Shown here: piece after piece, positions 1-53,037 of the stretch
How the letters are laid out: every line of letters starts with the position of its first letter
How positions within the stretch are numbered: position 1 is the first letter of the stretch
Origin: a virus
Virus genome (UHGV): UHGV-0150124
DNA: 53,037 nt
Direction: 5' to 3' (one strand)
Notes under the pieces: generated by a model
Databases searched by the model: none
What the model saw: only the letters and a program-made list of their open reading frames with translations
Told to the model about the DNA's origin: nothing
Translations under genes and position numbers: made by a program

Positions 1-196
1 GAATTATCTGATCATATGACGTGGCTTTTTTGCGATCGGATAGCAACAAAAATTGATAAAAATAACGGGATCTCAATGATTACGCACAACTTCAATACCC
101 TGGACTTACTCACCAGTCCTGTCTGGAATGATTAGCGCAACGAATAATCATTTATGAAACAGAATGTTATGTTGTTTTTGATTTTGGTTTTTGATA

Positions 197-218
197 TTTG
201 GTCACTATTTGGTACACA
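197..218. repeat. Candidate attL core: TTTGGTCACTATTTGGTACACA, 20/22 identical to 52499..52520
   Basis: Direct repeat found by eye at both ends of the phage gene block; right copy lies 15 bp outside the integrase start codon. Confidence 0.45.
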
Positions 219-245
219 AAAAGAAACGAGGCGTTAGCCTCGTTT
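216..245 (-). terminator. Rho-independent terminator closing the minus-strand tail operon
   Basis: GC-rich hairpin AAACGAGGC-GTTA-GCCTCGTTT followed on the minus strand by CTTTTTGTG. Confidence 0.55.
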
Positions 246-289
246 CGCGGCGATGTCTTTAACATCACCATGCTGTTACTATTGCACCA

Positions 290-574
290 TCAAGCCCACG
301 CGCGGACGCCGGGATCTGGAATGATGATTTTTTCCAGCGGCGACAAATCAACATCGTCACCAGTAATGCGCATGTTGACGTAATAGCCTTTTTTCTCAAT
401 CAGTACAGGCGTGTCGCTTTCTGGATCATCGAATACAAGAACAAAACCAATGTCATTAATAAACACGGTTTGCTGATTGGTGTCCAGCCAGCCGCTGTTA
501 ATCACGATGTCGTTGTATTGCTGTTTATCAGTAAATTGCAAGCTAACGTCTTTCATGTTAACCACCTTAAACAA
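290..574 (-). CDS. Hypothetical protein downstream of the tail fibre gene (possible fibre assembly factor)
   Basis: 94-aa ORF whose start overlaps the tail fibre stop; no recognisable motif. Confidence 0.35.
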   Translation of the reverse strand: MFKVVNMKDVSLQFTDKQQYNDIVINSGWLDTNQQTVFINDIGFVLVFDDPESDTPVLIEKKGYYVNMRITGDDVDLSPLEKIIIPDPGVRAWA

Positions 575-2354
575 TTTCGCTTAATTGAGAATCAGTTAAT
601 GCTTTGTGCCAAATACGAAAATTTCTGATATGTCCGAACAAGTGGCGCGTTCCATCGGATGTCTGACCACCAAAGCGGATGTTTTTGTCCTGTGTCACAC
701 CACCGTAGATACAAGTCGCATCACTAGCAGGTGCACCGTTCATGATCACATGGAATGTTCCATCGCCTTTAACCACCGCGCCAATAGTGGCGTTATCAGT
801 TAACTTAACACCAGCGGCAGAATTGATGTAAGCACCGTCGCTTTTGGATAGAGACATGTAATACTGATTGCTACCACGGTTAACCGCAGCGATAACTGAC
901 TGCCCATTCTTAGCGTTGGCAATATCCCAAACACGCGGCGCGGAGTTAGGCGCTCTGAACCAGTCCTTGTGAAGTTCGAGCAGGAAACTGAACGGAGGAC
1001 GCGCAAGGTTGTTTTTAGTCGTAATACTTACCAGATCGCTCGCACGGGTAGAAGGAGTTGAACCTGAGCTAATATACGATGATGCATTCGTACCAAGTTC
1101 GACTTGAGGAGTTGCCAGTTCCATGTAGTCGCCGGACACGAACGCGCTAACCGGAGCAAACTGAATTTGCGCGGTAACCAGCGTTACGGTTGATTTATAC
1201 GTCACCACTGCGCGATTCCATCCGGTGATGCTGTCCGTTGTTACGCTAACAGTGAGTTTGTCTGCATCGCCGCCTGTCTTCGTTACAGACATGTCGCTTA
1301 GTTTGATATACGCATCACACAGGAATGCCAGACTGGAAGTGTCTTCACCACCAGCAAAACGGATACGCAACCGGACGTCGTTTGACGAACGAAAACGACA
1401 AGAAGCGGTGACGTACTGTTCATCGTGCTGAGTAGTGTCGATAACGTTAGCAGTGATCACTGACGCCATGTTGCAACCACCAGTGCCGCCAACTGCACTG
1501 TCGTCGATCACGAATTTTCCGTACAGGAAACCGTAGCTGTCAGTTTCTGCTGTAGCGGTGACATTAGTTGATCGGCCCCAATTTGCAGGGACGCTACCGT
1601 TGATAAGGAAGTTTGTGCGAGCACCTTCGATTAATAATCCTTCGCGTTCGAAACGTGGCTCGTTAATATCAGCTACGGTTAAAACTCCTGATTTGTTAAT
1701 GTAAGTAGCTGTACTTGCGCGGGAGAAAGAAACAACCTTATCTGATGATATTGTTTTTTCTTCACCATCAATGGTTACTTTTTTCGTGCCTGGGCCGTAG
1801 CCAGTGATTATATCCAGAGAATCGTTAAACGGTATCCATACGTCCGGCAGCGGCTGCAAAACATACGCGTAAGGCTGTGCCGTCTGATTGGCGTATTCGT
1901 GGGCCTCGTCTCTGTATGTCTTAGCTGAATCGGCGGCGGTTGTCGCTGTTGTTGCCGCGTTGGTTGCAGTGGTAGCTGATTCTGATGCTAATTTCGAGGC
2001 TGAAATAACATCTTTGTTGTCGCTAAAAAATTCAACGGCGTCAGCTATTTCTGATTCTTTGCCCTGATAGTAACGCAGTGTTTCGGCAACATCCTGAGCA
2101 AGGCCATCCACAGAGATCGAATCTGAAAGCAGGATGCTATATTTAGTTCCAGCCGGAATTGCCGGGCTTGCCGCCGGAGTTACTGACAAACTTGTCGCGC
2201 TTTTTACCTCTGTGATTGAGAAAATCTGCACCGGATTGCTAATGGCAATAAGGGTGCAACCCACTCTAATCATAGATAATGCGGCATTGAATTCAGTGCC
2301 AGCTCCAGTAACTGTTTTTCCGCTAACGGCTATCGTGCCTGTTGTGTAAATCAT
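567..2354 (-). CDS. Tail fibre protein
   Basis: 595-aa ORF directly downstream of the J-like gene; Ser/Thr/Ala-rich shaft-like region; C-terminal region reminiscent of a lectin-like jelly-roll (by eye). Confidence 0.6.
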   Translation of the reverse strand: MIYTTGTIAVSGKTVTGAGTEFNAALSMIRVGCTLIAISNPVQIFSITEVKSATSLSVTPAASPAIPAGTKYSILLSDSISVDGLAQDVAETLRYYQGKESEIADAVEFFSDNKDVISASKLASESATTATNAATTATTAADSAKTYRDEAHEYANQTAQPYAYVLQPLPDVWIPFNDSLDIITGYGPGTKKVTIDGEEKTISSDKVVSFSRASTATYINKSGVLTVADINEPRFEREGLLIEGARTNFLINGSVPANWGRSTNVTATAETDSYGFLYGKFVIDDSAVGGTGGCNMASVITANVIDTTQHDEQYVTASCRFRSSNDVRLRIRFAGGEDTSSLAFLCDAYIKLSDMSVTKTGGDADKLTVSVTTDSITGWNRAVVTYKSTVTLVTAQIQFAPVSAFVSGDYMELATPQVELGTNASSYISSGSTPSTRASDLVSITTKNNLARPPFSFLLELHKDWFRAPNSAPRVWDIANAKNGQSVIAAVNRGSNQYYMSLSKSDGAYINSAAGVKLTDNATIGAVVKGDGTFHVIMNGAPASDATCIYGGVTQDKNIRFGGQTSDGTRHLFGHIRNFRIWHKALTDSQLSEIV

Positions 2355-2551
2355 TGCAATAACTCCATTATGTTAATTAACGGAATAATTCTACCATTTT
2401 GTAATCCGCGTTACACTTTGAGCTTATACATAATGTATTTTTTGATCTATGTCAACATACTAAATGATAGCTTCTGCGGTGATTTGCTCATCGGATGGGT
2501 GGATCATCACGAACAACAAATGACAGTAAAACAAACAGTAAGGTGAATACA

Positions 2552-2812
2552 ATGAAAAAACTAATTGTTGCTTGCATCTTATCGGCTCTGTCTTTTGGTG
2601 CTTTTGCTTCTGTAAATTCGACAGATAAGAGTGATGCTGGCACTGCTCAATATGGTGATACTAGCCTTGATAACCAACGTTCGAGTTATTTCAATACTGA
2701 CTCATGGAAAGAAAAACAACTACAAGGTAAAATTATTGACAGTGAATGTAATTTACCTATCCATTTTTCTGGTGTAAATGATGGGTGTGAAAAAAATAAA
2801 AACAATGCATAA
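2552..2812 (+). CDS. Small secreted protein, opposite-strand moron
   Basis: ATG at 2552 after AAGGTGA; N-terminal signal peptide MKKLIVACILSALSFGAFA; AT-rich; followed by terminator. Confidence 0.5.
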   Translation: MKKLIVACILSALSFGAFASVNSTDKSDAGTAQYGDTSLDNQRSSYFNTDSWKEKQLQGKIIDSECNLPIHFSGVNDGCEKNKNNA

Positions 2813-2840
2813 AAAAACGGGGCTTATGCCCCGTTTTTTA
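2811..2840. terminator. Bidirectional intrinsic terminator
   Basis: A-run, hairpin AACGGGGC-TTAT-GCCCCGTT, T-run; sits between convergent genes. Confidence 0.6.
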
Positions 2841-5800
2841 TGCTGTCGTTGATGTTATAAATGATCCGGTGCCTCTTGCTACTATCATTGTTGGAGAATA
2901 CAACGCGGTACAATATGCGTATCCTTCAGATGATGATGTTTGAGGACAATATATTTTCCCGATAATATCTGATGCTTTTAAACCAGAAAAAGCGCATTGC
3001 ACTGTTAATGTGCATCCACCATAAGGCACGTAATATGAAATTGTTTTGTTTTTATCTCCGCAACTAAACGTTACGTTATAAGTGGATCTATATTCACCAG
3101 ACATTAATGAAATAGTCGCCATAAGCATAACTGATTTCGTCAATGCATTATCCGTGCTGTCTTTATATGTGATGGTTGCGCTATAACTTCCGTTATGCCC
3201 AAGTACTCGATCTGGACCAACCCCCATGTTAGCAACGTCACCGATAAATGACTTTGCCTCTACTGTACCTTTAAACTTCCCGCTTGTGGCCTGAATCTCA
3301 CCAGTGAATTTACCAGATGTTGCGTACACCGTACCGCGTACAGTGACGTTGTTGAACTCCGCATTGCCGTTTTTATTTAGCATCCAGCCAGCCGAACCAG
3401 CTTTATAGTTGGTTGACTGAATTTGCTGCGCAATCTTCGCGGTAGTGATTGATGCGTCTCTGATCCACGCATCACGGATGTAGCAAGCACCGTTAGTAAC
3501 ATAGAACGGGGTCTGATAGGAGCCACCTGCCGCAGTCATAAGCACGAAACGGTCAACGAGGAAAATACACTGCGATTGAACGTTAGTCCCGCTACCAGTA
3601 AGGCCGAGCGACATTCCTGTAGCGTATTTCATACCGTTTTTATCAGTGGCAATCTTAATTGAATATGACGCATCAACGTTACCTTTGAAGTCAGTCAGTG
3701 CTTTTGATGTCGTTTCTATCGCCGTTGTGTTTCCGTTAATAGTTACTTTCAACTGGTCGATTCTGGTTGACAATGCCTCGTCTGCCGTTGCCATAGCCTG
3801 TGACCATTCCGTGATGCTTGAGTTTACATCGTCGAAAGATGCCGAGATCTGGCCAAATTTTTCCGCGCTTGATGTTTCATGCGTAGAAAGTGCAGTTGAC
3901 ACTTCGGATACTTTCGAATTAATCGTACTGGTAAGCGATGAGTTAAGGCTGCTGATTGCGTCAGTGCGTGCATTCTTCTCATCTGCGATCGCTTTATCCA
4001 TCCTGGTTACGTTGCTTGTCACCTTGCTATCGAGCGTGGAAATTGACGCATTAACCCCGCTAATAGCTTCTGCGCGTGCGCTTGATTCATCGGCGATAGC
4101 CTGATCCAGGCGCTTAACACTGGCGTCAGTTTTGCTTTCAAGGGTACTGATATTGGCGTTAACGTTGCTAATGGCTTCAGCGCGTGCGCTTGATTCATCG
4201 GCTATCGCTGTATCTACCCTTGCTATTTCCGCTTTTGTTTTTGTTTGCCCTTTCCTGTATTTCGCCTCAATAATAGTGCTCATCTTGCTTTGTGCCATTG
4301 AGTTATTAATAAGAGCAAGTGAGGCGTTTTGCAGACTTGCTTTCGCCTGATCTATCTCGTCGCTGTTTTTATCAACCTCACTTTTAACGCCGTCAAGCGA
4401 CGCGCTGATACCTGATATCGCCTGAGCACGTGCGCTTGATTCATCGGCGATAGCCTGATCCAGGCGCTTAACACTGGCATTTGTGTTATTTTCAAGCGTT
4501 GTTAAATCAGCTTTAACCACTGTTATTGCGTCGCTTCTTGCCTGCGTTTCATCTGATATTGCTTTATCAAGGCGGGAAACGCTGGCGTCAGTTTTCTTGT
4601 CAAGCGTTGAGATACTTGCGTTCACGTCGCTGATAGCCTGAGTACGCGCACTTGTTTCGTCTGCAATTGCCCGGTCAAGACGGTTTACGCTGGCGTCAGT
4701 TTTCTTGTCAAGATTGCTTATTGAAGCGTTCACGCCGTTAATGGCTTCAGCGCGTGCGCTGGCCTCGTCAGCCACTGCGCGTTCCACACTGGAGATCTGA
4801 CCTTTAAGGTTAGAATCCATCGTGTTCATTTCTGCCGTGATGGTTTCCAGTGATTCCGCTGTCGCTTTTTTCTCTTCAGCGATAACGTTGTCAATACGGT
4901 CAATTTCAGCCTTCGTCTCTGTCCTACCTTTCTTGTACTGAGCGGTAAGAGTTACGCGAGTGTTAGTCTGTGCAAGCGAGTTATTGATAAGCGCCAATGA
5001 CGCGTTTTGCAGGCTTGCTTTTGCTTGCGCCAGTTCGCTGCCAACTTTTTCGCTGGATACTTCAAGGGAGTCTATTCTTGACTCATGCTGCCCAATATCA
5101 TCGGCGTTTTCCTTAACTTTTTTATAAAGATCTTCCGTTTCTTTTTTAAGTGTATCCGTGTCAGCTTTTATCGATCCTGTTTCTGTGATTAGGTTGTCAG
5201 TTTCAGTCCTTAAATCGTCAGTTATTTCGGTCAGATTGTCAGTTGCAGTTTTAAGGTCATTCGTAGCGCTTTCGATAAGATCAGTGCGGTCGCCTAGATC
5301 TTTAATGTCATCAACCATTTCTTTAAACTGTTTTGAATTCATCACGTCTTTGGTGACGTAATCGGTGATTTCATCAAAGTTTTCTGTTGGCTTACCTGAT
5401 GCTTCAACGAAATCTGACACGCCGAAAGCGTTACGTGTGCGCACATAAACGTAATATGTGTGACCTGTATTCATGCCGCCAAACGTCCACTGATGACCAC
5501 GACCTGTATATTGTGCTTTAGTGGTTACTGATGCCGGGTCGGTGATCTGTGTTTCACCTGAGTAATAAAACTCATAACTGGTATCAGTGGTGAGCGTTGT
5601 TCTGCTGATCGGGTAAACGGTAGCCTGGAATACACCAGGAACCCAATTAACGCCGACGGGGGCCGCTGGTGCACCAATAACCAGATCCACAATACTTTCC
5701 GCGCCCTTCATGCCAGTATCATTACGCCCGCGAATACCTAATGAATAGATTCCTGAGTCAATGCCATAAAAATCATAACTGTAATTCGTAGTTTCGTAGC

Positions 5801-7787
5801 TTTTGACTACAGCGCCAGTGGTGTTATATACGCGGATTTCAAAGGTCAGGCGACGGGTTGTCGTCTGTGTTTCCCACGTTGCGCGACACTGGACCGTTTC
5901 GGATCCAATGTTTATCACCTTCAGATTTTCAATGTTCGGCACGCGGAAGTGATTAAGCGTGTCGTTATTGATCTCGAAGATTGCACCATTATCAACTACA
6001 GCCTGTTTGTGTGGGTCGTGCTGTGCTGCCTCGATGGTGTATACGCTGTTATTTTCTGTTTCTGCTACGCTGGTGATTCGACATAAAACGGGTTTTGCTG
6101 CGTTGGTTGATACAGCAAAAACAGTGCCGTTACGAATCCATGCCGGGGCGTGTGCAAGGGTGATATTGTTCCCGTTAACTCCGGTGATCTGGTGTTTTTT
6201 AAATTTACCATCGCTATCGAGTAAGCTGATGGTGTCACCAGGGGCGATGTATTCAGAATCAACCTTATCGACAGTTATTACTCTTCCATTGTTGGCCACG
6301 ATACGACCGCCTAAACGAGCGCCTGCGCGGTTATTGTCGAGTATCTCGATAATATCACCTGGCGTAAAGTGAATCGCGTCACGGGCCATTTTAAACGTGA
6401 ATTTTGATGGTTCGCGTTTTGCTGTTTCTATCAGCCATTTTCCAGCGCGGTGCGCTTGCCCGCGTGAAGTGCAACCGAACGCCTCCAACGTGGTTTCGTT
6501 ATAACCATCACGGGCGATTAGTTTATCATCTGCGACATATTCTTTTGATTGCTCCCAGCCGTTTTCAGGGTCAGTCCAGGATACGATCACGGCGTTGTAG
6601 CATTCTGCGCGTGCGATACTTGAACGAGTAAATGCGCCATCAACGACGTTTGCATTTGTGATGGTGGCGATTGGATCTTGTGGCGCATCAATCATCACGG
6701 TAAGGCGTTGTCCATCCCATAACGCGATACCACGGAACATACCTGCGATGTTATCCAGTAGGTCGCGGGCGCTCATTTGCTCCGTAATGTAAGCGTTAAG
6801 CGTCATGCGAGGCTCAAGGCCACCATAGCCATCATCAACCAACTGATCGCAGTATTGAGAAAGCACGTACAAAGCGCCATCATCAACATCAATGTAACCA
6901 GCATGTCGAGCAAGCCCAAAGCGCTCGTTTTTAACCAGATACCGGAAAAGCCATGCAGGGTTATTGGTATACGCCTTTTTAAATCCACCAAGCCATAAAC
7001 CTGAATATGTGCGCGTTTCAGGATTGTAGTTGTCAGGCACATCAACAATCAGGCCACGAAGGTGATAGGTGCGGGTAGGCGTATCAGTATATTGATCGTG
7101 GTCAATTACTGCGCCAGCTACAGCGGTATGAGGATAAGACAGGTTATCGTCGATTATCTCGCTGTAACTGCTCCACCGCGTATCGTTCCGCAATAGATCG
7201 CTGTTGCTGTCTGCTGTCACGCGACGAACGCGAATATCAAACGGTTTTTCATCCGGTGCTTTAATGATGTGGGCTTCCAGATACTCACCGCTTTGTTTGC
7301 CGGGGCCAATTTGTATATCCTTAATCAGCGACCACGTAGAAGATGATGACGGTTTAACATCAACCATCAACATGACGGATGTATTATATTGATTGCCCTT
7401 TTCATCTGACTGAACGAGAGCATCAACGCCAAGATTCAACCTGACGCGGGTAACGTTTGGATCTGAAACAGTCCTGATTATTGGTGTGTCGTGAGTTACC
7501 TTTGCGTTGACAATAACGGTTGACTCAATGGCGTTAAAACCATTAATCGGCGATTGGTCAGTCGTGCCGTTGCGCCAGGCTATACTAATCCCCGGAATTG
7601 ATGTATTCCCGTTTGCGTCAGTAACAGGAGTGTCATTAAGCATCACGTCATTCAATGGCGCTTTCTGGTTTGCCGGACCGTATATCGGCCCTTCGCTGAG
7701 AATATCTAAAACACGATAAAACTGTTTGTGATACAGGTTATCGTTCAATAATGTTGGTGTTTTGGCTTTGCCGCCGCCGCTACTCAT
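2838..7787 (-). CDS. J: Host specificity / central tail fibre protein (lambda J-like) with a long repetitive coiled-coil insertion
   Basis: 1649 aa; N-terminal ~700 aa align by eye with lambda gpJ (e.g. WSSYSEIID...RTYHLRGLIVDVPDNYNPETRTYSGLW vs WSSYTEIID...RNYHLRGRILQVPSNYNPQTRQYSGIW); central ~36-aa repeats. Confidence 0.85.
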   Translation of the reverse strand: MSSGGGKAKTPTLLNDNLYHKQFYRVLDILSEGPIYGPANQKAPLNDVMLNDTPVTDANGNTSIPGISIAWRNGTTDQSPINGFNAIESTVIVNAKVTHDTPIIRTVSDPNVTRVRLNLGVDALVQSDEKGNQYNTSVMLMVDVKPSSSSTWSLIKDIQIGPGKQSGEYLEAHIIKAPDEKPFDIRVRRVTADSNSDLLRNDTRWSSYSEIIDDNLSYPHTAVAGAVIDHDQYTDTPTRTYHLRGLIVDVPDNYNPETRTYSGLWLGGFKKAYTNNPAWLFRYLVKNERFGLARHAGYIDVDDGALYVLSQYCDQLVDDGYGGLEPRMTLNAYITEQMSARDLLDNIAGMFRGIALWDGQRLTVMIDAPQDPIATITNANVVDGAFTRSSIARAECYNAVIVSWTDPENGWEQSKEYVADDKLIARDGYNETTLEAFGCTSRGQAHRAGKWLIETAKREPSKFTFKMARDAIHFTPGDIIEILDNNRAGARLGGRIVANNGRVITVDKVDSEYIAPGDTISLLDSDGKFKKHQITGVNGNNITLAHAPAWIRNGTVFAVSTNAAKPVLCRITSVAETENNSVYTIEAAQHDPHKQAVVDNGAIFEINNDTLNHFRVPNIENLKVINIGSETVQCRATWETQTTTRRLTFEIRVYNTTGAVVKSYETTNYSYDFYGIDSGIYSLGIRGRNDTGMKGAESIVDLVIGAPAAPVGVNWVPGVFQATVYPISRTTLTTDTSYEFYYSGETQITDPASVTTKAQYTGRGHQWTFGGMNTGHTYYVYVRTRNAFGVSDFVEASGKPTENFDEITDYVTKDVMNSKQFKEMVDDIKDLGDRTDLIESATNDLKTATDNLTEITDDLRTETDNLITETGSIKADTDTLKKETEDLYKKVKENADDIGQHESRIDSLEVSSEKVGSELAQAKASLQNASLALINNSLAQTNTRVTLTAQYKKGRTETKAEIDRIDNVIAEEKKATAESLETITAEMNTMDSNLKGQISSVERAVADEASARAEAINGVNASISNLDKKTDASVNRLDRAIADETSARTQAISDVNASISTLDKKTDASVSRLDKAISDETQARSDAITVVKADLTTLENNTNASVKRLDQAIADESSARAQAISGISASLDGVKSEVDKNSDEIDQAKASLQNASLALINNSMAQSKMSTIIEAKYRKGQTKTKAEIARVDTAIADESSARAEAISNVNANISTLESKTDASVKRLDQAIADESSARAEAISGVNASISTLDSKVTSNVTRMDKAIADEKNARTDAISSLNSSLTSTINSKVSEVSTALSTHETSSAEKFGQISASFDDVNSSITEWSQAMATADEALSTRIDQLKVTINGNTTAIETTSKALTDFKGNVDASYSIKIATDKNGMKYATGMSLGLTGSGTNVQSQCIFLVDRFVLMTAAGGSYQTPFYVTNGACYIRDAWIRDASITTAKIAQQIQSTNYKAGSAGWMLNKNGNAEFNNVTVRGTVYATSGKFTGEIQATSGKFKGTVEAKSFIGDVANMGVGPDRVLGHNGSYSATITYKDSTDNALTKSVMLMATISLMSGEYRSTYNVTFSCGDKNKTISYYVPYGGCTLTVQCAFSGLKASDIIGKIYCPQTSSSEGYAYCTALYSPTMIVARGTGSFITSTTA
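3900..5100 (-). repeat. Intragenic near-tandem ~108-bp repeats inside the J-like gene
   Basis: Near-identical DNA blocks, e.g. GCGCGTGCGCTTGATTCATCGGCGATAGCCTGATCCAGGCGCTTAACACTGGC at ~4071 and ~4435; encode repeated RLDxAIADE(S/T)SARAxAIS units. Confidence 0.6.
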
Positions 7788-7801
7788 GGCTTTTTCTCCT
7801 G

Positions 7802-8332
7802 TTAACTTACAACGTCTAAGGCGTCTCTATTGTTGCTTGTGTCTATGCCTAACGATCCGACGTTTGAACCTATTTTCATTTCACCTAATAGTATTGGCAC
7901 TGGTCTACCCTGGCCCACCTTGTTTTCAATGCTGGTGTAGGTGTTGTTCGTTATGGTGTTATCTTGTGCGCTTTCTGCCGATGTTTTTATCTTCATGTTG
8001 CGGGACATAAAGATTGAGAACGCAACGCTAACCACCGAAACACCAATCAGGATCCAGCCTACAACACCAATCCCAGCAATACCGCCTTCAACTACTGGCG
8101 CAATAATGACGGTAGTTCCGTCAGGGTATTTACTATTAACCGCTGCCGGGGCCGTCTTTTCGTTATAATCTTTCCCGGCAATCCGTAACCGCAAAGGTGT
8201 ATTTAAAAAAGCCTTCTTGAATTCCTGATTCTGCGCGGTCAATAAGCGAAGCCCTTGCGCTGGCGTTTCAACGTTTAAACACACTTTGCTGTAATATCTT
8301 CGAAGATTGCCCGTAAATCTAAATTTGAGCAT
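7802..8332 (-). CDS. Tail assembly protein (lambda I-like)
   Basis: 176-aa ORF between K-like and J-like genes; hydrophobic central segment; assignment by position. Confidence 0.5.
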   Translation of the reverse strand: MLKFRFTGNLRRYYSKVCLNVETPAQGLRLLTAQNQEFKKAFLNTPLRLRIAGKDYNEKTAPAAVNSKYPDGTTVIIAPVVEGGIAGIGVVGWILIGVSVVSVAFSIFMSRNMKIKTSAESAQDNTITNNTYTSIENKVGQGRPVPILLGEMKIGSNVGSLGIDTSNNRDALDVVS

Positions 8333-9006
8333 TTATCAGATCTCCATATTGAATGCGTTTGTCGAACATAAGCAGGCCGCATTTGCTCGCGGCGGCTTAA
8401 TAATCCGGCATGGTCATGATGCAAAACCGTGTTATCACCCAGGTAAATCATTGCGTGACACGGGTCAGCGCCTTTGAATGGCTGGCGAATGATCACATCA
8501 CCAGGCTGTATGCTTTGCGCATCAACCTGATAAAACCCGTTCAATGGCAGGTTTTTTAAATACAGGTTTTCACCGCGAAGCCACCAGCCATCAAGGCGCT
8601 CGAAGTCAGGCAGATCTACACCGCAAAGGTGATATGCGTCGCGGAAAAGCGCGTAACAGTCTGTCGTTCCGTGTACGAATTTACGGCCTAGCAGGTGCGC
8701 AACCGGACGGAATTTCCTGATCTTGCCGCCGGAATATAAAAACCAGGGTAGCCCGGAAATAACCTGTTGCTGTCGATCCCGCGCTGACAATACAGGAATA
8801 TCACCAACGTGGGAGTGGAAAACGGCGGTTATAACGCCCAATTCGTCCGCTTTGATGTAATCGTCCGGCGAAATCTTGAAGCTGTTGTAAGGTGTTTCAG
8901 ACACGTTAGCGCACGGGTAAAAATACTCGTTATCTATTACAAGTCCGCAAACTTCCTCAAACGGATGCGCGGCGGCATAACGCGACATTTTGTCTTCCAT
9001 CCCCAT
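8275..9006 (-). CDS. Tail tip assembly protein K-like
   Basis: JAB/MPN-like AVFHSHVGD motif and Cys-containing peptidase-like region; position between L and I; track ORF extends to 9081, internal start at 9006 preferred. Confidence 0.65.
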   Translation of the reverse strand: MGMEDKMSRYAAAHPFEEVCGLVIDNEYFYPCANVSETPYNSFKISPDDYIKADELGVITAVFHSHVGDIPVLSARDRQQQVISGLPWFLYSGGKIRKFRPVAHLLGRKFVHGTTDCYALFRDAYHLCGVDLPDFERLDGWWLRGENLYLKNLPLNGFYQVDAQSIQPGDVIIRQPFKGADPCHAMIYLGDNTVLHHDHAGLLSRREQMRPAYVRQTHSIWRSDKCSNLDLRAIFEDITAKCV

Positions 9007-9008
9007 GA

Positions 9009-9713
9009 TTAACCTACCTTGCTGGAACCAGGAAAACAGGAGATCGGCAGTGCTGCCGGACGCGGAAAACGCAAACGGCAACCGCTAAGGCGGTGGCTGC
9101 ATTTGTCTAACGTTGGGTCACTTGTTGGTGTATCTTTATCAGTTGCGACCGGGCCGCCAGAATACATGCACCCGTCGCCTCTGTATTGCCACTGACAAAC
9201 GTCAGCAAGGATGGTGCGCCCTGGGATAACGGCTTTATCTGCATCAATTGGCGTTGACAATTCATATTGCACCTGATCCGCTGTTTCTTCGCTCATTGCT
9301 TCAACGACGTAAAAAGATACAGCCTCAATAGATGGATCTGCGTCTGGATTGCCGTTAGGGAAGTTAACGGCGTCCAGGTATTTAACCTCCACCTGGCGGC
9401 GCGTAACCTTCATTCCTCGCAGGTCGTTGAAATCGTTATTCATCCCTGTGATTAGCCCGCCGATATTGGCTACAACCATTTGAGGCCGCGAATAAACGCC
9501 CTCGTTTTTCATTTCGAAGCCCGTCGTCTCGATCGGGTAGCTGTTGTAAGCTACTCCCTTCCAGATAACCTGGCCGTAATAGCCGTTCGCGCCGGAATGG
9601 AAGCGGATAACCTCGCCTCCCAGGGGAGTAAGGTCCAGTTCAAATAAGTCAATGACCGCGCCAACTCCGGCATCGACGGAATCAATAATCATCTCTCTCG
9701 GAATATTGCGCAT
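9009..9713 (-). CDS. Minor tail protein L-like
   Basis: 234 aa; alignment by eye with lambda gpL (LDAVNF...GN..ADP, C-terminal Cys cluster). Confidence 0.8.
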   Translation of the reverse strand: MRNIPREMIIDSVDAGVGAVIDLFELDLTPLGGEVIRFHSGANGYYGQVIWKGVAYNSYPIETTGFEMKNEGVYSRPQMVVANIGGLITGMNNDFNDLRGMKVTRRQVEVKYLDAVNFPNGNPDADPSIEAVSFYVVEAMSEETADQVQYELSTPIDADKAVIPGRTILADVCQWQYRGDGCMYSGGPVATDKDTPTSDPTLDKCSHRLSGCRLRFPRPAALPISCFPGSSKVG

Positions 9714-9731
9714 TTTCTCACCTTGTCATTT

Positions 9732-9747
9732 TGTGATATGCGTCACA
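9732..9747. promoter_or_regulatory. CRP-consensus palindrome TGTGATATGCGTCACA
   Basis: Perfect TGTGA-N6-TCACA half-sites, ~62 bp upstream of a candidate promoter start. Confidence 0.4.
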
Positions 9748-9767
9748 CTAAATCACACCAAAATGGA

Positions 9768-9796
9768 TTGATCATGGTTTTTACAATATGTATATT
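9768..9796 (+). promoter_or_regulatory. Candidate sigma70 promoter for the plus-strand moron cassette
   Basis: -35 TTGATC (9768..9773), 17-bp spacer, -10 TATATT (9791..9796). Confidence 0.35.
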
Positions 9797-9824
9797 TTAC
9801 TCAAACGAAGGGGAAGTTAACAAA

Positions 9825-10031
9825 ATGGCGCGGAGGTGCGTTATGACTGAAAAGCCATGGAAGTTGACGGTATTCATGACAGACGGTAGGGAAAAGGTTA
9901 TCGCCCTGTATGACGACGAGGGGGAAGCATTGGTTGACGCGCTTTTACTTGCTGAGGATGACCGCCTTTTGGGATACCAGATCGAACCTGTCAAATATGA
10001 GGCTAACAAAAATGAAAAAATACAGTCTTGA
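9825..10031 (+). CDS. Hypothetical protein, moron cassette gene 1
   Basis: ATG at 9825 after GAAGGGGAAG; opposite strand to surrounding tail genes. Confidence 0.4.
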   Translation: MARRCVMTEKPWKLTVFMTDGREKVIALYDDEGEALVDALLLAEDDRLLGYQIEPVKYEANKNEKIQS

Positions 10032-10362
10032 TGTGTGGTTAAGTGGTAGCAAGGAGTGTTTCGGATTATTTGATAGCGAAGAAGTAGCCCTGGAAGAAGG
10101 CAGGATTCTTGAATGTAGTTTAGGCCATCCAGTGAAATATGCTGCTAATCCGGTACAGATAGTTGATGAGGTGGAAGATATGAACCCGAAAGATATTAAT
10201 GTTAACTTCAATGTTAATTTTGCAGACTCTATGGATCAGTCTTGCCCTGGTGAAATACACGCAAAAGGTTTCCCGGCTGACGATCCAGAAGCAAAACGCG
10301 AATACGAAAAAGCTGCGAAAGACTTCTGCATCGATAACCTAAGCTGTTTTAATGGCAAATAA
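10012..10362 (+). CDS. Hypothetical acidic protein, moron cassette gene 2
   Basis: 116-aa ORF, ATG at 10012. Confidence 0.4.
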   Translation: MKKYSLDVWLSGSKECFGLFDSEEVALEEGRILECSLGHPVKYAANPVQIVDEVEDMNPKDINVNFNVNFADSMDQSCPGEIHAKGFPADDPEAKREYEKAAKDFCIDNLSCFNGK

Positions 10363-10377
10363 AGAGTGAGCCAATAT

Positions 10378-10611
10378 ATGAAGATGATAGGTATTATCAA
10401 ACTCGTTGTTACATCTAACAAAAAGAAGGATTTTAATATAAAAGATAAATACCCATTATTCAAAACATCTTCTGGTACTTATTTCACTGTTGGCAACTGT
10501 TTAAACTTTGTTCCGCTGACAGTGCTTGATGTTTCTGGAGGCATGGTGAAATGGTATGGAACTGTTTACGGCGATGATTTTATGCCTGATATGCTATTTT
10601 TTGATGCGTAG
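10378..10611 (+). CDS. Hypothetical protein, moron cassette gene 3
   Basis: ATG at 10378 after AAAGAGTGAG. Confidence 0.4.
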   Translation: MKMIGIIKLVVTSNKKKDFNIKDKYPLFKTSSGTYFTVGNCLNFVPLTVLDVSGGMVKWYGTVYGDDFMPDMLFFDA

Positions 10612-10621
10612 GAGTAAAATC

Positions 10622-10870
10622 ATGGGGCGGCGCAATCACGGTGATTATGTGTACACGTTGAAACAGGCCGCCCGCCTCGTCGGTTATCATGAGCACGAAT
10701 TTATTGATTTGCTGATTGAGCGCGGGATTCTGTACCAGGTATGTTTAACGCTGTACCCGAAAGCGAAATACCTACAGGAAAAGTTATTTATCATCATGAC
10801 GGATGAAAACCAGGTAAATCATTCATTCGTCACCGATAAGGGATTGACATATTTGAAGGGAGTGTTATGA
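10622..10870 (+). CDS. Putative HTH DNA-binding protein, moron cassette gene 4
   Basis: ATG at 10622 after AGGAG; segment YTLKQAARLVGYHEHEFIDLLIERGIL looks like an excisionase/MerR-type HTH. Confidence 0.4.
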   Translation: MGRRNHGDYVYTLKQAARLVGYHEHEFIDLLIERGILYQVCLTLYPKAKYLQEKLFIIMTDENQVNHSFVTDKGLTYLKGVL

Positions 10871-10947
10871 GGTGTGTGAACATTACATTCTCGAAGTGAT
10901 TATTATTGCGGTAGCTGTAATGCTGGTATTATCACCAATATTATAAA

Positions 10948-10972
10948 CCCCGCTCCGGCGGGGTGTTTTTTT
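10948..10972 (+). terminator. Intrinsic terminator ending the plus-strand cassette
   Basis: Hairpin CCCCGC-TCCG-GCGGGG followed by TGTTTTTTTT. Confidence 0.6.
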
Positions 10973-11184
10973 TAATCGTAGGATAGAAATGCCACCTCTT
11001 TGCCATCATATGTCGTACAGCCGACATACCCATCACCCATATCATGAAGATACCAGGTCTCACCGTCATCAGCCTTTACAGTGAGATCATTAATTTCATA
11101 ATCGGCAAATAATGTAAAAGCTCCAGTGCGCTCCACTACACAAAAATAAGGCATATAACCACCTCTAATTAATAACTTGCTCAA
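10972..11184 (-). CDS. Hypothetical small protein
   Basis: 70-aa ORF between the M-like gene and the moron cassette. Confidence 0.3.
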   Translation of the reverse strand: MSKLLIRGGYMPYFCVVERTGAFTLFADYEINDLTVKADDGETWYLHDMGDGYVGCTTYDGKEVAFLSYD

Positions 11185-11518
11185 ACGTTGCGTTTAGCGT
11201 GTACAAAGGCCCGTCTTTAGTCATGCTCCATTGCCGACAGACAAAAAGCCTTTGCACGTTATCCATTGACGGCGACCAGTAAAAAGCCTCGACCGCGCCG
11301 CGCGCCCTCAAGAATGCTTCCGCCTGGATTGCTACGTTTCCACCATCACCACATCCGGCGCTACTGCCTTTAAACACCAGGGTGTAGCTATCAAGCAATG
11401 GATTGATACCTTTTACCTGTCTTTGCTCATAACCATCGCCCAACTTAACAACAGATACGTCTGGCTTCCTGGTCACGCTGTAGCTTCTTTGCGGCGTCCA
11501 TCTGAACACTTCCGGCAT
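11165..11518 (-). CDS. Minor tail protein M-like
   Basis: 117 aa; matches lambda gpM by eye (FRW...GDGY.QR...FEQV.N). Confidence 0.8.
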   Translation of the reverse strand: MPEVFRWTPQRSYSVTRKPDVSVVKLGDGYEQRQVKGINPLLDSYTLVFKGSSAGCGDGGNVAIQAEAFLRARGAVEAFYWSPSMDNVQRLFVCRQWSMTKDGPLYTLNATFEQVIN

Positions 11519-11685
11519 AAAACCCCCACAAGTTACATTTTGTATATATCTTTACGCGCTTCTACGCGAAAAATAAGATCATTGTCACAATGATTATAGC
11601 TAGTTTACAAAATGGCTTCACATAGCACGCAACAAGATGTATATAGAAAGCAAGAAGAAAGTAGTACCAACGAAGGAGGCCCAAA

Positions 11686-11841
11686 ATGAAACGCTATGTA
11701 GTAGTAATGCTAAATAACGCATTCGAACAAGTGGAAATAGCAATCGTTAAGGGTTTCGACGACGCATTCAAATACGGTCAATTCATGATGAATGCGAAAG
11801 AAGATGAATACCGGGACTTCTTCCTGAAGGCACTTAACTAA
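11686..11841 (+). CDS. Small ORF (51 aa), first gene of opposite-strand mini-cassette A
   Basis: ATG at 11686 after AAGGAGG; preceded by motif GTTTACAAAATGGCTTCA. Confidence 0.3.
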   Translation: MKRYVVVMLNNAFEQVEIAIVKGFDDAFKYGQFMMNAKEDEYRDFFLKALN

Positions 11842-11858
11842 GGATGATGGGGTGAGTT

Positions 11859-12113
11859 ATGAAACTGGTAGCGATTGACAGAAATCTGAAAGCACAGAAA
11901 AACGCACAGGACCGGATCATCAAGAAAGGTAAGGAATTACTTAAAGCCTTTCTGAGAAAAGAAGTTTACCCCAAAAAGTTACGCGACGGTTACGGATACA
12001 AAATGGATATCAATCTTGATTGGAGGCTGTTTAGCGAAGATTTGAAGGTTTGGTTAATTGTTGAGCACCATGCCTATAACAAGTTATGTGGCGTGAAAGG
12101 CACTCATAAGTGA
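11859..12113 (+). CDS. Hypothetical basic protein (84 aa), mini-cassette A
   Basis: ATG at 11859 after GGGGTGAG; followed by terminator. Confidence 0.4.
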   Translation: MKLVAIDRNLKAQKNAQDRIIKKGKELLKAFLRKEVYPKKLRDGYGYKMDINLDWRLFSEDLKVWLIVEHHAYNKLCGVKGTHK

Positions 12114-12174
12114 GTCGAGATATTCGAAAGGGGATATATCGCGCGGAATGGTCGTTTATAAATACGAAAAATAA

Positions 12175-12205
12175 CCCCGGCATTGCACCGGGGTTTAGTT
12201 TATTT
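12175..12205 (+). terminator. Intrinsic terminator after mini-cassette A
   Basis: Hairpin CCCCGG-CATTGCA-CCGGGG followed by TTTAGTTTATTT. Confidence 0.5.
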
Positions 12206-14545
12206 GCGGCGAGGTTGCAACATTCCGCCTGGTCTTTGAGATTCCCTTGTTATCATTTTCATGGCTACACGTTCCATTGTTAATTCAAGTCTGCGGCTGT
12301 CTTCGTCGCTGAATCCGTTCGTGGTCTGAATGCTGATACTGACAGGCATACTAATACCGCCACCGCCGCCAATATCACGGCCCGGAATAACTCTGCCGTT
12401 CTCGCCAGGGATCATATATTGATTGCCGTTAGATGTCTGGAATAGCTCCGGCCTGTTGTGTTCCCCTACGCGGTACATATTACCACCAATGACGCTACCA
12501 CCATTAAAGCGACCGCCGCCGAAAATTGACGTAGCCAGCGACATGATCGCAGTGAGCGCCGCCGAACCAGCCGCCGCCCAGCTACCGCCAGTTGACGCCG
12601 CAGTTGCCGCCGCTGCTGGGGCCGCCGCCGCAGCAATGCTTCCCTGAGCTGCTACCGCGCTTGCTGTTGTACTTGTTTGCGTGGCCTTGCTTTGTGTCTC
12701 CATCATGATCTGATCTGCTATCCAGTTTGCAGCTATGTCTGAGAGTCTGTTACCGATATTGCCGAGTATATTGCTTCCTAAGTTAGCAAAAACATCACTC
12801 AATGATTGAGTGCCGTTTAACAGGCCAACAAGCGCATTACTCATTCCGCCTTTAAGGCCATTAACACAATCACCGATAAGGCCGTTTGTGTCGCTTTGCG
12901 CCTGCCATTGTTCCCATTTCAGATCGCGGATCTGTTGCTCATAGGCTAACAATTCCTGTTTCTGTTGCGCTTCAGTAGCGCCCAGGTCTATAAGCATTTG
13001 CTTACGGATGGCCCATTCATTTTGCGCCTGCTGGATGGGGTCAACTTCGCCTTTTAGCTGATCCATCGGGCTTACTATTTGTGACCATTTATCACGCAAT
13101 TCATCTACCGGAATTTGTGCTAATTCTTCTTTCAGTTCCTTACCGATCCCTTTTTGCGCGGCGCGGTACTCAAGGAGTGTGATTTTACCCTGGGCGAATG
13201 CAGCATCAATGGCCTTTCCGTTCTCTAATGCTTTGCGCATAGCTGCGGCGTCTTTATTGTACTGGTCAGAAACGCTTATGCCCTTGTCACCAAGCGTATC
13301 CTCTTTGCTTTTCTTGCTGCCAGTTTTCTTACCCTTTTTAGGTTTATCAACTGGTTTATCGAATCCGGTAATGGCTCCGTCTTTTGGTGCTGTTAACGCC
13401 TCTTTCGCTTCTTCGCCTTTTTTCCTGACCGCATCAAGATCACTCTTAAGCGTCATAACCTGGCCTACGACCGGGCCGAACATTTTTGTCGGATTGCTGT
13501 TTAGTTCTTCCTTGCGCTCGTCTACAATTTCCTTCATCCACTTATATGCATCCATCAGCGCCTTGATTGGCGTCACCATTGCAATGATCTTCTCTGCTAC
13601 CTCGCCAGCCTTCACAGCCACATCATCAAACATGTCGATGAATTCGCCACCAGCCGTTTTGAGTGTATCGAAGCAGGTTTTAGCGAATTTAGCGCCCTCG
13701 CCAAGCCCTTTAACGCCCTTCGTGATTAAGTCGATAGCTGAAACAACGCCATCTGATACGCCGAAAAGATCATCAAGCTGCTCAACAAGGCCCATGATTT
13801 CGACTTTAAGCTCATTCAGGGCCGTGCCGGATGTGCGCGGCAACTGCGCAAACTTCTCGTTTGTTTCCTGCGTAGCCGCCTGGATTGCGTTAACCATCCT
13901 TTCTGCCGTGATCTTACCGTCCAGCATTTCGGCGCGGAACTGGCCCATTGATAATCCCATATGGCGGGCCATTGTTTGTACGATGGTCGGGGTGTTTTCA
14001 AGTAGGCTGTTAAATTCTTCAGCACGCAGCACGCCGCCGTCTATAGACTGGCGGAACTGGCGCATAGAGTTTGACATTTGCTCTGCTGACGCACCGCCTA
14101 ACGCCCCCATTTTCTGAATAGTGCCGACAAGGTTAAGTAATTGACCTTCGGTAGCTGACGTGTTCTTCAGTGAGATAGCCAGGCCTTGCCATAGTTCGCC
14201 AGTATCCTTCAGGCTCTGACCCGTCTCCCTGGATATTGCTTTCAGGCCGTCAAAAACCCGTCCGGCGGACTCTGCATCGCCCGTAAGCATTTTGATTTTT
14301 ACGCGAAGCATTTTTGCTTGCTCCGCCATATCCATAAATTGGCGCACAGCCTCGGCAGCAATTAGCAAATGGATAACCCTGGTCAGTGCCTTGATGGATG
14401 TTTTCAGGGTGTTTACCTGGCGGTCAGCCTGTTTTGCGCCGCGCTCTATACGATCAAAGGCCTGGTCTGCCTGTCGTTGTGCAACGAGAAGTTGACCAGT
14501 TTTCGCATCAACTTCGTAATAAATTGTACCTACACTGGTAGCCAT
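12200..14545 (-). CDS. Tail tape measure protein
   Basis: 781 aa, long helical/coiled-coil body, Gly/Ala-rich C-terminal region; sits between tail chaperone and tail tip genes. Confidence 0.85.
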   Translation of the reverse strand: MATSVGTIYYEVDAKTGQLLVAQRQADQAFDRIERGAKQADRQVNTLKTSIKALTRVIHLLIAAEAVRQFMDMAEQAKMLRVKIKMLTGDAESAGRVFDGLKAISRETGQSLKDTGELWQGLAISLKNTSATEGQLLNLVGTIQKMGALGGASAEQMSNSMRQFRQSIDGGVLRAEEFNSLLENTPTIVQTMARHMGLSMGQFRAEMLDGKITAERMVNAIQAATQETNEKFAQLPRTSGTALNELKVEIMGLVEQLDDLFGVSDGVVSAIDLITKGVKGLGEGAKFAKTCFDTLKTAGGEFIDMFDDVAVKAGEVAEKIIAMVTPIKALMDAYKWMKEIVDERKEELNSNPTKMFGPVVGQVMTLKSDLDAVRKKGEEAKEALTAPKDGAITGFDKPVDKPKKGKKTGSKKSKEDTLGDKGISVSDQYNKDAAAMRKALENGKAIDAAFAQGKITLLEYRAAQKGIGKELKEELAQIPVDELRDKWSQIVSPMDQLKGEVDPIQQAQNEWAIRKQMLIDLGATEAQQKQELLAYEQQIRDLKWEQWQAQSDTNGLIGDCVNGLKGGMSNALVGLLNGTQSLSDVFANLGSNILGNIGNRLSDIAANWIADQIMMETQSKATQTSTTASAVAAQGSIAAAAAPAAAATAASTGGSWAAAGSAALTAIMSLATSIFGGGRFNGGSVIGGNMYRVGEHNRPELFQTSNGNQYMIPGENGRVIPGRDIGGGGGISMPVSISIQTTNGFSDEDSRRLELTMERVAMKMITRESQRPGGMLQPRRK

Positions 14546-14702
14546 GATTTAACCTCATGCAGAATGTGATGTATGTCTCTATTTTATACAAAATGGCTTC
14601 ATTTCAACGAATACATTTTGTATAAAGAAGCTAAAGGGAAGGGATAGAGCAAATGGATTTAAAAGGCCGGATTAACCGGAGGAAGCAAAAGGGGACAAGA
14701 AA

Positions 14703-14786
14703 ATGAAAAACGCAAACTACCGCCCCAACGAACATGAACGCTATGCGGATTTCATCGAAGAAATGTTAAAAGCACTTAAAAAATAA
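14703..14786 (+). CDS. Small ORF (27 aa), first gene of opposite-strand mini-cassette C
   Basis: ATG at 14703 after GGGGACAAG; preceded by motif TATACAAAATGGCTTCA shared with cassette A. Confidence 0.25.
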   Translation: MKNANYRPNEHERYADFIEEMLKALKK

Positions 14787-14854
14787 ACAATATGCGTGTA
14801 TAAATAAGTTAAAGGAAGAATTTAGCAAATCATAATAAGCGGTAGGAGTTGATT

Positions 14855-15268
14855 ATGAAACGGTTAGCAAAAATGGCACTTACTGTGATTGCCGCACTCG
14901 CATTTAACGCGAACGCTAACGAGGCCATAAGCATTAACTGTGAAGAAGTGGCAAACCATGTAGCAGCATATCACGACATGATCAAAAAAGAACCAGCCGC
15001 GCCAGCAATTCTTTTTAAGGCAATTGATAAAAAATTTGAAGGTAAACCAGTTTATGCTCGCTGGTTTAATTATGGCCTTGTAAACGAGGCTGCTGTAGGC
15101 GTAGTCTTTGAAAATAATAGCGAAATAAAAAACAGGATAGCAAACGAGTGCAAGGCAAATAAAGTTGCTTTCGCGGAAAGAATTTTTAATGAAGGCGGCG
15201 CGGGCGCAAAAAATTACGCAATTGTAGATTTGGGTAACGGGTTTATTGATATTATTAGAATCAAATAA
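14855..15268 (+). CDS. Secreted protein with signal peptide (moron)
   Basis: ATG at 14855 after GGTAGGAG; signal peptide MKRLAKMALTVIAALAFNANA; followed by terminator. Confidence 0.5.
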   Translation: MKRLAKMALTVIAALAFNANANEAISINCEEVANHVAAYHDMIKKEPAAPAILFKAIDKKFEGKPVYARWFNYGLVNEAAVGVVFENNSEIKNRIANECKANKVAFAERIFNEGGAGAKNYAIVDLGNGFIDIIRIK

Positions 15269-15275
15269 GATGAAC

Positions 15276-15300
15276 GCCCGGATCTACCGGGCTTTTTCTT
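15276..15300 (+). terminator. Intrinsic terminator after mini-cassette C
   Basis: Hairpin GCCCGG-ATCTA-CCGGGC followed by TTTTTCTT. Confidence 0.55.
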
Positions 15301-15970
15301 GCTTGCTATTTTTCATTCTTTCCAGTGCCTTTTTAGCGGCCTCCATTTGCTCGTCATAAGCACGTTTATTTATGTGAATGTTTGGCTTGCTTCTCTCGTT
15401 TCTTTCGTCTGGCGGCGTTTTAGCGCGTACAACGGCCCTATATCCGGTCATTGTCATATTCCATGCTTCTGATTCTGATAACCCCAGGTGAGCTACGGCA
15501 GAATAAACGAATTCCAGCACGTTAAAAGTCGGCTTATATTCCCCTTCCCGGCTCTCTCCGGCGTCTTCTTCTGGCCCGTCACCGATTAAACCGTGGTACA
15601 TGCAATGTTGTGCCAGCGTGATAACGTCACTGGTCGGCATCAGTCCGGGTTTTAGTCGTAACTTGCCGGAAGAAGTTAACCTACATTCACCCAATAACGG
15701 GGCTATTTCGTCGTCTGAGCAACATTTCAGGATGCGCATTGACGTTTGTACTATCTCACCATAACACCGCGCCATAATGCGATTGCGGAGGTCTGGATCT
15801 GTAGGCAATCGTGATGGGTATTTGCTGCCGTGGATAAGTGCGAAATATTCGACAAGCTCACTATCGTTGCCGATTTTAGCCATCGCAGCAAAGCAAGGAT
15901 TAAACTCATAGCGCTTACCGTTCACCACAGCAGCAAATTGTCCTGTACGAACATGGATCATAGTATTCAC
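15284..15970 (-). CDS. Putative tail assembly chaperone
   Basis: 228-aa ORF immediately upstream (in operon order) of the tape measure gene; assignment by position only. Confidence 0.35.
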   Translation of the reverse strand: MNTMIHVRTGQFAAVVNGKRYEFNPCFAAMAKIGNDSELVEYFALIHGSKYPSRLPTDPDLRNRIMARCYGEIVQTSMRILKCCSDDEIAPLLGECRLTSSGKLRLKPGLMPTSDVITLAQHCMYHGLIGDGPEEDAGESREGEYKPTFNVLEFVYSAVAHLGLSESEAWNMTMTGYRAVVRAKTPPDERNERSKPNIHINKRAYDEQMEAAKKALERMKNSKQEKAR

Positions 15971-16016
15971 CTTAAAAGAAAAGGGGCCAAATGGCCCCGA
16001 TTGTTAATATTGGCTG

Positions 16017-16493
16017 TTATGCTGGCGGAACGTCGCCTACCGTTACCTTGCCAGCGCTTTCGCACTCAATAGACCAGGTGGAAACATCATCATGCGGATC
16101 TTCTTCTTTAAAGGAAGTGCAAAGGAATGGGCCTTCAGTTACGTCTACAGGAGAAACGATCTTCAGCCATACATAAGGTTGTGATCCGGTGGTTTCACCT
16201 GGCGTAATTACGTGGCGTTTCAGCGCTTTCTGATTATGGATTTCTTCAGTGCGGGACACACCGTCGCCGGAGAAAGAAACGGATTTGTAAGTAACCATTG
16301 ATTCTTTCGTGTAATCGGCTGATTTATCGGCGGTGGCGTCAGCGGTTTCCCATTCAACGGAAAGTGTTTTACCACGCATCATGCCTAACGCTTTGTACGC
16401 TCCAGCTTCCGGCTTCGCATTTGGACAAGCGATAGCGAAGAATACAGCAACGTCACGGCCTGTAAACGTGCCTTTTTCGCAAGTCTGAGACAT
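16017..16493 (-). CDS. Putative major tail protein
   Basis: 158-aa ORF upstream of the chaperone/tape-measure pair; position and size. Confidence 0.4.
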   Translation of the reverse strand: MSQTCEKGTFTGRDVAVFFAIACPNAKPEAGAYKALGMMRGKTLSVEWETADATADKSADYTKESMVTYKSVSFSGDGVSRTEEIHNQKALKRHVITPGETTGSQPYVWLKIVSPVDVTEGPFLCTSFKEEDPHDDVSTWSIECESAGKVTVGDVPPA

Positions 16494-16506
16494 GTTAATT
16501 TACCTC

Positions 16507-16893
16507 TTATCTTGATATGATGGTTTGAAAGGCTACGGTAAAAATAAAGCGCCCTTCTCTTGTCTGTATTGCAGGAATAGCGCCAACTGGCTTCATGTGT
16601 GTAATTTTATCAGTTTTATATTCTGTTAACATACTTTGACGGATGGCATCGGCAAGGTCTTCCACCTCACTGATATTTGCATCATTACGCGCTGAAATAA
16701 CCAGGATGCGGAAATAATCACGGGTTATTGCTTCCTCACCAGCCGCGCCGCCGTTTTGCTGGATCACGATGTATCTGTCATTATTCGAATTACTTCGCTC
16801 ATTCCAGAAACGGGCCTGCAAAATATAGCCTTCATCGTATCCGTGGGATTGAATCCAATCCCTTATTTCGTCGTAAACTTCGCTGCGTTTCAT
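16507..16893 (-). CDS. Putative tail completion / head-tail joining protein
   Basis: ORF in structural operon between capsid and tail tube genes. Confidence 0.35.
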   Translation of the reverse strand: MKRSEVYDEIRDWIQSHGYDEGYILQARFWNERSNSNNDRYIVIQQNGGAAGEEAITRDYFRILVISARNDANISEVEDLADAIRQSMLTEYKTDKITHMKPVGAIPAIQTREGRFIFTVAFQTIISR

Positions 16894-17354
16894 ACTTTGT
16901 AACCTTCTACAATTTCTTTATAAATATCATCGGCGTGGTTAGGATCTTCGAATGCCTTACGCAAGAATCCAGGCTCCGCATTTGGATCCCAATAATTACC
17001 CTTTCCAGTACCACCACCAAAACTAATTACCTGTTTCGGTCCGAAATCTGAAAGGTTATTCGTTTTGCCGAAATCTTCGCGCGGCTGGCCTTTTAATGTA
17101 CCCGGCATATTGTGCACCCATTCAGCGTAGCGGGCCGTATATCCCAGGCGTAATTGCATACCGTCCGCCGTGTTCCCTATGTACTGGAACTGACTGTTAA
17201 TTAAGAAGCCCGTATCGACTGGCGTCATATTAGCCGCGAAGCCACCAGCCAGCATACCGACGCGCCATAAAACTTCGTGCGTCTTTTTATCGGTGATTTC
17301 CTTTAGTTCCTGCTTTAATCTCTCACGGACGCGTTTAACCCCCTTGATAGGCAT
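16890..17354 (-). CDS. Putative head-tail joining protein
   Basis: ORF in structural operon; overlapping stop-start with neighbours. Confidence 0.35.
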   Translation of the reverse strand: MPIKGVKRVRERLKQELKEITDKKTHEVLWRVGMLAGGFAANMTPVDTGFLINSQFQYIGNTADGMQLRLGYTARYAEWVHNMPGTLKGQPREDFGKTNNLSDFGPKQVISFGGGTGKGNYWDPNAEPGFLRKAFEDPNHADDIYKEIVEGYKV

Positions 17355-17356
17355 GA

Positions 17357-17725
17357 TTAACCCCCTGTCACGATCTTATAATCCGGCGTGTCGTTAAACA
17401 TGCTCATATCCCATTCAACGATCCCGGTAATAACGTTGGCCCCAGCCACCAGCGGGTCGGAAATATTAGTGGTGTCGCCAGTGGCAATCATCCAGCCGTT
17501 TTTCGGGCGCTGCACTGGCTGCATATTATGAAGCAGTTCGGTAAATACGGTTATTGTATTGCTAACCTCATTACCGTTTGTGTCTGTTGCAGTGCCGTCG
17601 GTGCGCTCCCATGCGCAGTTAATCAGGTATGGTGCGCCGTATACGTCGGCGTTTGTCCAGTCGTCATGCGTTACGGGGTAGATGGTGGCTAATGCCTTGT
17701 AACTGAATCGCGCAATCTTACTCAT
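17357..17725 (-). CDS. Putative head-tail adaptor
   Basis: ORF in structural operon. Confidence 0.35.
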   Translation of the reverse strand: MSKIARFSYKALATIYPVTHDDWTNADVYGAPYLINCAWERTDGTATDTNGNEVSNTITVFTELLHNMQPVQRPKNGWMIATGDTTNISDPLVAGANVITGIVEWDMSMFNDTPDYKIVTGG

Positions 17726-17903
17726 AGCCGTAACTCCAGCTAATGACCTTTGGATGAGTTTTCGCCACGCGCGGGCAAAGAATTACCCATAAGCCAGCAT
17801 CATTGAGGTAGGCCGCCACCTGGTGTCCGCTATCCGTTTTAACCCACACGCGGGTAAATGGTTTCGGCAATACTGGATCCGGTAATGTCAGGTCGTTCCA
17901 CAT
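17718..17903 (-). CDS. Hypothetical small structural-module protein
   Basis: 61-aa ORF, overlapping neighbours. Confidence 0.3.
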   Translation of the reverse strand: MWNDLTLPDPVLPKPFTRVWVKTDSGHQVAAYLNDAGLWVILCPRVAKTHPKVISWSYGYE

Positions 17904-17905
17904 TG

Positions 17906-18307
17906 TTACATCCTCCCACTTTTACCTATCCAAAGCCCTGCGCGCGCGGTGTTTTCTGGATCTGGTGGAATCAGTTCGGCTGTACAGTGATGTTTATCAA
18001 GGGAGTAAAGCAACGAGTAGGCTGCCTTCCATTTTTTATTGAAATCGACATAGCGGTATGACTGGCTTGCACCGTTCGTACCAGTATGCGAGGAAACGTA
18101 TTTGTTAGCCTGGGTGAGTCCTAACAGGCCAATCAGGTAAAGTTGAATCAATGTTGCAGTGGAGGCCGGATAGTTGGCATCAAGGCATTCGTTAACGCTG
18201 TTTGCCTGCTCCACCAGCAAAGATAAGATAACGTCTGGCAGGTCAATACCCTGGCTTTCAAGATATTCCCGCGCCTGTTCTGTAGTGACCATTTGTTTGC
18301 TCCACAT
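17906..18307 (-). CDS. Putative head-tail connector / head completion protein
   Basis: 133-aa ORF immediately downstream of the capsid gene. Confidence 0.35.
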   Translation of the reverse strand: MWSKQMVTTEQAREYLESQGIDLPDVILSLLVEQANSVNECLDANYPASTATLIQLYLIGLLGLTQANKYVSSHTGTNGASQSYRYVDFNKKWKAAYSLLYSLDKHHCTAELIPPDPENTARAGLWIGKSGRM

Positions 18308-18357
18308 ACAAAAAAAATCCCCGGCATCGCGCCGGGGAGTTACAGAGAAGATGCTAA

Positions 18358-19419
18358 TTACTCACCGCTACCAAAGACAACACCTGAACGACCAGCCATG
18401 TCAGCAGTGATCTGTAGACCCTCGGCAGACATGATGCGGAAGTTGTAGTTATCAGTCGGCATCTGGCGCGGCAGCGGAACAACACCAGTGGTCATACCGA
18501 TCAGCGGGCTAATTACTGATTTCTGGCGCTGGTAGGCAATAAATTCGTTACCTGTCAGCGCGAAGGTCTGGCGAACTTCACCAACCGGGAGGTATGGCTT
18601 GATAACATCCAGAACACGACCAACAACAGCGCCATTAACGATGTGAGGCGCAGCCAGGTTAGCCATGATTTCAGGGGATACCCACATGACATCGTACTTA
18701 GCTACGAAGTTAGCGCGGGCCAGAGCACCGAAAGCACCAGTAGTGAAGAATTTAATCAGCACGTCAAAGGTGGCGGTAGTCAGGTCGATTTTCGCGGTTT
18801 TCAGGCTCAATTTCTGTGTATTCTTGTGGGTTTTCAGGCCCATCGCCTTATGACCATCAACGACCATCGCGTCATTCCCTTCAAGGTAGAATTTAACGCG
18901 GCGTTTGTTGAACTGGCGCAATTTAAGGCGCTGGCTATCCAGGGCGAGGTCAATACCAACGGTATTTAACCCAGCAGCGTGACGCCAGTTAACACCGTAA
19001 CCTGCGGTGAACATTGGAATCGGGTCGCCATCGCTACCGTATTCGGTGTGATCAAAGCCGTGTGGCGCTTGACCATCCATAGACATAACGACTTCATCGT
19101 TGATATCGCCTGCTACGCTGTACATTTTCAGCGTTTTACCGATAGGCAGTACGGTTTGCACAGCCATCAGGTCGTTGACGATCTCAATACCGATTTCTTC
19201 CTGGCTCAGTTCGATAATCTGATTATCGATTTCTTTCCAGAATTCTTTTTCGAAGCCGCCAACAGCGTTACAGGCCAGCATTTCAGCGGTCATATTCGCG
19301 CGGTTAGCTGCAATCATCGCGTTATGCTGCGCATTAAAGATATTGCGCTGCGCCCACAGTTCGCTCCAGTGCGCTTGCATACGGGCGTTTGTGGCTAAAT
19401 TTTCTCTAGTAAAATACAT
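18358..19419 (-). CDS. Major capsid protein
   Basis: 353-aa ORF with strong RBS, downstream of scaffold-like gene; assigned by position and size (not lambda gpE-like). Confidence 0.55.
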   Translation of the reverse strand: MYFTRENLATNARMQAHWSELWAQRNIFNAQHNAMIAANRANMTAEMLACNAVGGFEKEFWKEIDNQIIELSQEEIGIEIVNDLMAVQTVLPIGKTLKMYSVAGDINDEVVMSMDGQAPHGFDHTEYGSDGDPIPMFTAGYGVNWRHAAGLNTVGIDLALDSQRLKLRQFNKRRVKFYLEGNDAMVVDGHKAMGLKTHKNTQKLSLKTAKIDLTTATFDVLIKFFTTGAFGALARANFVAKYDVMWVSPEIMANLAAPHIVNGAVVGRVLDVIKPYLPVGEVRQTFALTGNEFIAYQRQKSVISPLIGMTTGVVPLPRQMPTDNYNFRIMSAEGLQITADMAGRSGVVFGSGE

Positions 19420-19434
19420 TATGTATACCTCTTT

Positions 19435-19848
19435 TTATGCGACGCGAACACGGACGAAATCAACCGCTTCCAGGGTTACGTCTTCCTGGCAATAAGCGAC
19501 AGTGACCTCACCAAGTTTAATGGCCTGGTCTTTTTTATATGCACCAGTATTAAGGCGCATGGCGAACTCTCGGCCCTGCTCTACATAATCTGCAACTACT
19601 GTGTTACCTACTGCGATGGCATCACCAATACCTTTACCTTCATGATAAGCAGGATTAACGATATACAAGCGAGCACCAGCGGTATAATCACTGGCAGCAG
19701 TGGCACTCTCGCCAGCCTCACCATCGACAGCGTTCACAAACTTACCGTCTTTCAACACCACCAGCGTCCCCGGTTTTAATTCAGCACCTGCTGCGCGTGT
19801 TTCGGTAATGGATTTACCATCAATATTTACACGACGAAAACGAAACAT
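19435..19848 (-). CDS. Putative head decoration or accessory head protein
   Basis: 137-aa ORF between scaffold-like and capsid genes. Confidence 0.3.
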   Translation of the reverse strand: MFRFRRVNIDGKSITETRAAGAELKPGTLVVLKDGKFVNAVDGEAGESATAASDYTAGARLYIVNPAYHEGKGIGDAIAVGNTVVADYVEQGREFAMRLNTGAYKKDQAIKLGEVTVAYCQEDVTLEAVDFVRVRVA

Positions 19849-19864
19849 TGTGATCCCCTTTTAA

Positions 19865-21148
19865 TTAGAAATAAGTGTTAAAGTCTGGTACTTCGCCTTT
19901 TTTACCTTCGCTTGCTGCGTTGGTTGCCATCGGCGTTGCGTTGCCCAGGGATTTAAACATTGCTTCTAACGCTTCCCCATTTAATGCGTTAGCAACAATT
20001 TCGCCGTGCACTTTTGCTACTGCGGCGCGTTTTTCTGCTACTTCTTTATTTGCGTTTGCTGCGATCTCTTCTTTAATCGCTTTCTGGTTGATCTGTAATT
20101 CTTCAACGCTTGCCTGTACTGGTTTAAGTGCTTCAGCGATTGCATTAGCCATATTTGCAGTGATGCTTTCGTTAATTTCTTTTACCAGTTCGGCGCGTTC
20201 TTCTTTGGTCAAAGGCATGGGATCGTCCTCCGATTTATTGGCCTTAATTTTTTCATTCAGGGAGAAAAGATTAGACAGGTGTTCAGCGAACTGAGCGAAC
20301 CATGATTTACTTTCCTCATTGGTTGCAAGTTCGCCATTATTGAGAATAATTTTATCAGCCTGTTTTTCATATGCGCAAACTTGAGCACTTTCGGTATTAG
20401 TGGCAATCGTCACTTCTTTATCAGTGAAGTCCACAACATACACGTAATCGGCATCAGGAAATAATTCACGCGCCGCGTCGGTTAATTGTTTCTCAAGCGT
20501 ACGGTAACTGTTTTCTTTCATTGCCACCGCCATTAACGGTTTCGCCTGGTCAGTATTAACCATCAACCCTACACCCTGTTCAGGTGATGCGGCTGGCGGC
20601 TCATGCAGCAAAATAGCGTCATGGTCGATCGACATAATTTTTACTACATGGTCAGCGCCCTGGGCTTTCATCTCTTCAGTAGCTGGCATACGCTGACGAT
20701 ATACAGCGACGGACGACCAGATAGGATCTTTGCTTTCTCCTTTCTCCAGTGCTTCCAGTCGGGTTAATAATTCGCGCCCCTGTTCTGAATGGCTGGCTGT
20801 TTCAATATCCACCCATTTTTCCACATAAACACGATTGCCGCGTAATTCAACGTTTCTGTTCCACGCTCCACAAAACCCGGTGTTCAATCCTTCCGGGCTA
20901 AATGCGGAAACAAATTTACCGTCAACGGTAGGATGGCCTAACGGTGCAAGCGTCCCCTCCAGTGACTGGTAATTAGCGATAATTTCAGCTTCTGGGTAAT
21001 ACTCACGATTCATAACGATATTGAATGGCAGCGTATATGATGGCACAACAATGTGCTCGCGTCCGTTATAAGTTTCCCGGCGTATGGTATTAGCGGTTAA
21101 TTTGGTATTAACCTGAATTAATTCTTTACTCACGGTTTTTACTCCCAA
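19865..21148 (-). CDS. Putative scaffolding / prohead maturation protein
   Basis: 427 aa; C-terminal half Ala/Glu/Lys-rich and coiled-coil-like; position upstream of capsid. Confidence 0.4.
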   Translation of the reverse strand: MGVKTVSKELIQVNTKLTANTIRRETYNGREHIVVPSYTLPFNIVMNREYYPEAEIIANYQSLEGTLAPLGHPTVDGKFVSAFSPEGLNTGFCGAWNRNVELRGNRVYVEKWVDIETASHSEQGRELLTRLEALEKGESKDPIWSSVAVYRQRMPATEEMKAQGADHVVKIMSIDHDAILLHEPPAASPEQGVGLMVNTDQAKPLMAVAMKENSYRTLEKQLTDAARELFPDADYVYVVDFTDKEVTIATNTESAQVCAYEKQADKIILNNGELATNEESKSWFAQFAEHLSNLFSLNEKIKANKSEDDPMPLTKEERAELVKEINESITANMANAIAEALKPVQASVEELQINQKAIKEEIAANANKEVAEKRAAVAKVHGEIVANALNGEALEAMFKSLGNATPMATNAASEGKKGEVPDFNTYF

Positions 21149-22089
21149 TCTTCGCCATATTTAGCGTGCGCAACTTTATAGTTTTCTTGCGCCCGATCTA
21201 ATATTCTTTCGTTTAATATGTTACCGTCTTCGTCAACTAATACGGTAATCGTGCTACATTTGCAGTTAATTGAATTAGGGGATCTACTCCACCATTCGCG
21301 CTGCTCATCTATGGTGTATGTTTTCCCGTGCCGCTGCGCGTGCGATAGCCTGGTAGTCGGTGACAATGCCGAAATGTGCATTTGCATAGTGCGCAGATTA
21401 AATTCTTCTGTCGCCGCTTCTGCCTCATCCATACGCGCTGTGCGTAACGCTGTGCATATTTCAGTTCGAGCAATACGTTTGCATCTGTATAGCGGTAATT
21501 GCGTCTCCTGATTCAATGTGCGCGCTATTTCCAGTGGGTTTAAACCACGGGCCATGCCTTCAGTTAGTCGGCGGGCCATATCCTTTTTGATCTGTGCTGT
21601 CAGCCCGCGCATTTCCTCAAATACACGGGTACGGACCAGGGCAAGGCGCGTGCGGTAGGTTGTGCTTGATAGTACGGCAGATACATCGGGATAAACGCTT
21701 GAGTACGTGACAGACTGGTTAGCAAGGTTGGCGTATTCCTGTGCCGTGCCTCGCTGATACGCGACCTTCACGTATTCCTGCCAGAACCAAAAACTTTCCG
21801 GGTCGGTTAGCTCGAATATCTCATCAATCATGTCGCTGGCGTCCTCCAGCATGTCATGTAATTCATCCATGTAAATCTGGAAGGTGTATTTCTTATTAAC
21901 AGCCAGGCTATATTGGATTCTGTCCAGTATGGCGATATATGGATCGGCTACTTTTTTCAGGCAGGATTTGAAACGCTTAACAGCACCAGAACGTAACTTC
22001 CCTGTCATGGTCGGATCTTCGGTGTTAGATGGCATTATCGCGGCTGGAGGTATTCGCCTGATTATTTTCTTCACCTTCATCATCGTCAT
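21139..22089 (-). CDS. Head morphogenesis protein (Mu F / SPP1 gp7-like minor head protein)
   Basis: 316-aa ORF directly downstream of portal; conserved IARTE...HG segment typical of this family (by eye). Confidence 0.55.
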   Translation of the reverse strand: MTMMKVKKIIRRIPPAAIMPSNTEDPTMTGKLRSGAVKRFKSCLKKVADPYIAILDRIQYSLAVNKKYTFQIYMDELHDMLEDASDMIDEIFELTDPESFWFWQEYVKVAYQRGTAQEYANLANQSVTYSSVYPDVSAVLSSTTYRTRLALVRTRVFEEMRGLTAQIKKDMARRLTEGMARGLNPLEIARTLNQETQLPLYRCKRIARTEICTALRTARMDEAEAATEEFNLRTMQMHISALSPTTRLSHAQRHGKTYTIDEQREWWSRSPNSINCKCSTITVLVDEDGNILNERILDRAQENYKVAHAKYGEDWE

Positions 22090-23395
22090 CCTCTTCCGTT
22101 TCTACTTCACTGGCTGGGCCATCGTATCCGGCAGCCTCGCGGATCTCATCGCCGCTAAATATTTCTTCACCAGTAGCCAAACAAGCCTGATTGATTTGCG
22201 CCATCTTGTCTGCGGCTTCCAGTAGCTCTGCTTTGGTCATGGCGTTAAGGTCGTCCCATAGCACTGATACATCTACTGGCATACTGATAAGGCGTAGATC
22301 TGCCATCTTGCGGAACAGATCTTCAATCTCGCCACCGATTTCCTCCCTGCGGGTCATGCAGCGGCTGTTGAAGTAACGCAGGTCTTCGGTTGATGCGCGT
22401 TCTCCCTGCTGGTTCCCAACCAGGATGCGGGTTGGAATATCAACACCAGCGGCGGCGGTTTGCAGGTTTACGTCATAGGTTGATGACGGGTCGGATACGG
22501 CAGTAACCAGCGGGCTTACTGTTGCACCCTGTAACGCCATCATTACGTCATTACCCTTATTCATTTCAGCAGTAGCCTCATTGAATCTTTCGCGTAACTC
22601 TGTAACGTCGCAATCGTATGTTGCAGCCAGGGAACGGAAGTCAATATCTTTATCGAACGAAATGGCAAGCTGACGCGCTGCGTTTTTCAGGAATGATTCA
22701 CCACTACCGCCTTCCACTTTTTCCAGTGATACGAATGCGTTGTAGGAAGGTTCAAGGAAAGCGATGACATCATCAGAATAGTCGCCAAAGATGAATATGC
22801 GGTCAGGGTGGATCTTTCTAGCAATGGTCTTACTGTTAATGCGTTCTTTGTATTCCCACCACGTTGGCAGGCCATAGTTTTCATTATCCGGGTTTTCTTC
22901 GAAGTCCTTCGGTGTAAGAGCGCCAGCCCACACAGGGGTAAATTTTGCAATGCCTACGCCTTTTGTCACTGGCTGATCCCACGGCTTGTTATCTCTGATA
23001 TGAATTAACAGACCAGAGTAACGACCAATGAGGCGGCGGCGATCACATTCAGCAACAGTGCGCCAAAATCTGTTGTTAAATTTCTTCTTGATTTCTCTCT
23101 CCCACGGTGTTTCCTTTTTCGCTTTCTCGTCTTCAGTTCCTTCAATCATCTTTGGCTTGGTGCGCCAGCAAGTAGTAACAATCTTTTCTACAGCACCGTG
23201 AGCGATGCCGCCGCGTCTGTACAGTTTGTATAGATCGTGATACGTGATCTCTTCTTTAAATCCGTATTCACTCCACGCAGCATCACGTTTGGCATCTATC
23301 CCCATAGTGAACGGATGTGCCGCTGCATAGCGGGCAAAGGCCGCCTGGCGTTGAGACAAGGCAGCATTAACCGCCAATTCTAAATTGGATGGCAT
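22025..23395 (-). CDS. Portal protein
   Basis: ~456 aa, immediately downstream of large terminase; acidic C-terminal tail; ATG at 23395 preceded by AGGAG (track ORF starts at 23416). Confidence 0.7.
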   Translation of the reverse strand: MPSNLELAVNAALSQRQAAFARYAAAHPFTMGIDAKRDAAWSEYGFKEEITYHDLYKLYRRGGIAHGAVEKIVTTCWRTKPKMIEGTEDEKAKKETPWEREIKKKFNNRFWRTVAECDRRRLIGRYSGLLIHIRDNKPWDQPVTKGVGIAKFTPVWAGALTPKDFEENPDNENYGLPTWWEYKERINSKTIARKIHPDRIFIFGDYSDDVIAFLEPSYNAFVSLEKVEGGSGESFLKNAARQLAISFDKDIDFRSLAATYDCDVTELRERFNEATAEMNKGNDVMMALQGATVSPLVTAVSDPSSTYDVNLQTAAAGVDIPTRILVGNQQGERASTEDLRYFNSRCMTRREEIGGEIEDLFRKMADLRLISMPVDVSVLWDDLNAMTKAELLEAADKMAQINQACLATGEEIFSGDEIREAAGYDGPASEVETEEDDDDEGEENNQANTSSRDNAI

Positions 23396-23491
23396 AATGT
23401 TTACTCCTGAATACATGTTTACGCGTTGCTACGCGAAAAATAGAAAAATTCGTGAGGGATTGTGAGGCAGATTTTGTGTAGCTAATTGAGA

Positions 23492-23538
23492 ATTATTATT
23501 GTTCATCTTCGAAAATTTTTCGAAGTTGATAATAATCA
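23492..23538. other. Long imperfect hairpin in the terL-portal intergenic gap
   Basis: Core palindrome CTTCGAAAATTTTTCGAAG (23507..23525) flanked by ATTATTATTG / TGATAATAAT arms. Confidence 0.4.
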
Positions 23539-23543
23539 ATAAC

Positions 23544-25028
23544 TTAAAACCCTCGCAGGCGCTTAGGTAACATGAGGCCCATCGCCTGTGGCTGGCTTAG
23601 TTCAGTGATACCCCATACCATAGCATCCATACGGTCAGGGGATTTTTTAGCGGTGGCTGGCACGTATTCCATCATTTGATTTTCCAGCGTGTACAGCTCA
23701 CCAGTGTGTGCCACCCTTCCTTGTGCATACAGTGCCGATATTGGCTCGGCGCGGGCGAACTTACCTTTACTTGCATGCACCTTAACAATACGGCCTTTGA
23801 ATCCGGCATTACGCAACGTGGCCTCTGCCATTTCGCCGCCCTGGTTAGTTTCGATAACCATCGCGTCAGCTTCATGGATGTTGTAGGCGTTCATTGATGC
23901 CTGCGCCCAGTCGTTAGGAGACATGCGGCCTGAGTAGTCGCCATCAACAGAATACTGAGCATTCTTACCGCCACCATAGGCGGAACATGCCACGATCCCT
24001 GTTTCGTCAGACTCATCAGATGATGTTGTCGCCGGGTCAATAGCTATTACAGTGCGTATTTTCTCCTGCGTTATCTGCATCCGGTGCGCTGCGGTTATCA
24101 TTGCTTCAGTCCACAATGCACCCTCTTCGTCGAATTTACGCGGGCGCTGCATGTACTGGGCCTCAAATGACCGTCTGTGTGCCTTCAGTCCTGCTTCATG
24201 GCTGTCATTGTGCTTTTTAGGCCATAGCCAGCCATCTGGCAGATTGTGAGGAATGGGGATAGCGAACTCGTTTTCAGGGTACAAATCCCGATAGTCAACG
24301 CTATTGTCGATCTTCACTGGCAGGTTCAGGTGATGCCATTTCTCCCCGCTCCCACCGCGTAGCAGGTAGCCTGACAAATCATCGTAGTGGATGCGTTGCA
24401 TGATGACGATAACAGGCGTTGTTTGCACTGCCAGACGTGAAGCAAGCGTGTCGTTATAGTTAGTGTTAACCTGCTTTCTCACCACGTCAGAGTAAGCGTC
24501 AGCGGGTTTTAATGGGTCATCGATGATTAACGCGCCGTTAAATCCCGGTTCCATATACCCTGCACGGAACCCAGTAACCTGACCAAGCGATGACGTTGCA
24601 TACACGCCGCCGCCGTATTCAGTCCACCACATCGATTTACTGTTGGCATCGTTGCGGATCTTCATGGTCCACATTGCCTGATATTCAGGCGTACAGATCA
24701 TGTTTCTTACTGTCGAGGAATTGAGTAGCGCCAGGTTGTTGGAATAGGAAACGTGAAGGAAGCGTGTGCGGGGATTTATTGCGAGGGACCGCGCCATCAT
24801 ATTGATAGTGGCGATCATGGTTTTGCCGTACCCTGGGGGAATATTGATGATGAGTCGGGTTATCTCACCATTGATAACGCGTTGCAGTGCATCACGGATG
24901 GCTAAATGATGGCCTGAGATTAACATCTTCGTTCCGTTTGCTTGCTTATAGAAGTAGCGATTGAAAAACAGGCCATCGTTTTCACATTTTGACTGAATAA
25001 CCCTTTCTTTGATGGACAACATAATCAC
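23544..25028 (-). CDS. terL: Terminase large subunit
   Basis: 494 aa, Walker-A-like PPGYGKT, acidic nuclease-type C-terminal half; follows terS with overlapping stop-start. Confidence 0.85.
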   Translation of the reverse strand: MIMLSIKERVIQSKCENDGLFFNRYFYKQANGTKMLISGHHLAIRDALQRVINGEITRLIINIPPGYGKTMIATINMMARSLAINPRTRFLHVSYSNNLALLNSSTVRNMICTPEYQAMWTMKIRNDANSKSMWWTEYGGGVYATSSLGQVTGFRAGYMEPGFNGALIIDDPLKPADAYSDVVRKQVNTNYNDTLASRLAVQTTPVIVIMQRIHYDDLSGYLLRGGSGEKWHHLNLPVKIDNSVDYRDLYPENEFAIPIPHNLPDGWLWPKKHNDSHEAGLKAHRRSFEAQYMQRPRKFDEEGALWTEAMITAAHRMQITQEKIRTVIAIDPATTSSDESDETGIVACSAYGGGKNAQYSVDGDYSGRMSPNDWAQASMNAYNIHEADAMVIETNQGGEMAEATLRNAGFKGRIVKVHASKGKFARAEPISALYAQGRVAHTGELYTLENQMMEYVPATAKKSPDRMDAMVWGITELSQPQAMGLMLPKRLRGF

Positions 25029-25510
25029 ACCTCGTCTTCTACTTCCTGGACGATGCTGGCGATCTCTTCTTTCGTGACTTCAACCTGGACGGGCGCTTCT
25101 TCCTTATTGCCAACAATCTCCTGTGTGACACGTTCGCCGTATTTACGCGGTTGCAGTTTTGCCAATAGCCATTTACGCGTTTCAATCATTAATTGGTGGC
25201 GGCGTAGTTGGTCTTTATCAACGTTCTTAGCATCATCAGCTATATCGAGGATCTCATCAGCTAATACCTCGAAGCCGATTTCCTTCGCGCGCATGTACAT
25301 GTCCGAGAATTCCGGCACGTCTCTAAACCATTTCAGGATTGTTGAACGGGTAGGCATACCAGGCATCTTCGAAATTTTGTTAACGCTCTGACCGTCCGCC
25401 ACCAGTTCACAGATTTCTAACGCCTTTTCTTCTGTATAACCATGCGGACGACCCACCCTTTTTGCGGCTGGCTTTTTATCGTCAGCATTTGCCTTTTTAG
25501 TGCGGGCCAT
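25025..25510 (-). CDS. terS: Terminase small subunit
   Basis: 161 aa, N-terminal HTH-like segment, acidic C-terminus, overlaps terL start. Confidence 0.7.
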   Translation of the reverse strand: MARTKKANADDKKPAAKRVGRPHGYTEEKALEICELVADGQSVNKISKMPGMPTRSTILKWFRDVPEFSDMYMRAKEIGFEVLADEILDIADDAKNVDKDQLRRHQLMIETRKWLLAKLQPRKYGERVTQEIVGNKEEAPVQVEVTKEEIASIVQEVEDEV

Positions 25511-25520
25511 AATTCACCTC

Positions 25521-25604
25521 TCAATATTTATTGATGATATATACGCAAGCTACAAAACTTGCGCAGTATGTTAAAACTTCCAACCAGTCGAACAGCTCTT
25601 TCAT
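25521..25604 (-). CDS. Tiny ORF 27 aa (MKELFDWLEVLTYCASFVACVYIINKY)
   Basis: Hand-translated; stop overlaps the terS ribosome-binding site. Confidence 0.25.
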   Translation of the reverse strand: MKELFDWLEVLTYCASFVACVYIINKY

Positions 25605-25674
25605 TGTTTACATTTATGCGAAGAAAACGATAACGACTAACAACGTGCATATAGCCATAATTAAGAAGTCACTG

Positions 25675-25749
25675 TCAGACGTTGATAATCACCCCAATAA
25701 TAATTAACGCAACGGTACACACGATCAACATAATATCAATAGCATTCAT
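25675..25749 (-). CDS. Tiny hydrophobic peptide 24 aa (MNAIDIMLIVCTVALIIIGVIINV)
   Basis: Hand-translated; AGGTGA 4 nt upstream of ATG; single predicted TM helix. Confidence 0.3.
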   Translation of the reverse strand: MNAIDIMLIVCTVALIIIGVIINV

Positions 25750-25757
25750 GCGTTCAC

Positions 25758-25826
25758 CTATTGAGTTAACGCGATCATGGTAAAAACAATCGCAACGATC
25801 AGGAAAAAGAAATCAAGCCATTTCAT
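25758..25826 (-). CDS. Tiny hydrophobic peptide 22 aa (MKWLDFFFLIVAIVFTMIALTQ)
   Basis: Hand-translated; GGGAG upstream. Confidence 0.3.
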   Translation of the reverse strand: MKWLDFFFLIVAIVFTMIALTQ

Positions 25827-25889
25827 TTTTTCATCTCCCGGTATACGTCCACAGCAATAACCACAACTACAGCCACCAGCAATAGCATC

Positions 25890-25997
25890 TCATATGCGTT
25901 CATTGACACTACCTATAACCAGACCAATGATGATAATTACGGCTACTACGCAAAACATCATCCCGCACATAATCGCCAGTAATTCGAATATATCCAT
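25890..25997 (-). CDS. Tiny hydrophobic peptide 35 aa (MDIFELLAIMCGMMFCVVAVIIIIGLVIGSVNERI)
   Basis: Hand-translated; AGGTGA upstream; C-terminal part of a track ORF. Confidence 0.3.
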   Translation of the reverse strand: MDIFELLAIMCGMMFCVVAVIIIIGLVIGSVNERI

Positions 25998-26005
25998 GCC
26001 GTCAC

Positions 26006-26080
26006 CTATACAACATTCTTCCACCAGAAACAGATAATGACGGCGACCAACGACCACCAGATGAGATCGTAAATATTCAT
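26006..26080 (-). CDS. Tiny hydrophobic peptide 24 aa (MNIYDLIWWSLVAVIICFWWKNVV)
   Basis: Hand-translated; GAAGG upstream. Confidence 0.3.
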   Translation of the reverse strand: MNIYDLIWWSLVAVIICFWWKNVV

Positions 26081-26091
26081 GGTGAATACCT

Positions 26092-26166
26092 TCAGCTTTC
26101 AATGAGTATCATGATCGCCAGCCATACAGCGACGCAGACAGAAAGGATAATTAGCGGGTCAATCAT
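26092..26166 (-). CDS. Tiny hydrophobic peptide 24 aa (MIDPLIILSVCVAVWLAIMILIES)
   Basis: Hand-translated; GGGGTG upstream. Confidence 0.3.
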   Translation of the reverse strand: MIDPLIILSVCVAVWLAIMILIES

Positions 26167-26171
26167 ATTTT

Positions 26172-26276
26172 TCACCCCACCAAATACTTGATATATACGT
26201 TTATCAGCGCAACTATAATAGAACCCACAAGAAACACAGAAACGCCGATTAATCCGGCGATGATGTAAGCATCCAT
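26172..26276 (-). CDS. Tiny hydrophobic peptide 34 aa (MDAYIIAGLIGVSVFLVGSIIVALINVYIKYLVG)
   Basis: Hand-translated; weak RBS. Confidence 0.3.
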   Translation of the reverse strand: MDAYIIAGLIGVSVFLVGSIIVALINVYIKYLVG

Positions 26277-26282
26277 AATATC

Positions 26283-26349
26283 AATGTCCGTATATCAAGA
26301 TCACAGCGGCAGCTATGCCAACAAATACGCCTAACAGAAAAGTAAACAT
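26283..26349 (-). CDS. Tiny hydrophobic peptide 22 aa (MFTFLLGVFVGIAAAVILIYGH)
   Basis: Hand-translated; GAGGG 6 nt upstream, 2 nt after stop of preceding gene. Confidence 0.3.
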
Positions 26350-26351
26350 AA

Positions 26352-26924
26352 TTACCCTCTCTTAAAGCTCATAACGCGCGGTACAAGCGCCTCTTTTGCT
26401 TTCGGCTTACGTTTGCCTTTCTTAGCTGGTTTTTTCTCTTCTTTCGGCTCCTCTGCCTGTTCTGCTGCATCAGTCGCCTGCTCTGCCTTTTCTAACGCCT
26501 GCTCAACGACTTCAGCCGCCTGCATCGCTGTGATCTGTGCTTCGTTTGATTCTGCTAGGATAGGGAAAAACGCATCGAAGATACGGCCTACCATGTAAGC
26601 GTAAGTCTCATTCGCCGGATGGGTAGGATCCGTGGTAGCCACGACGCCTACATCACTTAAAACGTGGAATGTAGTGTGGGCGCATTCATGGACCAGCGTT
26701 CCCAACTCATTGTTGAATACTGCGATCACGTAGAAGTTACCACCATTCTCGCCAGTGCAAGTAAGCGTTAATCCTCCAGCCAACTCGAAATCAGGTTCAA
26801 TCGGAATTCCTGCCTTTTCGCAAAATTCATAGAACATCTCGCGGGTCGGGCAAAAGAAAACGGTTGTATGCTCAAAGAGTGGGATCTTAAATTGAGGCAA
26901 TTTAATGCCTTTAGCCTTAGCCAT
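26352..26924 (-). CDS. Hypothetical protein with HExxH motif and Lys-rich acidic/basic tail
   Basis: 190 aa; LVHECAHTTFH contains HExxH; C-terminal AEQAEEPKEEKKPAKKGKRKPKAKE tail. Confidence 0.4.
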   Translation of the reverse strand: MAKAKGIKLPQFKIPLFEHTTVFFCPTREMFYEFCEKAGIPIEPDFELAGGLTLTCTGENGGNFYVIAVFNNELGTLVHECAHTTFHVLSDVGVVATTDPTHPANETYAYMVGRIFDAFFPILAESNEAQITAMQAAEVVEQALEKAEQATDAAEQAEEPKEEKKPAKKGKRKPKAKEALVPRVMSFKRG

Positions 26925-27203
26925 CAGAATAATCTCCTATTCTGAAAAATATAACCCCCGCAAAACTCGACACCGCAGGGAGTGAAAACAGTTATAAAAC
27001 ACTGAAAACGGCGCTTCATCAGTACCGTTTCCAGAATTTTATAAAATTGGTGAATGGCGCTTTCTTCTACCCAGGTAGCGCCTGACCTGTTAATGGGACT
27101 GTTGATCCGGTATTACGTGTTTTTGACTATTCCGCCGTCGCTCGCGGGAAGGATTGGCCCGGTTATGGCTGGCTGACAGAAACGGCGACACGTCAACGCG
27201 CTG

Positions 27204-27692
27204 CTATTCTTTGCGTAAACACTGAGTTTTGATGTAGTCCTGTAGGCCAGTGATCTGTGCGTCTTTCTCTTTTAGTTGTTCTCTGAGGGATAGATAAGAT
27301 TGTCTAGCAGTGGCATCAAGCTCGCAGGTGGCTCCATCAATGCGGCTGGCGGTCGCGGCGGGGTCGGACACTCGCACGGGTATTGCGTTGACGCGCAACC
27401 GGATAGTACCGTTATCAATGCCAGTGCGCAGATCGGCAATGTCAGATCTGATAGCTTTAATCTCATCGTGATACCTCTTATCAAGTTTTGACAGTTCGGC
27501 GTTTCGCTCCTTCATCTGCTGAATAGTGTTACTTGCCGTTTTCAGTGCGCCTTTCGTTACCGTGACTTCTTCCTGTAACCTTGCCGCCTCACCCTGGTAA
27601 TAACATGTTACGGCGGTCAGTCCGGCAATAATGCAAACAACAGCGGCGATAATTAACGCCTTCACCTTGTCCACGTTTCCCCCCATTCGCAA
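27204..27692 (-). CDS. Rz: Rz-like i-spanin
   Basis: N-terminal TM helix, coiled-coil body, C-terminus resembles lambda Rz ([22 protein letters not shown]...CL). Confidence 0.8.
27272..27466 (-). CDS. Rz1: Rz1-like o-spanin embedded in Rz in another frame
   Basis: Lipobox LSGC after a signal sequence, then Pro-rich [14 protein letters not shown]; fully nested within Rz. Confidence 0.75.
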   Translation of the reverse strand: MRLKLSDLTLPICALALITVLSGCASTQYPCECPTPPRPPAALMEPPASLMPLLDNLIYPSENN

Positions 27693-28153
27693 ACGGCATA
27701 TTCAACCTCGCGGCGGTTTACCAGGCCTTGCCACTTCTTACCGCCAGCGTATACCCAGCGTTTAAGCTGTGCGCACGCTTCTGATTTCTTGCCGTCATTG
27801 AGTAGTTTTAGTAAGGTTGATGTTTTGAAGTTGGTAGCGCCTACGTTATAGGCGAATGAATAAAGTGCTGCGCGGGTAAAATCTGATATTTCGACTTTGA
27901 TATATGGGTCAATCGCTTTTGCGGTCTTGTGTAGATCTTTATTTAACAAAGCATCGCATTCTGATTGCGTGTAAGTCTTACCAAGCATGATGTCTTTTCC
28001 GACGTGTCCATAACATATCGTGTAAACACCGATGACATCTCTGTATGGCTTATACTCAACGCCTTCAAGATCTTTTATCATCACCGCCGCAATAGCGATC
28101 GCCCCACCAGCCGCCGCCGCAACAATCTTGTTTTTCAGCGATTGGCTAATCAT
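27662..28153 (-). CDS. SAR endolysin (T4-lysozyme-type muramidase)
   Basis: Start at MISQSLKNK; Gly/Ala-rich N-terminal signal-anchor [17 protein letters not shown]; catalytic E-x8-D-x5-T spacing in [17 protein letters not shown]. Confidence 0.85.
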
Positions 28154-28154
28154 G

Positions 28155-28355
28155 TTACTTATTCCCCATTCGCGCGTCGTGTTCCTCTTGCGCTCGCTTG
28201 TTCTCCTGTGATTTGAAGTAATAGTTAACGGCAAATGTGCCTATGGTTGATAAGATACCCACAAAGACAGCAATATCATTAATGGTTATCGCGCCGAAAA
28301 AAGCAGTTACGGCCCCGGTCACATACGCGCACGCCTCCCGTATTCTGTCGAACAT
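28155..28355 (-). CDS. Holin (class II / pinholin-like)
   Basis: 66 aa, two hydrophobic segments, charged C-terminus [19 protein letters not shown]; stop overlaps SAR endolysin start. Confidence 0.65.
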
Positions 28356-28370
28356 AGATTTTCCTCCAAC

Positions 28371-28397
28371 AAAGCAAAAACCCGGCTCGTGGCCGGG
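28371..28397 (-). terminator. tR'-like intrinsic terminator just upstream of the holin RBS
   Basis: On minus strand: hairpin CCCGGC-CACGA-GCCGGG followed by TTTTTGCTTTG, then GGAGGA and the holin ATG. Confidence 0.55.
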
Positions 28398-28460
28398 TAA
28401 TTACAATTTCGCATTGTTAGGAAATATTTTAATCTATTTGTTTTTTATGCGCGATTATGG

Positions 28461-28643
28461 CTACAAATCACTAACTTTCACCAAATCGCCATTATCAAGC
28501 CAGATTTTAATTGTTTCTCGCGTCGTCTTGATGATTGGCGCTACCCACTCACCATCGCTAACGCAAACGCGAATATCACCACCCTCTACGCGATAAAACA
28601 TCTTGTCGATTAGTGTTACGGCGTATATACCATCTTCAATCAT
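28461..28643 (-). CDS. Hypothetical small protein
   Basis: 60-aa ORF with AGGAG RBS. Confidence 0.4.
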   Translation of the reverse strand: MIEDGIYAVTLIDKMFYRVEGGDIRVCVSDGEWVAPIIKTTRETIKIWLDNGDLVKVSDL

Positions 28644-28646
28644 TTC

Positions 28647-28823
28647 TTGCGCTCCTTAATAACCCTTTTGATCTGCGCGCGCGGCATCTACGAGAGCAAT
28701 AAACACCGCTACAGGCCAGAAAGGAATCTCAAGACCACCACGATCGAGATCATTAGATTTGATAAAACAAGACATCAGGATAGCGCCAGCAATATAAAGG
28801 AGAAACACAGCAATGATAAGACA
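28647..28823 (-). CDS. Small membrane protein (~58 aa)
   Basis: Hand-translated MIECLIIAVFLLYIAGAILMSCFIK...; below the track length cut-off. Confidence 0.3.
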
Positions 28824-28956
28824 TTCAATCATCCTCTTTCTCCCCGCCTAAATATTGATATATTTCTTCAGCATTTTCCCCGCGCTCAAAACAATAATGT
28901 TCAAACATGCGCCAATTTTCACTAAGAAACATAACAATAAAATTGTTAACGTATTC
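28816..28956 (-). CDS. Small ORF (~46 aa)
   Basis: Hand-translated MDDEYVNNFIVMFLSENWRMFEHY...; start follows stop of upstream gene. Confidence 0.25.
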
Positions 28957-28967
28957 GTCATCCATAG

Positions 28968-29219
28968 TTAATCATCCTCTTCATCATCTTCTTGTTCAGC
29001 CAGGAAATCATCTACGGCACGGTAAGTAACTGGAGGGATATATTCGAAGTCATCCGTATCAAGATCGAGCGTCCTGCTGTCGCCGTCGTCGTCAATCGTA
29101 TTCATTCCCAACTCACCGAAAGGGCCGTACCCAATGTGGCCCAGGTATTCGCAACCAATCGTAAACCCAGGGTATTCGCCTTTACACCGGATTTTGTAAG
29201 GTTTATTTGATGCGCTCAA
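28968..29219 (-). CDS. Hypothetical protein with acidic C-terminus
   Basis: 83-aa ORF ending EQEDDEEDD. Confidence 0.4.
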   Translation of the reverse strand: MSASNKPYKIRCKGEYPGFTIGCEYLGHIGYGPFGELGMNTIDDDGDSRTLDLDTDDFEYIPPVTYRAVDDFLAEQEDDEEDD

Positions 29220-29320
29220 TTTTAGAATCTCCGTCTTTCAGTGGCTTATATATAACAAAACGGCACTGCCGGAACAATGCCATTTCGTAAACATTGTGAT
29301 AAAGATCACATTTTGTTCAT

Positions 29321-29605
29321 TTAACTTGCATTTTCATCTACCTTTAAATAATTTTTCGTGTCAATATCTGCCGGATACCTTGAAAATTGCGCTAACCATT
29401 GTCCGGTAATGTTTTTCACCAGTGCATAATCAAGATCGCCGCAGTAGAATACCTGGTACATCGCCCCTTCGTTATCACTCATAACGAACACCATTGGATC
29501 AGTAGTCGCATTGCGCAGCCTGTGAATCGTGTAAGCATGGCCCGTAGTGAATTTGTACTCGTTACACGTTGTGCGGCAAAACATCCGGTCAAAATAGCTT
29601 TCCAT
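29321..29605 (-). CDS. Hypothetical protein
   Basis: 94-aa ORF, same strand as neighbours. Confidence 0.4.
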   Translation of the reverse strand: MESYFDRMFCRTTCNEYKFTTGHAYTIHRLRNATTDPMVFVMSDNEGAMYQVFYCGDLDYALVKNITGQWLAQFSRYPADIDTKNYLKVDENAS

Positions 29606-29856
29606 CAGAAAACCCCTTTATAATCGACCGTGTATTTTGCTACTAATTTCCATTCACAATAGTTTTCCATGTCGCGAGGTTGCCAGCCTTTCATGCCTAC
29701 AGCACCCCGCACACCGTGACGCCGATAATCATCGTTATAGTCAGCTATGCACCACGGCTGAAGTACAAACATATAATTGGCCTCGTTAACCAGGATCGCC
29801 ATCTGCTTTCCTGTTGCCTTATCTTTCGCCCGGAAATAACTTACCCTGATTTTCAT
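29605..29856 (-). CDS. Hypothetical protein
   Basis: 83-aa ORF, stop-start overlap with downstream ORF. Confidence 0.4.
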   Translation of the reverse strand: MKIRVSYFRAKDKATGKQMAILVNEANYMFVLQPWCIADYNDDYRRHGVRGAVGMKGWQPRDMENYCEWKLVAKYTVDYKGVF

Positions 29857-30067
29857 TTTGAATTACCTCAATCAACATTTCTTCTTCCAGGTTAGCCGGA
29901 CGCCTACGAAATATTCCGGCAAAAACCAAATCGTCGAGTAGGTCTTTACGCTTAAATAACCACTCCTTCATTATTACCCCGTCGTCGCTGCGATATACGA
30001 CGCCGTTTTTCAGAAAATAAAAAGTGTGGGTATTTGTCTGAAGGTATAGATCTTCGTAAACATCCAT
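29819..30067 (-). CDS. Hypothetical protein
   Basis: 82-aa ORF. Confidence 0.35.
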   Translation of the reverse strand: MDVYEDLYLQTNTHTFYFLKNGVVYRSDDGVIMKEWLFKRKDLLDDLVFAGIFRRRPANLEEEMLIEVIQNENQGKLFPGER

Positions 30068-30071
30068 GATG

Positions 30072-30299
30072 TTAACCCTCGACTACTTCCAGCCCGCGCC
30101 CCTTGTCGCCAACGAAGTCGCCCAAGCTGAACGTATACGACCATGCCGGATTTATGTAATGATCATCAGCGCCAGCGGCAATTAGGTCAGCACCGTTAAT
30201 CATGCAAGTGACACCATCGCTATGAACGACATTAACAACCTTACCAACAACCTGTTTCAGTGACGGATAACCGTGATCGTGCAAGAATTTAACTTTCAT
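30072..30299 (-). CDS. Hypothetical protein
   Basis: 75-aa ORF. Confidence 0.4.
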   Translation of the reverse strand: MKVKFLHDHGYPSLKQVVGKVVNVVHSDGVTCMINGADLIAAGADDHYINPAWSYTFSLGDFVGDKGRGLEVVEG

Positions 30300-30529
30300 T
30301 CCTCTGTCTCCCAGCGGTCTATGCTGATTAAAAAGTCCCGGATAGCGTGTCGCTCGTCGCGCGTTGGCTTGCGCTTCCGGTAAATCTTAAAGTCAAACCA
30401 TTCTTTTTCTTGTTCGAAATCCATGTCGTAAGCAAGCGCCTCAATATATCCGCAGTCGTGATACTGGTACGCCAGGCCAGCACGAACAAAAAAGCGGGTT
30501 TTATCCCGCTTGTGTTCATAGATACGCAT
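30296..30529 (-). CDS. Hypothetical protein
   Basis: 77-aa ORF, overlapping stop-start. Confidence 0.4.
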   Translation of the reverse strand: MRIYEHKRDKTRFFVRAGLAYQYHDCGYIEALAYDMDFEQEKEWFDFKIYRKRKPTRDERHAIRDFLISIDRWETEE

Positions 30530-30539
30530 ATTTACCCCG

Positions 30540-30770
30540 CTATGCAGTTGTGTAGCTGTCTACCAGCTTTTCATCCTTCATTCTGGCAAGCTGTGCGATG
30601 TTCATCGTGTAGCCGCCATCAGAGAAAAACCACTCCGCAGCCTTGCGACGAAAAACAATATCATCATGGTTGTGCGTCCATGTAGCGATAACCACTCGCT
30701 TTCCGTCAGTGGCAAACATTGTTAATTCATTATCAACTACGTCGATAGCCTGCCAGATTTTTATCTCCAT
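30540..30770 (-). CDS. Hypothetical protein
   Basis: 76-aa ORF. Confidence 0.4.
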   Translation of the reverse strand: MEIKIWQAIDVVDNELTMFATDGKRVVIATWTHNHDDIVFRRKAAEWFFSDGGYTMNIAQLARMKDEKLVDSYTTA

Positions 30771-31126
30771 GATTTACCCCCGTAAATTTTGAATAATTCA
30801 CGTGCTTCCTTGTCTTCAAAGAGATTCATATGCAGGTTATGCAGACGGCGCATTGTGCGGAAACGCGGTCGGAATTCCTGGCTGTTTTTAATAAACTTAC
30901 CGCCAATTGAATAAATATGACCGTATGAATACCATCTATTACCCACCCAAATTAGATATTCTTCACCCTCATAATTAAATCTTATTGTAAGCCCGTCAAC
31001 CTCCATTATTAATCCTTTATCGAGGATGTCGTTTAACATCGAATCCCATTCTTTGAGGAATGGTTGTTGATAAAAACCAAAAAGCGTATTTGCAGCATGG
31101 CAAAGATAATCAATTATTATTTGCAT
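30761..31126 (-). CDS. Hypothetical protein
   Basis: 121-aa ORF. Confidence 0.4.
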   Translation of the reverse strand: MQIIIDYLCHAANTLFGFYQQPFLKEWDSMLNDILDKGLIMEVDGLTIRFNYEGEEYLIWVGNRWYSYGHIYSIGGKFIKNSQEFRPRFRTMRRLHNLHMNLFEDKEARELFKIYGGKSWR

Positions 31127-31130
31127 ATTA

Positions 31131-31337
31131 TCACCACATCATATAGTAAACGTTATCATTGGCTATCTCGTCAGCCTCATCCTGGCAATCGAAAGGCACC
31201 AATTTATCTGGATCGTGAAAGTCAAAAGCGAGAAACCTTGCTATCCTACGCCTCATTCTTTTGTTGTGCTCAAGATCATCAAAAGCCTTTAATGCTTTGT
31301 CGTATGCCCTTACAAGGCGCTTACGGTTACTTTTCAT
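31131..31337 (-). CDS. Hypothetical small basic protein, tandem paralog 1
   Basis: 68 aa MKSNRKRLVRAYDKAL...DNVYYMMW; paralog of the adjacent gene. Confidence 0.45.
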   Translation of the reverse strand: MKSNRKRLVRAYDKALKAFDDLEHNKRMRRRIARFLAFDFHDPDKLVPFDCQDEADEIANDNVYYMMW

Positions 31338-31341
31338 ATTG

Positions 31342-31542
31342 TCACCACATCATATAGTAAACGTTATCATCTGCTAATTCGTCTGCGTCTCTTTGGCAGT
31401 CGATTGTCGCATCATCTTCGTGCCATTCTTTAGCAAATAAACGCGCCCATTTACGACGCTCACGTTTATTGTGCCGCAGGTCACTAAAAACCATTAAAGC
31501 CTTGTCGTAAGCTCTTACCAAGCGTTTCATTCTACTTTTCAT
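31342..31542 (-). CDS. Hypothetical small basic protein, tandem paralog 2
   Basis: 66 aa MKSRMKRLVRAYDKAL...DNVYYMMW; shares 5' DNA block with paralog 1. Confidence 0.45.
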   Translation of the reverse strand: MKSRMKRLVRAYDKALMVFSDLRHNKRERRKWARLFAKEWHEDDATIDCQRDADELADDNVYYMMW

Positions 31543-31748
31543 TTTTCACCATTCCTTAATTCCTTAATTTCAATATTGCGTAACCGGACGTCGCACGGCG
31601 TTTCAGATTTACCAGTAAGCGCCAGCGTCAGGTTTTCAGGTGTCGTGTAAAGAGTTATCTCTTTACCAGTGCTAAATTTAATTTCTATGCGGATCTCGTT
31701 TTCATCACCGCACAATACGCGGCTAATTGACAGGCCAGCTTTTTTCAT
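31539..31748 (-). CDS. Hypothetical protein
   Basis: 69-aa ORF. Confidence 0.4.
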   Translation of the reverse strand: MKKAGLSISRVLCGDENEIRIEIKFSTGKEITLYTTPENLTLALTGKSETPCDVRLRNIEIKELRNGEK

Positions 31749-31761
31749 TGCTCAACAAACC

Positions 31762-32061
31762 TTAAAATCTGTATTGCCAGTAAATATCACACTTTATTGC
31801 GAATACCTTCACCGGATCAGGGCCGAATAGTGGATGTTGAATCAACTTGATTTCGTACCCCATGTAAGGCAATACGATAATCCGGTCTTTCTCATCATCC
31901 GATGGATAACCCCATTTAATGATTAATCTTGTGTACTCCCGCCCCTCCAGGCGTTTACGCCAGTATTCATTGTAAAGCCGGTATTCTTCCACCTTCTTTC
32001 CCGCCCGGATGGCGTGGAAGTATTCACCTTTTAAATTCAAATGTAAGTGTTTATTTGCCAT
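31762..32061 (-). CDS. Putative ASCH/PUA-like domain protein
   Basis: 99 aa; N-terminus LHLNLKGEYFHAIRAGKKVEEYR resembles ASCH domain openings (by eye). Confidence 0.4.
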   Translation of the reverse strand: MANKHLHLNLKGEYFHAIRAGKKVEEYRLYNEYWRKRLEGREYTRLIIKWGYPSDDEKDRIIVLPYMGYEIKLIQHPLFGPDPVKVFAIKCDIYWQYRF

Positions 32062-32320
32062 CGCTATGATCCTGTAAACAGTCGTTATAGCCTTCGATGT
32101 ATCCGGTTAATCCTGTGTTACTTACTGACCAATCAGCCGAACGGCGCTTGATGGCCTTGTCCATAGTCATCTCGTCACCTGGCCCGCCTGGCTCGATGTA
32201 TTTTCTTAAATCCCTTGCTATCCACGTCCCTAATTGTTGCGTATCACTGCACACACGCGCCGTTAATGTCAGATTATTAACCAGCTTTGCGAATAGATGT
32301 TCTTTTAATTTAGGCTTCAT
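32051..32320 (-). CDS. Hypothetical protein
   Basis: 89-aa ORF. Confidence 0.4.
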   Translation of the reverse strand: MKPKLKEHLFAKLVNNLTLTARVCSDTQQLGTWIARDLRKYIEPGGPGDEMTMDKAIKRRSADWSVSNTGLTGYIEGYNDCLQDHSDGK

Positions 32321-32510
32321 CCTTCACCTCGCGACGATAGATTTCTACTGGCTTAACCGGAATAGCGTTAAAATCCCCTTCATCCAGTGCGGCAATAAAC
32401 GTTAGCGCCAACCGTGCTTCAACACCGCTTAAATACTTGCACCATGCCTCACCGTTATAATCTTCAAAAAGAATAACCGCTTTTTTCATGTTTATCTCTT
32501 GTTGTTTCAT
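32310..32510 (-). CDS. Hypothetical protein
   Basis: 66-aa ORF starting at the Q stop codon. Confidence 0.4.
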   Translation of the reverse strand: MKQQEINMKKAVILFEDYNGEAWCKYLSGVEARLALTFIAALDEGDFNAIPVKPVEIYRREVKDEA

Positions 32511-33232
32511 TATTCACCCCGTGTCACTCGTTTAATTTCGTTATCAGCCCGCGCCTCTTCTTTGAACAATTCAGTAATGGCGTCTTCATAGAAAGCACGG
32601 TATTTCTTCCACCACGTTGATCGGCTTACCGGAAATACAAGCTGATTAACCGCACGCCGGACAAGATCTACAGGGAAACGCGAGTACCCGCGCCCGCCGC
32701 AATGCTGGCACGTTTTGAACACTGGCATTTCCGCTGCTTCACTGGCTGCTTTATCCGGTATCTCGCCGCGCCCTTTGCATCGTTTACAATGATTACGAAC
32801 TTTTCCATGCCCCTTGCATTTTTTGCAAAGGTGTTTTTCTCCGTAGTCGTCAAACGTAAATTTATATCCGCCGCAATCCATACAAGTTTTTTCTGTCGCG
32901 GCACTCTGGCAGTAATCCCGAAACGCGAAAACGGCAACAAGAATAATAAGATCATTGCGTTTGTCCTCGTCCAGCTCTATGACGTATTCGTAATCTTTTG
33001 CCATAGCTCTTAAACGCTCTGTAAGCAAAACTACGGCCCTGTGTTTTTCGGCTTGCGATAGTTCCATCTTTCCCAAAAAAGCGCTATAGCCAAGCTCTAC
33101 GCGCGATTGCGCCATACCCGCAGCGGTTAGCGCATCCGTCGTATTAAGAGCGTCCGGGGACGTGCCCCGGCTTTCGTCAGATAATCGCGGTGATTTAGGA
33201 AAGTGGAATTTTAGAATGGATTCTAAATTCAT
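32510..33232 (-). CDS. Q: Late-gene antiterminator Q (lambda type)
   Basis: 240 aa; N-terminus MNLESILKFHFPKSP vs lambda Q MRLESVAKFHSPKSP; Cys-rich zinc-binding segment CMDCGG...CKRCKGRGE...CQHCGGRGYSRF. Confidence 0.85.
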   Translation of the reverse strand: MNLESILKFHFPKSPRLSDESRGTSPDALNTTDALTAAGMAQSRVELGYSAFLGKMELSQAEKHRAVVLLTERLRAMAKDYEYVIELDEDKRNDLIILVAVFAFRDYCQSAATEKTCMDCGGYKFTFDDYGEKHLCKKCKGHGKVRNHCKRCKGRGEIPDKAASEAAEMPVFKTCQHCGGRGYSRFPVDLVRRAVNQLVFPVSRSTWWKKYRAFYEDAITELFKEEARADNEIKRVTRGE

Positions 33233-33414
33233 TATTTGCCCTCATAACGTGCCGCCAGCCGTTTACGATCAGAAATGGATTGCACCAGCTTTCTTTCGAA
33301 CTCTTTCAGCGCAAGTAATTCGCGCATGTGGAAAGCCTGGATTTGTCGGACCGTCTCTAAATCACGCTCGTCGCGCTGAATATCTATTTGCAGATCTTTA
33401 ACTTCGTTTTTCAT
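33232..33414 (-). CDS. Hypothetical coiled-coil protein
   Basis: 60-aa ORF between RusA and Q. Confidence 0.35.
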   Translation of the reverse strand: MKNEVKDLQIDIQRDERDLETVRQIQAFHMRELLALKEFERKLVQSISDRKRLAARYEGK

Positions 33415-33818
33415 TGCTCACCCCACATATTAGTCGCGTATTCGTCAATATCCGGTAGTAGGTCGCCGCGTTCGCGGATCTTAATAAACAAGCGTCCGCC
33501 TTTTACCTTCCGGCAGCGAACAATTTTTATTGCGTCGATTTGTCCGTCATCCTTCCAGAACTCTGCATAAGTAAGACTATCAAAAAGGCATTTGGGGATA
33601 TTATCCAGATCTCTGATCCGGTTATCCGGCGGCGCGGCGTAAATGGCAATTGCCAGTCGGCAAGGTAGGTTAATATTTAAATTTAATAGCTCGATGATGT
33701 CTCTTACTTGTTCCCTGTATTCCTTCCCCACTTTGCTGATATAGTGAAAACCGCGCGAATGTCGGTAATAGCGATTATTCGATGGCGGGTAAGGCAGGCT
33801 AAAAGAATATTCATTCAT
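33411..33818 (-). CDS. rusA: Holliday junction resolvase RusA
   Basis: 135 aa; MNEYSFSLPYPPSNNRYYRH...RDLDN...GGRLFIKI matches RusA by eye. Confidence 0.85.
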   Translation of the reverse strand: MNEYSFSLPYPPSNNRYYRHSRGFHYISKVGKEYREQVRDIIELLNLNINLPCRLAIAIYAAPPDNRIRDLDNIPKCLFDSLTYAEFWKDDGQIDAIKIVRCRKVKGGRLFIKIRERGDLLPDIDEYATNMWGEQ

Positions 33819-34420
33819 GCTGCCTTTCTCCTTAAGGCGTCCAATTTAGCCTGATAGATGTTTATTAGCTCCTTACATTCTGCGATCGTCCATTTATGCG
33901 TATCATTGTTGTTTTCCAGCGCTACCACCCTGGCGAGGCCAATTTTTCGAATCAGTGCCGGGCGATACCCTCCTATGTTCCCGTCTAATGTCTGGTTGCA
34001 GTGCCTGCATTGTTTATGGCAATTATCTTCGTTAAAGCGAAGATGTCCGGCGGCGGCTACCGTCCTGTAATGACCTGCATCCCACCCGCATTGCTCACCG
34101 TAGTAAGTCCCGCAAGATATACACGGCAAGCGCGCGTCACGTTCGCGAATATAGGCGTTAAATACATTTTGAACTTGTTTGATCCAATAACTACGCGGAT
34201 TTAACTGTTTACGCTTCCGGTTGCGTTCTTCCCTCTGGCTATCACGGCGTTTCTTCCGCTCCATAGCCTTCATAGCCTTCTCACGGTCGCGGCATAACTG
34301 GTCAAACTTCAGTTCTTCCAGACATTCATCGCTGCACCACGTTTGATTATGATATTTAGGCTCAAAAAAAACGCCGCAGCACTTGCAACGGCGTCTTATG
34401 GGTTTTTTAGGGTTTTGCAT
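33815..34420 (-). CDS. ninG: NinG (Rap)-like recombination-associated protein
   Basis: Cys clusters and SYWIKQ...AYIRERDARLPCISCG...WDAGHYRTVAAA...HKWTIAECK align with lambda NinG; track ORF extends to 34510. Confidence 0.8.
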   Translation of the reverse strand: MQNPKKPIRRRCKCCGVFFEPKYHNQTWCSDECLEELKFDQLCRDREKAMKAMERKKRRDSQREERNRKRKQLNPRSYWIKQVQNVFNAYIRERDARLPCISCGTYYGEQCGWDAGHYRTVAAAGHLRFNEDNCHKQCRHCNQTLDGNIGGYRPALIRKIGLARVVALENNNDTHKWTIAECKELINIYQAKLDALRRKAA

Positions 34421-34732
34421 AAAAACCACCCCGATTATTTTTGATTCTCTGTTTCGTTCAGCCTTTCGGCGTGTCCGGCCCTTAGCCAATGTTCTAAGCA
34501 TTCGTTGCACTCGTTACAGCCTCCTTTCTTCGTGCTGCATACATTGCACATTGCACGCATAACGCTTTCTCGTTCATAGTCGTCATGCCATTGGTAATCA
34601 TCAAAAGACATAATGCTCTCTCCTTTTCAGGTGATTTCTACGCATTTCAGCGCTGCCGGATTTTTAAAGAGCATTTTGTTTGCTTGAAGTATACAAAATG
34701 GATATGCCATAACAAGGTGAAAAGCGCCATTA

Positions 34733-34748
34733 TGTGATACGTATCACA
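34733..34748. promoter_or_regulatory. CRP-consensus palindrome TGTGATACGTATCACA
   Basis: Perfect TGTGA-N6-TCACA within a fully symmetric 14-bp palindrome, in the gap between methylase and ninG. Confidence 0.4.
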
Positions 34749-34770
34749 CAGTGACGCCATTTTGTAAACT

Positions 34771-35535
34771 TCAGTCCGGCAAAACACGGTTAAGCGTAGT
34801 CCGCGTGATGGCCCTGTCGTTAGCCAGGAATACAGCTCGTGCGAAGCCGCGCGGCGTTAGTGAGCGGATCATCTTAGTGCGCTTCGACTTTCCGCCTAAC
34901 TTCGCGTGCTGCTTACTGTCTTCCCATTCATCCGGCATTGGTACAGGCCGGAATAGCGGCTGCTTAAATCCATTACCACACCAAATACATGTTTTCTTCG
35001 TGTAGGCATCGCGGTCGGCAATGTATTCCGGGAAAGCAGGATGTTTGTCATCTTCAGGCAGGTAGCCACCGTAAACGCAAGGATTGAAGATAAAATCCGG
35101 TTTACGCCATAACGTTGACAGTGCGCCAACTGGATTTTCCACCATCCACGGCACGTTATACATATTCGCCAGTTTTTCTACAATTTTTGCGTTATACGCC
35201 GCCTTTACCTGGAAGCTAGGATCTTTTTTCCGTTTATCAGCGAACCAACGAGCGCCTGATACGGCAAGATCATCACACGGAGGAAAGCCCAAGATAATGT
35301 CAGGCTCTGGATAAACAGACAATTCAGGGGAGAACATTACCAGGAAATGGCTGTCAATCCATACGTTAACATATTCAATATTTGGATGAATTATTTTTAC
35401 CCCGTCATAATCCCCGTGATTAGCGCCGTCATAGTTGAAGCAATAGCATTTATAACCAGCTTCCGCCCAATCTTTAACGGCGTACCCGCTTCCGTCGTAC
35501 AGCGACCAGATAACCCAATTTCTAAGCCCGCTCAT
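34771..35535 (-). CDS. Putative DNA cytosine methyltransferase-like protein
   Basis: 254 aa; GFPPC (Pro-Cys) and MVENPVG (ENV-like) motifs; unusually short for a C5-MTase. Confidence 0.45.
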   Translation of the reverse strand: MSGLRNWVIWSLYDGSGYAVKDWAEAGYKCYCFNYDGANHGDYDGVKIIHPNIEYVNVWIDSHFLVMFSPELSVYPEPDIILGFPPCDDLAVSGARWFADKRKKDPSFQVKAAYNAKIVEKLANMYNVPWMVENPVGALSTLWRKPDFIFNPCVYGGYLPEDDKHPAFPEYIADRDAYTKKTCIWCGNGFKQPLFRPVPMPDEWEDSKQHAKLGGKSKRTKMIRSLTPRGFARAVFLANDRAITRTTLNRVLPD

Positions 35536-36035
35536 TTTCTACCCTCAAACGTGAAATAGCGGCGCATGATGATAGTAATCACCGTTACAGCCGCCATTTT
35601 TGAGATGAATTGCATAGCTGATATTTCCGGCATGAATGCCATAAACGATAGCGTCGGAAAAATTAACGCATCACCAATGGCGGACGCTATATTTGCAGGC
35701 CATCGTTTAGAATCAAAGTCACCAGGTAAAACCCGGTAAACGCAGCCAGAAATAAGCGCACCGGAAACAACCGCAACGAATGACGCGATCGCCACCATTC
35801 CGGCGTCGTAATTTATCAGCACCGTGATTGCGCCAGCGGCGGCGCATGTTGTAGCCGACCATTTAAGGCCGCCGTCATATAACAGAAAATCACGAATCAT
35901 CATATTGACACACACGGCGGCTACCGTGGTGATCGGAATTACCCACGGGCCACAGTGGTTAACAATAAGATTGATGATCACGAAAACGGCGACATAAATG
36001 CAGGCTAATAACCTGTCAATTGCCACCCTCTTCAT
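35532..36035 (-). CDS. Integral membrane protein (several TM helices)
   Basis: 167 aa, hydrophobic throughout. Confidence 0.35.
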   Translation of the reverse strand: MKRVAIDRLLACIYVAVFVIINLIVNHCGPWVIPITTVAAVCVNMMIRDFLLYDGGLKWSATTCAAAGAITVLINYDAGMVAIASFVAVVSGALISGCVYRVLPGDFDSKRWPANIASAIGDALIFPTLSFMAFMPEISAMQFISKMAAVTVITIIMRRYFTFEGRK

Positions 36036-36354
36036 TTAGCTCTCCCTCCCGATCCGCTAATATCTGTTCGGCCTTAAGCGCGTTATAAGCAATAAGGTCT
36101 ATAAGAGTGTCGAGCGGATCAGTTCCATTAGCGAGAATAGCCCCTAAGCGCGCTTCCTTGAGGCAAATCATTAGATCCCATACATCAAGTGGGGTTAAAT
36201 TCGCATTCATCTTAGCGTTGAAAATAGCCGCTATTTTTGGCGCTGATTTTTCTTCTTTTCGATCGTATCCGTTTGTTTCCCCTCTCGCCTCAATAGTTTC
36301 AGCCGCAAGTCTTAGCAATTCAGCCGCTTTACTCATTTTCTGCACCTCTTGCAT
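36016..36354 (-). CDS. Hypothetical protein
   Basis: 112-aa ORF between the two methylase genes. Confidence 0.4.
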   Translation of the reverse strand: MQEVQKMSKAAELLRLAAETIEARGETNGYDRKEEKSAPKIAAIFNAKMNANLTPLDVWDLMICLKEARLGAILANGTDPLDTLIDLIAYNALKAEQILADREGELNEEGGN

Positions 36355-36868
36355 ATAGCTCTTTACGTGTTATCTGCGTGAAAATACATTCATGTCTGCA
36401 TCGTGGATGCCAGATCAAGAACAAGCTCCCCTTATTGTTCCCGCTTACTGGTTTCCCTGTTGCAGCATTGATAAACGCCAGCCGCCCGCCCGTGATTAAT
36501 CGGCATTCGTTTGCCGTCTCCACGCCGTTCATAAACCAGCTAACAGAAATGTCAGCGGGCAATAGCATTACACAGCCAATGTGATTTCGTTGATGTTCAA
36601 GCGCCGCCTTATCAACGAATGGCCCCGGATTAGAATATGGCGGATTCATCCAGACATACTCACCAGGCATCGCCACCGCACCCCACGGATAATGAAGCGT
36701 GTCCATTTCTTCGGTTATATATCGCGGGATTAATGCGTTTGCCTTGTTTGCCGCCACATCCGCGACGAATTCGAATTCCCGATCCATTCCTCTAAAAACT
36801 GGTTTTGGCGTTTGCCATAAGTCTTTTATTTCTTTCGGCGTATGGCTGCCGCCGTAATCATTTTTCAT
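36329..36868 (-). CDS. DNA N6-adenine methyltransferase (phage Dam-like)
   Basis: 179 aa; catalytic NPPY motif in VWMNPPYSNPGPF. Confidence 0.7.
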   Translation of the reverse strand: MKNDYGGSHTPKEIKDLWQTPKPVFRGMDREFEFVADVAANKANALIPRYITEEMDTLHYPWGAVAMPGEYVWMNPPYSNPGPFVDKAALEHQRNHIGCVMLLPADISVSWFMNGVETANECRLITGGRLAFINAATGKPVSGNNKGSLFLIWHPRCRHECIFTQITRKELYARGAENE

Positions 36869-36877
36869 TACGCCCCC

Positions 36878-37159
36878 TTAGAAATAATCCTGTTCCGTTC
36901 CCCAGCGGTTATTCAGATACCCCACCAACCACACAAAACGCTCAATACTGATTAGCGGGGCGACCTTGCGATAATGCTTATCTAATATCAGCCGCGTGGC
37001 TTTATCGCTGTATCCGTTCTTTTCTACCTCCGCCTTGCAGGCCGAAAGCGCGGCGCGGGCGGCAGTCTTTACGGCGTTAAATTGCGGCTCTGACAGGTTA
37101 AATAAAGCCATTTTATAAATCATCAGTAGAATCAGCGAAAAAGAACCCAACAAATACAC
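36878..37159 (-). CDS. Hypothetical protein
   Basis: 93-aa ORF. Confidence 0.35.
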   Translation of the reverse strand: MYLLGSFSLILLMIYKMALFNLSEPQFNAVKTAARAALSACKAEVEKNGYSDKATRLILDKHYRKVAPLISIERFVWLVGYLNNRWGTEQDYF

Positions 37160-37355
37160 TAACAGTAATAATAACCATTAATATATAAAGCGCATCATCA
37201 GGTGATGGAATTTCTGGTGGCTCCCATGTAACAAACGACACACCACATAAAATTCCAATAAAAACCGTAGCTATACATGAGAATACGAAAAAAGAACAAA
37301 ATAACCATCCAATAATGAAGTCAATAATTGCACGCATTATTTTAAACGTCCTCAA
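37113..37355 (-). CDS. Small membrane protein
   Basis: 80 aa, two hydrophobic segments. Confidence 0.35.
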   Translation of the reverse strand: MRTFKIMRAIIDFIIGWLFCSFFVFSCIATVFIGILCGVSFVTWEPPEIPSPDDALYILMVIITVSVFVGFFFADSTDDL

Positions 37356-37545
37356 TTACCCCGCCTTTCACGCGCTCTTTAATATCCCATACGTGAGGCT
37401 TGCATATTTCTTGATAGTAGTGATCCAGCCTGCTGCCGAAATACCATTTGCCATCCATATAAAAATAAACGCCAGAAAAATTTCCTGGCGCTGCCTTTGT
37501 TGCTGCTTCTGGAATTTTCCATTCCATGTAATGTTTAAATTTCAT
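37342..37545 (-). CDS. Hypothetical protein
   Basis: 67-aa ORF. Confidence 0.35.
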   Translation of the reverse strand: MKFKHYMEWKIPEAATKAAPGNFSGVYFYMDGKWYFGSRLDHYYQEICKPHVWDIKERVKGGVIEDV

Positions 37546-37729
37546 GAGTTTTTAAATAACCTCTTCTGAATGCTTTGATGTAAATTCCTAATCTCCTTAT
37601 ATGTTGAACGCCATCAATAAGACGTATTAAATAAATCGCTCCTTTTGCGTCAGATACAAATCTACACCCGAAACCAATGCCAACTAATTTTAGGCTATCA
37701 GGTATTCGATAATCAGTTTCTTGTTCCAT
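37535..37729 (-). CDS. Hypothetical protein
   Basis: 64-aa ORF. Confidence 0.35.
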   Translation of the reverse strand: MEQETDYRIPDSLKLVGIGFGCRFVSDAKGAIYLIRLIDGVQHIRRLGIYIKAFRRGYLKTHEI

Positions 37730-37827
37730 ACATTACCTCATATGGTATTCAATAAACCACCTGATAAACAGGCATAAGGCAATAAAACCCCAGAAACAGC
37801 ACATATAAAACAATGTATCGTCCATAA

Positions 37828-38103
37828 TTAAGCCTCAATAACACCGTAATCAAACGTGCCTAAATACCGTTCGATACTTACAACCTCAATACCATCAATA
37901 CACCGTTTCCACACAGACACCTGGCTTTCATTTTCTCTGAAGTGCATATTAGAAAGCACTTCATCGGCTGGATAGTCTTTCCCGGCGACGTAGGCATCGT
38001 GACCTACGCCACCTTCTACGCAATAAAGCATCAATTCGCGTTCCATTTTTGCTTCCTCCGCACCGTAAACCTTTTGATTTCGGCTTACAAAACGGATATG
38101 CAA
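37828..38103 (-). CDS. Hypothetical protein
   Basis: 91-aa ORF. Confidence 0.4.
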   Translation of the reverse strand: MHIRFVSRNQKVYGAEEAKMERELMLYCVEGGVGHDAYVAGKDYPADEVLSNMHFRENESQVSVWKRCIDGIEVVSIERYLGTFDYGVIEA

Positions 38104-38145
38104 TCACAATACAAAATGTATATTTATGTGATCGGAATTACTCTG

Positions 38146-38766
38146 TTAATGCAGTACACGTTTTCCCTGTTCAGGCGTCGGCTGTGCGTTTTTCCGTGCG
38201 TCATTAAGCACAGCGATAGCCGCCTGTACGCCGAAATCATTTGCACGCATATCATTGCCAACCATTTCACCGTAAAACAATGGCATGAGCGCTTTTACTT
38301 CTTCCTCTTTGTGGCCTTCCTCAATGCATTTCTGCAACATCTTAACCTCAAAGATATTTTTCATCAGGCCGCGCATAGAATGCAGTGAAACACTACCAAG
38401 CTGATCCTTGTTCAACGGGAAAATAACAGCACTTCCGAACGCGAGCGGATCAACCTCTTCCGGCACTGGTACGCGTCCGAATTCTTCCTCCATGCGCTTC
38501 ACAAAAGTAAGAGAGAATACATAACGCGCTACCGATGTTTTTTCTTCCATACTTAAAGACACGTAATCGCGGATTGACGCACCCATCACAATATCAACAA
38601 CCTGTAGCGCCAGATTCAAATCAGCGTCATACGCGCCAGCTTCCATATCTTTCAATACTTCGTGATAATCTTTAATTTCCACTTCGTGAAAGTTTGCATC
38701 ATCTGTATAGCGAGTGATCAACATACCTTCATTACCGAGAGAGTAAGCTGTTTTGATGTCGTTCAT
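38146..38766 (-). CDS. Hypothetical protein
   Basis: 206-aa ORF in the early-left block. Confidence 0.45.
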   Translation of the reverse strand: MNDIKTAYSLGNEGMLITRYTDDANFHEVEIKDYHEVLKDMEAGAYDADLNLALQVVDIVMGASIRDYVSLSMEEKTSVARYVFSLTFVKRMEEEFGRVPVPEEVDPLAFGSAVIFPLNKDQLGSVSLHSMRGLMKNIFEVKMLQKCIEEGHKEEEVKALMPLFYGEMVGNDMRANDFGVQAAIAVLNDARKNAQPTPEQGKRVLH

Positions 38767-38779
38767 GATATTTATCCTT

Positions 38780-39112
38780 TTATAGTGGGTGATGCCATTT
38801 CATTTCAGTTTCTGAATTAAACGGGTTTCCTTCGCTTGAAAGGAATAAATCACGCTCCCGTTTCAGTTCTTCCGGGCTTATTTCTATTTCATCAATCTGA
38901 CCGAACGATCCCGGCATCATTCGTTTTAAATCAGATAGCGGACGCATAAGGCCGCAGCCGCGTAACAGCATATCGACCGCGAATTGTCTACGTCCGCCAG
39001 CGTCATTGAAGCGCCGCGCCCAGGGCACAACCACGATCCGGCGTTCGAATTCGATAAATAGTGATAGCTTGTTTGTTTCGCTATCATATGCTTTATGGAA
39101 TTTAATTTTCAT
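38780..39112 (-). CDS. Hypothetical protein
   Basis: 110-aa ORF. Confidence 0.4.
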   Translation of the reverse strand: MKIKFHKAYDSETNKLSLFIEFERRIVVVPWARRFNDAGGRRQFAVDMLLRGCGLMRPLSDLKRMMPGSFGQIDEIEISPEELKRERDLFLSSEGNPFNSETEMKWHHPL

Positions 39113-39293
39113 TTAACACCTCAACATATTGTTCAAGATGCCATTGACCCACCTCATCATCTTCCTCGTCAAATAATGTTACCTGACCACCAGGCCCAAA
39201 AGAAAAGGCAGCTATGATAAATTTATACCCATACCACGTACGGATCTTTTCGCCGCCTTTTAAATCTTTAACTTTTACCAATTTTATAGCCAT
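39102..39293 (-). CDS. Hypothetical protein
   Basis: 63-aa ORF. Confidence 0.35.
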   Translation of the reverse strand: MAIKLVKVKDLKGGEKIRTWYGYKFIIAAFSFGPGGQVTLFDEEDDEVGQWHLEQYVEVLNEN

Positions 39294-39559
39294 ACGCCGA
39301 ACATCCCATTCAGTCCGGCGAACAATTTCCGCCAGTGGTCTTCAACATAAGCCCGGAACGGCTTAACGCGAACATTACGGGCCTTCAGTTCGATCTTGTC
39401 AAAGAAGCGCGGCTCTATAATTGTTCCGTCCAGATATTTAACCAGGATCGGACGCTCAAGATCGTTATATGTCTTATTCAGCACAACCAGACCAGGGTCT
39501 TTACGGTATTCCGGGAGCACGACCAGATCACCCGTTTTGATATTCATGAATGGCATCAC
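39284..39559 (-). CDS. Hypothetical protein
   Basis: 91-aa ORF. Confidence 0.4.
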   Translation of the reverse strand: MMPFMNIKTGDLVVLPEYRKDPGLVVLNKTYNDLERPILVKYLDGTIIEPRFFDKIELKARNVRVKPFRAYVEDHWRKLFAGLNGMFGVWL

Positions 39560-39672
39560 ATCACCCCGCCGATATAGCTAATAATTGCCGCAGTCGCGCC
39601 AGCTATTACCACCATGAAGACGAAAGCGACCACACAGAAAACAGCCTTGACAGTATTTTTGTCGACTCGCAT
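39556..39672 (-). CDS. Small hydrophobic peptide (~38 aa)
   Basis: Hand-translated MRVDKNTVKAVFCVVAFVFMVVIAGATAAIISYIGGVM. Confidence 0.3.
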   Translation of the reverse strand: MRVDKNTVKAVFCVVAFVFMVVIAGATAAIISYIGGVM

Positions 39673-39679
39673 ATAAACC

Positions 39680-39787
39680 TCACATGTCAGTAATCAGCTT
39701 AACAATCGCCACAGTGATATAGAGTGACGCACTAAGGTAAACAGCCGCCACAGCAACGGCGGCGGATAACATTGCAATCTTTTTCAT
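39680..39787 (-). CDS. Small hydrophobic peptide (~35 aa)
   Basis: Hand-translated MKKIAMLSAAVAVAAVYLSASLYITVAIVKLITDM; start overlaps stop of upstream gene. Confidence 0.3.
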   Translation of the reverse strand: MKKIAMLSAAVAVAAVYLSASLYITVAIVKLITDM

Positions 39788-40035
39788 TTGCCACCCTCCG
39801 CAATGAACTTATCAAGCCATTTGTTATTAGCCAGCCGTTCGGCATCTTCGCCAAATGATTTACGTTCGCTTAATTCCTTGCGCGTCGGGAAAGGCCATTT
39901 ATCGTGCCAGCCCGCCGACGTTTCGAATTCATAGTTACCGCCACCGAATTCGACAAATACATCACCATCGTCTGAGGTTTCCGCAGTCCCCTGAAAACCG
40001 CGCCCGTTATTTTCGCTTAATGTTGTAGCTGTCAT
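39784..40035 (-). CDS. Hypothetical protein
   Basis: 83-aa ORF. Confidence 0.4.
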   Translation of the reverse strand: MTATTLSENNGRGFQGTAETSDDGDVFVEFGGGNYEFETSAGWHDKWPFPTRKELSERKSFGEDAERLANNKWLDKFIAEGGK

Positions 40036-40047
40036 GGTAATACCTCA

Positions 40048-40326
40048 TTAATCGTTAATAACCTTGCCCATACGCCCGCGATATTTGCGCATTCGTGGAT
40101 CAACATATTCAGGCCACTGCATATCATCAGTTTTCTGTAGCGGGTAAGAACTCGCTCGCCAGTTGTCAAACCAGATTTGCTTCGCGTACAGGTCACTAAA
40201 TCTTTTCGCCATTCGATCCGCTGCCGTGCCGCATAAAAAAAGCCCGCGATCGATTTGATCGCGGGCTTCTTTTAATACTTGCTCTTTTGTTCGTGGTTGC
40301 GGTGGCGGTTTTAGATAATCACTCAT
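40048..40326 (-). CDS. Hypothetical protein
   Basis: Start taken at MSDYLK (track ORF extends into ssb). Confidence 0.4.
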   Translation of the reverse strand: MSDYLKPPPQPRTKEQVLKEARDQIDRGLFLCGTAADRMAKRFSDLYAKQIWFDNWRASSYPLQKTDDMQWPEYVDPRMRKYRGRMGKVIND

Positions 40327-40342
40327 CGCTAACACATTGATT

Positions 40343-40762
40343 CTAAAAAGGAATATCGTCGTCGAAGTCCATCGGAGGCGGATTATTCCCGTTATTATTC
40401 TGCTGCTGCGGCGGCGCTTTCTGCTGCTGTCCTTGCTGCTGGCCTTGTTGGTTAACATTCATGAATTCAAATTCATTAACCGCCACTTCTACCGCAGTCC
40501 CCTTCGTGCCGTCGTTCCGGTCATATTGCCGAACATCCAGGCGACCGCTTACCACTATTTTTCCACCCTTGCGGATATGTGGCGCTAATTTTTCCGCACG
40601 CTCACCAAATACCAGGCAAGTGATCCACATTGTCCGCTTGTTATCACCGTAGCCATTCGTTACAGCTAACGGAAAACTACCAATCGCTTTACCGTTTTGC
40701 GTGTAGCGAACTTCCATGTCGTTTCCGATATTCCCGCCCAGCGTAATTGAATTCAAACTCAT
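40343..40762 (-). CDS. ssb: Single-stranded DNA-binding protein
   Basis: 139 aa, OB-fold-like N-terminal region, Gln/Pro-rich linker, C-terminal acidic tip DFDDDIPF. Confidence 0.9.
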   Translation of the reverse strand: MSLNSITLGGNIGNDMEVRYTQNGKAIGSFPLAVTNGYGDNKRTMWITCLVFGERAEKLAPHIRKGGKIVVSGRLDVRQYDRNDGTKGTAVEVAVNEFEFMNVNQQGQQQGQQQKAPPQQQNNNGNNPPPMDFDDDIPF

Positions 40763-41406
40763 TAACCCATCTCCCCGTTAAGCTCTGCGACCCGGATGTC
40801 ATAAACATCTTTTGCCTTGATTCGATGTTCCGATCCTTCCGGTAGTAATTTCCAGCATTTGCCAAATATTTCACGCAGCTTGTTAGCGTCCTGCGCTTTC
40901 GCTGCTGCATCACAGAAACGTGCTAATACTTCATCAGGATTTGGCGGCGCTTTCTTCTGCTGCGGTTGTTGTTTTGGTGGGTTTTTCTGTTGTCGCGGCT
41001 GCTGGCCTGTCTGCTTCGCGTAAGCATCAGTATCAGGATCGCGAGCATCATCTATACAGAATAAACCGTTCAAAGCATATTTACGCGCGTAACTTGATGT
41101 TGCTCCTGTTAGCTGGCTGGCGTCCATACCCTTCTTGTTTTCTTCCTCCCTGGCATAAGCAGTTACCGCTATTACGTCTTCACCGTCGCTTAGCGTCGCC
41201 GTTGCTTTCACATAATAGCGATTGCCGATCAGGACAATTTCATCACTAACAGTCAGCGTGATATTTTGAAGCAGTGGTTTAACCGCCTCTAAAATATCCT
41301 CCGCCGACCTGTAATTATATCCACCAAAATTATTACGCTGATTTTTCGGCGCGTTCAGCGTTTGCTGAATCGTCCATAGCTTTTTATGTAACTCTGTTTT
41401 CACCAT
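40762..41406 (-). CDS. erf: Erf-family single-strand annealing protein
   Basis: LNAPKNQRNNFGGYNYRSAEDILEAVKPLL...DEIVLIGNRYYVKATATLSDGE...AREEENKKGMDASQLTGATSSYARKYALNGLF matches P22 Erf by eye. Confidence 0.85.
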   Translation of the reverse strand: MVKTELHKKLWTIQQTLNAPKNQRNNFGGYNYRSAEDILEAVKPLLQNITLTVSDEIVLIGNRYYVKATATLSDGEDVIAVTAYAREEENKKGMDASQLTGATSSYARKYALNGLFCIDDARDPDTDAYAKQTGQQPRQQKNPPKQQPQQKKAPPNPDEVLARFCDAAAKAQDANKLREIFGKCWKLLPEGSEHRIKAKDVYDIRVAELNGEMG

Positions 41407-41552
41407 TTAATCTCCCGTGCTGTTAACACTATGTATAAGGCTTTATTCGCGGCGCTCCACATTTCGGCATCGTGAAGCATTTCCGCTACTGCCAGTTTGA
41501 ATTGAAGCGCCTGAATAACCATAATGTCACCTCCGGATGTTTACATTTTGTA

Positions 41553-41843
41553 TTAATGGTAGCGGACTTTATCCAGGGGTTTTTCCCCTAAATGGCGTGG
41601 TTGCGTTGCGTGGTAGTAGCTGCCGCTTTCATTTTCCGTATACCATTTTACTGATCCTTTGCGACGTTCTTTAATGCTATTTGGTTTGCATCTTTCCTCG
41701 TTTGCAAATCGAATAGCTTTATCCACATTGTCTGTTTTATTGATTGCAGGTGATGATTTTCTTTCGTTTTCTCTTTTTATCCTTCTGCGTTCCCTGGCAT
41801 TCATTTTGCTATCACATTTACCATATATAATTGTAACGCTCAT
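41553..41843 (-). CDS. N-like transcription antiterminator
   Basis: N-terminus MSVTIIYGK...NARERRRIKRENER is an arginine-rich motif resembling P22 gp24 / lambda N; first gene leftward of the repressor. Confidence 0.65.
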   Translation of the reverse strand: MSVTIIYGKCDSKMNARERRRIKRENERKSSPAINKTDNVDKAIRFANEERCKPNSIKERRKGSVKWYTENESGSYYHATQPRHLGEKPLDKVRYH

Positions 41844-41898
41844 AATCTGATCTCCGTATATCCTTGATGATACTTAATAAAAAATCATCTTCGTTAAT

Positions 41899-41938
41899 TG
41901 CCGCACTTCCAGCGGCTGACCAGATTGTTAATGAGCGG
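41899..41938 (-). promoter_or_regulatory. Candidate nutL (boxA CGCTCATTA plus boxB hairpin GCCGC-UGGAAGU-GCGGC)
   Basis: Read on minus strand 56-95 nt upstream of the N-like start. Confidence 0.4.
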
Positions 41939-42310
41939 CTTAACATCTTTCAACTAATCCCGCAATCATCGCCGTTCCCGGCGTGACCTTGCTCACTCCA
42001 AGCAAGCTGACTCGTCGCCTTGCGTGCGGTTTCGTGGGGGATGTAACGCTTTAAACACCCCATGCGCCTTGTTATCAGTGCCGCTTTCGGTCCCCCATCG
42101 GGGAGTTACTCCACGGTTGACAAGGTGTTAAGCCTGATTTTTAAAGTGCCAGGAAGTTGCTTTTGTTACCTGCGCCCTTCCTTTGACTCGCAATATACGC
42201 CCCGTAAAACATCGAGTCAATCCATTTTGTATACTTTTTTAAAATATTTTATATGCCATTGATATTTAAATAATAAATAACGTTTTCTGTTTACGTTTTG
42301 GTGTTTTCCA

Positions 42311-42337
42311 GGCAAAGAAAAGCCGCCATTCGGCGGC
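42311..42337 (-). terminator. Intrinsic terminator downstream of the repressor gene
   Basis: On minus strand: hairpin GCCGCC-GAAT-GGCGGC followed by TTTTCTTTG. Confidence 0.55.
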
Positions 42338-42343
42338 TAATGT

Positions 42344-42991
42344 TTATGGCAGGTTTACGATCTTCGCATCAACCACCACGCCTATAATTTTTGATTCTGG
42401 ATTCATAGGGATTGGCGGATACAGCGGATTGAGCGAACGTAAAAGCCTTTGACCTCCATCAATAATCAACTGTTTAAACGTCGGTATCTGCCCTTCCTCA
42501 AGCTGGGCTATAACCAGTTTGCCGTCAATAGCTGGCGCGTGCGGGTCCACAAGTATCATCGTCCCCGCCGGGATGCTCAACCCCTGCGGCGCGTTCATTG
42601 ATTCACCTTTGGCAACCAGCCAGTAACTGTCATCTGAACAAATAACGCTAGTCGTAACGTGTCGTAATGCTGAACGCCTTGCGTCATCCATATTGTTTAC
42701 TGTGTCCTTCCAGTCAATAACCGGGTAACTACCTAAATCACGCGGCGGCACGGCCTGAAGTGTATTAGAAACAGAATCATCAATGACCATGCCATCATGT
42801 GTAACAGTAAACTGCCGACGACCAAGCTCGCGCATAATCCGCGCAATATCTTCAAGATTTGGCTCTCGGCGACCGTTCAGCCAGTGTGACAGGCCGCCTT
42901 TAGTTATCCCCATACGATCCGCGAGCGAATCCTGGCTCATGCCCTGCGCCCGCATGAGCTGCTTTGCTAAGTCATACCATTTTGTTTTCAT
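42344..42991 (-). CDS. cI: cI-type repressor (HTH plus LexA/S24 autopeptidase domain)
   Basis: 215 aa; N-terminal HTH (QDSLADRMGITKGGLSHWLNG); C-terminal S24-like domain with GESM serine and downstream Lys. Confidence 0.85.
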   Translation of the reverse strand: MKTKWYDLAKQLMRAQGMSQDSLADRMGITKGGLSHWLNGRREPNLEDIARIMRELGRRQFTVTHDGMVIDDSVSNTLQAVPPRDLGSYPVIDWKDTVNNMDDARRSALRHVTTSVICSDDSYWLVAKGESMNAPQGLSIPAGTMILVDPHAPAIDGKLVIAQLEEGQIPTFKQLIIDGGQRLLRSLNPLYPPIPMNPESKIIGVVVDAKIVNLP

Positions 42992-43296
42992 GTCGCTACC
43001 CTATAACCTCAAAAAGTTTGATGCAAGTCACAAAACGTGTATTTTAAGCCTTGATCTTAAAATTCCATTTTGTAAACTTGCAGACAAGGTAAGGCCATAC
43101 TTGCAAAGACGCAAGGAAAAAGATAACGGAAGGCACAAAAAGGCACTTACCTTATGCTCTTTAAAAATCCGGTGTCGCTGCGAAGCGAAAAACAAATATC
43201 ACGCAACGGCGGGATCTGTTGAGCGGTCAGTCACTGCTATCTAATGCTAATGGGATGCCCGCCCGCGCGTTCACTCTAACCATAGGAGAAAATGCG
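42992..43296. promoter_or_regulatory. Immunity-region intergenic control region (candidate operators and rightward promoter)
   Basis: 305-bp gap with repeated CTTGCA / TGCAAG half-sites and palindrome CTTGCAAAGACGCAAG; no Cro-like ORF found. Confidence 0.4.
43153..43190 (+). promoter_or_regulatory. Candidate nutR (boxA-like TGCTCTTTAA plus boxB-like CGCU-GCGA-AGCG)
   Basis: Resembles the nutL candidate (CGCUG.GAAG core). Confidence 0.35.
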
Positions 43297-43554
43297 ATGA
43301 GTATAAACATGATTAGTAAAGCATGGAACGTAAAACTTAATAGCCCGACTCAAAAACTTGTCTTAATGGCTCTGGCTGAAAAGGCAGATAACAAAGGACG
43401 GGTACATGATGCATCACGCAAAGAAGTAGCCGCAATGTGTGAACTTCCTGTTCATACGGTACATGATGCCTTCGCCGCGTTAATGGATAAAGGATTTGTT
43501 TGTCGTCTTGATGCATTCAGTGATGTCTATGTAGTGATGTTGCCGGAGGGATGA
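43297..43554 (+). CDS. Winged-helix DNA-binding protein, first gene of the rightward operon
   Basis: Start at MSINMISKAWN after AGGAG; KLVLMALAEKADNKGRV...EVAAMCELPVHTVHDAFAALMDKGFV. Confidence 0.45.
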   Translation: MSINMISKAWNVKLNSPTQKLVLMALAEKADNKGRVHDASRKEVAAMCELPVHTVHDAFAALMDKGFVCRLDAFSDVYVVMLPEG

Positions 43555-43557
43555 TCT

Positions 43558-44604
43558 ATGAAGTGGTTTAAGCATGACAGCGATGCGAACCGCGATGAAA
43601 AACTTCAAAACGTTTTGTTAGATTATGGCCTGGAAGGGTACGGGCTTTATTGGTATTGCCTCGAACTAATAACTTATGACGTAGATCAGCACAATCTGAC
43701 TTTTGACCTACGACATGACGCGAGAATCATTGCTCGAAACGTCGGATCTACTGAAAAACGTATAGAAGAAATGATGAAATACTTCATCGAAATTGGTTTG
43801 TTTGAATGTTCTCAAGGCCACATAACTTGTTTAAAGTTATTGAAAAGGCTGGACCAATCAATGACTTCTAAAAGCGCTTACAGGGCCGCCATAAACACAG
43901 CGAAGGAACAATTAAAATTAGAAAAGTTAATCAATCCAACACAAAAAGGTCATGATAGGGTCATGACCGGGTCAGGAAAGGGTCATGAATTAGAAGTAGA
44001 AAAAGAAAGAGAAAAAGATATATACACTTCGTGTATTGTCGAAAATGAACAAAAAATGGTCAATCAGGATGGCGTAAACGAAGCGGCATTGCGTTGCCTT
44101 GCCTTCTACAACGACAAGGCAGGATGCAAATGTCGTGATGCTAAGCCATTCGTAGAACTACTGACAGAAACAAAAACATGTAAAGCGTATACGGAGAATG
44201 AGATCACGTTAGTAATTGAGTGGGCTTTAACCCAATGGCGTAGCCGTGGTGGAGTACCTAAGCCTATCAACATTTGCCGGGTAACTAGGTTTGATGGGTA
44301 TTTGGCTGATGCTGAACAATGGCGCAAGCTATCAGCCACTGTAAACGCTGCCGACGTGGTGGAAGCATTTAACAGCACGTTTGACGGCCTGTTACCACCT
44401 GCCGAACTGGATCGGGATCTTGAACGCAAGATCTATGCGTTCACTGACTACCTGAAAGACAAAAGCATTAACGGCTTTGTCGCCTACTTCGAAAAGTTCA
44501 AAAACACGGCTTCAGATTTTTACTTTGGCAATGGCTTCACTGCGACACTTGATTTTCTGCTTAAACCAAAAACGCTACGTGATACGCGCGCTGGCGTTCT
44601 TTGA
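43558..44604 (+). CDS. Phage replication initiation / replisome organiser protein
   Basis: 348 aa; N-terminus MKWFKHDSDANRDEKLQNVLLDYGLEGYGLYWYCLELI resembles the Lin1244-type replisome organiser N-domain (by eye). Confidence 0.55.
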   Translation: MKWFKHDSDANRDEKLQNVLLDYGLEGYGLYWYCLELITYDVDQHNLTFDLRHDARIIARNVGSTEKRIEEMMKYFIEIGLFECSQGHITCLKLLKRLDQSMTSKSAYRAAINTAKEQLKLEKLINPTQKGHDRVMTGSGKGHELEVEKEREKDIYTSCIVENEQKMVNQDGVNEAALRCLAFYNDKAGCKCRDAKPFVELLTETKTCKAYTENEITLVIEWALTQWRSRGGVPKPINICRVTRFDGYLADAEQWRKLSATVNAADVVEAFNSTFDGLLPPAELDRDLERKIYAFTDYLKDKSINGFVAYFEKFKNTASDFYFGNGFTATLDFLLKPKTLRDTRAGVL

Positions 44605-44989
44605 CCAATCACGATCCGCAAAAATCCAAAATTACCCACAAAACAACCTCACCAGCGAGCTAAATAGCATGTGGTGCTAACTTGCTTGCCTTTTTGCGAT
44701 TAGCTCGTTAGAGAGCGTTACAGAGAGGATTTTAAAATGGACGGTAAACGCATGTTCGCCCTGGCTTTCGCGATCGCGATGGCTATCGCTGTTAACGTCG
44801 CCTTGTTCGGCGGTTTGTATCTGCTAGTTAATCCATAACCTACCTACCAGTCTGTAAATCGAAAATTAGCCACCTGATAGCGCCTCTAGCGCAATAAGAC
44901 ACTGCAACCTGTAAACGGGTTACGCGGTGGGATTTTTGCGTTGTAGCTCGTCTGAGGCGTTATATAGAAAATTAATAAAGGAGGTATAT

Positions 44990-46045
44990 ATGATTGCTAC
45001 TTATCATATGAAACTCAATTGTAAGGACACGCAATTACTGTCTGTTAATAATCTGGTTTCTGAACTTGAAATTGATAGACTTAAATCATTTGTTAAATAC
45101 TCTGATCTTTACGGATTTGAGGAATACAAGGATTTTATTGTTGATGGCGATGATGTGTATATCACACCCATAACGTTTATTAGATTCGTTACACCTGGTA
45201 AATATAGACATTATGAATATAATGAAAAATGGGTTAAGCCAGTTATTGAATCTTGTGGATTAGTTGACTTGCAAGATATCTTTAATAAATATTCAAATAA
45301 CACCAAAAAAGATAGTCCTTATGCTTATAATTATATTTTATGGTGTAATAATTATGTTGAAACGAGTGATACTCCTGGGCGATGTTCTGTGTATGTGTCA
45401 AAAGAAGATGCTGAAAAGTACAAAAAATGGTTGTTCGTCACTCGCGGAGTATCAATAGAAAAACTATGGGTAAGGTTGTTCCATTCAAGCGATATTGCAG
45501 ATCCAGATGCGTTTTTAACTGAACACCTCAATAATGATGAGTTTACCATTGATTTAAATATTGAATATTTTATAGTTAAAACAAATTATGGGTATGAAAG
45601 ATATATTAGCGATAAGATGGCAGAAAAGTATCATGCATGGGGTGAAAATAAAGGTCTTAATAATAATTTTGAATGCGGGAATTATAACGACATAGAAAAC
45701 TTTATTGAATTAAAAAGCGATAAAAATGTAATTGAAGAAATAAAAAAGGAGTGCGACTCGAAATTATCAGAAATGAGAGATAATTGTAAAAATATGATTA
45801 GGAAGCGTTATGAACATGCTGGCTTAACTATGTATGAAAAACTAAAAGGAGTTAAATTAATAAGGCAATATCCTGTTGATGTTGCTGGCAATAAGTATTT
45901 TATTGATGGCTACGATCCTGTGAATAACGTTGCTGTAGAAATTGATGAGTCACATCACAAACGGCAAGTAAAAAGCGATGCGATAAGACAAAAACGCATT
46001 GAAGATTATTTGGGGTGCAAGTTTTTCCGTTGTGCTATATCCTAA
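44990..46045 (+). CDS. AT-rich moron: protein with C-terminal DUF559 / Vsr-like PD-(D/E)xK nuclease-type domain
   Basis: ATG at 44990 after AAGGAGG; visibly AT-rich; C-terminus LIRQYPVDVAGNKYFIDGYDPVNNVAVEIDESHHKRQVKSDAIRQKRIEDYLGCKFFRC fits the DUF559 pattern. Confidence 0.5.
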   Translation: MIATYHMKLNCKDTQLLSVNNLVSELEIDRLKSFVKYSDLYGFEEYKDFIVDGDDVYITPITFIRFVTPGKYRHYEYNEKWVKPVIESCGLVDLQDIFNKYSNNTKKDSPYAYNYILWCNNYVETSDTPGRCSVYVSKEDAEKYKKWLFVTRGVSIEKLWVRLFHSSDIADPDAFLTEHLNNDEFTIDLNIEYFIVKTNYGYERYISDKMAEKYHAWGENKGLNNNFECGNYNDIENFIELKSDKNVIEEIKKECDSKLSEMRDNCKNMIRKRYEHAGLTMYEKLKGVKLIRQYPVDVAGNKYFIDGYDPVNNVAVEIDESHHKRQVKSDAIRQKRIEDYLGCKFFRCAIS

Positions 46046-46222
46046 TGTATACAAATTGTAAACCGTAATGTATACGATTAGTTATTCATTAAGTGGTTAT
46101 TTCAATTTGCATAAGTTGTTGATTAACCCTACTGGCATTTTTTGACACCGTGAAATCCATGTTAATAAAAATTAGTTATTTATGAATAAATACTCATTCC
46201 GCGAACCGGGGGTAATAACGTT

Positions 46223-47341
46223 ATGTCACAAAGAAAGATCAGCGATGAGGAACTGATCGCCGAGTACAACAAGGGGAAAACTTACAAGCAAATAGCAGAA
46301 GAATATGGAATGGCAAAACGCAACGTCGAACGCCTGGGCGCACGGTTGGCGAAACGCGGTTTAATATCCACGCGTCGCGCGCCGGGCTTTGGCGTCAATG
46401 GTGAGTCATTGCTCGTCGATAAGGATGGCAATGTGATTATGCGCTGGATTAAAACAGCCCGTGATCGCGATGAAATGGAAAGGCTAATGCAAGCGGCTTG
46501 CGATGCTTTCACGGAAGACATGCCACGCGCGGAGGCCGTGCCAGTGCCGGAAATTGATTTCCAAAAAAGCCTGGCCCTTTATCCGGTATTCGATCTGCAT
46601 ATCGGGGCGCTTGCTCATAAAGCTGAATGCGGTGAGAGCTACGACACCGGGATCGCTGAGCGCGTGCTAAATGATTTCTTTGACTACGCGGTAGGCGCAG
46701 CGCCGATGTCTGAAAAAGCTGTATTGCTTCTCGGTGGGGATGTTCTTCACACTGATGGGCTGTTGCCAGTGACGCCATCAAGCAATCACGTTCTTGATTG
46801 CGATTCACGCTACGCAAAACTTGTTTATGTGGCGATCCGGTCAGTCCGCCGTGCTGTAGGAAAGATGTTGTTAAACCACAAAGAAATCGAAATCCAGGTA
46901 TTATCAGGTAATCACGATCAGTCGGGGATGATTTGGCTACGTGCTGCGCTGGCGGCTTTTTACGAAGATGAACCGCGCGTAACGGTTGACGTGTCACCTG
47001 CTATCGTACACCACACACAGTACGGCAAAACATTCCTTGCTTACCACCACGGACACACCATCAAAAAACCAGAAAATTTGTTGTCTGCCTGCGTCTCTGA
47101 CTGGCGGGAAGATTTCGGTAAGTCTGCGGCGGTTTATGCTCATTGCGGGCACTGGCACCACCAACGGTTGATTGAATCATCGTTAGGCGTTGTTGAGTAT
47201 CACGGCACGTTAGCGGGCAAAGACGCTTATTCAACGAATGGCGGCTGGCGGTCGCGGCGTCTGGCGGCGGTAATAATTTACAGTCCTGATCACGGGGAAA
47301 TCGGGCGCTTTGTTTATTACCCTGAATATTCCATTTTGTAA
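46223..47341 (+). CDS. HTH domain fused to a calcineurin-like metallophosphoesterase
   Basis: Ordered MPE motifs DLH, GGDVLHTDG, GNHD, HHGH, GHWHH; N-terminal HTH-like YKQIAEEYGMAKRNVERL. Confidence 0.6.
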   Translation: MSQRKISDEELIAEYNKGKTYKQIAEEYGMAKRNVERLGARLAKRGLISTRRAPGFGVNGESLLVDKDGNVIMRWIKTARDRDEMERLMQAACDAFTEDMPRAEAVPVPEIDFQKSLALYPVFDLHIGALAHKAECGESYDTGIAERVLNDFFDYAVGAAPMSEKAVLLLGGDVLHTDGLLPVTPSSNHVLDCDSRYAKLVYVAIRSVRRAVGKMLLNHKEIEIQVLSGNHDQSGMIWLRAALAAFYEDEPRVTVDVSPAIVHHTQYGKTFLAYHHGHTIKKPENLLSACVSDWREDFGKSAAVYAHCGHWHHQRLIESSLGVVEYHGTLAGKDAYSTNGGWRSRRLAAVIIYSPDHGEIGRFVYYPEYSIL

Positions 47342-47359
47342 ACCGGAGGTAATGCCATA

Positions 47360-48775
47360 ATGGATTCTGTTAACTCACTGCGACAAGAACGAGAGTCTGC
47401 TGTGATAGGCGGACTCCTGTTAGGCGGGCTTACACCTAACGCGCAAGACGTTCTTGCTACGCTCGATCCTGAAGTGTTCACGATCCCGCTTTATAAACGT
47501 GCGTTTGAAGTTATCCGGGCGCAAGCCAGAAACAGAAATCTTATCGACGCGTTATTGGTTGGCGATGAGATTGGCAATGAAAACTTTGTACCGCTAATGC
47601 AAACGGCACGATCGTGCCCTTCTGCTGCCAACCTGAAAGGATATGCGCAACTACTACAGGAAGAACACCAGCGTCGGCAAATGCTGGAACTAATGGAAGA
47701 CATTCGCTACAAGCTGGAAACAGGGACGCTTGAAGTCGTCAGGGAGACGATGAAAGATTTTGATTCCCGGTATTCAAAATTAAAGGTAACAAAAGATCAA
47801 ATTATCCCGGTGCTGTTGCGCGATGCGGTCCAGGAATACACGGAAGTGTTAAGTAAACGCATGGAGTGTGGCGTGAACTCTGACAACATCAAAACAGGGA
47901 TTGACCCACTCGACGAAATGTTAGGCGGCATTAACGCTACTGATCTGGTGCTTATCGCCGGACGCCCAGGGTCTGGTAAATCGGCGTTGGCGTTGGCAAT
48001 TGCCCGCGCGGCGGCTGAACGCCCATACCCTGGAGGCGAAGGTCAGCGGGTCGGCGTTTTGCTGTTCACGCTTGAAATGTCGCTCGATCAGATGACTGAA
48101 CGTGCTATCGCTGGCGCTGGGAACTTATCAACGGATTGCCTGCGTAATCCGGTAAAACTGGATGACGAAGGTTGGGCGCACGTCACCCAGGGAATGAGTG
48201 CCCTTGCCGATCTCGATGTGTGGATTGTTGACACATCGCAGTTAACGGTCGAGGAAATACGCGCCACCGTCGAACGGATGAAACAGGACCATCCTAACCT
48301 GGGGATGGTAATGATTGACTACATCGGGTTAATGAAGCTGGCTAAGGCCGAACGTCATGATCTCGCCGTAGGGCAATTGTCGTGGTCATTGAAAATGATG
48401 GCGAAAGAGTTGCGCGTGCCAGTGGCGGCGCTGGCGCAATTATCCCGCCGCGTTGAGGAACGACCGAACAAGCGCCCGAACAATTCTGATCTGCGTGATT
48501 CCGGTAATCTTGAGCAGGACGCAGACCGGATCATCATGGTCTACCGCGACGGCTACTACAACGAACAATCGGTTGCCCGCGAATATATGGAGATCATCGT
48601 TTCAAAAAACCGTCACGGGAAAACGGGGACTGTTTACCAGCGGTTTGACGATAACGGCAACATCATCCCATGCGACCAGGCCCGCGCGGCGTCCGCTTGC
48701 ATTCAGTCAATGCAACAACGTCCGGCGGCAAGTCGATTCTCCCCACGAAACAGCCAGAACAACGCATCTTTTTAA
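47360..48775 (+). CDS. DnaB-family replicative DNA helicase
   Basis: 471 aa; Walker A GRPGSGKS; DnaB-like LAQLSRRVE...RDSGNLEQDADRIIMVYRD. Confidence 0.85.
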   Translation: MDSVNSLRQERESAVIGGLLLGGLTPNAQDVLATLDPEVFTIPLYKRAFEVIRAQARNRNLIDALLVGDEIGNENFVPLMQTARSCPSAANLKGYAQLLQEEHQRRQMLELMEDIRYKLETGTLEVVRETMKDFDSRYSKLKVTKDQIIPVLLRDAVQEYTEVLSKRMECGVNSDNIKTGIDPLDEMLGGINATDLVLIAGRPGSGKSALALAIARAAAERPYPGGEGQRVGVLLFTLEMSLDQMTERAIAGAGNLSTDCLRNPVKLDDEGWAHVTQGMSALADLDVWIVDTSQLTVEEIRATVERMKQDHPNLGMVMIDYIGLMKLAKAERHDLAVGQLSWSLKMMAKELRVPVAALAQLSRRVEERPNKRPNNSDLRDSGNLEQDADRIIMVYRDGYYNEQSVAREYMEIIVSKNRHGKTGTVYQRFDDNGNIIPCDQARAASACIQSMQQRPAASRFSPRNSQNNASF

Positions 48776-48854
48776 TTAACTTGAGCAAACGGCTTACCGG
48801 AAAGTTGACCGCTTTCTGGTGGCTGTTTTCGCGCTTAAAACGAGGCGAAAAACA

Positions 48855-49412
48855 ATGAGCATTGAACTTGAAGCAAAAATTATCAATATCCTTGAACTTG
48901 ATGGCATCGACACAATGCACCAGTTACGCCAGAAAACAGGATTATCAGCGGAATATGACGAAGCTGGATGTTTGCCTGAGACAATTAAACACTTAATCGA
49001 CACTGGCATTGTCGAGCGTGTATATACATATTTCGGACCTCGCCGCAGGTTGCTTGGCTATCGAATTAAATATTTGTATGCACAACGTCGCGATCGTGTG
49101 GCATCGTTATTTAGTGACTACAGCGTTAAAAAGCGTATGCGTGACATTAGCGCGGAAACTGGTATTCCGTGGAATTACCTGTCGCGCACGCTGCGTTTAA
49201 TGGTACTGGATGAAACGCTTTGCATAGACACCAATAAGCACGGCCTTAATTTTTACTCACTGTTTAAACCTGGGCGCTTCGGTCACGCTAATGATCTCGC
49301 GTTTGATTTTGACAGCCGCCTGAATGAATACCGGAAAAATAACGGCCTGCTGCCGGATAAACCAGTATTTGAGGTCGAAAAACTTAACGGTGAAACGGGG
49401 TTGGAATTATGA
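48855..49412 (+). CDS. Hypothetical protein
   Basis: Start at MSIELEAK (track ORF starts at 48819). Confidence 0.4.
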   Translation: MSIELEAKIINILELDGIDTMHQLRQKTGLSAEYDEAGCLPETIKHLIDTGIVERVYTYFGPRRRLLGYRIKYLYAQRRDRVASLFSDYSVKKRMRDISAETGIPWNYLSRTLRLMVLDETLCIDTNKHGLNFYSLFKPGRFGHANDLAFDFDSRLNEYRKNNGLLPDKPVFEVEKLNGETGLEL

Positions 49413-49615
49413 TACGGGTAATCTTTTATTCAGTTGAAACGTTTGTTGACGATACGCGCGATTATTATCCGTGGGAAGTATACGACGCAAAGGTGTATAC
49501 ACCGCCACTGATGCGGAAATATAAACACGTAAAATTTAACCGGGTTTTTGTACCAATGCGTGATGCACTGCGGGTGCTGCGCGGTGAATTACGAAACACA
49601 ATGCGTATTGTGTGA
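49409..49615 (+). CDS. Hypothetical protein
   Basis: 68-aa ORF, overlapping stop-start. Confidence 0.35.
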   Translation: MIRVIFYSVETFVDDTRDYYPWEVYDAKVYTPPLMRKYKHVKFNRVFVPMRDALRVLRGELRNTMRIV

Positions 49616-49624
49616 GGGGCGATC

Positions 49625-49822
49625 ATGAATAAGGAGTTAGATTTAACCATTGAAGACTTTAGCACTATTGCGGAATACATGCACGGTGACGATCCTGATA
49701 AACCTGTTGTGGTTGATATGAGATACTTAAAAAGCGCTTTCATGACAAGCTCACGTCTAATTTCTTTGCAGGCGATCATGTATGCGCGGGCGCAGTGGAA
49801 AAACAGTAACGGTGTATTATGA
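49625..49822 (+). CDS. Hypothetical protein
   Basis: 65-aa ORF. Confidence 0.35.
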   Translation: MNKELDLTIEDFSTIAEYMHGDDPDKPVVVDMRYLKSAFMTSSRLISLQAIMYARAQWKNSNGVL

Positions 49823-50250
49823 GGCAAATTAGATTTGAAATAGTAAACGACGCCGTAAAAGAAAACGCTATCAGGCAGATAAGAGAGATCCAGCCTGATA
49901 GCAAAAGCCCGCTGATAATTACCATCCAGGAGAAAACCCGCTCGCTAAGCCAAAATAGCCTTCTATGGGCGTTGCTAACCGACATTAGTGATCAGGTTAA
50001 TTGGTACGGTAAGAAGCTGTCGCCGGAAGACTGGAAAGCGGTATTCACCGCCGGGCTTAAAAAATATGGCGTCGTGCCTAATCTGGATAAATCCGGCTTC
50101 GTTGTATTGGGAACATCTACAAGTCGAATGAGTAAATCAGAATTCAGTGAACTAATCGAATTAATTTACTCGTTCGGTGCTGAACATGATGTTCAATGGT
50201 CGGGTGATACGAAATTAAACGAGGAATTCATAAAACGCTGGGGGCAATAA
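49819..50250 (+). CDS. ninB: NinB (Orf-family) recombination protein
   Basis: TIQEKTRSLSQNSLLWALLTDIS...GFVVLGTSTSRMSKSEFSELIELIYSFGAEH matches lambda NinB by eye. Confidence 0.8.
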   Translation: MRQIRFEIVNDAVKENAIRQIREIQPDSKSPLIITIQEKTRSLSQNSLLWALLTDISDQVNWYGKKLSPEDWKAVFTAGLKKYGVVPNLDKSGFVVLGTSTSRMSKSEFSELIELIYSFGAEHDVQWSGDTKLNEEFIKRWGQ

Positions 50251-50426
50251 TGGCTCGTTATTACATGGCTAAACCTACAGGCATTTTGTATAAGATTGAT
50301 GGCGAATACGTTTATTACTTTCACAACCAGGTGCGTGATTGGCGATTGTGTCACGCGCACTTTAAGCACGAAATAGAAAATCACCCTGAATATTTTATCA
50401 AAGTTGACAATGTAACTGTGGCGTAA
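50250..50426 (+). CDS. Small ORF (~58 aa)
   Basis: Hand-translated MARYYMAKPTGILYKIDGEYVYYFHNQ...; start overlaps ninB stop. Confidence 0.3.
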   Translation: MARYYMAKPTGILYKIDGEYVYYFHNQVRDWRLCHAHFKHEIENHPEYFIKVDNVTVA

Positions 50427-50440
50427 TTGAGGATAAGCAA

Positions 50441-51100
50441 ATGAATAAACTTAAAGCAATTGGCGTGATTAGCCATCGCACTAACCCTGAGTGTTACCCA
50501 TCGTTTGAGGTAACAACATGCCGCACAGAATATAATTTTGGATCATACTATTTATTGGGTGTTCGCGCGGATGGCGGCACTTATTCGGTTATGGCTGCAA
50601 GCTGGAAATTTGATAAATACGCTAATTTATCTAATAAGGATGATGACGGCATGAATAAAGAAAGTGAGATCATTGATGAATTAATCGAAGATGAGCGGCA
50701 TGATTGCGAAACGCAACCAGAAAAAACGGAATGGGCCGTAGGTGATAAACCTCCTGTTAATGTGTGGCTTGATTGTGTAGGTATGACCAGCGGAACGGTT
50801 CTTGATGTCGTCAAGTTTTTATATCTCGGTGATAATTGGGCTATCGCTCACAGTAAATTAATATCAGATGTGGAAACGGTAATTACATGGAAACAATACC
50901 CTTATCGCATTCACATTGACCAGAAAGAAAAGGCACTTGCTGAAATTGCTTTCGCACTGGCTACTAAGGTTATCGGTGAAGATGCGGCGAAAGAGATTAA
51001 CTTTAACCGCGACAACGAATTTTCGTGCGATTATCGCAACATGGCGCAAGCTATTATTGACGGATGTATCGGACACGTTGAATACACGGGGGATAAATAA
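50441..51100 (+). CDS. Hypothetical protein
   Basis: 219-aa ORF between ninB and the excisionase-like gene. Confidence 0.45.
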   Translation: MNKLKAIGVISHRTNPECYPSFEVTTCRTEYNFGSYYLLGVRADGGTYSVMAASWKFDKYANLSNKDDDGMNKESEIIDELIEDERHDCETQPEKTEWAVGDKPPVNVWLDCVGMTSGTVLDVVKFLYLGDNWAIAHSKLISDVETVITWKQYPYRIHIDQKEKALAEIAFALATKVIGEDAAKEINFNRDNEFSCDYRNMAQAIIDGCIGHVEYTGDK

Positions 51101-51330
51101 TGGATAAAACCGGGACAATCCTTCTTAGTCGCCCTGCCATCTGCCGGATGCTTGGGGGAATTAGCAGGGGAACGTTTTACTTATGGCGTAAAAAATGGGA
51201 ACGGAACGGAACTCCGTTCCCCGACCCGGTTGACGTACTTGGGACCGGGCGTGGCGTTATGTACCGCTATCAGGACGTAATGCAGTTCTTTGATCGGATT
51301 GGTTTAACGTCAGCCAAAGATAACACATAA
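51100..51330 (+). CDS. Excisionase / AlpA-like HTH regulator
   Basis: 76 aa; LSRPAICRMLGGISRGTFYLWRKK fits the AlpA/Xis HTH pattern; convergent with and overlapping the integrase 3' end. Confidence 0.6.
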   Translation: MDKTGTILLSRPAICRMLGGISRGTFYLWRKKWERNGTPFPDPVDVLGTGRGVMYRYQDVMQFFDRIGLTSAKDNT

Positions 51331-52484
51331 TCAGCAAACTTATTTAGTGCCTCCTTTTGTTCATCAAGATAATCATATTTGTCGTACACCGCCAGTATTC
51401 CCCTTAATGAATGGCCTAAGATCTTTTCTGCAATATGTACCGGAACACCTATAGCTGAAAGGTGTGTCCGGCACGTCCTGCGGAGGTCGTGACAGGACCA
51501 TGATTTACCGCCCATCCTTTTACGCACGAATATTGCAGCTACTTTTATCACTGATACGTTTACTGGCCTGTTGCCGCCGTTAATCACTGGCGGGAATACA
51601 TAATCATACTCATGGGAGGTTAAAACCTCCCTGAGCATTTTTATCGACAAGTCAGATAATCCCCGCCTGATTTCACTTCTTGTCTTCGCCACCGCCGCCG
51701 GAACGGTCCATACACCGTTGTCCAGATCTAGGTGTTCCCTTCTCATTTTCTGCAATTCACCAACCCTGCACCCGGTTAGCAATAATAGCTTTAAGGCTAT
51801 TTTGTTCTGCGGATAGATCTGCGAACTGTCTACCGTGCGCCAGAAGTGGCCTATCTCCTCACATGAAAGGTAACGCTCCCCCACCGCATAATGCTCGCCA
51901 ACGTCAGCTACACGGATATTGTTTATCGCCGTGTTAGTCATTAGCCCACGCCTGATTGCGCTGTTAACGATGATTTTCATTCGCTTCAATATCAAACCAG
52001 CCGTAACCGCGTGACCCGCCGCAGTGATCTCGCCAAATATATCCATCCACTGTTTTGTCGTTACGTCGTCAGCTATGTAGTCGCCGTACTTGTTGACAAC
52101 ATGGCGCATCAATGCGCTTTTGACTTCTTTATATGCCACCAGCTTAATGACGTTCGGCAGGGATAGATAGTCTTCCACTACGTCTGTTATCGATCTCTTG
52201 CTCTGCTCAAAGGCTACGGCCTGCTTTACGCACAGTGCCGGATTCTTCCCTTTCGCAAGCAACTCCCTGTATTCAGCCACCGCATAGCGTGCGTCTTTCA
52301 GGCTCATTTTCCCGTACTCGCCAACCTTCATTCGCACTGGTTTACCGTTGAATCTGTAACGGTACTGGAAAGTAATTTTCCCTTTTGGACTTATCCTGGC
52401 TGACAGGCCATCACGATCAGCTATCTCGCTTGGGCCGTCATATGGCTTGTTGGCAATAGTCCTTAACCTGGTATCCGTAAGCAT
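51270..52484 (-). CDS. int: Tyrosine integrase (P4-family)
   Basis: 404 aa; N-terminal arm-binding-type domain; catalytic residues in TGCRVGEL, HDLRRT, LGHS and terminal Tyr region. Confidence 0.9.
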   Translation of the reverse strand: MLTDTRLRTIANKPYDGPSEIADRDGLSARISPKGKITFQYRYRFNGKPVRMKVGEYGKMSLKDARYAVAEYRELLAKGKNPALCVKQAVAFEQSKRSITDVVEDYLSLPNVIKLVAYKEVKSALMRHVVNKYGDYIADDVTTKQWMDIFGEITAAGHAVTAGLILKRMKIIVNSAIRRGLMTNTAINNIRVADVGEHYAVGERYLSCEEIGHFWRTVDSSQIYPQNKIALKLLLLTGCRVGELQKMRREHLDLDNGVWTVPAAVAKTRSEIRRGLSDLSIKMLREVLTSHEYDYVFPPVINGGNRPVNVSVIKVAAIFVRKRMGGKSWSCHDLRRTCRTHLSAIGVPVHIAEKILGHSLRGILAVYDKYDYLDEQKEALNKFADYVLSLADVKPIRSKNCITS

Positions 52485-52498
52485 GTTGCCCCCCCCAT

Positions 52499-52520
52499 TT
52501 TGGTCACGTTTTGGTACACA
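52499..52520. repeat. Candidate attR core: TTTGGTCACGTTTTGGTACACA
   Basis: 20/22 identical to 197..218; 15 bp outside the integrase start. Confidence 0.45.
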
Positions 52521-52725
52521 GTTTTTGTTGTACGGATATTAACAGTATTGTACGGAATTAGAAACGTGATGCTTGGCTTTGGTTTCAACCGGATGATTTT
52601 TAAGTAATTTTAGTGTAGAGATTGAACAGAGTTAAACGCCTTTAAGCATAGTGCGCTGGTCCTGTCTGGATCGTTTCGCCCTTTGAGGAACAGTTAATTT
52701 ATGCCAACAGCGCGGCGCGACTGTT

Positions 52726-53037
52726 GATGCAAGACCTCACGTTTAGTCAGCTACGAACCGGTCCCTATTCCGTCTCCTCACAAAAAGAACTGCCGAAATA
52801 CCTCTCCGATCTGCAAAACCAACACGATATTATCGAAATCCTCACCGTTCAACGTAAAGAAGAGGAAACAGCATTAAGCTGTCGGCTTGTTTTGCGAGAG
52901 CTGACAGAAGCAGAACCGGTGATTATTTTCGAAGGTATCGAAGCGCCGGCAACGCTGGGTTTAAAAGCCAGTCGCTCGGCAAATTATCAGCGCAAAAAAC
53001 AAGGTTTTTATGCGAGCTTTTTTCTGACTAACTCTGC
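52726..53037 (+). CDS. Partial host-flank ORF of unknown identity (runs off the window)
   Basis: Open frame from ATG at 52726 to the window end (MQDLTFSQLRTGPYSVSSQKELPKYLSDLQ...); not recognised. Confidence 0.3.

Follow-up and report, generated by a model that had tools for sequence, protein, structure and literature searches.

Gene 15 of phage HK97, the element for which the term moron was first coined, lies between the chaperone and tape measure genes and encodes a YebO-like inner-membrane superinfection exclusion protein, whose block to genome injection depends on the tail region of the incoming phage (PMC3594210). The mEpimmI coliphages, a newly described family that is reported to be prevalent in the gut, are Nus-dependent, non-lambdoid temperate siphophages described in 2025, and they carry the exclusion lipoproteins Lpp021 and Lpp010 elsewhere in the genome than the site considered here (PMC11893012). 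The lambda-type lysogenic conversion morons bor and lom and the exclusion lipoproteins Cor, T5 Llp and the two of mEpimmI represent prophage genes for exported envelope proteins located in or near the late genes. P1 Sim and T4 Imm and Sp are small exported phage proteins that act at the envelope against incoming phage. The Tab protein of Pseudomonas phage JBD26 is a small orphan encoded in the late operon, is expressed constitutively from the prophage and provides a defence linked to the tape measure protein (PMC10884400). Morons are a main route by which prophages change their hosts, and most moron proteins have no known function.

We analyzed the 53,037-nucleotide virus genome UHGV-0150124, hereafter the window, in which a unit that we call cassette C occupies the same slot as HK97 gene 15. 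By sequence, the window belongs with the mEp021/mEpimmI coliphages as one of their relatives. The region has a 95% nucleotide match to Escherichia phage MagusPhagus and is matched at 72-92% by mEp021, mEp010 and other "mEpimmI" coliphages; for MagusPhagus, mEp021 and mEp010 the nucleotide matches lie at 80-95%. The window also encodes an integrase, and its three boxA sequences, CTTTAAAAATC(C/A)GG, correspond to nutR1, nutR2 and nutL of the mEpimmI paper (PMC11893012). Given this temperate gene content, the Q-type antiterminator included, late transcription runs on the minus strand, so that on its way to the tape measure gene it has to pass through cassette C in antisense. The features of the cassette, its flanks and its setting are as follows.

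11604-12195, plus strand: cassette A, 39.9% G+C, with a terminator and the 15-17-bp motif.
12200-14545, minus strand: tape measure protein gene, the left flank (PF20155, E 3e-50; phrog_1538).
14565-14580, plus strand: candidate CRP-like, half-conserved site TGTGA-N6-TCTCT, centred about -61 from the predicted transcription start.
14585-14601, plus strand: the 17-mer TATACAAAATGGCTTCA.
14585-14623: conserved palindromic block (inverted repeat I3), with left arm TATACAAAATG (14585-14595), a 17-nt variable spacer and right arm CATTTTGTATA (14613-14623).
14598-14626, plus strand: predicted sigma-70-type promoter TTCATT-17-TATAAA, predicted start near 14633, left arm at about -48 to -38.
14633-14702, plus strand: 5′ leader, rich in purines, in which a small hairpin at 14667-14679 (CCGG-ATTAA-CCGG) is conserved.
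14703-14786, plus strand: 27-aa gene, product MKNANYRPNEHERYADFIEEMLKALKK, a charged, probably helical cytoplasmic peptide.
14797-14832, plus strand: internal copy of the promoter -10 region and proximal leader, duplicating 14619-14654 (direct repeat D10, alignment z 6.6).
14855-15268, plus strand: gene for a 137-aa precursor, with the predicted signal peptide at 14855-14917 (cleavage between MKRLAKMALTVIAALAFNANA and NE) and a mature part of 116 aa.
15276-15301, plus strand: intrinsic terminator, GCCCGGATCTACCGGGC followed by TTTTTCTTGC (-17.5 kcal/mol, z -4.85).
15284-15970, minus strand: DUF6246 gene, the right flank (PF19759, E 3.5e-55).
32510-33232, minus strand: Q-type antiterminator gene.
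42344-42991, minus strand: CI-like repressor (Rep) gene.

Cassette C lies on the plus strand (14546-15301), with a promoter-like palindromic block, a 27-aa ORF, a long ORF and a terminator, and 738 bp separate the DUF6246 and tape measure genes in the window. Its G+C content is 38.1%; the tape measure and DUF6246 genes have 50.3% and 47.5%, respectively. The species-level genome collection held only distant DUF6246 relatives, in two Castellaniella prophages at ~30% identity; in L070, the one inspected, the DUF6246 stop overlaps the start of the homologous tape measure gene (TGATG) with zero insert. Because of the low G+C content and the abutting flank genes in Castellaniella, we read cassette C as an insertion, extra DNA between two tail genes that abut in distant relatives. 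Extra DNA, deviant base composition and an own terminator, three of the marks of a moron in the sense of Juhala and Hendrix, are found in cassette C. In our preferred explanation it is a moron, namely a horizontally acquired, self-contained transcription unit lying antisense within the late tail operon of a temperate siphophage of the mEpimmI family; together with the expression and function proposed below, we put the probability of this explanation at roughly 60%.

The initial annotation had proposed such a moron-type unit, with a 27-aa ORF and a terminator, on the opposite strand between the tail chaperone and tape measure genes. The small ORF and a terminator, a hairpin with a T tract, are both present, and the proposal of a moron agrees with the low-GC extra DNA, the own terminator and the conserved promoter-like block between tail genes that abut in relatives. 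The position also stands, with the refinement that the right flank is a DUF6246 gene, which, lying between the tail tube and tape measure genes, holds the usual position of the tail assembly chaperone. Cassette C resembles HK97 gene 15 as extra DNA in the same tail-operon slot, in encoding a small envelope protein and in having transcription signals, which in cassette C are a terminator and a candidate promoter. The two differ in that cassette C is bicistronic and on the opposite strand, and in that its 137-aa product is predicted to be cleaved and periplasmic, unlike the inner-membrane gp15, to which it has no sequence relationship; exclusion by cassette C would be an analogy. Tab differs in that its gene lies between terminase genes and the protein acts on tail assembly, is not described as exported and has no sequence relationship to the 137-aa protein.

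Among 5,426 complete E. coli genomes the slot was collected from 35; further examples came from seven phages, from metagenome and genome contigs with homologues of the 137-aa protein, and from 44 IMG/VR contigs retrieved with the palindrome pattern. A cargo census of 49 loci gave the following families.

F1, 27-29-aa ORF: 38 loci.
F2, 137/138-aa protein: 24 loci.
F3, 33-35-aa transmembrane peptide: 18 loci.
F4, 100-107-aa membrane protein: 13 loci.
F5, VasI/TagO-family lipoprotein (PF11319, E 1e-16) with lipobox LVGC: 12 loci.
F6, 124-aa lipoprotein with lipobox LTGC: 11 loci.
F8, 116-117-aa secreted protein: 4 loci.

Two further cargos, a 119-aa secreted protein (an F8 homologue) and a 160-aa secreted protein, were seen outside the census. 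Many combinations occur, among them F1-F2 (this window), F5-F6, F1-F3-F4 and F1-F2-F3. Apart from the small peptide, the common cargos are envelope proteins, each with a signal-peptidase-I site, a lipobox or transmembrane helices. Every inspected context of a 137-aa homologue was the cassette C slot.

The 27-29-aa gene, intact in 38 of the 49 loci, has variable sites distributed 10/5/18 over the three codon positions and a dN/dS of 0.08 across 21 distinct sequences, and relatives differ by an in-frame 3-nt indel. For the 137/138-aa gene the corresponding values are 38/31/100 and 0.10. A spurious arginine-rich ORF in the purine-rich leader of some relatives served as internal control and gave 6/10/7 and 1.08. 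These patterns indicate that the 27-aa and 137-aa ORFs are genes under purifying selection. Neither product matched anything in Pfam, PHROGs or PADLOC; in tblastn against phages the 27-29-aa peptide matched this phage group only, and its gene is mostly unannotated in RefSeq. Five different cargos accompany the small gene, and elsewhere those same cargos stand without it, so its function is independent of the cargo. The same varied or absent pairing rules out the 27-aa product as an antitoxin-like partner or a cargo-specific leader peptide.

The long ORF is open from a TTG at 14849, which would give the 139 aa of the initial annotation; an AGGAG at 14844-14848 and every homologue favour the ATG at 14855 and a precursor of 137 aa beginning MKRL. 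Its n-region, MKRLAK, is followed by a hydrophobic core of 11 residues (Kyte-Doolittle maximum over 10 residues, 2.56), the net charge of residues 1-7 is +3, and the cleavage motif A-N-A ends at residue 21. From these features a rule-based heuristic (positive n-region charge, h-region of at least 10 residues, small-x-small motif) predicts a signal peptide, in agreement with the earlier proposal of a signal peptide and a periplasmic product, although the mature part comes to 116 aa and not the 118 first given. Across 15 homologues the h-region varies freely in sequence yet stays hydrophobic, and some variants have (NA)n expansions right before the cleavage site. Cys29 and Cys99 are invariant in the mature part, other secreted cargos likewise have two Cys, and a search of the 137-aa protein for the lipobox [LVI][ASTVI][GAS]C found none. 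The product bears all the sequence hallmarks of, and would fit, a periplasmic, disulfide-bonded protein exported by Sec and cleaved by signal peptidase I.

Structure prediction and a homology search, both suggested in the earlier work on this region, yielded an AlphaFold2 model with a five-helix bundle and a C-terminal beta hairpin (pLDDT 78.7) and an orphan family. The fold search with this model returned no known relative. A word-indexed homology search found 17 clusters, in E. coli only and all at least 67% identical, and a profile search of 1.84 billion representatives added no further credible homologue; three long repeat proteins from that search look spurious, and P0021, which was inspected, is of the tandem-repeat type. 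Sequence and fold alike make the 137-aa protein an orphan. It has no sequence or fold homology to known superinfection exclusion or anti-phage defence families; P1 Sim and T4 Imm and Sp, to which Pfam, PHROGs, PADLOC and the fold search reveal no homology, are analogous in mechanism only. Its signal-peptidase-I site and orphan family also set it apart from the exclusion lipoproteins, which have a lipobox.

Comparison of loci locates the points at which cargos change. The prophages of strain 127, which encodes a 116-aa protein, and of WCHEC025970, which encodes a 138-aa protein, are ~90% identical from the tape measure start through the signal-peptide codons, a stretch that takes in the promoter, leader, small gene, RBS and whole signal-peptide segment, and identity falls to ~45% right after the ...AFNANA codons. 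Loci L020 and L052 are unrelated upstream of the start codon, are ~90% identical over the 65 nt that encode the signal peptide, and diverge at the cleavage site. With the lipoprotein cargo the common segment is confined to the first 27-33 nt (MK.LAKVAM). Profile comparison likewise found the signal peptide, and nothing else, in common between cargo families. The right-hand exchange joint is the terminator overlapping the end of the DUF6246 gene. Cargo is thus exchanged through recombination within conserved flanking elements (promoter, RBS, signal peptide and terminator), and the slot is a cargo-exchange hot spot in which promoter, leader, small gene, RBS and signal-peptide codons form a fixed chassis while the mature domains are swapped.

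In the terminal reassortment of type III effectors and in polymorphic toxin/immunity cassettes, the secretion signal and upstream DNA are kept and the C-terminal part is exchanged. The joints of cassette C at the signal-peptidase site or within the signal peptide are like terminal reassortment; unlike those systems, cassette C has a Sec signal in a phage moron slot, and whole genes are exchanged too. A more elaborate version of the chassis reading would wire the fixed palindromic promoter to a phage-wide regulatory motif and join it to the 27-aa gene and the Sec signal, with unrelated mature domains and additional envelope genes swapped within the signal-peptide codons. The arms would then couple expression to the prophage regulator, the periplasmic defence or immunity repertoire would differ from lysogen to lysogen, and the 137-aa protein would represent a new exclusion or immunity family. 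We regard this combined scheme as rather unlikely.

The first ~60 bp past the tape measure start codon are near-constant in all collected loci and follow the pattern TGTGAT-N-CTATTTTATACAAAATGG-N-CATTTTGTATAAAG. Within this stretch the two motif copies of cassette C form an 11-12-bp perfect inverted repeat around a variable spacer of 16-18 bp; the arms are invariant or co-changed and the spacer is variable (24 loci by pattern search; 17 aligned loci), and as single-stranded RNA the block folds at z -6.8. The 17-mer TATACAAAATGGCTTCA has a 1-mismatch copy at 11604, in front of cassette A, and 2-mismatch copies at 34752(-) and 42217(-), making four matches against 0.02 expected. The block is in register with a strong promoter at 42222(-), downstream of the repressor gene, that reads into nutR1: the strong promoter reads GTATACAAAATGGA-TTGACT-17-TATATT, cassette C TTATACAAAATGGC-TTCATT-17-TATAAA, and the cassette A counterpart TTTACAAAATGGC-TTCACA-17-TATATA. 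Both cassette promoters are weak by consensus, the cassette C -35 hexamer matching at 3/6 positions and the -10 lacking a T at -7, and a promoter scan flagged nothing on the plus strand at cassette C. The conserved block in register with a strong early promoter points to a candidate promoter of the cassette's own, which lies below scan criteria. The CRP-like site upstream has an invariant TGTG in the 17 aligned loci and 8/10 matches to the CRP core, which is not significant alone.

The overall structure of the leader RNA is not significant (z +0.98), and an Rfam search with it found zero families. Its match to a nut boxA, at 14657, has three mismatches, a level at which 15 matches were observed against 7 expected, and the true nut sites of the phage have 0-1 boxA mismatches. 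We also considered the cassette promoter and leader as a longer paralogue of the early promoter/nutR1 region and rejected this, as the similarity is confined to 15-20 bp and the boxA-like stretch is not significant.

The arm motif recurs across the phage. The 10-mer TACAAAATGG and its one-mismatch variants number 22 in the window against 5.7 expected; several promoters have a forward copy that ends immediately upstream of their -35, those into nutR2 (34692+) and nutL (43065-) have a reverse copy overlapping their -10, and further copies lie 18-20 nt upstream of start codons. Thus the arm sequence TACAAAATG(G) flanks or overlaps all three nut-associated early promoters (at nutR1 it lies upstream of the -35, 42222-) and flanks both cassette promoters, so that cassette C is possibly regulated and not constitutive. 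In one such scheme the arms, at about -43 and -15, bind the CI-like Rep or another protein, and the cassette is either repressed in the lysogen and expressed early once infection or induction has occurred, or activated by the repressor in the way that lambda PRM is through OR2. The excess of copies, their positions at the early promoters and the far better conservation of the arms than of the spacer speak for an operator of this kind. However, the half-sites are 28 bp apart centre to centre, unlike a CI-type operator, and spacing and orientation differ at every site. A different repeat, ACT(C/T)GCA, has four copies around the repressor gene (42186-43099) and none at the cassette promoters. In prophage KKa019, moreover, both cassette arms have changed from AAAATG to AAAACG while its other motif copies stayed AAAATG, and because only the cassette copies changed we rejected the idea that the arms track a change in a protein's specificity. 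We consider control by a phage regulator through these arms unlikely on this evidence.

Two other approaches to an operator were negative: inferring the Rep operator from a solved relative failed, the closest being lambda CI, whose recognition helix differs, and the palindromes sought in the immunity region did not converge on one consistent operator. The motif is a possible UP-element-like promoter module. It may fit a proximal UP-element subsite (consensus AAAAAARNR), a fit that would count against the operator reading; as an operator for a phage regulator the motif is likewise possible, with its irregular spacing and KKa019 weighing against it. It is also compatible with a recombination boundary sequence, given the mosaic joints. 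The role of the motif decides whether cassette C is expressed constitutively in the lysogen, activated by the repressor or expressed early in lytic growth.

The same motif bears on the relationship between cassettes A and C, which had been annotated as paralogous, with the same layout and a shared leader, and as two copies of one mobile or duplicated moron unit. Both are on the plus strand, low in G+C and hairpin-terminated, and the 15-17-bp motif stands in front of both. Aligned locally, the two leaders have at most 15 identical bases in common, where the similarity stops, and the motif is found at nine or more other places, including the nut-associated early promoters. The products are unrelated: those of cassette A are an 84-aa ParE-like toxin (PF24732, E 9e-12) and a protein of 51 aa (phrog_29810), neither of them exported, against the small peptide and secreted protein of cassette C, and the 27-aa and 51-aa products do not align. 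No terminal repeats, transposase or other mobility genes were found, and homologues of the 137-aa protein were never in slot A in the inspected contexts. Paralogy and a common layout are not supported by these comparisons, and duplication or mobility of one unit, which the data contradict, is very improbable. Cassettes A and C are instead separate morons with one type of phage promoter in common. Cassette C was also considered as a toxin-antitoxin pair and rejected: a search for toxin domains found the ParE_like domain (PF24732) in cassette A only, and the small gene pairs with five cargos and is absent beside the same cargo elsewhere.

Taking cassette C as a moron, we propose the following course of expression. 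With the opposite-strand late operon, which is Q-dependent, presumably silent in the lysogen, the weak sigma-70 promoter, aided by its A/T-rich upstream arm, would fire and give a short plus-strand mRNA ending at the terminator. This mRNA would yield the small cytoplasmic peptide and the 137-aa precursor, and the precursor would leave the cytoplasm through Sec, lose its signal peptide after ANA and be oxidised to a disulfide-bonded form in the periplasm. In the lytic cycle the cassette should be suppressed by the late transcription that converges on it.

Because nearly all alternative cargos are envelope proteins, the mEpimmI phages carry exclusion lipoproteins and HK97 gp15 is encoded at the same site, we suggest by analogy that the exported protein probably serves envelope-level protection of the lysogen, through superinfection exclusion or some defence akin to it. 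Of the whole moron argument, this step to a function is the weakest. A different function would be periplasmic immunity to the weapons that bacteria use on each other (T6SS effectors, colicins or lysozymes, for example), with the slot collecting immunity genes. One cargo of the slot, the VasI/TagO-family lipoprotein, is linked to type VI secretion, and all cargos are small envelope proteins swapped combinatorially, which resembles orphan-immunity arrays. However, no known immunity family resembles the 137-aa protein, the VasI/TagO family itself has no established function, and the characterised moron at the same genome position is a superinfection exclusion protein, which together make an immunity function a reasonable but improbable alternative. 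Protection of the lysogen at the envelope is the reading we prefer.

A moron in this classic site is a known kind of element, here with a modular design of unusual tidiness, and practical interest is moderate because the kind is known. Of further interest are the very small conserved gene, an exported protein that is an orphan, cargo exchange anchored in the signal peptide and the phage-wide promoter-region motif; neither the slot nor any of its cargos is mentioned in the searched text of the mEpimmI paper (PMC11893012). The phage family gains two genes that were unannotated or under-annotated, one for a 27-29-aa protein under strong purifying selection and one for an orphan secreted protein. 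The 49 loci, with the same promoter and signal peptide and different envelope cargos, amount to a natural experiment, and the slot is well suited to asking what periplasmic moron proteins do and how cargo exchange is targeted.

The terminator of cassette C has a six-pair, all-G-C stem followed by a T tract, and the stem overlaps the stop codon of the minus-strand DUF6246 gene. Since the hairpin read on the minus strand has no proper T tract, we infer that it should stop plus-strand transcripts only. Within the cassette, a recombination joint is marked by the internal copy at 14797-14832 of the promoter -10 region with its proximal leader, and this copy may also supply a weak second promoter, TTAAAA-17-TATAAA. 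In relatives without the 27-aa gene, the same type of leader as in the internal repeat sits directly behind the promoter. Based on the repeat and on this leader in relatives that have no small gene, the arrangement in the window looks like a recombinational fusion of two versions of the cassette.

Cassette C is the + strand cassette lying between the tape measure and DUF6246 genes. Across the window, a 10-mer, TACAAAATGG, together with its palindromic variant TACAAAATGTA, occurs more often than expected (22 copies at ≤1 mismatch vs 5.7). Some copies immediately precede -35 hexamers, others overlap -10 hexamers, and others lie 18-20 nt ahead of start codons; all three of the nut-associated early promoters carry them. 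The exact copies in the window are as follows.

2394 (-), 11606 (+), 11997 (+), 14587 (+), 34692 (+), 34757 (-), 42222 (-), 43065 (-), 47331 (-): exact 10-mer

Two inverted 10-mer copies flank a perfect CRP-type site, TGTGATACGTATCACA, at 34733-34748 (-). This site lies upstream of a TTGTTA-16-TATACT promoter and of the boxA (34656-34669) of the nut site nutR2, an arrangement suggesting that a delayed-early transcript is under catabolite control. A second short motif, ACT(C/T)GCA, is clustered either side of the gene for the CI-like repressor Rep (42186, 43022, 43076 and 43099); its window-wide total, 16 vs ~13 expected, is about what chance would give. The four copies around the repressor gene are candidate half-sites of Rep operators; none occurs in the cassette promoters.

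Cassette A (11604-12195), a separate + strand cassette, has the tape measure gene on one side and a minor tail gene on the other, and ends in a terminator (12173-12195) flanked on both sides by T/A tracts. Its two genes probably form a toxin-antitoxin pair.

11686-11841, + strand: 51-aa protein, phrog_29810, first gene of cassette A
11859-12113, + strand: 84-aa ParE-like toxin (PF24732, E 9e-12), second gene, after the 51-aa gene

Directly upstream of the cassette A motif copy is a perfect 17-bp palindrome, ATCATTGTCACAATGAT (11578-11594), which looks like an operator; its counterpart in the close relative MagusPhagus is degenerate, TCTTCATCACAATGAT. A third low-GC block (40.8%) occupies the + strand between minor tail genes at 9714-11164, and the shared 10-mer is absent from promoter position in this block.

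10556-10870, inside the + strand block: ORF with a KilAC antirepressor domain (PF03374)

Within cassette C, 14797-14832, before the 137-aa exported protein gene, is an internal duplicate of 14619-14654, which comprises the promoter -10 region and proximal leader. This duplicate probably marks the fusion of a version carrying the small ORF with one lacking it, and it may act as a weak second promoter. At related loci L008, L020-L025 and L057 the leader is expanded and purine-rich and contains a 30-32-aa arginine-rich ORF (MERGRRKPLKLRK...). With a dN/dS of 1.08 and no third-position bias, this ORF is probably not a gene, and it was used as an internal negative control.

In the Castellaniella sp. 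prophage L070, the DUF6246 and tape measure genes are joined by a TGATG overlap (4050-4065), through which they are translationally coupled. The overlap is presumed to be the ancestral arrangement, split by the cassette in the E. coli phages.

Two homologues of the 137-aa protein, P0003 and P0004, have Asn-Ala repeat expansions (NANANA..., +2 and +4 residues) in the signal-peptide c-region, right before the predicted cleavage site. These expansions suggest slippage in an AACGC(N) repeat, which would be tolerated because the segment is predicted to be removed by cleavage.

Follow-up and report, generated by a model that had tools for sequence, protein, structure and literature searches.

A short intergenic element conserved upstream of two late genes in mEpimmI-group coliphages and found again in satellite-like islands

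The window considered here, i.e., the whole stretch of 53,037 nucleotides that was analysed, derives from a temperate coliphage of the mEpimmI group (mEp021-like), with a terminase-portal region 88-91% identical to that of phages mEp010, mEp013, mEp021, mEp044, mEp515 and mEp554 as well as MagusPhagus. To our knowledge, nothing has been published on late-gene control in these phages beyond the presence of a Q-like gene. The group itself was defined only in 2025; according to PMC11893012, it matches lambdoid phages in frequency among human gut samples. Its late genes are located on the minus strand (Table 1), and upstream of two of them, the portal gene and the minor tail gene M, the same 25-mer, TTTACGCG(Y)T(K)CTACGCGAAAAATA (matching on the plus strand in both cases), is found exactly twice in the window, at 23418-23442 (site 1) and at 11551-11575 (site 2). 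An earlier note on this DNA had already pointed to an element shared by two late genes, which is borne out by the two copies and by their strong conservation in relatives; its coordinates were right for site 2, while the start of site 1 had been placed one base off, at 23417. A third copy was not detected in the window even when up to three mismatches were allowed, and 100 shuffles gave 0 matches. Independently, a repeat search recovered the same pair as a 35-nt unit with 86% identity. The distance from the end of the element to the start codon is 26 nt for the portal gene, whose ATG follows an AGGAG, and 36 nt for M; the hexamer TATTTT contained in the element lies 41 and 51 nt upstream of the respective start codons. 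On either strand, both phage copies are compatible with two drawings, a CGCG hairpin of 4-5 bp and a direct repeat, TACGCG-N4-TACGCG.

Since the tail genes are interrupted by opposite-strand cassettes, the second copy resides in a divergent intergenic region, flanked by M (minus strand) on one side and by a cassette starting at position 11686 on the other. Hence, the earlier placement of the element inside a polycistronic late operon is too simple for the M copy, although both copies indeed precede late genes. The cassette consists of a 51-aa ORF (11686-11841, plus strand) and a ParE-like toxin gene (PF24732; 11859-12113, plus strand) and resembles a toxin-antitoxin pair. It lies between the tape measure gene and M, head-to-head against the latter, and is kept in all relatives. 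Between the site-2 motif and a conserved TATAAT, the window additionally carries a perfect 17-bp palindrome, ATCATTGTCACAATGAT (11578-11594, plus strand), which is peculiar to its lineage, the corresponding sequences of relatives being only partly palindromic.

Table 1 Features of the late region and of the two copies of the element
Feature	Position	Strand	Remark
terS	25025-25510	minus	
terL	23544-25028	minus	
Portal gene	22025-23395	minus	
Tape measure gene	12200-14545	minus	
M (minor tail, tail-tip)	11165-11518	minus	
Site 1 core motif TATTTTTCGCGTAGCAACGC (late-strand reading)	23423-23442	minus	unchanged throughout the phage relatives and in islands L305, L306, L307, L309 and L310
29-nt module TATTTTTCGCGTAGCAACGCGTAAACATG	23414-23442	minus	phage site 1 identical to FDAARGOS_1284 island; flanks unrelated
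58-nt block: T-rich tract, motif, AGGAG Shine-Dalgarno sequence, portal ATG (23395-23393)	23393-23450	minus	essentially invariant among 35 unique site-1 sequences
Conserved C(T/C)CACAAT upstream of site 1	23459-23466	minus	TTGTG (plus strand) invariant amid variable neighbours
Site 2 core motif TATTTTTCGCGTAGAAGCGC (many relatives: CATTTTT...)	11556-11575	minus	upstream of M (ATG 11518-11516)
35-nt repeat unit, site 2	11541-11575	minus	partner 23408-23442
Invariant TATAAT, 17 nt upstream of site-2 TATTTT	11593-11598	minus	GTGAAG another 17 nt upstream
Predicted late promoter GTGAAA-16-CATAAT	28454-28481	minus	from promoter scan; -10 hexamer abuts CGCG
tR'-like terminator	28398-28380	minus	follows predicted late promoter
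70-bp imperfect palindromic insertion (bounds ±2)	23476-23545		directly after terL stop; holds long hairpin

Both copies occur at the same positions in all relatives examined, comprising 7 GenBank phages, about 45 IMG/VR contigs and 24 metagenome contigs, and they are furthermore present in 36 of 5,426 complete E. coli genomes. The search of related phages proposed in the earlier note, which had counted absence from them against the element, thus found it in every one. As relatives were also retrieved with motif-free flanking anchors, the motif's own variation is visible: about 55 site-1 and 75 site-2 instances share an essentially invariant core, and over these roughly 130 phage instances the conservation of the core far exceeds that of the intergenic flanks. 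At site 1, conservation collapses beyond the 58-nt block, save for the C(T/C)CACAAT further upstream; at site 2, the motif is one among several conserved blocks. Inside the motif, only three 'loop' positions vary, besides single changes in loop length, in the 'TA' and in the outer stem. The motif is the best-conserved non-coding sequence found in the mEpimmI late region. Mini-ORFs ending at its TAG were considered and discarded, as their frames differ between the sites and are broken by variants in A-run length.

Beyond the group, the element is lacking at the portal junctions of the more distant phages ES18 and S107 (56-59% amino-acid identity), and a capsid-protein scan of species genomes yielded no further relatives. 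A scan of the same kind of genomes with the motif itself returned chance matches and a tandem decamer of Planctomycetota, (TTTACGCGAA)n, but nothing else, and a scan of IMG/VR with a 16-nt core gave mostly chance matches together with one unrelated gut-phage family. The decamer underlies a dispersed repeat of about 22 copies in the Planctomycetota MAG ELA667 (JBAXUS01), with T-runs and (CGGCAA/CGGCGAA)n-like tracts on its sides; its match to the pattern of the phage motif is due to chance and does not reflect a relationship. In the gut phage contigs, which are of Firmicutes type (IMG/VR 3300045988), CTTTTATTTTTCGCGTAGAAA is located just after a terminator-like hairpin in several flanking contexts, and it is probably an unrelated conserved intergenic signal coinciding with 17 nt of the coliphage motif. 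A strand bias of CGCGTAAA (7 versus 0) is accounted for by in-frame Arg-Lys codons. Finally, a literature search for the motif string gave nothing relevant, and the motif is not described in the paper on the mEpimmI group (PMC11893012). Among the E. coli prophages of the group, the portal homolog WP_235384629.1 of NZ_CP091020.1 is named 'anti-CBASS protein Acb1 family protein' in RefSeq, which is probably an annotation artefact.

A third context of the element was found outside the phages. In E. coli FDAARGOS_1284 (NZ_CP070170.1, 1339806-1347837; island L305), the element is matched while its flanks are not, and 29 nt are identical to phage site 1. This copy lies between two genes of like orientation in a small island, itself located at the intZ/yffS (CPZ-55, eut) locus. 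The gap recurs with about 80% identity in diverged versions of the island in GF3-3, ES5, K99B and SC423, as well as in an 8-kb plasmid-like linear record. Each island contains a single motif copy in the orientation of its genes, heading an operon that includes TerS and ending approximately 38-43 nt before a start codon led by a Shine-Dalgarno sequence. What is invariant across the alignment of phages and islands is the linear sequence (T/C)ATTTTTC(G/A)CGTAG(C/A)A(A/G)C(G/A)C and nothing else, as the 3' CGCG arm, equivalent to the second direct repeat, has turned into CGCA, CGCT or CACC in the islands without compensation. Among islands whose adjacent first genes share only 38-46% protein identity, 17 nt of the core are identical, which argues for strong selection on the exact sequence. 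Homology to the phages ends sharply at the module, and no flanking genes were captured along with it.

The islands encode an intZ integrase, a 63-aa HTH_17 (AlpA/Xis-type) protein, a series of small genes without assigned function and an Sf6-type TerS (PF20901), the latter belonging to the same family as the TerS of the window at 32-37% identity. No capsid genes, tail genes or primase were seen in the approximately 7 kb of island. With this gene content, the islands look like minimal satellites of a PICI-like kind; how Gram-negative PICIs are generally laid out is described in PMC10111431. By virtue of the shared TerS family, the eut-locus islands would be satellites of an mEpimmI-type helper. 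A common regulator was sought among the HTH proteins of both partners; the island protein and the Xis-like HTH protein of the phage are only 26% identical, and the island protein is absent from the GenBank phages.

The earlier note spoke of conserved leader elements, described a long hairpin in the same gap as the site-1 copy and suggested RNA structure prediction as a check. For the small CGCG hairpin, a structural premise is not upheld. At site 1 it has a folding energy of -6.2 kcal/mol, unremarkable against shuffled sequences (z = -0.5), although local formation is predicted there, at pair probabilities of 0.9-1.0. At site 2, an extended hairpin reaches -10.6 kcal/mol (z = -2.4), yet within 212 nt of context its pair probability is 0.03 and it is not the favoured fold. 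Among 26 distinct variants, no pair has changed on both sides and every covariation measure stays at or below that of shuffled controls. A U-A to C-G switch in the extended site-2 stem was rejected as covariation, since it passes through a common C.A intermediate and thus reflects phylogenetic linkage. Disrupting or deleting the hairpin in silico leaves the accessibility of the Shine-Dalgarno sequence unchanged, and Rfam gave no match at gathering threshold in the whole window, the two element regions reaching chance level only (15-18 bits versus 46-63 needed). Together with the uncompensated decay of the 3' arm in islands, these results mean that the small hairpin is not the conserved feature.

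The long hairpin described earlier in the gap between terL and portal does exist, its central palindrome CTTCGAAAATTTTTCGAAG being located at 23507-23525, and for the 150-nt gap as a whole, the folding energy is -25.8 kcal/mol (z = -2.8). It is not, however, a conserved part of the leader, as it is absent from most relatives. It is held by a 70-bp insertion that splits a small native palindrome, GGATTTTAAAATC, in its middle. The insertion occurs in none of the 7 GenBank relatives, in about 14 of 50 IMG/VR site-1 instances (as two variants), about 70% of the IMG/VR relatives lacking it, and in 9 complete E. coli genomes; in viral contigs, it is found at the terL-portal junction only. The outer stem is weakened in the commoner variant and the central stem is broken in one variant, indicating that the structure is not under selection. 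Terminator features are missing from the insertion, which holds just weak, palindrome-symmetric promoter-like hexamers. A 53-bp homolog (85-87% identity) resides within a hypothetical ORF annotated in an island adjoining eutA, in ATCC 8739 as well as 16 other genomes; hence, the palindrome sequence, too, has moved between phage and eut-locus islands, and both non-coding modules of the terL-portal gap have homologs in islands at the CPZ-55/eut locus. The 70-bp palindrome is an accessory insertion outside the conserved element, and the hairpins that drew attention to the motif are incidental.

Judging from its sequence and placement, the motif probably is a control signal for late gene expression, and of the classes initially suggested, a late regulator site is the most plausible one. 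More specifically, it is tentatively read, at somewhat less than an even chance, as a DNA-level control module of late transcription common to helper-type phages and satellites. The functional core would be (T/C)ATTTTT-C(G/A)CGTAG-(C/A)A(A/G)C, composed of a -10-like TATTTT (with A2 and T6) followed by a GC block and TAG. RNA polymerase holoenzyme would contact TATTTT, either as the -10 hexamer of an internal, factor-dependent late promoter with its start near the TAG, or as a sigma-dependent pause element, in which case the -10 hexamer proper would be the conserved one 16-17 nt further upstream, namely CACAAT (site 1) or TATAAT (site 2). A phage-encoded or polymerase-borne late factor may recognise the adjacent CGCGTAG, an obvious candidate being the Q82-family antiterminator encoded at 32510-33232. 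Thereby, the module would boost or re-license transcription into the genes from portal to tape measure and into M, while the same module at the head of the satellite TerS operon would couple that operon to the late phase of the helper. Sharing of late promoter signals between helpers and satellites is established for P2/P4 and 80alpha/SaPI.

Several observations argue for a function at the DNA level, namely the strict conservation of sequence with 0 covarying pairs, the retention of the 5' core where the 3' arm decays in islands, the portability of the 29-nt unit and its single orientation relative to genes in three contexts. The reading is also favoured by likeness to the predicted late promoter of the phage, by the conserved upstream hexamers and by the presence of a Q-type antiterminator (PF03589, Q82/P22 gp23-type). 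At 16-18 nt upstream of TATTTT, both phage sites carry a second conserved hexamer. In the C(T/C)CACAAT of site 1, either a -35-like CTCACA or a -10-like CACAAT may be seen, spaced 18 and 16 nt, respectively, from TATTTT, and the GTGAAG/TATAAT pair of site 2 is comparable to the predicted late promoter GTGAAA-16-CATAAT and could likewise act as a promoter. The region of the predicted late promoter and terminator is kept in MagusPhagus, where the terminator stem shows a compensatory change. Located at 28374-28481 (minus strand), upstream of the holin gene, this region resembles the lambda pR'-tR' unit, i.e., a predicted promoter followed by a strong terminator, and its leader of about 70 nt holds the -10-like sequences TAGATT and TAAAAT. 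The Q-like gene lies about 4 kb upstream of this unit, with about 20 small ORFs in between.

Against this stands that TATTTT matches the -10 consensus in only 4 of 6 positions, and CATTTT, the site-2 form of many relatives, in 3 of 6. In a scan for sigma-70 promoters (at least 9/12 matches, 16-18 nt spacing, A2 and T6 in the -10 hexamer), neither site was called on either strand, the best reading being CTCACA-18-TATTTT at site 1 with 8/12; a promoter here might still depend on a factor or consist of a -10 hexamer only. No conserved -35 hexamer is present at site 2 or in the islands, and a conserved block downstream of the hexamer is unusual for an ordinary promoter. For the pause reading, the islands offer no obvious promoter 16-17 nt upstream. 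The likeness to the late promoter is short, with [TC]AT[AT][AT]T.?CGCG occurring 8 times in the window, and a regulator shared by phage and islands was not identified. Orientation and distance to start codons would be predicted equally well by an element acting in RNA.

Such an RNA-level cis element, the linear UAUUUUUCGCGUAG... in the late mRNA leaders of portal, M and the island operon, is the strongest rival, unlikely on balance yet to be taken seriously. It might act as an RNase E-type processing site, in which a U-rich tract and a GC clamp leave a protected 5' end, or as the site of an RNA-binding protein tuning translation or stability, with the small CGCG hairpin possibly helping in the phage. 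The motif keeps a constant orientation relative to transcription in all contexts and lies in untranslated leaders, 26-43 nt upstream of starts led by Shine-Dalgarno sequences; moreover, late transcription probably yields one antiterminated read-through transcript containing both copies. An RNA element would also fit the invariance of the whole 58-nt leader at site 1, the tolerance of loop-length and loop-sequence polymorphisms in the phage and the local prediction of the site-1 hairpin. One stem change amounts to a U.G wobble in the late-strand RNA only, but a lone wobble-compatible change is a coin-flip event, no covariation was found, and the hairpin arm decays in islands. With about -6 kcal/mol, the core hairpin does no better than shuffles at site 1, and at site 2 it is unfavoured in long context; likewise, the predicted indifference of the Shine-Dalgarno sequence and the missing Rfam match speak against this reading, which in addition leaves the conserved upstream hexamers CACAAT and TATAAT unexplained.

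Two further readings stay at the DNA level, and both appear improbable. The motif could be an operator or roadblock, rather than a promoter, for a dedicated DNA-binding protein; in one version, tandem TACGCG-N4-TACGCG with 10-bp phasing would be bound by a protein of the ribbon-helix-helix or winged-helix class, the neighbouring antitoxin for instance, or would serve as a 'stoperator' silencing late genes in the lysogen. Oriented sites in intergenic gaps of late operons have a precedent in the stoperators of mycobacteriophage L5. The perfect direct repeat with its 10-bp period in both phage copies, the strict sequence conservation without covariation and the position of site 2 in a dense divergent regulatory region beside the toxin-antitoxin-like pair would agree with an operator. 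Nevertheless, the second repeat is lost in islands (CGCATA, CGCTTA, CACCAT), one lineage has 9-bp spacing, and the candidate operators of the main repressor in the immunity region (CCATTTTGTA; TTTTACG-GGG-CGTATAT) are unlike the element, of which no third genome copy exists. For the 51-aa ORF as ribbon-helix-helix binder, a single-sequence AlphaFold model gave one helix and no sign of such a fold, the model being uninformative. Nor is a roadblock obviously needed, given that every cassette gene points away from the late genes. Similarly doubtful, and closer to the module proposed above, is a role as a portable loading or licensing site for the late machinery, be it the Q82-type antiterminator or sigma-dependent pausing combined with a late factor, that satellites mimic. 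Its two uses in the phage would re-arm polymerase where opposite-strand cassettes and untranslated gaps interrupt the operon, and the eut/CPZ-55 satellites would copy the motif in order to have their TerS operon fire only in the late phase of an mEpimmI helper. If true, this would represent satellite regulatory mimicry of an antiterminator site.

That the motif has no present function is very unlikely. The phage copies would then resemble each other through gene conversion, and the island copies would be debris of recombination or late-gene capture from helper prophages, in line with loop variants that swap between sites 1 and 2 as expected for ectopic conversion, with the island homolog of the adjacent 70-bp palindrome and with the known capture of helper late DNA by Gram-negative PICIs (PMC10111431). 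Drifting debris would, however, hardly stay far more conserved than the intergenic flanks in roughly 130 phage instances, remain identical across islands with neighbouring proteins of 38-46% identity, end sharply without captured flanking genes and keep its orientation and placement in every context. Least credible of all is a sigma-70 promoter on the plus strand (TTTACG-17-TAAGAT / TAGAAA), from which the opposite-strand cassette would be transcribed at site 2 and an antisense RNA reaching into terL at site 1: hexamers with 4/6 and 4/6 matches and a 17-nt spacer do exist at both window sites, and conservation at site 1 ends just past the putative -10, but the promoter is not called by the scan, the site-2 '-10' of most relatives is TGAGAA, TGAGAT or TGATAA (lacking A2 and often T6), a better cassette promoter of PR architecture, TACAAAATGG-C-TTCACA-17-TATATA, follows downstream, and the islands have no plus-strand gene to drive.

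Compared with known systems, the proposed DNA-level late-transcription module would behave most like the late-promoter and antiterminator-loading signals common to helpers and satellites. As in P2/P4 (Ogr/Delta) and 80alpha/SaPI (RinA/LtrC), a short motif precedes helper morphogenetic genes and heads a satellite packaging operon, its orientation is constant, and it is far better conserved than the surrounding DNA. In contrast, the P2/P4 sites are TGT-N12-ACA dyads near -55 of recognisable promoters and are bound by a zinc-finger activator, whereas here the conserved block is situated at or just after a -10-like hexamer and the helper-satellite pairing is inferred from the TerS family alone. 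Parallels with the qut and AlpA sites (lambda, 21, 82; P. aeruginosa PalpB) lie in the PF03589 Q-type antiterminator, in the -10-like hexamer with its adjacent conserved block, in the combination of '-10 hexamer + CGCG' shared with the predicted late promoter and in the second -10-like hexamer 16-17 nt upstream at both phage sites. The resulting arrangement, CACAAT-16-TATTTT at site 1 and TATAAT-17-TATTTT at site 2, has the geometry to be expected of a promoter plus sigma-dependent pause, and Q and AlpA act at sigma-dependent pause/loading sites of the general kind described in PMC9371919. Known Q sites, however, occur once, where the late operon begins, with a terminator after them, whereas the present copies are internal to the late region and have no terminator directly downstream, and the islands lack an upstream hexamer and an obvious upstream promoter. 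An intrinsic terminator was called neither at the two sites, where the U-run of the late strand precedes the hairpin and the A-run of the plus strand follows it, nor between the motif and the next gene.

A lambda-type nut site was considered as well. The small GC-stemmed hairpin of the phage copies, with its 6-nt purine-rich loop, is about the size of the phage's own boxB hairpins (nutR1 GCCGC-UGGAAGU-GCGGC, nutR2 and nutL), which belong to the kind of nut site used by the N-like Gp17 of the group. Yet boxA (CGCTCTTTAACAA-like, expected about 8-10 nt upstream of a boxB hairpin) was found only at 41937-41925, 34673-34661 and 43155-43167 and near neither copy, the loop neither begins with G nor resembles GNRA, islands have lost the hairpin, and the copies are located in the late region instead of early operons; hence, this identity was rejected. 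The three nut sites of the phage itself can be read at 41900-41937 (minus), 34640-34673 (minus) and 43155-43185 (plus). Of these, nutR1 comprises boxA CGCTCATTAACAA and boxB GCCGCUGGAAGUGCGGC, while nutR2 and nutL combine boxA TGCTCTTTAAAAA with short GNRA-type boxB hairpins, and an N-like ORF with an Arg-rich motif is located at 41553-41843. Start-associated sequences of Cluster K and stoperators of Cluster A mycobacteriophages resemble the element as short, oriented, highly conserved motifs in small gaps upstream of starts within long operons, but they occur in 10-30 copies per genome, with stoperators matching the repressor operator, as opposed to two copies here that are unlike the operators of the immunity region.

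In practical terms, the motif offers a concrete 20-nt handle for finding the late regulator of a newly recognised, gut-prevalent phage family. Its reuse predicts that the eut-locus islands are satellites of the mEpimmI group wired into the late programme, and, should the motif act as RNA, it would be a sequence-specific leader signal common to a phage and its parasites.

A second recurring motif of the window, GAAGCCATTTTGTA / CCATTTTGTA, has 16 matches at up to three mismatches compared to 7.2 expected. The sites include 11606-11619 (minus), 14587-14600 (minus), 14609-14622 (plus), 34692-34705 (minus), 34753-34766 (plus), 42218-42231 (plus) and 43061-43074 (plus). In the form TACAAAATGG-N-(-35)-17-(-10), it abuts the -35 hexamers of PR and of the plus-strand cassette promoters beside M and the tape measure gene, and on the PL side it overlaps the -10 hexamer. 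Probably, this motif is a shared operator or upstream promoter element linking the accessory cassettes to the immunity circuit.

What the first reader, a model, noticed from the sequence alone, without database searches (positions are those of the whole stretch)
25521..26349. Dense tandem array of eight tiny hydrophobic-peptide ORFs between terS and the lysis region
The 840-bp gap is tiled on the minus strand by eight back-to-back ORFs of 22-35 codons. Most have a Shine-Dalgarno-like sequence and seven encode essentially a single transmembrane helix with a similar opening (M-D/N/K-x-I/Y/F-D/E...). Gaps between them are 5-11 nt except one ~60-nt gap. None is long enough to appear in the ORF track. 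I know of no standard lambdoid function here; they could be a family of membrane-active peptides (holin/antiholin modulators, superinfection exclusion, type-I-toxin-like).
Basis: seen in the sequence. Interest (0 to 1): 0.8.

Follow-up and report, generated by a model that had tools for sequence, protein, structure and literature searches.

The report
Hypervariable array of tiny membrane-peptide genes
An apparently empty 840-base stretch just before the DNA-packaging genes of an E. coli prophage holds nine or ten back-to-back mini-genes, each encoding one membrane-spanning helix of 22-35 residues; related phages carry the same kind of array, with 3-13 genes from about 18 families, under purifying selection, and gene finders miss nearly all of them.

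Summary
On the minus strand, 25521-26349 holds nine ATG-started ORFs of 22-35 codons. A tenth cassette has lost its start codon. They cover 86% of the gap; 2000 shuffles gave a mean of 1.4 such ORFs and at most 5.

The host element is not lambdoid. It belongs to the mEp021/mEpimmI coliphage group. In 71 related loci the same gap holds 3-13 mini-ORFs (median 10). They come from about 18 families in one fixed order, giving 55 different architectures.

The called frame is under purifying selection: pooled pN/pS is 0.25, against roughly 0.5-3.6 in the shifted frames and 0.14 for terS. SD-like motifs precede 81% of starts. The median spacer is 5 nt and 37% of junctions overlap.

The peptides have an acidic N-terminus, a hydrophobic core and often a basic C-terminus. 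None matches Pfam, PHROGs, NCBIfam or PADLOC. RefSeq leaves the gap empty.

In other phage lineages the upstream HExxH gene usually lies within a few bases of the next gene, often terS. The array is therefore a lineage-specific insertion.

Best reading: real, late-expressed, translationally coupled single-helix inner-membrane mini-proteins forming a fast-turnover accessory locus. Their function is inferred, not shown.

The parts
26281..26349 (-). Cassette A: MFTFLLGVFVGIAAAVILIYGH (22 aa). It starts 2 nt after the stop of the upstream 190-aa gene.
   Evidence: Family found in 31 of 71 loci. pN/pS 0.40.
26172..26276 (-). Cassette B: MDAYIIAGLIGVSVFLVGSIIVALINVYIKYLVG (34 aa).
   Evidence: Found in 60 of 71 loci. 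pN/pS 0.27. It is the only window peptide present in the 15-billion-protein collection, named 'hypothetical' or 'putative membrane protein'.
26092..26166 (-). Cassette D: MIDPLIILSVCVAVWLAIMILIES (24 aa from the ATG; an upstream GTG at 26175 would give 27 aa).
   Evidence: Found in 65 of 71 loci. pN/pS 0.21; 12 of 18 variable sites are at codon position 3.
26006..26080 (-). Cassette E: MNIYDLIWWSLVAVIICFWWKNVV (24 aa). The hydrophobic core is flanked by Trp pairs.
   Evidence: Found in 46 of 71 loci. pN/pS 0.28, against 1.07 and 1.49 in the shifted frames. This rejects the 70-aa fused ORF 25890-26102 that the ORF listing reports here and that PGAP calls in some relatives.
25890..25997 (-). Cassette F: MDIFELLAIMCGMMFCVVAVIIIIGLVIGSVNERI (35 aa). 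It overlaps the start of G by 14 nt.
   Evidence: Found in 34 of 71 loci. pN/pS 0.13.
25823..25903 (-). Cassette G: MNAYEMLLLVAVVVVIAVDVYREMKK (26 aa from the ATG). It has a basic C-terminus.
   Evidence: Found in 68 of 71 loci. pN/pS 0.24.
25758..25826 (-). Cassette I: MKWLDFFFLIVAIVFTMIALTQ (22 aa). Its start overlaps the stop of G (ATGA).
   Evidence: Found in 65 of 71 loci. pN/pS 0.095.
25675..25749 (-). Cassette J: MNAIDIMLIVCTVALIIIGVIINV (24 aa).
   Evidence: Found in 51 of 71 loci. pN/pS 0.40.
25614..25682 (-). Cassette K, start-less here. The frame reads (T)SDSDFLIMAICTLLVVIVFFA, with ACG in place of ATG at 25682-25680. An internal ATG at 25658 would give a 14-aa remnant, MAICTLLVVIVFFA, with no SD motif.
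   Evidence: Intact 22-aa K is present in most relatives (family found in 50 of 71 loci).
25521..25604 (-). Cassette N: MKELFDWLEVLTYCASFVACVYIINKY (27 aa). It is the last cassette and ends 10 nt before the terS ATG.
   Evidence: Found in 63 of 71 loci. pN/pS 0.015 with pS 0.22. The overlapping 40-aa alternative frame is not conserved.
26352..26924 (-). Upstream flank: a 190-aa protein with an invariant HExxH...NE..Y motif and a conserved Lys/Arg-rich tail. It matches phrog_1365. One source names a 58%-identical relative 'PolyVal metallopeptidase'.
   Evidence: In other phage lineages this gene usually lies within a few bases of the next gene, often terS.
25025..25510 (-). Downstream flank: small terminase (Sf6_terminase type), followed by terL at 23544-25028.

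Best explanation
The gap is a tandem, co-directional array of real mini-genes. Each has its own Shine-Dalgarno motif and ATG. Most are separated from the previous stop by only a few bases or overlap it, so the array is read as one polycistronic, translationally coupled stretch of the phage late transcript. That stretch runs from the 190-aa HExxH gene into terS and terL.

Each product is essentially one hydrophobic helix with a short acidic N-terminus and often a basic C-terminus. This predicts insertion into the inner membrane with the N-terminus out and the C-terminus in.

The locus is a lineage-specific insertion in mEp021/mEpimmI coliphages. It evolves by whole-cassette gain and loss at the conserved SD/ATG junctions and by divergence of paralogues, so each phage carries its own mix of 3-13 peptides.

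Proposed mechanism (inferred): late in infection the cell membrane is loaded with a cocktail of single-helix peptides that act inside the bilayer by sequence-specific helix-helix binding to membrane proteins of the host or of rival phages. This would be a fast-turnover accessory, host-interaction function. Tuning of the membrane-potential-dependent lysis trigger is the main alternative.

My probabilities: about 0.85-0.9 that these are translated membrane mini-proteins under selection; about 0.35 that they are specific helix binders aimed at host or competitor membrane proteins.
For: Shown:
- ORF tiling is far above chance and confined to one strand.
- The same tiling occurs in all 71 related loci with both flanks identified. 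Median coverage of the gap is 92% and the median is 10 cassettes.
- Selection is frame-specific. Pooled pN/pS is 0.25 and each family lies between 0.015 and 0.45, against 0.48-3.65 in the shifted frames (18 of 28 values above 1) and 0.14 for terS. Variable sites at codon positions 1/2/3 number 95/66/189.
- Prophages whose HExxH protein is only 72% identical keep an array of diverged but still open and hydrophobic ORFs.
- SD-like cores precede 81% of starts, against 16% at random positions. The median spacer is 5 nt and 37% of junctions overlap.
- N-terminal net charge averages -0.98 and C-terminal +0.59. Codon position 2 is 57% T.
- Cassette indels fall exactly at SD/ATG junctions and leave the neighbouring ORFs intact.
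- There are 55 architectures among the 71 loci.
- No promoter-like site on the coding strand, and no conserved terminator, was found inside the array.
- In 80 loci with distant homologues of the HExxH gene there are 0-1 such ORFs. In 49 of them the next gene follows within 5 nt or overlaps.

Inferred: membrane insertion and topology, late expression, and any target.

Support for sequence-specific action rather than generic hydrophobicity: cassettes N and I are more constrained (pN/pS 0.015 and 0.095) than terS.
Against: - There is no direct evidence of translation or of the peptides themselves.
- Several hydrophobic runs are short for a bilayer span (13-16 residues in G, E, N and I).
- Conservation shows no helical-face periodicity. 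Only 1 of 14 families reached P<0.05.
- Roughly half of the variable amino-acid columns (90 of 172) exchange only among A/I/L/M/F/V/W/C, which generic hydrophobic selection would also produce.
- Late expression is unusual for known anti-defence or exclusion genes, and no promoter for expression in the lysogen was found.
- Cassette content varies so freely that no single cassette can be essential.
Confidence: 0.5

Rival explanations
1. Lysis-clock or membrane-potential modulators. The peptides accumulate in the inner membrane late and collectively leak or buffer the proton-motive force, or bind the phage's small holin. This would tune when the holin fires and the signal-anchored endolysin is released. 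Cassette number would set the lysis time.
For: The array lies in the late transcript about 0.85 kb downstream of the lysis cassette. That cassette comprises a 66-aa holin, an endolysin with an N-terminal hydrophobic anchor, and Rz with embedded Rz1. The peptides are type-I-toxin-sized hydrophobic helices. From my own knowledge, random hydrophobic peptides readily depolarise E. coli membranes (the papers listed, PMC7790251 and PMC8309996, were not read here).
Against: The array is inserted at the HExxH-gene|terS junction, not inside the lysis cassette. About 18 separately conserved families, some under very strong sequence constraint, are more than a generic leak needs. A range of 3-13 cassettes would imply very different lysis times among near-identical phages. 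No significant holin-family match was found.
Confidence: 0.25
2. A translated but otherwise functionless relay. The mini-ORFs exist only to keep ribosomes on an inserted stretch of late mRNA. This would prevent Rho-dependent polarity and deliver ribosomes to terS. Their hydrophobicity would be a by-product of T-rich sequence.
For: The chain of SD-ATG ORFs is continuous from the upstream gene to terS, with spacers of about 5 nt and many overlaps. Indels always preserve intact ORFs. No cassette is universal.
Against: A pure relay predicts pN/pS near 1 with only stop codons avoided. The observed pooled value is 0.25, and 0.015-0.13 for N, I and F, with third-position-biased variation. Other lineages manage with no spacer at all, so nothing forces the insert to persist.
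Confidence: 0.1
3. Type I toxin-antitoxin-like modules. Each cassette would be a membrane toxin held in check by an antisense RNA and would stabilise the prophage.
For: Size and hydrophobicity resemble the Ibs, Ldr, TisB and ShoB peptides, which also occur as tandem copies in E. coli (own knowledge). Three weak promoter-like sites lie on the opposite strand inside the array.
Against: There is no match to any Pfam or NCBIfam type I toxin model (the best hit has E=0.29). Spacers of about 5 nt, with overlapping stop/start codons, leave no room for individual promoters and 5' UTRs. The best antisense promoter-like site (25903-25931) lies in a codon stretch that differs in the 32-aa F variants and is absent where F is missing. 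Promoter-like hits in the region number fewer than shuffles give (6 against 10.9).
Confidence: 0.03
4. A non-coding element: a pac/cos packaging site, a structured leader of terS, or another DNA or RNA signal.
For: The position is immediately upstream of terS. The N cassette next to terS is nearly universal.
Against: Purifying selection is frame-specific with abundant synonymous change (pS 0.16-0.54). Cassette presence and absence vary freely. There are no tandem or significant DNA repeats and no Rfam match. Other lineages have no spacer here.
Confidence: 0.02

Closest known systems
Bacterial small membrane proteins of 50 aa or fewer (e.g. KdpF, AcrZ, MgrB, MgtS, PmrR, CydX; review PMC12648545)
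   Same: They are single-helix proteins with almost no soluble part. They act by binding larger membrane proteins inside the bilayer. Annotation pipelines routinely miss them.
   Different: Those are solitary genes, usually 29-49 aa, each with a known partner. Here 9-13 genes of mostly 22-27 codons are packed head to tail in a phage late operon, in about 18 families, with cassette-level presence/absence variation. No sequence similarity was found.
Type I toxins of E. coli (Ibs, Ldr, TisB, ShoB, Hok), some in tandem copies
   Same: They are tiny hydrophobic inner-membrane peptides. Tandem paralogous copies occur. A short polar N-terminus is followed by a helix.
   Different: Each type I toxin has its own promoter, a long 5' UTR and an antisense RNA. 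Here the ORFs are about 5 nt apart or overlapping in one operon, with no antisense partner. There is no match to the toxin family models.
Accessory small membrane proteins of phage lysis cassettes (antiholins, and the P1, P2 and Mu accessory lysis proteins)
   Same: They are late-expressed small membrane proteins encoded near lysis genes that modulate a membrane event.
   Different: Those are one to a few per phage, generally more than 60 aa, and sit inside the lysis cassette. This array sits at the packaging-module boundary and has about 10 members under 36 aa. No significant holin-family match was found.
Pf3 coat protein type of membrane insertion (own knowledge)
   Same: An acidic N-terminal tail, one hydrophobic helix and a basic C-terminus predict N-out/C-in insertion by YidC and the membrane potential.
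   Different: Pf3 coat is a 44-aa virion protein of a filamentous phage. There is no sequence relationship, and insertion was not tested here.
Papillomavirus E5 and artificial 'traptamer' transmembrane proteins; viroporins (own knowledge)
   Same: They are viral proteins that are little more than one transmembrane helix and act by specific helix-helix binding or by oligomerising in the membrane.
   Different: They come from eukaryotic viruses, as single genes of 44 aa or more. This is an analogy only.

Membership tests
Small single-helix membrane proteins (50 aa or fewer) | ORF of 50 codons or fewer with its own translation start signals | tested here: met
   The window ORFs are 22-35 codons. 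An SD-like core precedes 81% of 660 starts, against 16% at random positions.
Small single-helix membrane proteins (50 aa or fewer) | One hydrophobic segment long enough to span or embed in the membrane | tested here: inconclusive
   The best 15-residue hydropathy mean is 2.15-3.45 in all nine window peptides. The uncharged runs are 13-26 residues, and four of them are only 13-16. No dedicated topology predictor was available and no experiment was done.
Small single-helix membrane proteins (50 aa or fewer) | Reading frame conserved under purifying selection | tested here: met
   pN/pS is 0.25 pooled and 0.015-0.45 per family. Shifted frames give 0.48-3.65, mostly above 1.
Small single-helix membrane proteins (50 aa or fewer) | Peptide actually made and located in the membrane | not testable with these tools
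   This needs ribosome profiling, tagging or mass spectrometry.
Type I toxin-antitoxin | Sequence match to a known toxin family (Hok, Ldr, Ibs, TisB, ShoB and others) | tested here: not met
   No Pfam hit. The best NCBIfam hit has E=0.29 at 11.6 bits, against a cut-off of 60.
Type I toxin-antitoxin | Own promoter and 5' UTR, plus an overlapping or adjacent antisense RNA gene | tested here: not met
   The median spacer is 5 nt and 37% of junctions overlap. Antisense promoter-like sites are not above the shuffle expectation and are not conserved.
Type I toxin-antitoxin | Toxicity on overexpression | not testable with these tools
   This needs an experiment.
Holin / antiholin | Match to a holin family, and a position next to the endolysin | tested here: not met
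   No significant Pfam or PHROG holin match for any window peptide. The only lead is phrog_920 at E=0.04 for cassette M, which is absent from this window. The phage already has a 66-aa holin of family PF16080 upstream of its endolysin. The array is separated from the lysis genes by about 0.85 kb, including another gene.
Packaging signal (pac/cos) | A DNA element required near terS and conserved as DNA, not as codons | tested here: not met
   Variation is codon-position-biased with abundant synonymous change. There are 55 architectures in 71 loci, no DNA repeats, and no spacer at all in other lineages.
Known RNA families | Match to an Rfam covariance model | tested here: not met
   Only two sub-threshold chance-level hits were found in 24500-29000.
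Anti-phage defence proteins (PADLOC) | Match to a defence-system protein model | tested here: not met
   No hits at E<=0.1.

The most novel reading that the evidence does not exclude
The array is a natural, combinatorially shuffled library of single-helix 'jamming' peptides. Each cassette would bind a particular membrane protein, such as a membrane-embedded abortive-infection effector, a transporter or injection route used by rival phages, or a membrane protease. It would be expressed from the same late transcript as the terminase, portal and capsid proteins, which some defence systems sense. Cassette gain and loss at the SD/ATG junctions would let the phage population re-assort its repertoire quickly. 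This would be a new class of phage counter-defence or host-takeover locus made only of transmembrane helices.
Probability: 0.2. Interest if true: 0.85.

Novelty: new variant of a known kind. Interest (0 to 1): 0.68.

Why it matters
Small single-helix proteins are known regulators in bacteria. An array of about ten such genes, in about 18 conserved families, re-assorted as cassettes among closely related temperate phages of the human gut, has not been described as far as I could find.

- The paper that defines this phage group (PMC11893012) has no mention of transmembrane segments, small ORFs or terminase in its text.
- RefSeq leaves the gap empty.
- Eight of the nine intact window peptides are absent from a 15-billion-protein collection.

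The case is a concrete example of how much coding capacity the 30-codon limit of gene finders hides in phage genomes. It also offers a tractable system: mEp021 has only five cassettes, and phage isolates exist. With it one could ask what the shortest functional membrane proteins do, how such genes arise and diversify, and whether phages use bare transmembrane helices against host membrane proteins.

Tried and rejected
- Tandem Repeats Finder and the repeat search found no DNA-level periodicity. Only the short junction motif TAGGTGAnnnnATG recurs. The cassettes are therefore old paralogues or convergent, not recent duplications.
- Rfam: nothing.
- The promoter/terminator scan found nothing convincing inside the array.
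- Pfam, PHROGs, NCBIfam and PADLOC: no significant match for any peptide.
A concatenated query returned nothing although 8000 candidates were scored. I treat this as uninformative, because hydrophobic words swamp the prefilter.
- Exact 8-mers of the peptides in IMG/VR hit only the same phage group.
- terS patterns found no relative in the 100,044 species-representative genomes.
- A test for helical-face periodicity of conservation was negative.
- The 'metallopeptidase' next to terS in phage CBW1004C-Prop1 showed no detectable similarity to the 190-aa protein, so I do not use it as evidence.
- The AlphaFold model of the 190-aa protein (pLDDT 76) had no significant Foldseek match in the PDB.
- The diverse alignment A4 was too divergent for a locus search. 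A subset, A5, worked.
- The Cell Reports 2022 paper on small phage genes is not held, so I could not check whether any of these families is listed there.
Full report
**1. The observation**

Reading the minus strand of 25200-26700 and listing all ORFs of at least 20 codons shows nine ATG-started ORFs between the stop of a 190-aa ORF (26352-26924) and the start of terS (25025-25510). I named them by family:
- A 26349-26281
- B 26276-26172
- D 26166-26092
- E 26080-26006
- F 25997-25890
- G 25903-25823
- I 25826-25758
- J 25749-25675
- N 25604-25521

They are 22-35 codons long. Each has a best 15-residue Kyte-Doolittle mean of 2.15-3.45. Together they cover 86% of the 841-nt gap.

The opposite strand has none. 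In 2000 dinucleotide-preserving shuffles the mean was 1.4 such ORFs and the maximum 5. No other 841-nt stretch of the window on either strand has more than three. Codon position 2 is 57% T, as expected for hydrophobic coding.

That gap in fact holds a tenth cassette, K (frame 25682-25614). It is intact in relatives, but here its start is ACG instead of ATG. Two junctions overlap (F/G and G/I).

**2. What the element is**

The region matches the mEp021 group of temperate coliphages (mEp021, mEp010, mEp013, mEp044, mEp515, mEp554, MagusPhagus) at 86-92% identity. It also matches prophages in 35 of 5,426 complete E. coli genomes, one of them at 99.5%. These are the Nus-dependent but non-lambdoid 'mEpimmI' phages (PMC11893012). 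That paper's text has no mention of transmembrane segments, small ORFs or terminase.

Gene order is: holin, endolysin, Rz/Rz1, about 280 nt, the 190-aa gene, the array, terS, terL, portal. All are on one strand.

RefSeq annotation leaves the gap empty (and others). The GenBank phage records made with PHANOTATE call some of the ORFs as 'hypothetical protein'. PGAP occasionally calls a 65-68-aa ORF that fuses cassettes.

An exact look-up in about 15 billion predicted proteins found only B (34 aa) and the 47-aa cassette M of relatives. Every peptide shorter than 30 aa was absent, and so was F. This is consistent with the length limits of gene finders.

**3. Conservation and selection**

I collected 23 annotated loci and 48 IMG/VR loci found through terS.

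In all 71 loci where both flanks could be placed, the gap of 318-1303 nt is tiled in the same way. There are 660 hydrophobic mini-ORFs in total, 3-13 per locus with a median of 10. Median coverage is 92%.

They fall into about 18 families that always occur in the same order: A/A2/A3/A4-B-C-D-E-F-G-H-I-J-K-L-M-N. Some loci add a soluble 47-aa ORF before terS. Presence and absence vary freely, giving 55 architectures in 71 loci. The most common families are G (68 loci), D (65), I (65), N (63) and B (60).

Codon alignments from the 24 sequences first collected (the 23 annotated loci plus the window) give a pooled pN/pS of 0.25, with a range of 0.015 for N to 0.45 for L. The same alignments read in the two shifted frames give 0.48-3.65, with 18 of 28 values above 1. 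terS gives 0.14. Variable sites at codon positions 1/2/3 number 95/66/189 (summed).

Prophages whose upstream protein is only 72% identical still carry an array. Its peptides are strongly diverged but remain open and hydrophobic, and they are recognisably B-, E-, F-, M- and N-like.

It rejects a non-coding element.

**4. Anatomy bearing on expression**

- An SD-like core lies 4-16 nt upstream of 81% of starts, against 16% at random positions in the same gaps.
- The median distance from the previous stop is 5 nt, 89% of distances are 12 nt or less, and 37% of junctions overlap, with ATGA the most common form.
- A starts 2 nt after the upstream gene and N ends 10 nt before terS.
- No promoter-like site on the coding strand and no conserved terminator lie inside the array. 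Promoter-like hits in the region are fewer than in shuffles.
- A terminator-like hairpin sits just upstream of the holin (28398-28380). This fits one antiterminated late transcript, but that is an inference.

Together these features indicate a polycistronic, translationally coupled chain that ends in terS.

**5. The peptides**

Aligning family representatives gives a loose common plan: Met, three variable residues, Asp or Glu, then 13-26 uncharged residues, with sometimes a short basic tail.

Over 247 distinct peptides, 84% have an acidic residue at positions 2-7. The N-terminal seven residues carry a mean charge of -0.98 and the C-terminal seven +0.59. By the positive-inside rule this predicts N-out/C-in.

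Single-linkage clustering at 60% identity joins I, H and F (and apparently L), and also G, E and C. At least part of the diversity therefore comes from old duplications. No DNA-level repeats remain apart from the junction motif TAGGTGAnnnnATG.

DNA alignment shows that cassette gains and losses have their end points at the SD/ATG junctions, for example E+F removed between '...GAAGGTATTCA' and 'CAATGAACGCA'. The neighbouring ORFs stay intact.

**6. Origin**

The upstream 190-aa protein belongs to a widespread family of proteins of about 120 aa with an invariant HExxH...NE..Y motif. It matches phrog_1365, and one database names a 58% relative 'PolyVal metallopeptidase'.

I examined 80 IMG/VR loci from other lineages that encode distant members. 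In 49 of them the next gene follows within 5 nt or overlaps. In several of the loci I looked at, that gene is a small terminase, including ones of the same type as here. None of the 80 has more than one hydrophobic mini-ORF in that position.

Outside the mEp021 group, terS identity drops from at least 84% to below 46%. The peptides' 8-mers occur only in the same contigs. No terS relative was found in species-representative genomes.

The array is therefore a lineage-specific insertion into an otherwise tight junction at the start of the packaging module. It is not tied to the HExxH gene: in mEp013 that gene is truncated by an HNH insertion while the array persists.

**7. How it most likely works**

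Shown: real genes under purifying selection; translation signals and coupling; hydrophobic single-segment products with asymmetric charge; cassette-wise turnover.

Inferred: late co-expression with terminase; insertion in the inner membrane; action within the bilayer.

Some cassettes are more constrained than terS (N at 0.015, I at 0.095). Many distinct families are kept while individual cassettes come and go between near-identical phages. I therefore favour sequence-specific helix-helix binding to membrane proteins of the host or of competing phages, as a fast-evolving accessory function (about 0.35).

The main alternative is tuning of the membrane-potential-dependent lysis trigger (about 0.25). 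Proximity to a holin plus signal-anchored endolysin cassette supports it. The insertion site and the number of separately conserved families weaken it.

A pure ribosome relay (about 0.1) is contradicted by the low pN/pS. Type I toxin modules (about 0.03) and a packaging or RNA signal (about 0.02) fail the tests in the membership table.

Caveats:
- There is no expression evidence.
- Four hydrophobic runs are only 13-16 residues.
- There is no helical periodicity of conservation.
- About half of the variable columns are swaps among A/I/L/M/F/V/W/C.

**8. Comparison with known systems and novelty**

The products resemble bacterial small membrane proteins and type I toxins in size and composition. 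They match no family in Pfam, NCBIfam, PHROGs or PADLOC. They lack the genetic layout of type I systems.

I know of no described phage locus made of about ten tandem genes of 22-35 codons, each encoding a single helix, with cassette-level hypervariability. Literature searches found none. However, one relevant catalogue paper could not be read, and I could not scan all phage genomes for analogous arrays.

I class it as a new variant of a known kind (small single-helix membrane proteins) and score interest at 0.68. It is well supported as real and unannotated, sits in a prevalent gut phage group that has isolates, and is experimentally tractable. Its function remains open.

Noticed in passing
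window 26352-26924 (-): The 190-aa gene just upstream of the array has an HExxH...NE..Y motif that is invariant in homologues at 30-54% identity. It also has a strongly conserved Lys/Arg-rich C-terminal tail (KKGKRKPKAKEALVPRVMSFKRG). It matches phrog_1365 (unknown function), and one source calls a relative 'PolyVal metallopeptidase'. In other phage lineages the roughly 120-aa version usually lies within a few bases of the next gene, often terS. The AlphaFold model (pLDDT 76) has no significant PDB match.
   Followed up: partly
window 25680-25682 (-): Cassette K has ACG where relatives have ATG. The change is a synonymous AAT->AAC in the overlapping Asn codon of cassette J. K is therefore probably silent in this prophage.
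   Followed up: yes
window 25612 (-): The SD of cassette N reads AAATG here, but AAAGG in the 99.5%-identical prophage of strain 2017C-4173W12 and AAGGG or AAAGG in other relatives. N may be translated less well in this copy.
   Followed up: no
window 25025-25510 versus L008: There is a mosaic boundary. The array is 99.5% identical to that of strain 2017C-4173W12, but the terS protein is only 87% identical to that strain's and 99-100% identical to terS in other loci. Some relatives carry a different terS C-terminal tail (…NQTTVLEIIDNLNKEYNTHGD…). A recombination break point therefore lies within terS.
   Followed up: partly
window 27204-28398 (-): The lysis cassette comprises a 66-aa holin (28155-28355, family PF16080 in relatives), an endolysin with an N-terminal hydrophobic signal-anchor-like segment (within 27662-28234), and Rz (27204-27692) with an embedded lipoprotein ORF (27272-27484, lipobox LSGC). 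A strong terminator-like hairpin lies directly upstream of the holin (28398-28380), as expected for an antiterminated late operon.
   Followed up: no
L006 999-1484 (mEp013); L096 2752-3273: HNH endonuclease genes are inserted at different places in this module in some relatives. One lies after a truncated HExxH gene in mEp013. Another lies between the endolysin and Rz in a metagenomic relative.
   Followed up: no
L012 2015-2158, L015 2123-2266, L020 2290-2433, L014 2080-2226: Some relatives have an extra soluble, acidic 47-48-aa ORF (MNDEELKIADEIRKALDSAENNETIYLSEQEVEKMM…) between cassette N and terS. RefSeq annotates it as hypothetical (WP_021537953.1 and others). It is absent from this window.
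   Followed up: no
L011 1299-1688: In one O157:H7 prophage, PGAP calls a 129-aa ORF on the opposite strand across the array. Given the frame-specific selection on the sense strand, this is probably a false gene call.
   Followed up: no

Follow-up and report, generated by a model that had tools for sequence, protein, structure and literature searches.

A probable mEpimmI-group prophage with lambda-kind regulatory parts in a non-lambda gene order

Results

The window analysed here, that is, the whole 53,037-nucleotide stretch of UHGV virus genome UHGV-0150124, carries two divergent sets of genes. The minus strand encodes a CI-type repressor, an N-like antiterminator, Erf, SSB, two DNA methyltransferases, NinF-like and NinG proteins, RusA, Q, the lysis proteins and all the structural proteins, and the plus strand encodes a replication initiator, a DnaB helicase, NinB and a xis-like product. 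The GC skew flips sign at the point of divergence between the arms, at 42-44 kb. The gene calls of a first-pass annotation were re-derived by profile searches (Pfam and PHROG) and all were reproduced; its strand and N/Q homologue assignments are correct, as judged from the profile searches and from tblastn synteny.

The repressor gene (42344..42991, minus strand) contains Peptidase_S24 (E 6e-19) and HTH_3 (E 1.5e-12) domains, and its product is 95% identical to the mEp021 repressor (Rep021), with 90-100% identity across 44 loci. On the same strand lies the gene of the N-like early antiterminator (41553..41843; phrog_271 ‘anti-termination protein N-like’, E 1.3e-13), a homologue of mEp021 Gp17 with 93% identity. 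Its arginine-rich motif is kept, R17, R19, R20, R21 and R24 being invariant in the alignment; the conserved arginines of the Gp17-type group are 17, 19, 20 and 24. The arm continues, always on the minus strand, with erf (40762..41406; PF04404, E 1e-42), ssb (40343..40762; PF00436, E 5e-24), a dam methyltransferase gene (36329..36868; PF05869, E 1e-51) and a second DNA methyltransferase gene (34771..35535; phrog_757, E 5e-88); within the span of these last two (34771-36868), two ORFs without assigned function separate them. A ninF-like gene (34435..34611), whose mEp021 homologue is annotated NinF, is followed by ninG (33815..34510; Pfam NinG, E 1e-66), rusA (33411..33818; Pfam RusA, E 4e-14) and Q (32510..33232; PF03589, E 2e-30). 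Q belongs to the lambda-Q family and matches the Q-lambda structures PDB 7UBM/4MO1 (E 2e-39). The profile searches thus bear out the first-pass placement of ninG, rusA, Q, lysis and structural genes on the N/erf/ssb arm, on the repressor-side strand, with both methylases between ssb and ninG. The broader statement that the nin genes lie on this arm holds for the ninF-like gene and ninG, but not for ninB, which is on the replication arm (49819..50250, plus strand; Pfam).

Between Q and the holin gene there is an accessory region (28461..32510, minus strand) of about 17 small ORFs, mostly without known function according to ORF lists and the M15 RefSeq annotation, which is variable in length in relatives (3.1-5.8 kb). 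A conserved non-coding block before the holin gene (28363..28443, minus strand) includes an intrinsic terminator, t5, with a hairpin at 28398-28380 and a T-run. The block gives a terminator-scan match and a fold z-score of -2.8, and almost every one of 36 unique relatives keeps it, differences in its flanks notwithstanding; PMC11893012 reports the homologous mEp021 TERM_5/t5 as experimentally shown. The lysis genes follow on the minus strand, encoding the holin (28155..28355), the endolysin (27662..28153) and an Rz-like spanin (27204..27692), all by PHROG matches. The structural and packaging block (567..25510, minus strand; PHROG matches with E 1e-51 to 0) contains terS (25025..25510), terL (23544..25028), the portal (22025..23416), the major capsid (18358..19419), the tape measure (12200..14545) and J (2838..7787). 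No late promoter was found: there was no match to lambda PR' and no qut, Q has ORFs abutting it on both sides, and no conserved sigma-70 promoter was detected upstream of t5.

The plus-strand arm begins with a gp14-like gene for a small winged-helix protein of 85 aa (43297..43554), which matches the N-terminus of phrog_4617 ‘replication initiation protein’ (E 1e-21), followed by a Lin1244-type replication initiator gene (43558..44604; Lin1244_N). A DUF559 endonuclease-like gene is located between the initiator gene and the DnaB helicase gene (47360..48775; Pfam). Beyond the helicase lie an Lrp/AsnC-like regulator gene (48819..49412; named after its RefSeq annotation), ninB, an ORF without assigned function, listed by position only (50441..51100), and a xis-like HTH gene (51100..51330; HTH_23). 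The earlier description of this arm as the replication module only is right for the initiator and the helicase, but misses ninB and the DUF559, Lrp/AsnC-like and xis-like genes. A tyrosine integrase gene with Phage_integrase and Arm-DNA-bind_3 domains (51270..52484) is found on the minus strand.

The element is bounded by a 12-nt direct repeat, GTCCTGTCTGGA, which forms the attL core at 116..127, where the prophage meets host DNA within the 5' part of dgcM (ydaM), and the attR core at 52659..52670. In strain M15 the flank next to att carries the annotation dgcM. The mEpimmI phages integrate at ydaM(dgcM), abgT or mppA, each with a matching type of tyrosine integrase, and those with a type I integrase are published as inserting in ydaM (PMC11893012). 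The match of the att core and the dgcM flank to this site supports membership of the mEpimmI group.

Sequence comparison points the same way. The window is 86-92% identical to mEp021 (MH706966), mEp010/013/044/515/554 (PP180001-5) and MagusPhagus (PP925836), isolates of the group, and parts of it reach 99% identity to prophages of sequenced E. coli strains. Over positions 28371-41843, MagusPhagus shows 92% identity across 84% of the region and the mEp phages 86-87% across 74-84%. The immunity region occurs in 35 complete E. coli genomes and is 99-99.9% identical to that of the prophages of E. coli M15, M1/5, MS 21-1 and FAH; PMC11893012 lists those of M1/5, MS21-1 and FAH as mEpimmI. mEp021, mEp044 and each of the 44 mEpimmI loci from IMG/VR have their marker genes in this same order and on the same strands. 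Relative to the mEpimmI phages, the differences are confined to accessory content: the Q-to-holin region measures 4.1 kb here and about 2 kb in mEp021, gp14 has only 34% identity to the mEp021 allele, and the initiator-helicase interval holds the DUF559 gene instead of the zinc-ribbon and HNH genes of mEp021. As far as sequence can tell, the features that would define the group are all present, namely the repressor similarity and domains, the Gp17 arginines, three nut sites, the architecture and ydaM(dgcM) integration. We therefore regard the window, with high confidence, as containing a 52.5-kb prophage that is complete and belongs to the mEpimmI group as published, whose archetype is mEp021, inserted in dgcM/ydaM and with regulatory parts of the lambda kind wired in the group's own order.

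Two other origins of this gene order were considered. A new, undescribed rearranged lambdoid prophage would account for an order that differs from those of lambda and P22 and for the rarity of the N-like protein: a homologue is present in no more than 7 of the 50,697 phage records. All seven, however, come from mEpimmI isolates already published, in which the order is the same. The order also occurs in the 44 IMG/VR loci, the immunity region is present in the 35 complete genomes, and PMC11893012 describes the group together with its nut sites and repressor. That origin is refuted by the matches to MH706966, the PP18000x records and PMC11893012, and we consider it very improbable. The novelty implied by the first-pass annotation falls with it, in a way that annotation had itself foreseen, since the mEpimmI-type module order is already described (MH706966; PMC11893012). 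An artefact, either an inversion produced by misassembly or a pair of prophages, adjacent or defective, taken for one, found no support and has a negligible probability: a single pair of att cores flanks the 52.5-kb element, the order recurs in independently sequenced plaque-forming phages and closed chromosomes, and the GC skew fits a pair of divergent arms.

The suggested comparison with the classical phages lambda and P22, by tblastn and annotated references, showed that the order indeed differs from both. Each of these two carries ninB, ninG, Q and the helicase gene on the strand opposite cI/erf; in the window, cI, erf, ninG, Q and Rz lie together on one strand, and the genes of the initiator, the helicase and NinB on the other. 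The proteins similar to those of lambda (J02459) are the CI-type repressor (34% identical), NinB (52%), NinG (53%), Q (35%) and Rz (32%); in both, the late genes follow straight after Q on its strand, and N-type antitermination with boxA/boxB and Nus factors would also be shared. In contrast to lambda, the early segment is inverted with respect to Q and to the late genes, so that Q is reached by way of N and the recombination genes, and xis by way of the replication genes. Erf and SSB stand in place of Red, and the Lin1244-type initiator and DnaB helicase in place of O/P; neither Cro nor CII was detected, the nut sites number three, Q has no PR' beside it, and int is transcribed inward. P22 (BK000583) is the closest classical lambdoid in early-gene content, with similarity to Erf (53%), the DnaB-type helicase gp12 (56%), c2 (40%), NinB (53%), NinG (51%) and gp23 (Q; 34%), and the C-terminus of its gp18 is 35% identical to that of the initiator. 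The P22 order, however, is the standard one (erf-24-c2 / cro-c1-18-12-ninB..ninG-23-PR'-lysis), with cro, c1 and a mapped PR'/qut adjoining gene 23, whereas the ninF-ninG-rusA-Q-late block follows the erf arm here.

Relative to both phages, the layout would be obtained by turning around a single segment, [distal recombination genes..N-cI / initiator..helicase..ninB], with predicted breakpoints adjoining xis and between ninB and ninF. This single inversion is a formal mapping; most of the early genes are not orthologous to those of lambda, and the history may therefore involve module exchange. The earlier label “atypical lambdoid” is right about the order, but the describers of the mEpimmI phages call them non-lambdoid, on the grounds that they give no viable hybrids with lambda, as reported for immunity-I phages, and do not hybridise to lambda DNA. 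Of the features by which lambdoid phages are recognised, strand synteny with lambda and P22 did not reveal the lambda-type module order, and no cro divergent from cI was found in the 305-bp gap or among 70 small ORFs; N- and Q-type antitermination appears to be present, judging by the N-like profile, the boxA sites and the lambda-family Q.

The control region between the repressor and gp14-like genes (42992..43296, plus strand) is exactly 305 bp long and contains a candidate promoter, nutL and a very conserved 135-nt leader. Its sole in-frame ORF has a TTG start and 47 codons, is highly basic and overlaps nutL; it is not credible, and the earlier observation that the gap adjoining cI has no Cro-like ORF stands. 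The search for a small cro that had been suggested was equally negative: no small HTH_3/Cro protein was found beside the repressor or among the 70 small ORFs (at least 40 codons; Pfam-recognised folds) of both early arms, in which the only HTH matches were gp14 and the xis-like gene.

The gp14 homologue at 43297-43554 might itself be a Cro analogue that shuts off the early promoters. Cro proteins have diverse folds, and gp14 would suit the role by its place, as the first gene divergent from the repressor, by its size (85 aa, HTH) and by its ‘MarR family’ annotation in RefSeq and in mEp021. Its best profile matches, however, are the N-terminal DNA-binding domains of phage replication initiators (phrog_4617), with sub-threshold matches to HTH_36, DnaD_N and Phage_rep_O. 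In two of the loci (L030 and L035) the gp14 domain is fused to the C-terminal 187 residues of the initiator, the fusion scoring HTH_36 with E 1e-14, and in another (L045) it is absent, though the repressor there is 90% identical. The gp14 alleles range from 29 to 99% identity while the repressor stays at 90-100%, and the fall to 29-35% under a near-invariant repressor and a conserved control region also argues against a Cro role, which we hold to be unlikely. The preferred reading is that there is no Cro gene and that the small gene adjoining the repressor probably encodes a replication-initiator DNA-binding module.

A boxA scan gave four matches, against 0.6 expected. The boxA GCTCTTTAAAAATC is exact at 43156-43169 (plus strand; nutL) and at 34672-34659 (minus strand; nutR2), and nutR1, with GCACTTTAAAAATC at 42149-42136 (minus strand), has one mismatch to it. 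These three places agree with the published positions, which are between the repressor and the replication arm for nutL, upstream of gp17 for nutR1 and after the methylase genes for nutR2 (PMC11893012). The boxB hairpins are weakly predicted by fold analysis. The scans also placed terminator t1 at 42338-42321 and an early promoter, TTGACT-17-TATATT, at 42220-42192 (both minus strand), whose hexamers are invariant in the 36 unique relatives while the spacer varies. A candidate replication-arm promoter, TTGATC-16-TAAACT (43051-43078, plus strand), matches the consensus at 8/12 positions.

Before ninF-ninG-rusA-Q, a junction cassette (34659..34758, minus strand) comprises the t4 hairpin (34758-34723; z-score -3.5), a promoter-like sequence, PR2 (TTGTTA-16-TATACT, 34715-34688; 9/12), and nutR2. 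The cassette PR2-nutR2 remains with ninF even in relatives without a detected dcm homologue. The conserved PR2 copy would give nin-Q its own early promoter. The competing explanation, which falls just short of an even chance, is that nutR2 has no promoter and reloads or boosts N (Gp17) on transcripts begun 7.5 kb upstream. The “additional nut site” of the literature implies such reloading, PMC11893012 has Gp17 acting on three nut sites and, in its available portions, names no promoter at nutR2, promoter-like matches across the region are not more frequent than in shuffles, and a t4 hairpin just upstream of nutR2 suits a read-through design. Against a promoterless nutR2, TTGTTA, TATACT and boxA are invariant in the 36 unique relatives while the inter-hexamer spacer varies, and boxA starts about 10 nt after the predicted transcription start. 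PR2-nutR2 is also paralogous to the replication-arm promoter-nutL cassette, with 25/36 promoter positions and an exact 19-nt ATGCTCTTTAAAAATCCGG shared, and the 16-nt TCCATTTTGTATACTT, which includes the PR2 -10 hexamer, has a perfect copy at 42221-42236, in the early-promoter region, and a copy with a single mismatch at 43064-43079, in the control region.

Discussion

The mEpimmI group was published as non-lambdoid yet Nus-dependent, with an N-like Gp17 and three nut sites (PMC11893012), and Nus-factor dependence and siphovirus morphology are reported for its isolates. According to the same source, the immunity function of the mEp021 repressor was demonstrated, and mEp021 Gp17 and Nus factors antiterminate at the nut sites; the Nus dependence, immunity and antitermination ascribed to the present prophage are taken from that work.

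In the circuit that we propose, the replication arm would run from the immunity region through nutL, the small winged-helix protein, the initiator and the DnaB helicase to ninB and the xis-like gene. The repressor-side arm would start downstream of t1, at the conserved promoter, and proceed through nutR1, the N-like gene, erf, ssb, accessory genes, the two methylases and t4 to nutR2, and beyond it through ninF, ninG, rusA, Q, accessory ORFs and t5 to the lysis and structural genes, with N-modified transcription presumably reaching Q and the late genes.

A wider reading is offered tentatively, and we consider it possible rather than probable: the mEpimmI phages would have a Cro-less CI-type lysis-lysogeny switch, their early region would be an inverted lambdoid segment, and a duplicated, repressor-controlled PR2-nutR2 kept at the breakpoint would hold the nin-Q and late genes under early control. 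Neither a nutR2 promoter nor the absence of Cro is described in the available portions of PMC11893012. If this Cro-less, inverted reading is true, it gives the mEpimmI phages an early circuit with three promoters and three nut sites.

Gene order relative to lambda and P22

Profile searches reproduced all gene assignments of the first-pass annotation. The repressor (HTH_3 and Peptidase_S24; 42344–42991) and the N-like protein (41553–41843; PHROG "anti-termination protein N-like", E 1e-13) lie on the minus strand, which also carries erf, ssb, a Dam methylase, a second methyltransferase, a ninF-like ORF, ninG, rusA and Q, followed by the holin, endolysin, Rz, terminase, portal, capsid, tape measure and J genes. 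The proposed co-stranding of ninG, rusA, Q, lysis and structural genes with the repressor, N-like gene, erf, ssb and both methylases thus stands. Among solved structures, Q matches those of Q-lambda, 7UBM and 4MO1 (E 2e-39). The plus strand encodes a small winged-helix protein (43297–43554), a Lin1244-type initiator, a DUF559 protein, a DnaB helicase, an Lrp/AsnC-like protein, ninB and an HTH_23 xis-like protein; the integrase is at the far right of the window, on the minus strand. The statement that only the replication module lies opposite the repressor is right for the initiator and helicase, but has to be amended for ninB and further non-replication genes, which are there too. The GC skew changes sign at 42–44 kb, and exactly 305 bp separate the repressor start (42991) from the next start codon (43297).

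The annotated lambda and P22 references were compared with the window, with tblastn run both ways, and the order is atypical with respect to both, as had been claimed. The lambda homologues are cI (34% identity), ninB (52%), ninG (53%), Q (35%) and Rz (32%), and those of P22 are c2 (40%), erf (53%), the helicase gp12 (56%), ninB (53%), ninG (51%) and gp23 (34%), together with gp18, for which only the C-terminus is shared (35%). In lambda and P22 the helicase, ninB, ninG and Q are on one strand and cI/erf on the other, whereas in the window cI, erf, ninG, Q and Rz are co-stranded, opposite to the initiator, helicase and ninB. The P22 order is att-int-xis-[ea..erf..24-c2 / cro-c1-18-12-ninB]-ninF-ninG-23-late and that of the window is att-int-xis'-[ninB..helicase..initiator-gp14 / cI-N-erf-ssb..methylases]-ninF-ninG-rusA-Q-late, from which we infer that the layout would formally correspond to a single inversion of the bracketed early segment. 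Module replacement may also have contributed, because most of the early genes are non-orthologous to those of lambda.

The initiator–helicase interval (44605–46222) is AT-rich (GC 0.38) and encodes a 372-residue protein with a DUF559/PvuRts1I-like endonuclease signature at its C-terminus, whereas the corresponding mEp021 genes encode a zinc-ribbon protein and an HNH endonuclease; given these differences, the interval has the appearance of a variable site occupied by selfish nucleases. Plus-strand ORFs (at 9723–10870 and 11686–12113) sit within the tail-gene cluster, against its direction, and may be morons; superinfection-exclusion lipoprotein genes are described in the structural cluster of mEpimmI phages (PMC11893012). 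One of 70 small early-arm ORFs scanned has a weak Lambda_Kil match (E 2e-4).

A complete prophage of the mEpimmI group

The region under study and the right-hand 12 kb were each searched by megablast against 50,697 phage records, and each matched eight records and no others. For the region under study, Escherichia phage MagusPhagus gave 92% identity over 84% of its length and mEp021, 010, 013, 044, 515 and 554 gave 86–87%, the eighth record being a 1.45-kb mEp021 fragment (JQ072023); for the right-hand 12 kb the eighth was a match to the dgcM flank. The immunity region (41400–43620) is present in 35 of 5,426 complete E. coli genomes, chromosomal and in single copy in every case, with 99.9% identity in strain M15 and 99–99.8% in M1/5, MS 21-1 and FAH. 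A 12-nt direct repeat, GTCCTGTCTGGA, bounds the element at both ends (116–127 and 52659–52670), and the right flank is dgcM (ydaM). Taken together, these matches, the repeat and the flank indicate that the window is one complete 52.5-kb prophage with a few hundred bases of host DNA.

The mEpimmI group was defined in 2025 from six isolates and 42 further genomes, and is described as non-lambdoid: it gives no lambda hybrids, shows no DNA hybridisation and is mostly not UV-inducible (PMC11893012). The same paper reports Nus dependence, conserved synteny, immunity conferred by the CI-like repressor, insertion at ydaM, abgT or mppA, and three nut sites, one beside the repressor (nutL), one preceding gp17 (nutR1) and one past the methylase region (nutR2). 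All three are targets of the N-like protein Gp17, which has conserved arginines, and the terminators demonstrated experimentally are t1, t2 and t5 (PMC11893012). All sequence-level features that define the group are found in the window. The repressor and N-like protein are 95% and 93% identical to their mEp021 counterparts, with R17/19/20/21/24 of the latter retained, and the boxA GCTCTTTAAAAATC has perfect copies at 43156 (+) and 34672 (−) and a third copy, differing at one position, at 42149 (−), the scan giving 4 matches against 0.6 expected. N-like homologues in the phage collection are limited to the seven isolates, MagusPhagus and the six mEp phages.

The annotated gene order of mEp021 (MH706966) is identical to that of the window. 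Of 47 IMG/VR loci retrieved via the repressor, 44 belong to the group, and all 44, like mEp021 and mEp044, have the order ninB< helicase< initiator< / cI> N> erf> ssb> dam> (dcm>) ninF> ninG> rusA> Q>. The module order had been offered as atypical, unless it should prove to be already described; MH706966, the mEpimmI paper and these loci establish that it is. The observation is confirmed and its interpretation supported by these comparisons, which identify the feature as that of an already known phage group.

Early control regions

A predicted repressor-arm promoter, TTGACT-17-TATATT (42220–42192, minus strand), lies downstream of t1 and about 37 nt upstream of nutR1, and its hexamers are invariant among 36 unique relatives while the spacer varies. 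It is embedded in an inverted repeat, TTGACTCG-N20-CGAGTCAA (42184–42220), which accounts for a second match, TTGACT-16-TAAAAC, pointing oppositely, toward the 3' end of the repressor gene. On the replication arm the promoter candidates match the consensus at 8 of 12 positions at most; the better one, TTGATC-16-TAAACT (43051–43078, plus strand), is followed by nutL and a 135-nt leader. This leader (43156–43290) reaches from nutL as far as the ribosome-binding site of the gene that opens the replication arm. It hardly varies among 28 unique relatives and is better conserved than the promoter/operator part of the 305-bp gap, and the similarity stops precisely where the start codon begins. Its nutL part showed neither a terminator nor a stable fold (z-score 0.28).

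Three elements follow one another on the minus strand between the second methylase and ninF: the strong hairpin t4 (z-score −3.5), TTGTTA-16-TATACT (34715–34688) and nutR2, which begins about 10 nt past the predicted start of this promoter, PR2. The unit aligns with that of the replication arm at 25 of 36 promoter positions and, after a 64-nt gap, shares with it an exact ATGCTCTTTAAAAATCCGG. Neither its hexamers nor its boxA vary among 36 unique relatives, and it remains joined to ninF even in those without a detected dcm homologue. On the basis of this likeness, invariance and linkage, we propose that PR2 is a third early promoter, located at the inversion junction. It is nearly as likely that nutR2 merely reloads N on long transcripts without a promoter of its own, since this region is no richer in promoter-like matches than shuffled sequence.

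The CRP-consensus core TGTGA-N6-TCACA occurs in three exact intergenic copies (9732–9747, 29295–29310 and 34733–34748) against 0.04 expected, a number reached in 0 of 100 shuffles, and every copy is 0–70 nt from a copy of the CCATTTTGTA motif. The third might serve PR2 as a class I CRP site, being centred some 59.5 nt ahead of the predicted start, but it forms the tip of the t4 hairpin and its outer T is C in many relatives, the invariant part being just GTGA-N6-TCAC. The site type at 29.3 kb is found in 19 of 47 related loci and lies upstream of a promoter-like TTGTTC-17-TATATA, about 61 nt from its predicted start. A 16-nt motif, TCCATTTTGTAWACTT, is present 14 times at up to three mismatches (1.7 expected; 0 of 100 shuffles), with copies at 42221–42236, 43064–43079, 34687–34702, 34756–34771, 9814–9829, 11601–11616, 11992–12007, 47330–47345 and others. 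It is intergenic wherever the context was checked, often in the orientation of local transcription, and spans the −10 hexamer of two candidate early promoters while adjoining the −35 of the third. Its presence in all three early control regions would suit a repressor operator; yet it is not palindromic, is placed differently relative to the 42192–42220 promoter and also occurs at late-region intergenic sites.

The Cro question and the first gene of the divergent arm

No credible ORF is present in the 305-bp gap, in agreement with the first-pass annotation. The sole frame, a TTG-started, very basic 47-codon ORF overlapping nutL, was rejected, as were the overlapping PHANOTATE/Pharokka calls in mEp044 and MagusPhagus. 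A gp16-like 37-codon ORF between t1 and N was discarded as a regulator, the stretch of about 213 bp that contains it being absent from mEp044-type relatives. This stretch (~41920–42132) defines two repressor-to-N spacer classes, of about 1148 and about 935 bp; the short class lacks the ORF (the mEp021 gp16 homologue) and differs right after the nutR1 boxA, in agreement with the description of nutR1 as the most variable nut site (PMC11893012).

The first gene of the divergent arm, the gp14 homologue, encodes 85 residues and is called "MarR family" in some records. Profile searches match it best to the N-terminal DNA-binding portions of replication initiators from phages (phrog_4617 at E 1e-21, and several "O-like" families), PF13730 HTH_36 is present in two of its homologues, and a sequence search of the PDB returned nothing usable. 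Across the 44 loci the repressor is 90–100% and the control region 88–100% identical, whereas the gp14 homologue ranges from 99% down to 29%, similarity breaking precisely at its start codon. Two loci, L030 (8700–9698) and L035 (8693–9691), encode a fusion protein in which a gp14-type domain (28.6% identity at E 1e-11; HTH_36 at E 1e-14) is joined to the counterpart of the last 187 residues of the window initiator (87–90% identical). In L045 there is no gp14-type gene, the Lin1244-type initiator (6559–7668) coming straight after the conserved leader. The profile matches, HTH_36, allele divergence, fusion and absence all argue that the gp14 homologue belongs to the replication module. The initiators of the group occur in three modular forms with one common C-terminal domain: a Lin1244_N initiator accompanied by a small, separately encoded protein of the HTH_36 type (43297–44604 in the window), HTH_36 fused to the C-terminal domain without Lin1244_N, and a Lin1244_N initiator alone.

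Among the 70 ORFs of 40–140 codons in both early arms, no small HTH_3/Cro-type protein was found, HTH matches being limited to the gp14 homologue and the xis-like gene. Very probably, then, there is no Cro gene at the canonical place; a Cro in the form of an ORF below 40 codons or of an unrecognised fold is possible.

Late transcription

N-modified transcription of the repressor arm would run co-directionally through Q into the late genes, the corresponding route in lambda being taken by PR transcription. Q is flanked by abutting ORFs on both sides and no lambda-like PR' follows it; a blastn-short search of the window with lambda 44511–44800, for PR'/qut, returned only noise. The Q–holin distance in relatives is 3.1–5.8 kb, filled by variable small ORFs. 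The most conserved island of this interval (30520–30476) was dismissed as a PR'/qut-type site, as it lies inside a conserved 77-codon gene, the homologue of mEp021 gp39; it contains a terminator-like hairpin, AAGCGGGATAAAACCCGC, followed by TTTTTT, and in 83% of 47 loci its 16-mers recur without a mismatch.

A block of about 95 nt that includes t5 is conserved ahead of the holin gene, with no conserved sigma-70 promoter found before it. GTGAAA-16-CATAAT, upstream of t5, was rejected as a late promoter, not being conserved in mEp021 or mEp044, and the ACAAUGCGAAAUUGU hairpin before t5 was rejected as a fourth boxB, a common T-to-C variant disrupting a pair without a compensating change. Within the block (28400–28443), relatives carry two T-to-C changes together (AATTGTAATTAC to AACTGTAACTAC), a pattern that speaks for a tandem hexamer repeat and not for the predicted ACAAU-GCGAA-AUUGU hairpin, which they would break.

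Discussion

The unusual order was read correctly, yet it belongs to a published phage group and is no discovery. The mEpimmI phages are a natural experiment in which the parts of lambda (CI, N/nut/Nus and Q) are placed in a different wiring, where Q and the late genes are reached from N and the recombination genes instead of from cro and the replication genes. They raise two modest questions, both testable on existing isolates such as mEp021: by what route a CI-type switch without a recognisable Cro enters lysis, and whether nutR2 marks a third early promoter.

Follow-up and report, generated by a model that had tools for sequence, protein, structure and literature searches.

A mosaic block of small genes between a lambda-type Q gene and a candidate late promoter-terminator cassette in an mEp021-like phage

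In this study, we analysed a block of small genes at positions 28461-32510, on the minus strand, of a 53,037-nt viral genome (UHGV-0150124; the whole stretch is hereafter called the window). The block consists of 17 consecutive open reading frames (ORFs) of 46-121 aa that lie between the gene for the antiterminator Q and a lambda/P22-like, holin-proximal candidate promoter-terminator cassette. The explanation that best fits our observations, to which we assign a probability of roughly 0.6, is that these genes form the distal accessory part of a delayed-early rightward operon, placed between a lambda-type Q gene and the site at which Q would act. We regard the block as an accessory region of an ordinary kind, so far uncharacterised, whose position after Q is somewhat unusual. 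The window itself represents an mEp021-like (mEpimmI) temperate E. coli phage, as demonstrated by megablast matches to mEp021, mEp554, mEp044, mEp013, mEp010, mEp515 and MagusPhagus, and to a further 35 E. coli prophages.

Conserved small genes with an invariant core and variable flanks

A preliminary description of this DNA, made from its letters alone, had counted about 18 tightly packed ORFs of 46-121 aa. The sizes and the packing hold, but the number is 17; in the order of transcription, the predicted proteins measure 66, 89, 99, 69, 66, 68, 121, 76 and 77 aa (o01-o09) and 75, 82, 83, 94, 83, 46, 58 and 60 aa (o10-o17). Sixteen of these ORFs start with ATG and one with TTG, and each is preceded by a G-rich, Shine-Dalgarno-like stretch. 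Coding sequence fills 96% of the 4050 nt, leaving only 150 nt; neighbouring ORFs overlap by 1-38 nt at eight junctions, and the sole internal gap longer than 13 nt is one of 101 nt at 29220-29320. PHROG families were matched by 15 of the 17 ORFs, with E values from 1e-19 to 1e-59, and in the 15 ORFs with informative pairs the median dN/dS against orthologs is 0.03-0.35. This range demonstrates that they are real genes rather than chance ORFs. It could be argued that open frames like these arise by chance in decaying or non-coding DNA, given that 16 of 17 matched no family of known function, the exception being a sub-threshold ASCH match in o03. The conservation pattern refutes this: comparisons with dozens of orthologs give a dN/dS of about 0.1, the counterparts of these ORFs in relatives are annotated by PGAP and PHANOTATE, and the high coding density, the ubiquitous Shine-Dalgarno-like stretches and the strength of the PHROG matches all speak against it.

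We compared the block with 50 related loci that contain both anchor genes, Q and the holin gene, and counted gene presence in 45 distinct loci. The Q-to-holin interval spans 2.0-7.3 kb in all 50. Its 8-27 genes, drawn from at least 34 families, keep a colinear order and form a presence/absence mosaic. An invariant core at 29605..30770 (minus strand) is made up of o08 (76 aa), o09 (77), o10 (75), o11 (82) and o12 (83). These five genes occur in 45 of 45 distinct loci, mEp021 with its minimal 2-kb interval among them, at 68-98% identity, and their dN/dS is 0.075-0.145. Next to it, o07 (121 aa; 30761..31126, minus strand; phrog_16975) is a near-core gene, present in 44 of 45 loci. The Q-proximal sub-block (31131..32510, minus strand) is variable: its genes, o01 (66 aa), o02 (89), o03 (99), o04 (69) and o05/o06 (66/68), occur in 18-43 of the 45 distinct loci and are missing from mEp021. 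Of these, o05 and o06 are tandem paralogs that are 63% identical. Also variable is the distal sub-block (28461..29219, minus strand), where o14 (83 aa), o15 (46), o16 (58) and o17 (60) are found in 20-41 of 45 loci. A further variable gene, the rare o13 (94 aa; 29321..29605, minus strand), is present in 6 of 45 loci with a dN/dS of 0.096 and has no PHROG match. The non-uniformity of the block, with its invariant five-gene core, variable flanks and conserved internal terminator, had been overlooked in the preliminary description.

The named mEpimmI phages mEp021 (MH706966) and mEp554 (PP180005) share the order rusA, small ORF, Q, small hypothetical genes, TERM_5, holin and lysozyme with the window. 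Their DNA is 86-90% identical to it over 42-67% of the region, and the core o08-o12 is common to them. Gene content, however, differs, from 8 genes in 2.0 kb in mEp021 through 17 in 4.2 kb in the window to as many as 27 in 7.3 kb in others. In the paper on mEpimmI phages, the block genes are annotated as hypothetical and the block itself is not discussed (PMC11893012).

The Q gene, its 3' junction and the cassette upstream of the holin gene

The gene preceding the block (32510..33232, minus strand) encodes a lambda-type Q antiterminator of 240 aa (Pfam PF03589, E 2e-30), with E values of 2e-39 and 8e-26 against the lambda Q chains 7UBM and 4MO1, respectively. When aligned with the Q proteins of lambda, P22 and S149, it keeps the N-terminal and HTH regions of lambda Q as well as the CxxC pairs, and thus the three parts that mark this family (an N-terminal torus segment, an HTH body and a zinc-ribbon arm), along with an extra CxxC...CxxC (zinc-ribbon-like) insertion. 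Among the matches listed, its closest outside relative is Q of Salmonella phage S149, at 36% identity.

In lambda, pR' directly follows Q, as the preliminary description correctly stated. In lambda, P22 and S149 alike, pR' lies within about 40-80 nt after Q and the holin gene 0.4-0.7 kb from Q, whereas 2-7 kb of genes intervene in mEpimmI loci. In the window, no pR' lies immediately downstream of Q, and the candidate promoter is found 4.1 kb further downstream. The stop codon of Q overlaps the ATG of o01 at 32510, and there is therefore no promoter space 3' of Q. Among aligned relatives, the 3' end of Q shows the third-position variation that is usual in coding sequence, and no promoter-plus-pause motif was found in these aligned ends. 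Of the genes that come next, relatives carry divergent alleles (50-96% identity) or no copy at all, for example mEp021, L031 and L048.

By contrast with 85.8% at the third codon positions of the holin gene, mean pairwise identity reaches 94.6% in the roughly 100 nt directly upstream of that gene (module B), the only universally conserved non-coding element of the interval, which is preserved behind at least five different preceding genes. On the basis of conserved hexamers and alignment to known late promoters, we identify within it a candidate late promoter pR' (28413..28454, minus strand). This comprises a weak -35, TCGCGC (28454-28449); a conserved A-rich spacer, AAACAAATAGAT (28443-28432), that may be a Q-binding element; a -10, TAAAAT (28431-28426); and, after 7 variable nt, a -10-like candidate pause element, AACAAT (28418-28413). 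In 29 haplotypes, neither TAAAAT nor AACAAT differs at a single position (100% invariant), while the intervening 7 nt are 86% identical. In a MAFFT alignment, these hexamers fall in register with the -10 TAAATT and pause element AACGAT of lambda and P22, and with TATCAT...AACAGT of the late promoter of Salmonella phage S149. The two-hexamer pattern is unique in the window, its chance expectation being 0.23 per window (about 20% of shuffled windows). A consensus promoter scan did not call the site and revealed no promoter excess in the region, and the -35, poor in the window, is not conserved among relatives.

The candidate promoter is followed by a tR'-like intrinsic terminator (28371..28398, minus strand), directly before the Shine-Dalgarno sequence of the holin gene. 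The preliminary description had placed a terminator at 28371..28397, and it is real: a stem (28398-28392 / 28386-28380) encloses the loop CACGA and is followed by a T-run (z = -3.6), and across relatives the stem is invariant while the loop varies. It equals TERM_5 of mEp021, and the equivalent mEp021 terminator, t5, is listed as experimentally demonstrated in the mEpimmI paper, which does not mention a late promoter (PMC11893012). In the literature consulted, we found no mapped transcript, start site or Q dependence for members of this group. Beyond the terminator lies a lysis cassette (27204..28355, minus strand) with an HP1-family holin (28155-28355; Pfam PF16080, E 2e-14), a lysozyme (27662-28234; Pfam PF00959, E 6e-44) and Rz/Rz1-like ORFs, presumably the first genes of the late operon. 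The late cassettes of lambda and P22 resemble this candidate cassette, with a lambda-type Q, a -10 followed after 6-7 nt by an AACxAT pause-like hexamer, and an intrinsic terminator before the lysis genes; they differ in that here the -35 is weak and variable and Q carries the zinc-ribbon-like insertion. A short leader has precedent, since in the P22 record tR' is annotated only 30-58 nt after the late start.

The position of the block between Q and this cassette argues that it is early rather than late. Taken together, the lack of promoter space after Q and the conserved cassette beside the holin gene, aligned with those of lambda, P22 and S149, make it most likely, as judged from sequence comparison, that the block is delayed-early cargo co-transcribed with Q. 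The preliminary description had likewise placed the block ahead of the late promoter, a reading that gains in silico support from the position of the cassette, the overlap at the Q stop codon and the variability of the Q-proximal genes. An alternative is that the block belongs to the late operon, with a Q-dependent promoter located upstream, in the 3' end of Q or the first ORFs, and the pre-holin terminator being a distal one that is read through by Q-modified polymerase. Long Q-to-holin intervals are indeed known from Stx phages, in which the cargo between Q and S (tRNAs, stx and ORFs) comes after pR'/tR' and so is expressed late and under the control of Q. Multi-kilobase cargo between Q and the holin gene is common to both arrangements, but in the window it is the cargo that comes first and the conserved promoter-terminator cassette that follows, and there are no tRNAs or toxin genes. 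A late block is also suggested by the weak -35 of the holin-proximal candidate promoter and by o11 (29819..30067, minus strand), which is 94% identical to its ortholog mEp021_41 ('virion structural protein'), a protein detected by mass spectrometry in purified mEp021 virions, as expected of a late product (PMC11893012). We nevertheless consider late transcription of the block unlikely. It would require a promoter where the aligned Q 3' ends offer neither non-coding space nor a promoter-plus-pause motif and where the first genes are divergent or missing, it offers no reason for the constraint on the 60 nt that precede the hairpin, and it is at the holin-proximal site that the known late promoters align.

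Concerning o11 itself, its homologs are confined to E. coli and its AF2 model returned no fold match. Early expression would account less well than late expression for the presence of its ortholog in virions, which counts against the delayed-early reading.

The internal terminator and a proposed course of transcription

The internal intergenic region, module A (29220..29320, minus strand), contains a CRP-like palindrome and then a terminator hairpin. The hairpin (29255-29288), with its U-run, is a strong intrinsic terminator (-19.5 kcal/mol, z = -5.8), whose counterpart in mEp554 is the predicted terminator T10. It is found in 42 of the 50 loci, the weakest two or three of these matches aligning poorly to the hairpin. 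The palindrome (29295-29310) is a perfect TGTGA-N6-TCACA; as read by eye, a possible start can be placed about 61 bp downstream of it, behind TTGTTC-N17-TATATA. These elements raise the question of whether the block, or part of it and especially o14-o17, is a moron-type cassette that is transcribed from its own promoter in the lysogen and serves the host through fitness, exclusion or conversion instead of taking part in lytic growth. In support of this, o14-o17 are bracketed by the internal and the holin-proximal terminators, and o16, with its two hydrophobic helices, is a membrane peptide. However, most relatives have not kept the second CRP half-site, the promoter scan did not call the putative promoter, which is weak, no domain suggests a function of benefit to the host, and o14-o17 share strand and packing with the rest of the operon. 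We therefore view a moron-type cassette as improbable.

Our model for the delayed-early reading is as follows. RNA polymerase from the early rightward promoter would be modified at nut sites by an N-like Gp17/Nus system, as described for mEpimmI phages (PMC11893012). The modified polymerase would transcribe ninF-ninG-rusA-Q and then run on into the 17 small genes, whose translation would largely be coupled through overlapping stops and starts. It would pass the internal terminator, while unmodified polymerase would halt there or at the pre-holin terminator. The cassette directly 5' of the holin gene, predicted to comprise the -10, 7 nt, a sigma-dependent pause at AACAAT, about 20 nt, the hairpin and the U-run, would on its own yield an RNA that terminates after about 45 nt. 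With the accumulation of Q, the protein would load at the pause and take polymerase past the terminator and on to the lysis and morphogenesis genes. Around the five-gene core, the flanks of the block turn over by gain, loss and tandem duplication, and their products, small soluble, acidic or membrane proteins, would act in the replication phase.

A delayed-early operon with such cargo would recall the nin region of lambda (ninA-ninI, deletable by nin5), which consists of small, packed, partly overlapping ORFs on one strand in the pR operon that are largely dispensable and mosaic, with terminators that are overcome by N. The block, too, is made up of small, packed, same-strand genes in a colinear indel mosaic with an internal terminator, yet it is found after Q, whereas in lambda the nin region separates the replication genes from Q. 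In the window, the nin-type genes ninF, ninG and rusA are located upstream of Q, and Pfam and PHROG searches found no homology of block proteins to named Nin proteins.

Possible roles of the block products

Genes of this sort are usually expected to modulate the host or its defences, and the preliminary description had suggested host-takeover or anti-defence functions for the block. Searches of PADLOC, Pfam, NCBIfam and PHROG did not bear this out, as no annotated defence or anti-defence family was matched; the idea is drawn by analogy. Pfam and NCBIfam profile searches of the block proteins gave no match above threshold, a PADLOC search returned nothing at E <= 0.1, and the best PHROG match of every matching protein, including all of o14-o17, was a family of unknown function. 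The impression that most of the proteins are unrecognisable proved accurate, with Pfam, NCBIfam and PADLOC silent for all but the ASCH-like o03.

It is with considerable doubt that we entertain a possible refinement of the delayed-early reading, with which it is compatible: that the small proteins are counter-defence or host-shutoff factors and that the variability of the flanks stems from an arms race against the defence systems of the host. The genes are small, some encode acidic proteins (o14 and o15, both pI 4.1), the flanks combine presence/absence mosaicism with tandem paralog expansion, and homologs occur in early regions of unrelated temperate and virulent phages. Set against this, beside the lack of a match to an annotated defence or anti-defence family, is the five-gene core, which is invariant and under purifying selection, unlike the turnover of an arms race.

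Among individual genes, o04 has homologs in Stx phage P13374, within its early-left (pL) region, and o10 in virulent rV5-like phages, which points to an early-type gene pool. Homologs of o07 are found in Salmonella prophages and Edwardsiella phages, all hypothetical. The sole PHROG match of the block to an annotated family also belongs to o07, a weak secondary one (E 5e-5) to a membrane protein in the category 'moron, auxiliary metabolic gene and host takeover'.

The preliminary description had noted that one protein looks ASCH-like. This is o03 (99 aa; 31762..32061, minus strand), and the suggestion is supported by homologs named ASCH, RNA-binding or DUF3850 and by structural comparison, even though the match to Pfam ASCH (PF04266; E 0.01, 17.0 bits) is below the 21.2-bit gathering cutoff and covers the first 26 profile positions only. 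With an AF2 model of pLDDT 88.8, the top 17 Foldseek matches in the PDB are all ASCH/PUA-like (3IUW, 2Z0T, 5GUS and YqfB among them), albeit marginal (best E 0.012, TM about 0.5). We propose that o03 probably adopts the PUA-like beta-barrel fold of ASCH proteins.

Genes between Q and the lysis cassette

Seventeen ORFs, o01 to o17 in transcription order, follow the Q gene (32510-33232, minus strand) directly, with no gap, and run down the minus strand to 28461, forming the block 28461-32510. An earlier count of about 18 was thus one too high, while the reported size range of 46-121 aa is exact and the coordinates, including 28371-28397 for the terminator, are correct. From o01 to o17 the products are 66, 89, 99, 69, 66, 68, 121, 76, 77, 75, 82, 83, 94, 83, 46, 58 and 60 aa long. 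Non-coding sequence makes up 150 of the 4050 nt; eight junctions overlap, by 1-38 nt each, and the single internal gap measures 101 nt (29220-29320). The 105-nt spacer between o17 and the holin gene holds a clean intrinsic terminator (stem 28398-28392/28386-28380, minus strand, loop CACGA, then a T-run), beyond which lie, on the same strand, lysis genes for an HP1-family holin, a lysozyme and Rz/Rz1-like ORFs. A G-rich Shine-Dalgarno-like stretch precedes all 17 ORFs, and 15 of them match PHROG families (E 1e-19 to 1e-59), the best match in each case being a family of unknown function. Median dN/dS against ungapped orthologs from related loci is 0.03-0.35, with most genes near 0.1, and the orthologs are annotated as coding sequences in every inspected relative. 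The ORFs are therefore real, conserved genes, and this pattern of conservation excludes the reading of the block as chance ORFs.

By megablast, the phage is a member of the mEp021 group; it matches mEp554, mEp044, mEp013, mEp010, mEp021, mEp515 and MagusPhagus with 86-90% identity across no more than 42-67% of the region, and related prophages occur in 35 complete E. coli genomes. The group was recently described, under the name "mEpimmI", as Nus-dependent, non-lambdoid temperate siphoviruses from human faeces that reportedly match lambdoid phages in frequency among collected human-faecal coliphages and whose N-like antiterminator, Gp17, acts on three nut sites (PMC11893012). The text of that paper does not discuss the block or use the phrase "late promoter", and its supplements hold no entries for gp38-gp42.

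Scanning IMG/VR with the Q protein added 46 loci to the comparison. In all 50 loci having both genes, the Q-holin interval spans 2.0-7.3 kb, with mEp021 the shortest and the 4.2 kb seen here on the short side. It contains 8-27 genes drawn from at least 34 families, a lower bound since single-linkage protein clustering merged unrelated neighbours (o03 with o05/o06, and o14 with o17). Because relative gene order is always constant, the interval is a colinear presence/absence mosaic. Five genes, o08-o12 (30770-29605), are present in 45 of 45 distinct loci at 68-98% identity, and o07 is present in 44. Variation is found on either side, in o01-o06 next to Q and in o13-o17 at the distal end: o04 occurs in 18 of the 45 loci, o13 in 6 and o15 in 20, and alleles of o01 and o02 are only 50-70% identical among loci. 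The block is therefore not homogeneous, being a fixed core between two fast-turning flanks. Tandem paralogs are common, with o05 and o06 (31131-31542, minus strand) 63% identical to each other and other families reaching three or four tandem copies in relatives. Both o05 and o06 end in DNVYYMMW, have the same junction sequences and match just the C-terminal half of phrog_8758 (positions 71-150 of 151). For mEpimmI, a published phage group, the interval is a so far uncharacterised hotspot of accessory genes and a major site of gene-content variation, holding dozens of small families with no known function.

A candidate late-promoter cassette beside the holin gene

Q belongs to the lambda family (PF03589; lambda Q chain 7UBM, E 2e-39) in the classification of PMC9388147, where the cassette is defined to run from the Q gene through pR', a sigma-dependent pause element and a terminator to the late genes. 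Next to Q, we found no such arrangement. The Q stop codon overlaps the following ATG, the aligned Q 3' ends contain no promoter-plus-pause motif and vary at third codon positions as ordinary coding sequence does, and the genes that follow Q differ or are missing among relatives.

The approximately 100 nt just before the holin gene are constrained, with a mean pairwise identity among 29 haplotypes of 94.6% vs 85.8% at holin third codon positions. This module is conserved in all of its 34 distinct versions, whichever of at least five unrelated genes precedes it. Within it, TAAAAT (28431-28426, minus strand) and AACAAT (28418-28413, minus strand) are 100% identical across the 29 haplotypes, the 7 nt separating them are 86% identical, and the terminator stem is invariant while its loop varies. 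The element AAACAAATAGAT is grouped with the two hexamers in the candidate late promoter. Lambda has TAAATT (-10), 6 nt and AACGAT (the pause element); P22 carries the same motifs as lambda, and its record annotates tR' only 30-58 nt past the late start. Salmonella phage S149, whose Q (36% identity) is the closest one outside the group among the matches listed, has TTGCAA-N17-TATCAT, 5 nt, TAACAG and then a terminator directly after Q. All five sequences compared, including lambda, P22 and S149, were aligned with MAFFT with their promoter and pause elements in register. The candidate -35 is poor here (TCGCGC) and variable among relatives, and the two-hexamer pattern alone would be expected 0.23 times per window by chance. 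A sigma-70 consensus scan was uninformative, returning 15 sites vs 15.1 expected and not calling the candidate. Taken together, the comparative alignments make it most likely that a single compact cassette at approximately 28371-28454 combines the late promoter, the Q-utilisation site and the terminator; the terminated RNA predicted from it is about 45 nt long.

The pre-holin terminator corresponds to TERM_5 of mEp021, and the Gp17 antitermination paper (Arch Virol 2023) reportedly tested the terminators. We infer that TERM_5 is t5, which is listed among the experimentally demonstrated terminators in a figure legend of PMC11893012. A boxB-like hairpin in the module (ACAAU-GCGAA-AUUGU) was rejected because a C breaks its stem in about half of the relatives. 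The idea that this module and the internal gap at 29220-29320 are duplicates, both having ACAATG...CGAAAT, was also rejected, the shared motif being too short.

Since no promoter module separates Q from the cassette, the simplest reading is that the delayed-early rightward operon ends with these 17 genes, which would be transcribed together with Q by Gp17/Nus-modified polymerase. The block would then resemble a nin-type accessory region moved to the far side of Q, with the ninF, ninG and rusA homologs staying upstream of Q. The preliminary description had assumed an early block, an architecture that comparative sequence backs, in that a candidate promoter is seen at the pre-holin cassette and none next to Q. 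The reverse arrangement, in which the block is a late operon served by a promoter upstream of it, as in Stx phages, would account for the weak -35 of the holin-proximal candidate and for the detection of an o11 ortholog in virions, yet it leaves the constrained pre-holin module unexplained and we consider it unlikely. With the block placed in the early programme, the one distinctive feature relative to lambda, P22 and S149 would be a lambda-type Q lying 2-7 kb from its presumed site of action. Such a layout would mean that lambda-type Q genes can lie apart from the site at which Q acts. The findings leave the understanding of such systems unchanged; the useful outcomes are that the block probably belongs to the early programme, that the late switch probably lies in the 100-nt cassette next to the holin gene, and that five genes are kept in every member.

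Q itself has an insertion at residues ~117-147 with an extra CxxC...CxxC, which gives a DnaJ-like CXXCXGXG match (E 1e-5). The Q proteins of lambda and P22 lack this insertion, whereas S149 Q has a longer form of it, pointing to a Q subfamily whose zinc-ribbon arm is doubled and whose Q-binding element may differ. The S149 Q-holin spacer (positions 2296-2412 of that locus), with a good promoter and with a terminator hairpin and tail that resemble P22 tR', offers an outgroup that should help to define the subfamily's late promoter.

The internal terminator and the distal genes

The 101-nt gap at 29220-29320 contains a strong, highly conserved hairpin with a U-run, flanked by A- and U-runs (29255-29288, minus strand; -19.5 kcal/mol, z = -5.8), which is the predicted terminator T10 of mEp554. 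The gap has a blastn match in 42 of 50 loci, of which the few weakest align poorly to the hairpin. The hairpin splits the block into o01-o13 and o14-o17. In the lambda nin region, internal terminators make distal genes depend on antitermination, and the hairpin is analogous to these. That o14-o17 are instead a moron is doubtful; terminators do flank these four genes, and a perfect CRP-like palindrome lies ahead of them in the window, but relatives have not conserved it. A weak TTGTTC-N17-TATATA precedes a possible start, and this CRP-consensus palindrome, TGTGATCTTTATCACA (29295-29310, minus strand), has its centre about 61 bp upstream of that start; relatives keep its first half, and in most of them the second is CCCCGCA or CCTCGCA.

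Further upstream, a boxA-like TGCTCTTTAAAAA (34661-34673, minus strand), followed by a short GC-rich stretch containing CTGAAATGCG, sits between a methyltransferase gene and a ninF-like ORF, at the position described for nutR2 of mEp021. An Rfam search of 27000-35000 at E 1 returned a chance sroH match alone (18.5 bits vs a gathering score of 80), and no tRNAs were found across the window.

The encoded proteins

Within the core, o11 shares 94% identity with mEp021_41, a protein that carries the annotation virion structural protein. The latter was found by mass spectrometry, and its gene was called "mislocated" upstream of the lysis region (PMC11893012). Thus o11 is encoded upstream of the candidate late promoter, yet its ortholog was recovered from mEp021 virions. 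One speculative reading, to which we give little credence, treats the core (o08-o12, 29605-30770) not as loose cargo but as a functional module specific to the group, whose member o11 could be synthesised early, enter the particle and be injected together with the DNA when the next cell is infected. It is modelled on IPI* of T4, an injected anti-restriction protein. If true, packaged early proteins of a class not described before would be encoded in the block, and an accessory-gene hotspot placed between a lambda-type Q and its qut site would be a regulatory arrangement that defines a new phage family. Homologs of o11 are confined to E. coli, all at 62% identity or more. Its AF2 prediction is unreliable (pLDDT 81 for one model and 50-55 for the other four), and Foldseek of the model against the PDB gave no match better than E 0.59. 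In relatives, o11 has either 82 aa or, through an indel close to codon 66, 71 aa with the C-terminus ...DEVLK, so that the last 12-15 residues are probably dispensable. Here o11 overlaps o12 by 38 nt (29819-29856, minus strand).

As had been noted from the sequence alone, most of the proteins are unrecognisable, 16 of 17 being without a match in Pfam, NCBIfam and PADLOC. The exception is o03, in line with the initial impression of one ASCH-like ORF. It matches Pfam ASCH below the cutoff (E 0.01, 17 bits against 21.2), some of its 148 homologs are named ASCH, DUF3850 or RNA-binding, and an identical ortholog is named "ASCH domain-containing protein" by PGAP. An AF2 model of o03 built from 73 sequences (pLDDT 88.8) has ASCH/PUA-like folds as its top 17 PDB matches, all of them marginal (best E 0.012, TM ~0.5). 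Pfam at E 0.01, extended to E 10 for ten proteins, gave this sub-threshold ASCH match alone, those to SpoU_methylas_C and DUF4474 being noise; NCBIfam at E 1 gave noise alone (OXA beta-lactamase and Nei2 among it), none of it near the cutoffs, and PADLOC returned nothing for the block proteins. Deep sequence searches with o11 and o07 found hypothetical proteins alone, without Pfam domains, the named matches coming from E. coli for o11 and from E. coli and Salmonella for o07.

Several families extend to other phages. Homologs of o04 occur in Dhillonvirus and in Stx phages; in phage P13374 the homolog is part of the early-left operon, where it has ea22-like neighbours and lies downstream of exo. 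Virulent rV5-like phages encode homologs of o10 (40% identical), and those of o07 come from Edwardsiella phages and Salmonella prophages. The Pfam, NCBIfam and PADLOC searches gave no positive evidence for host-takeover or anti-defence activity, which would be suggested solely by a generic profile of genes that are small, early, mosaic, duplicated and shared across unrelated phages. Two of the distal proteins, o14 and o15 (28825-29219, minus strand), are strongly acidic (pI 4.1; 22 vs 6 and 13 vs 3 acidic vs basic residues), and o16 (28656-28832, minus strand), whose gene lies shortly before the lysis cassette, comprises 58 aa and has two hydrophobic helices.
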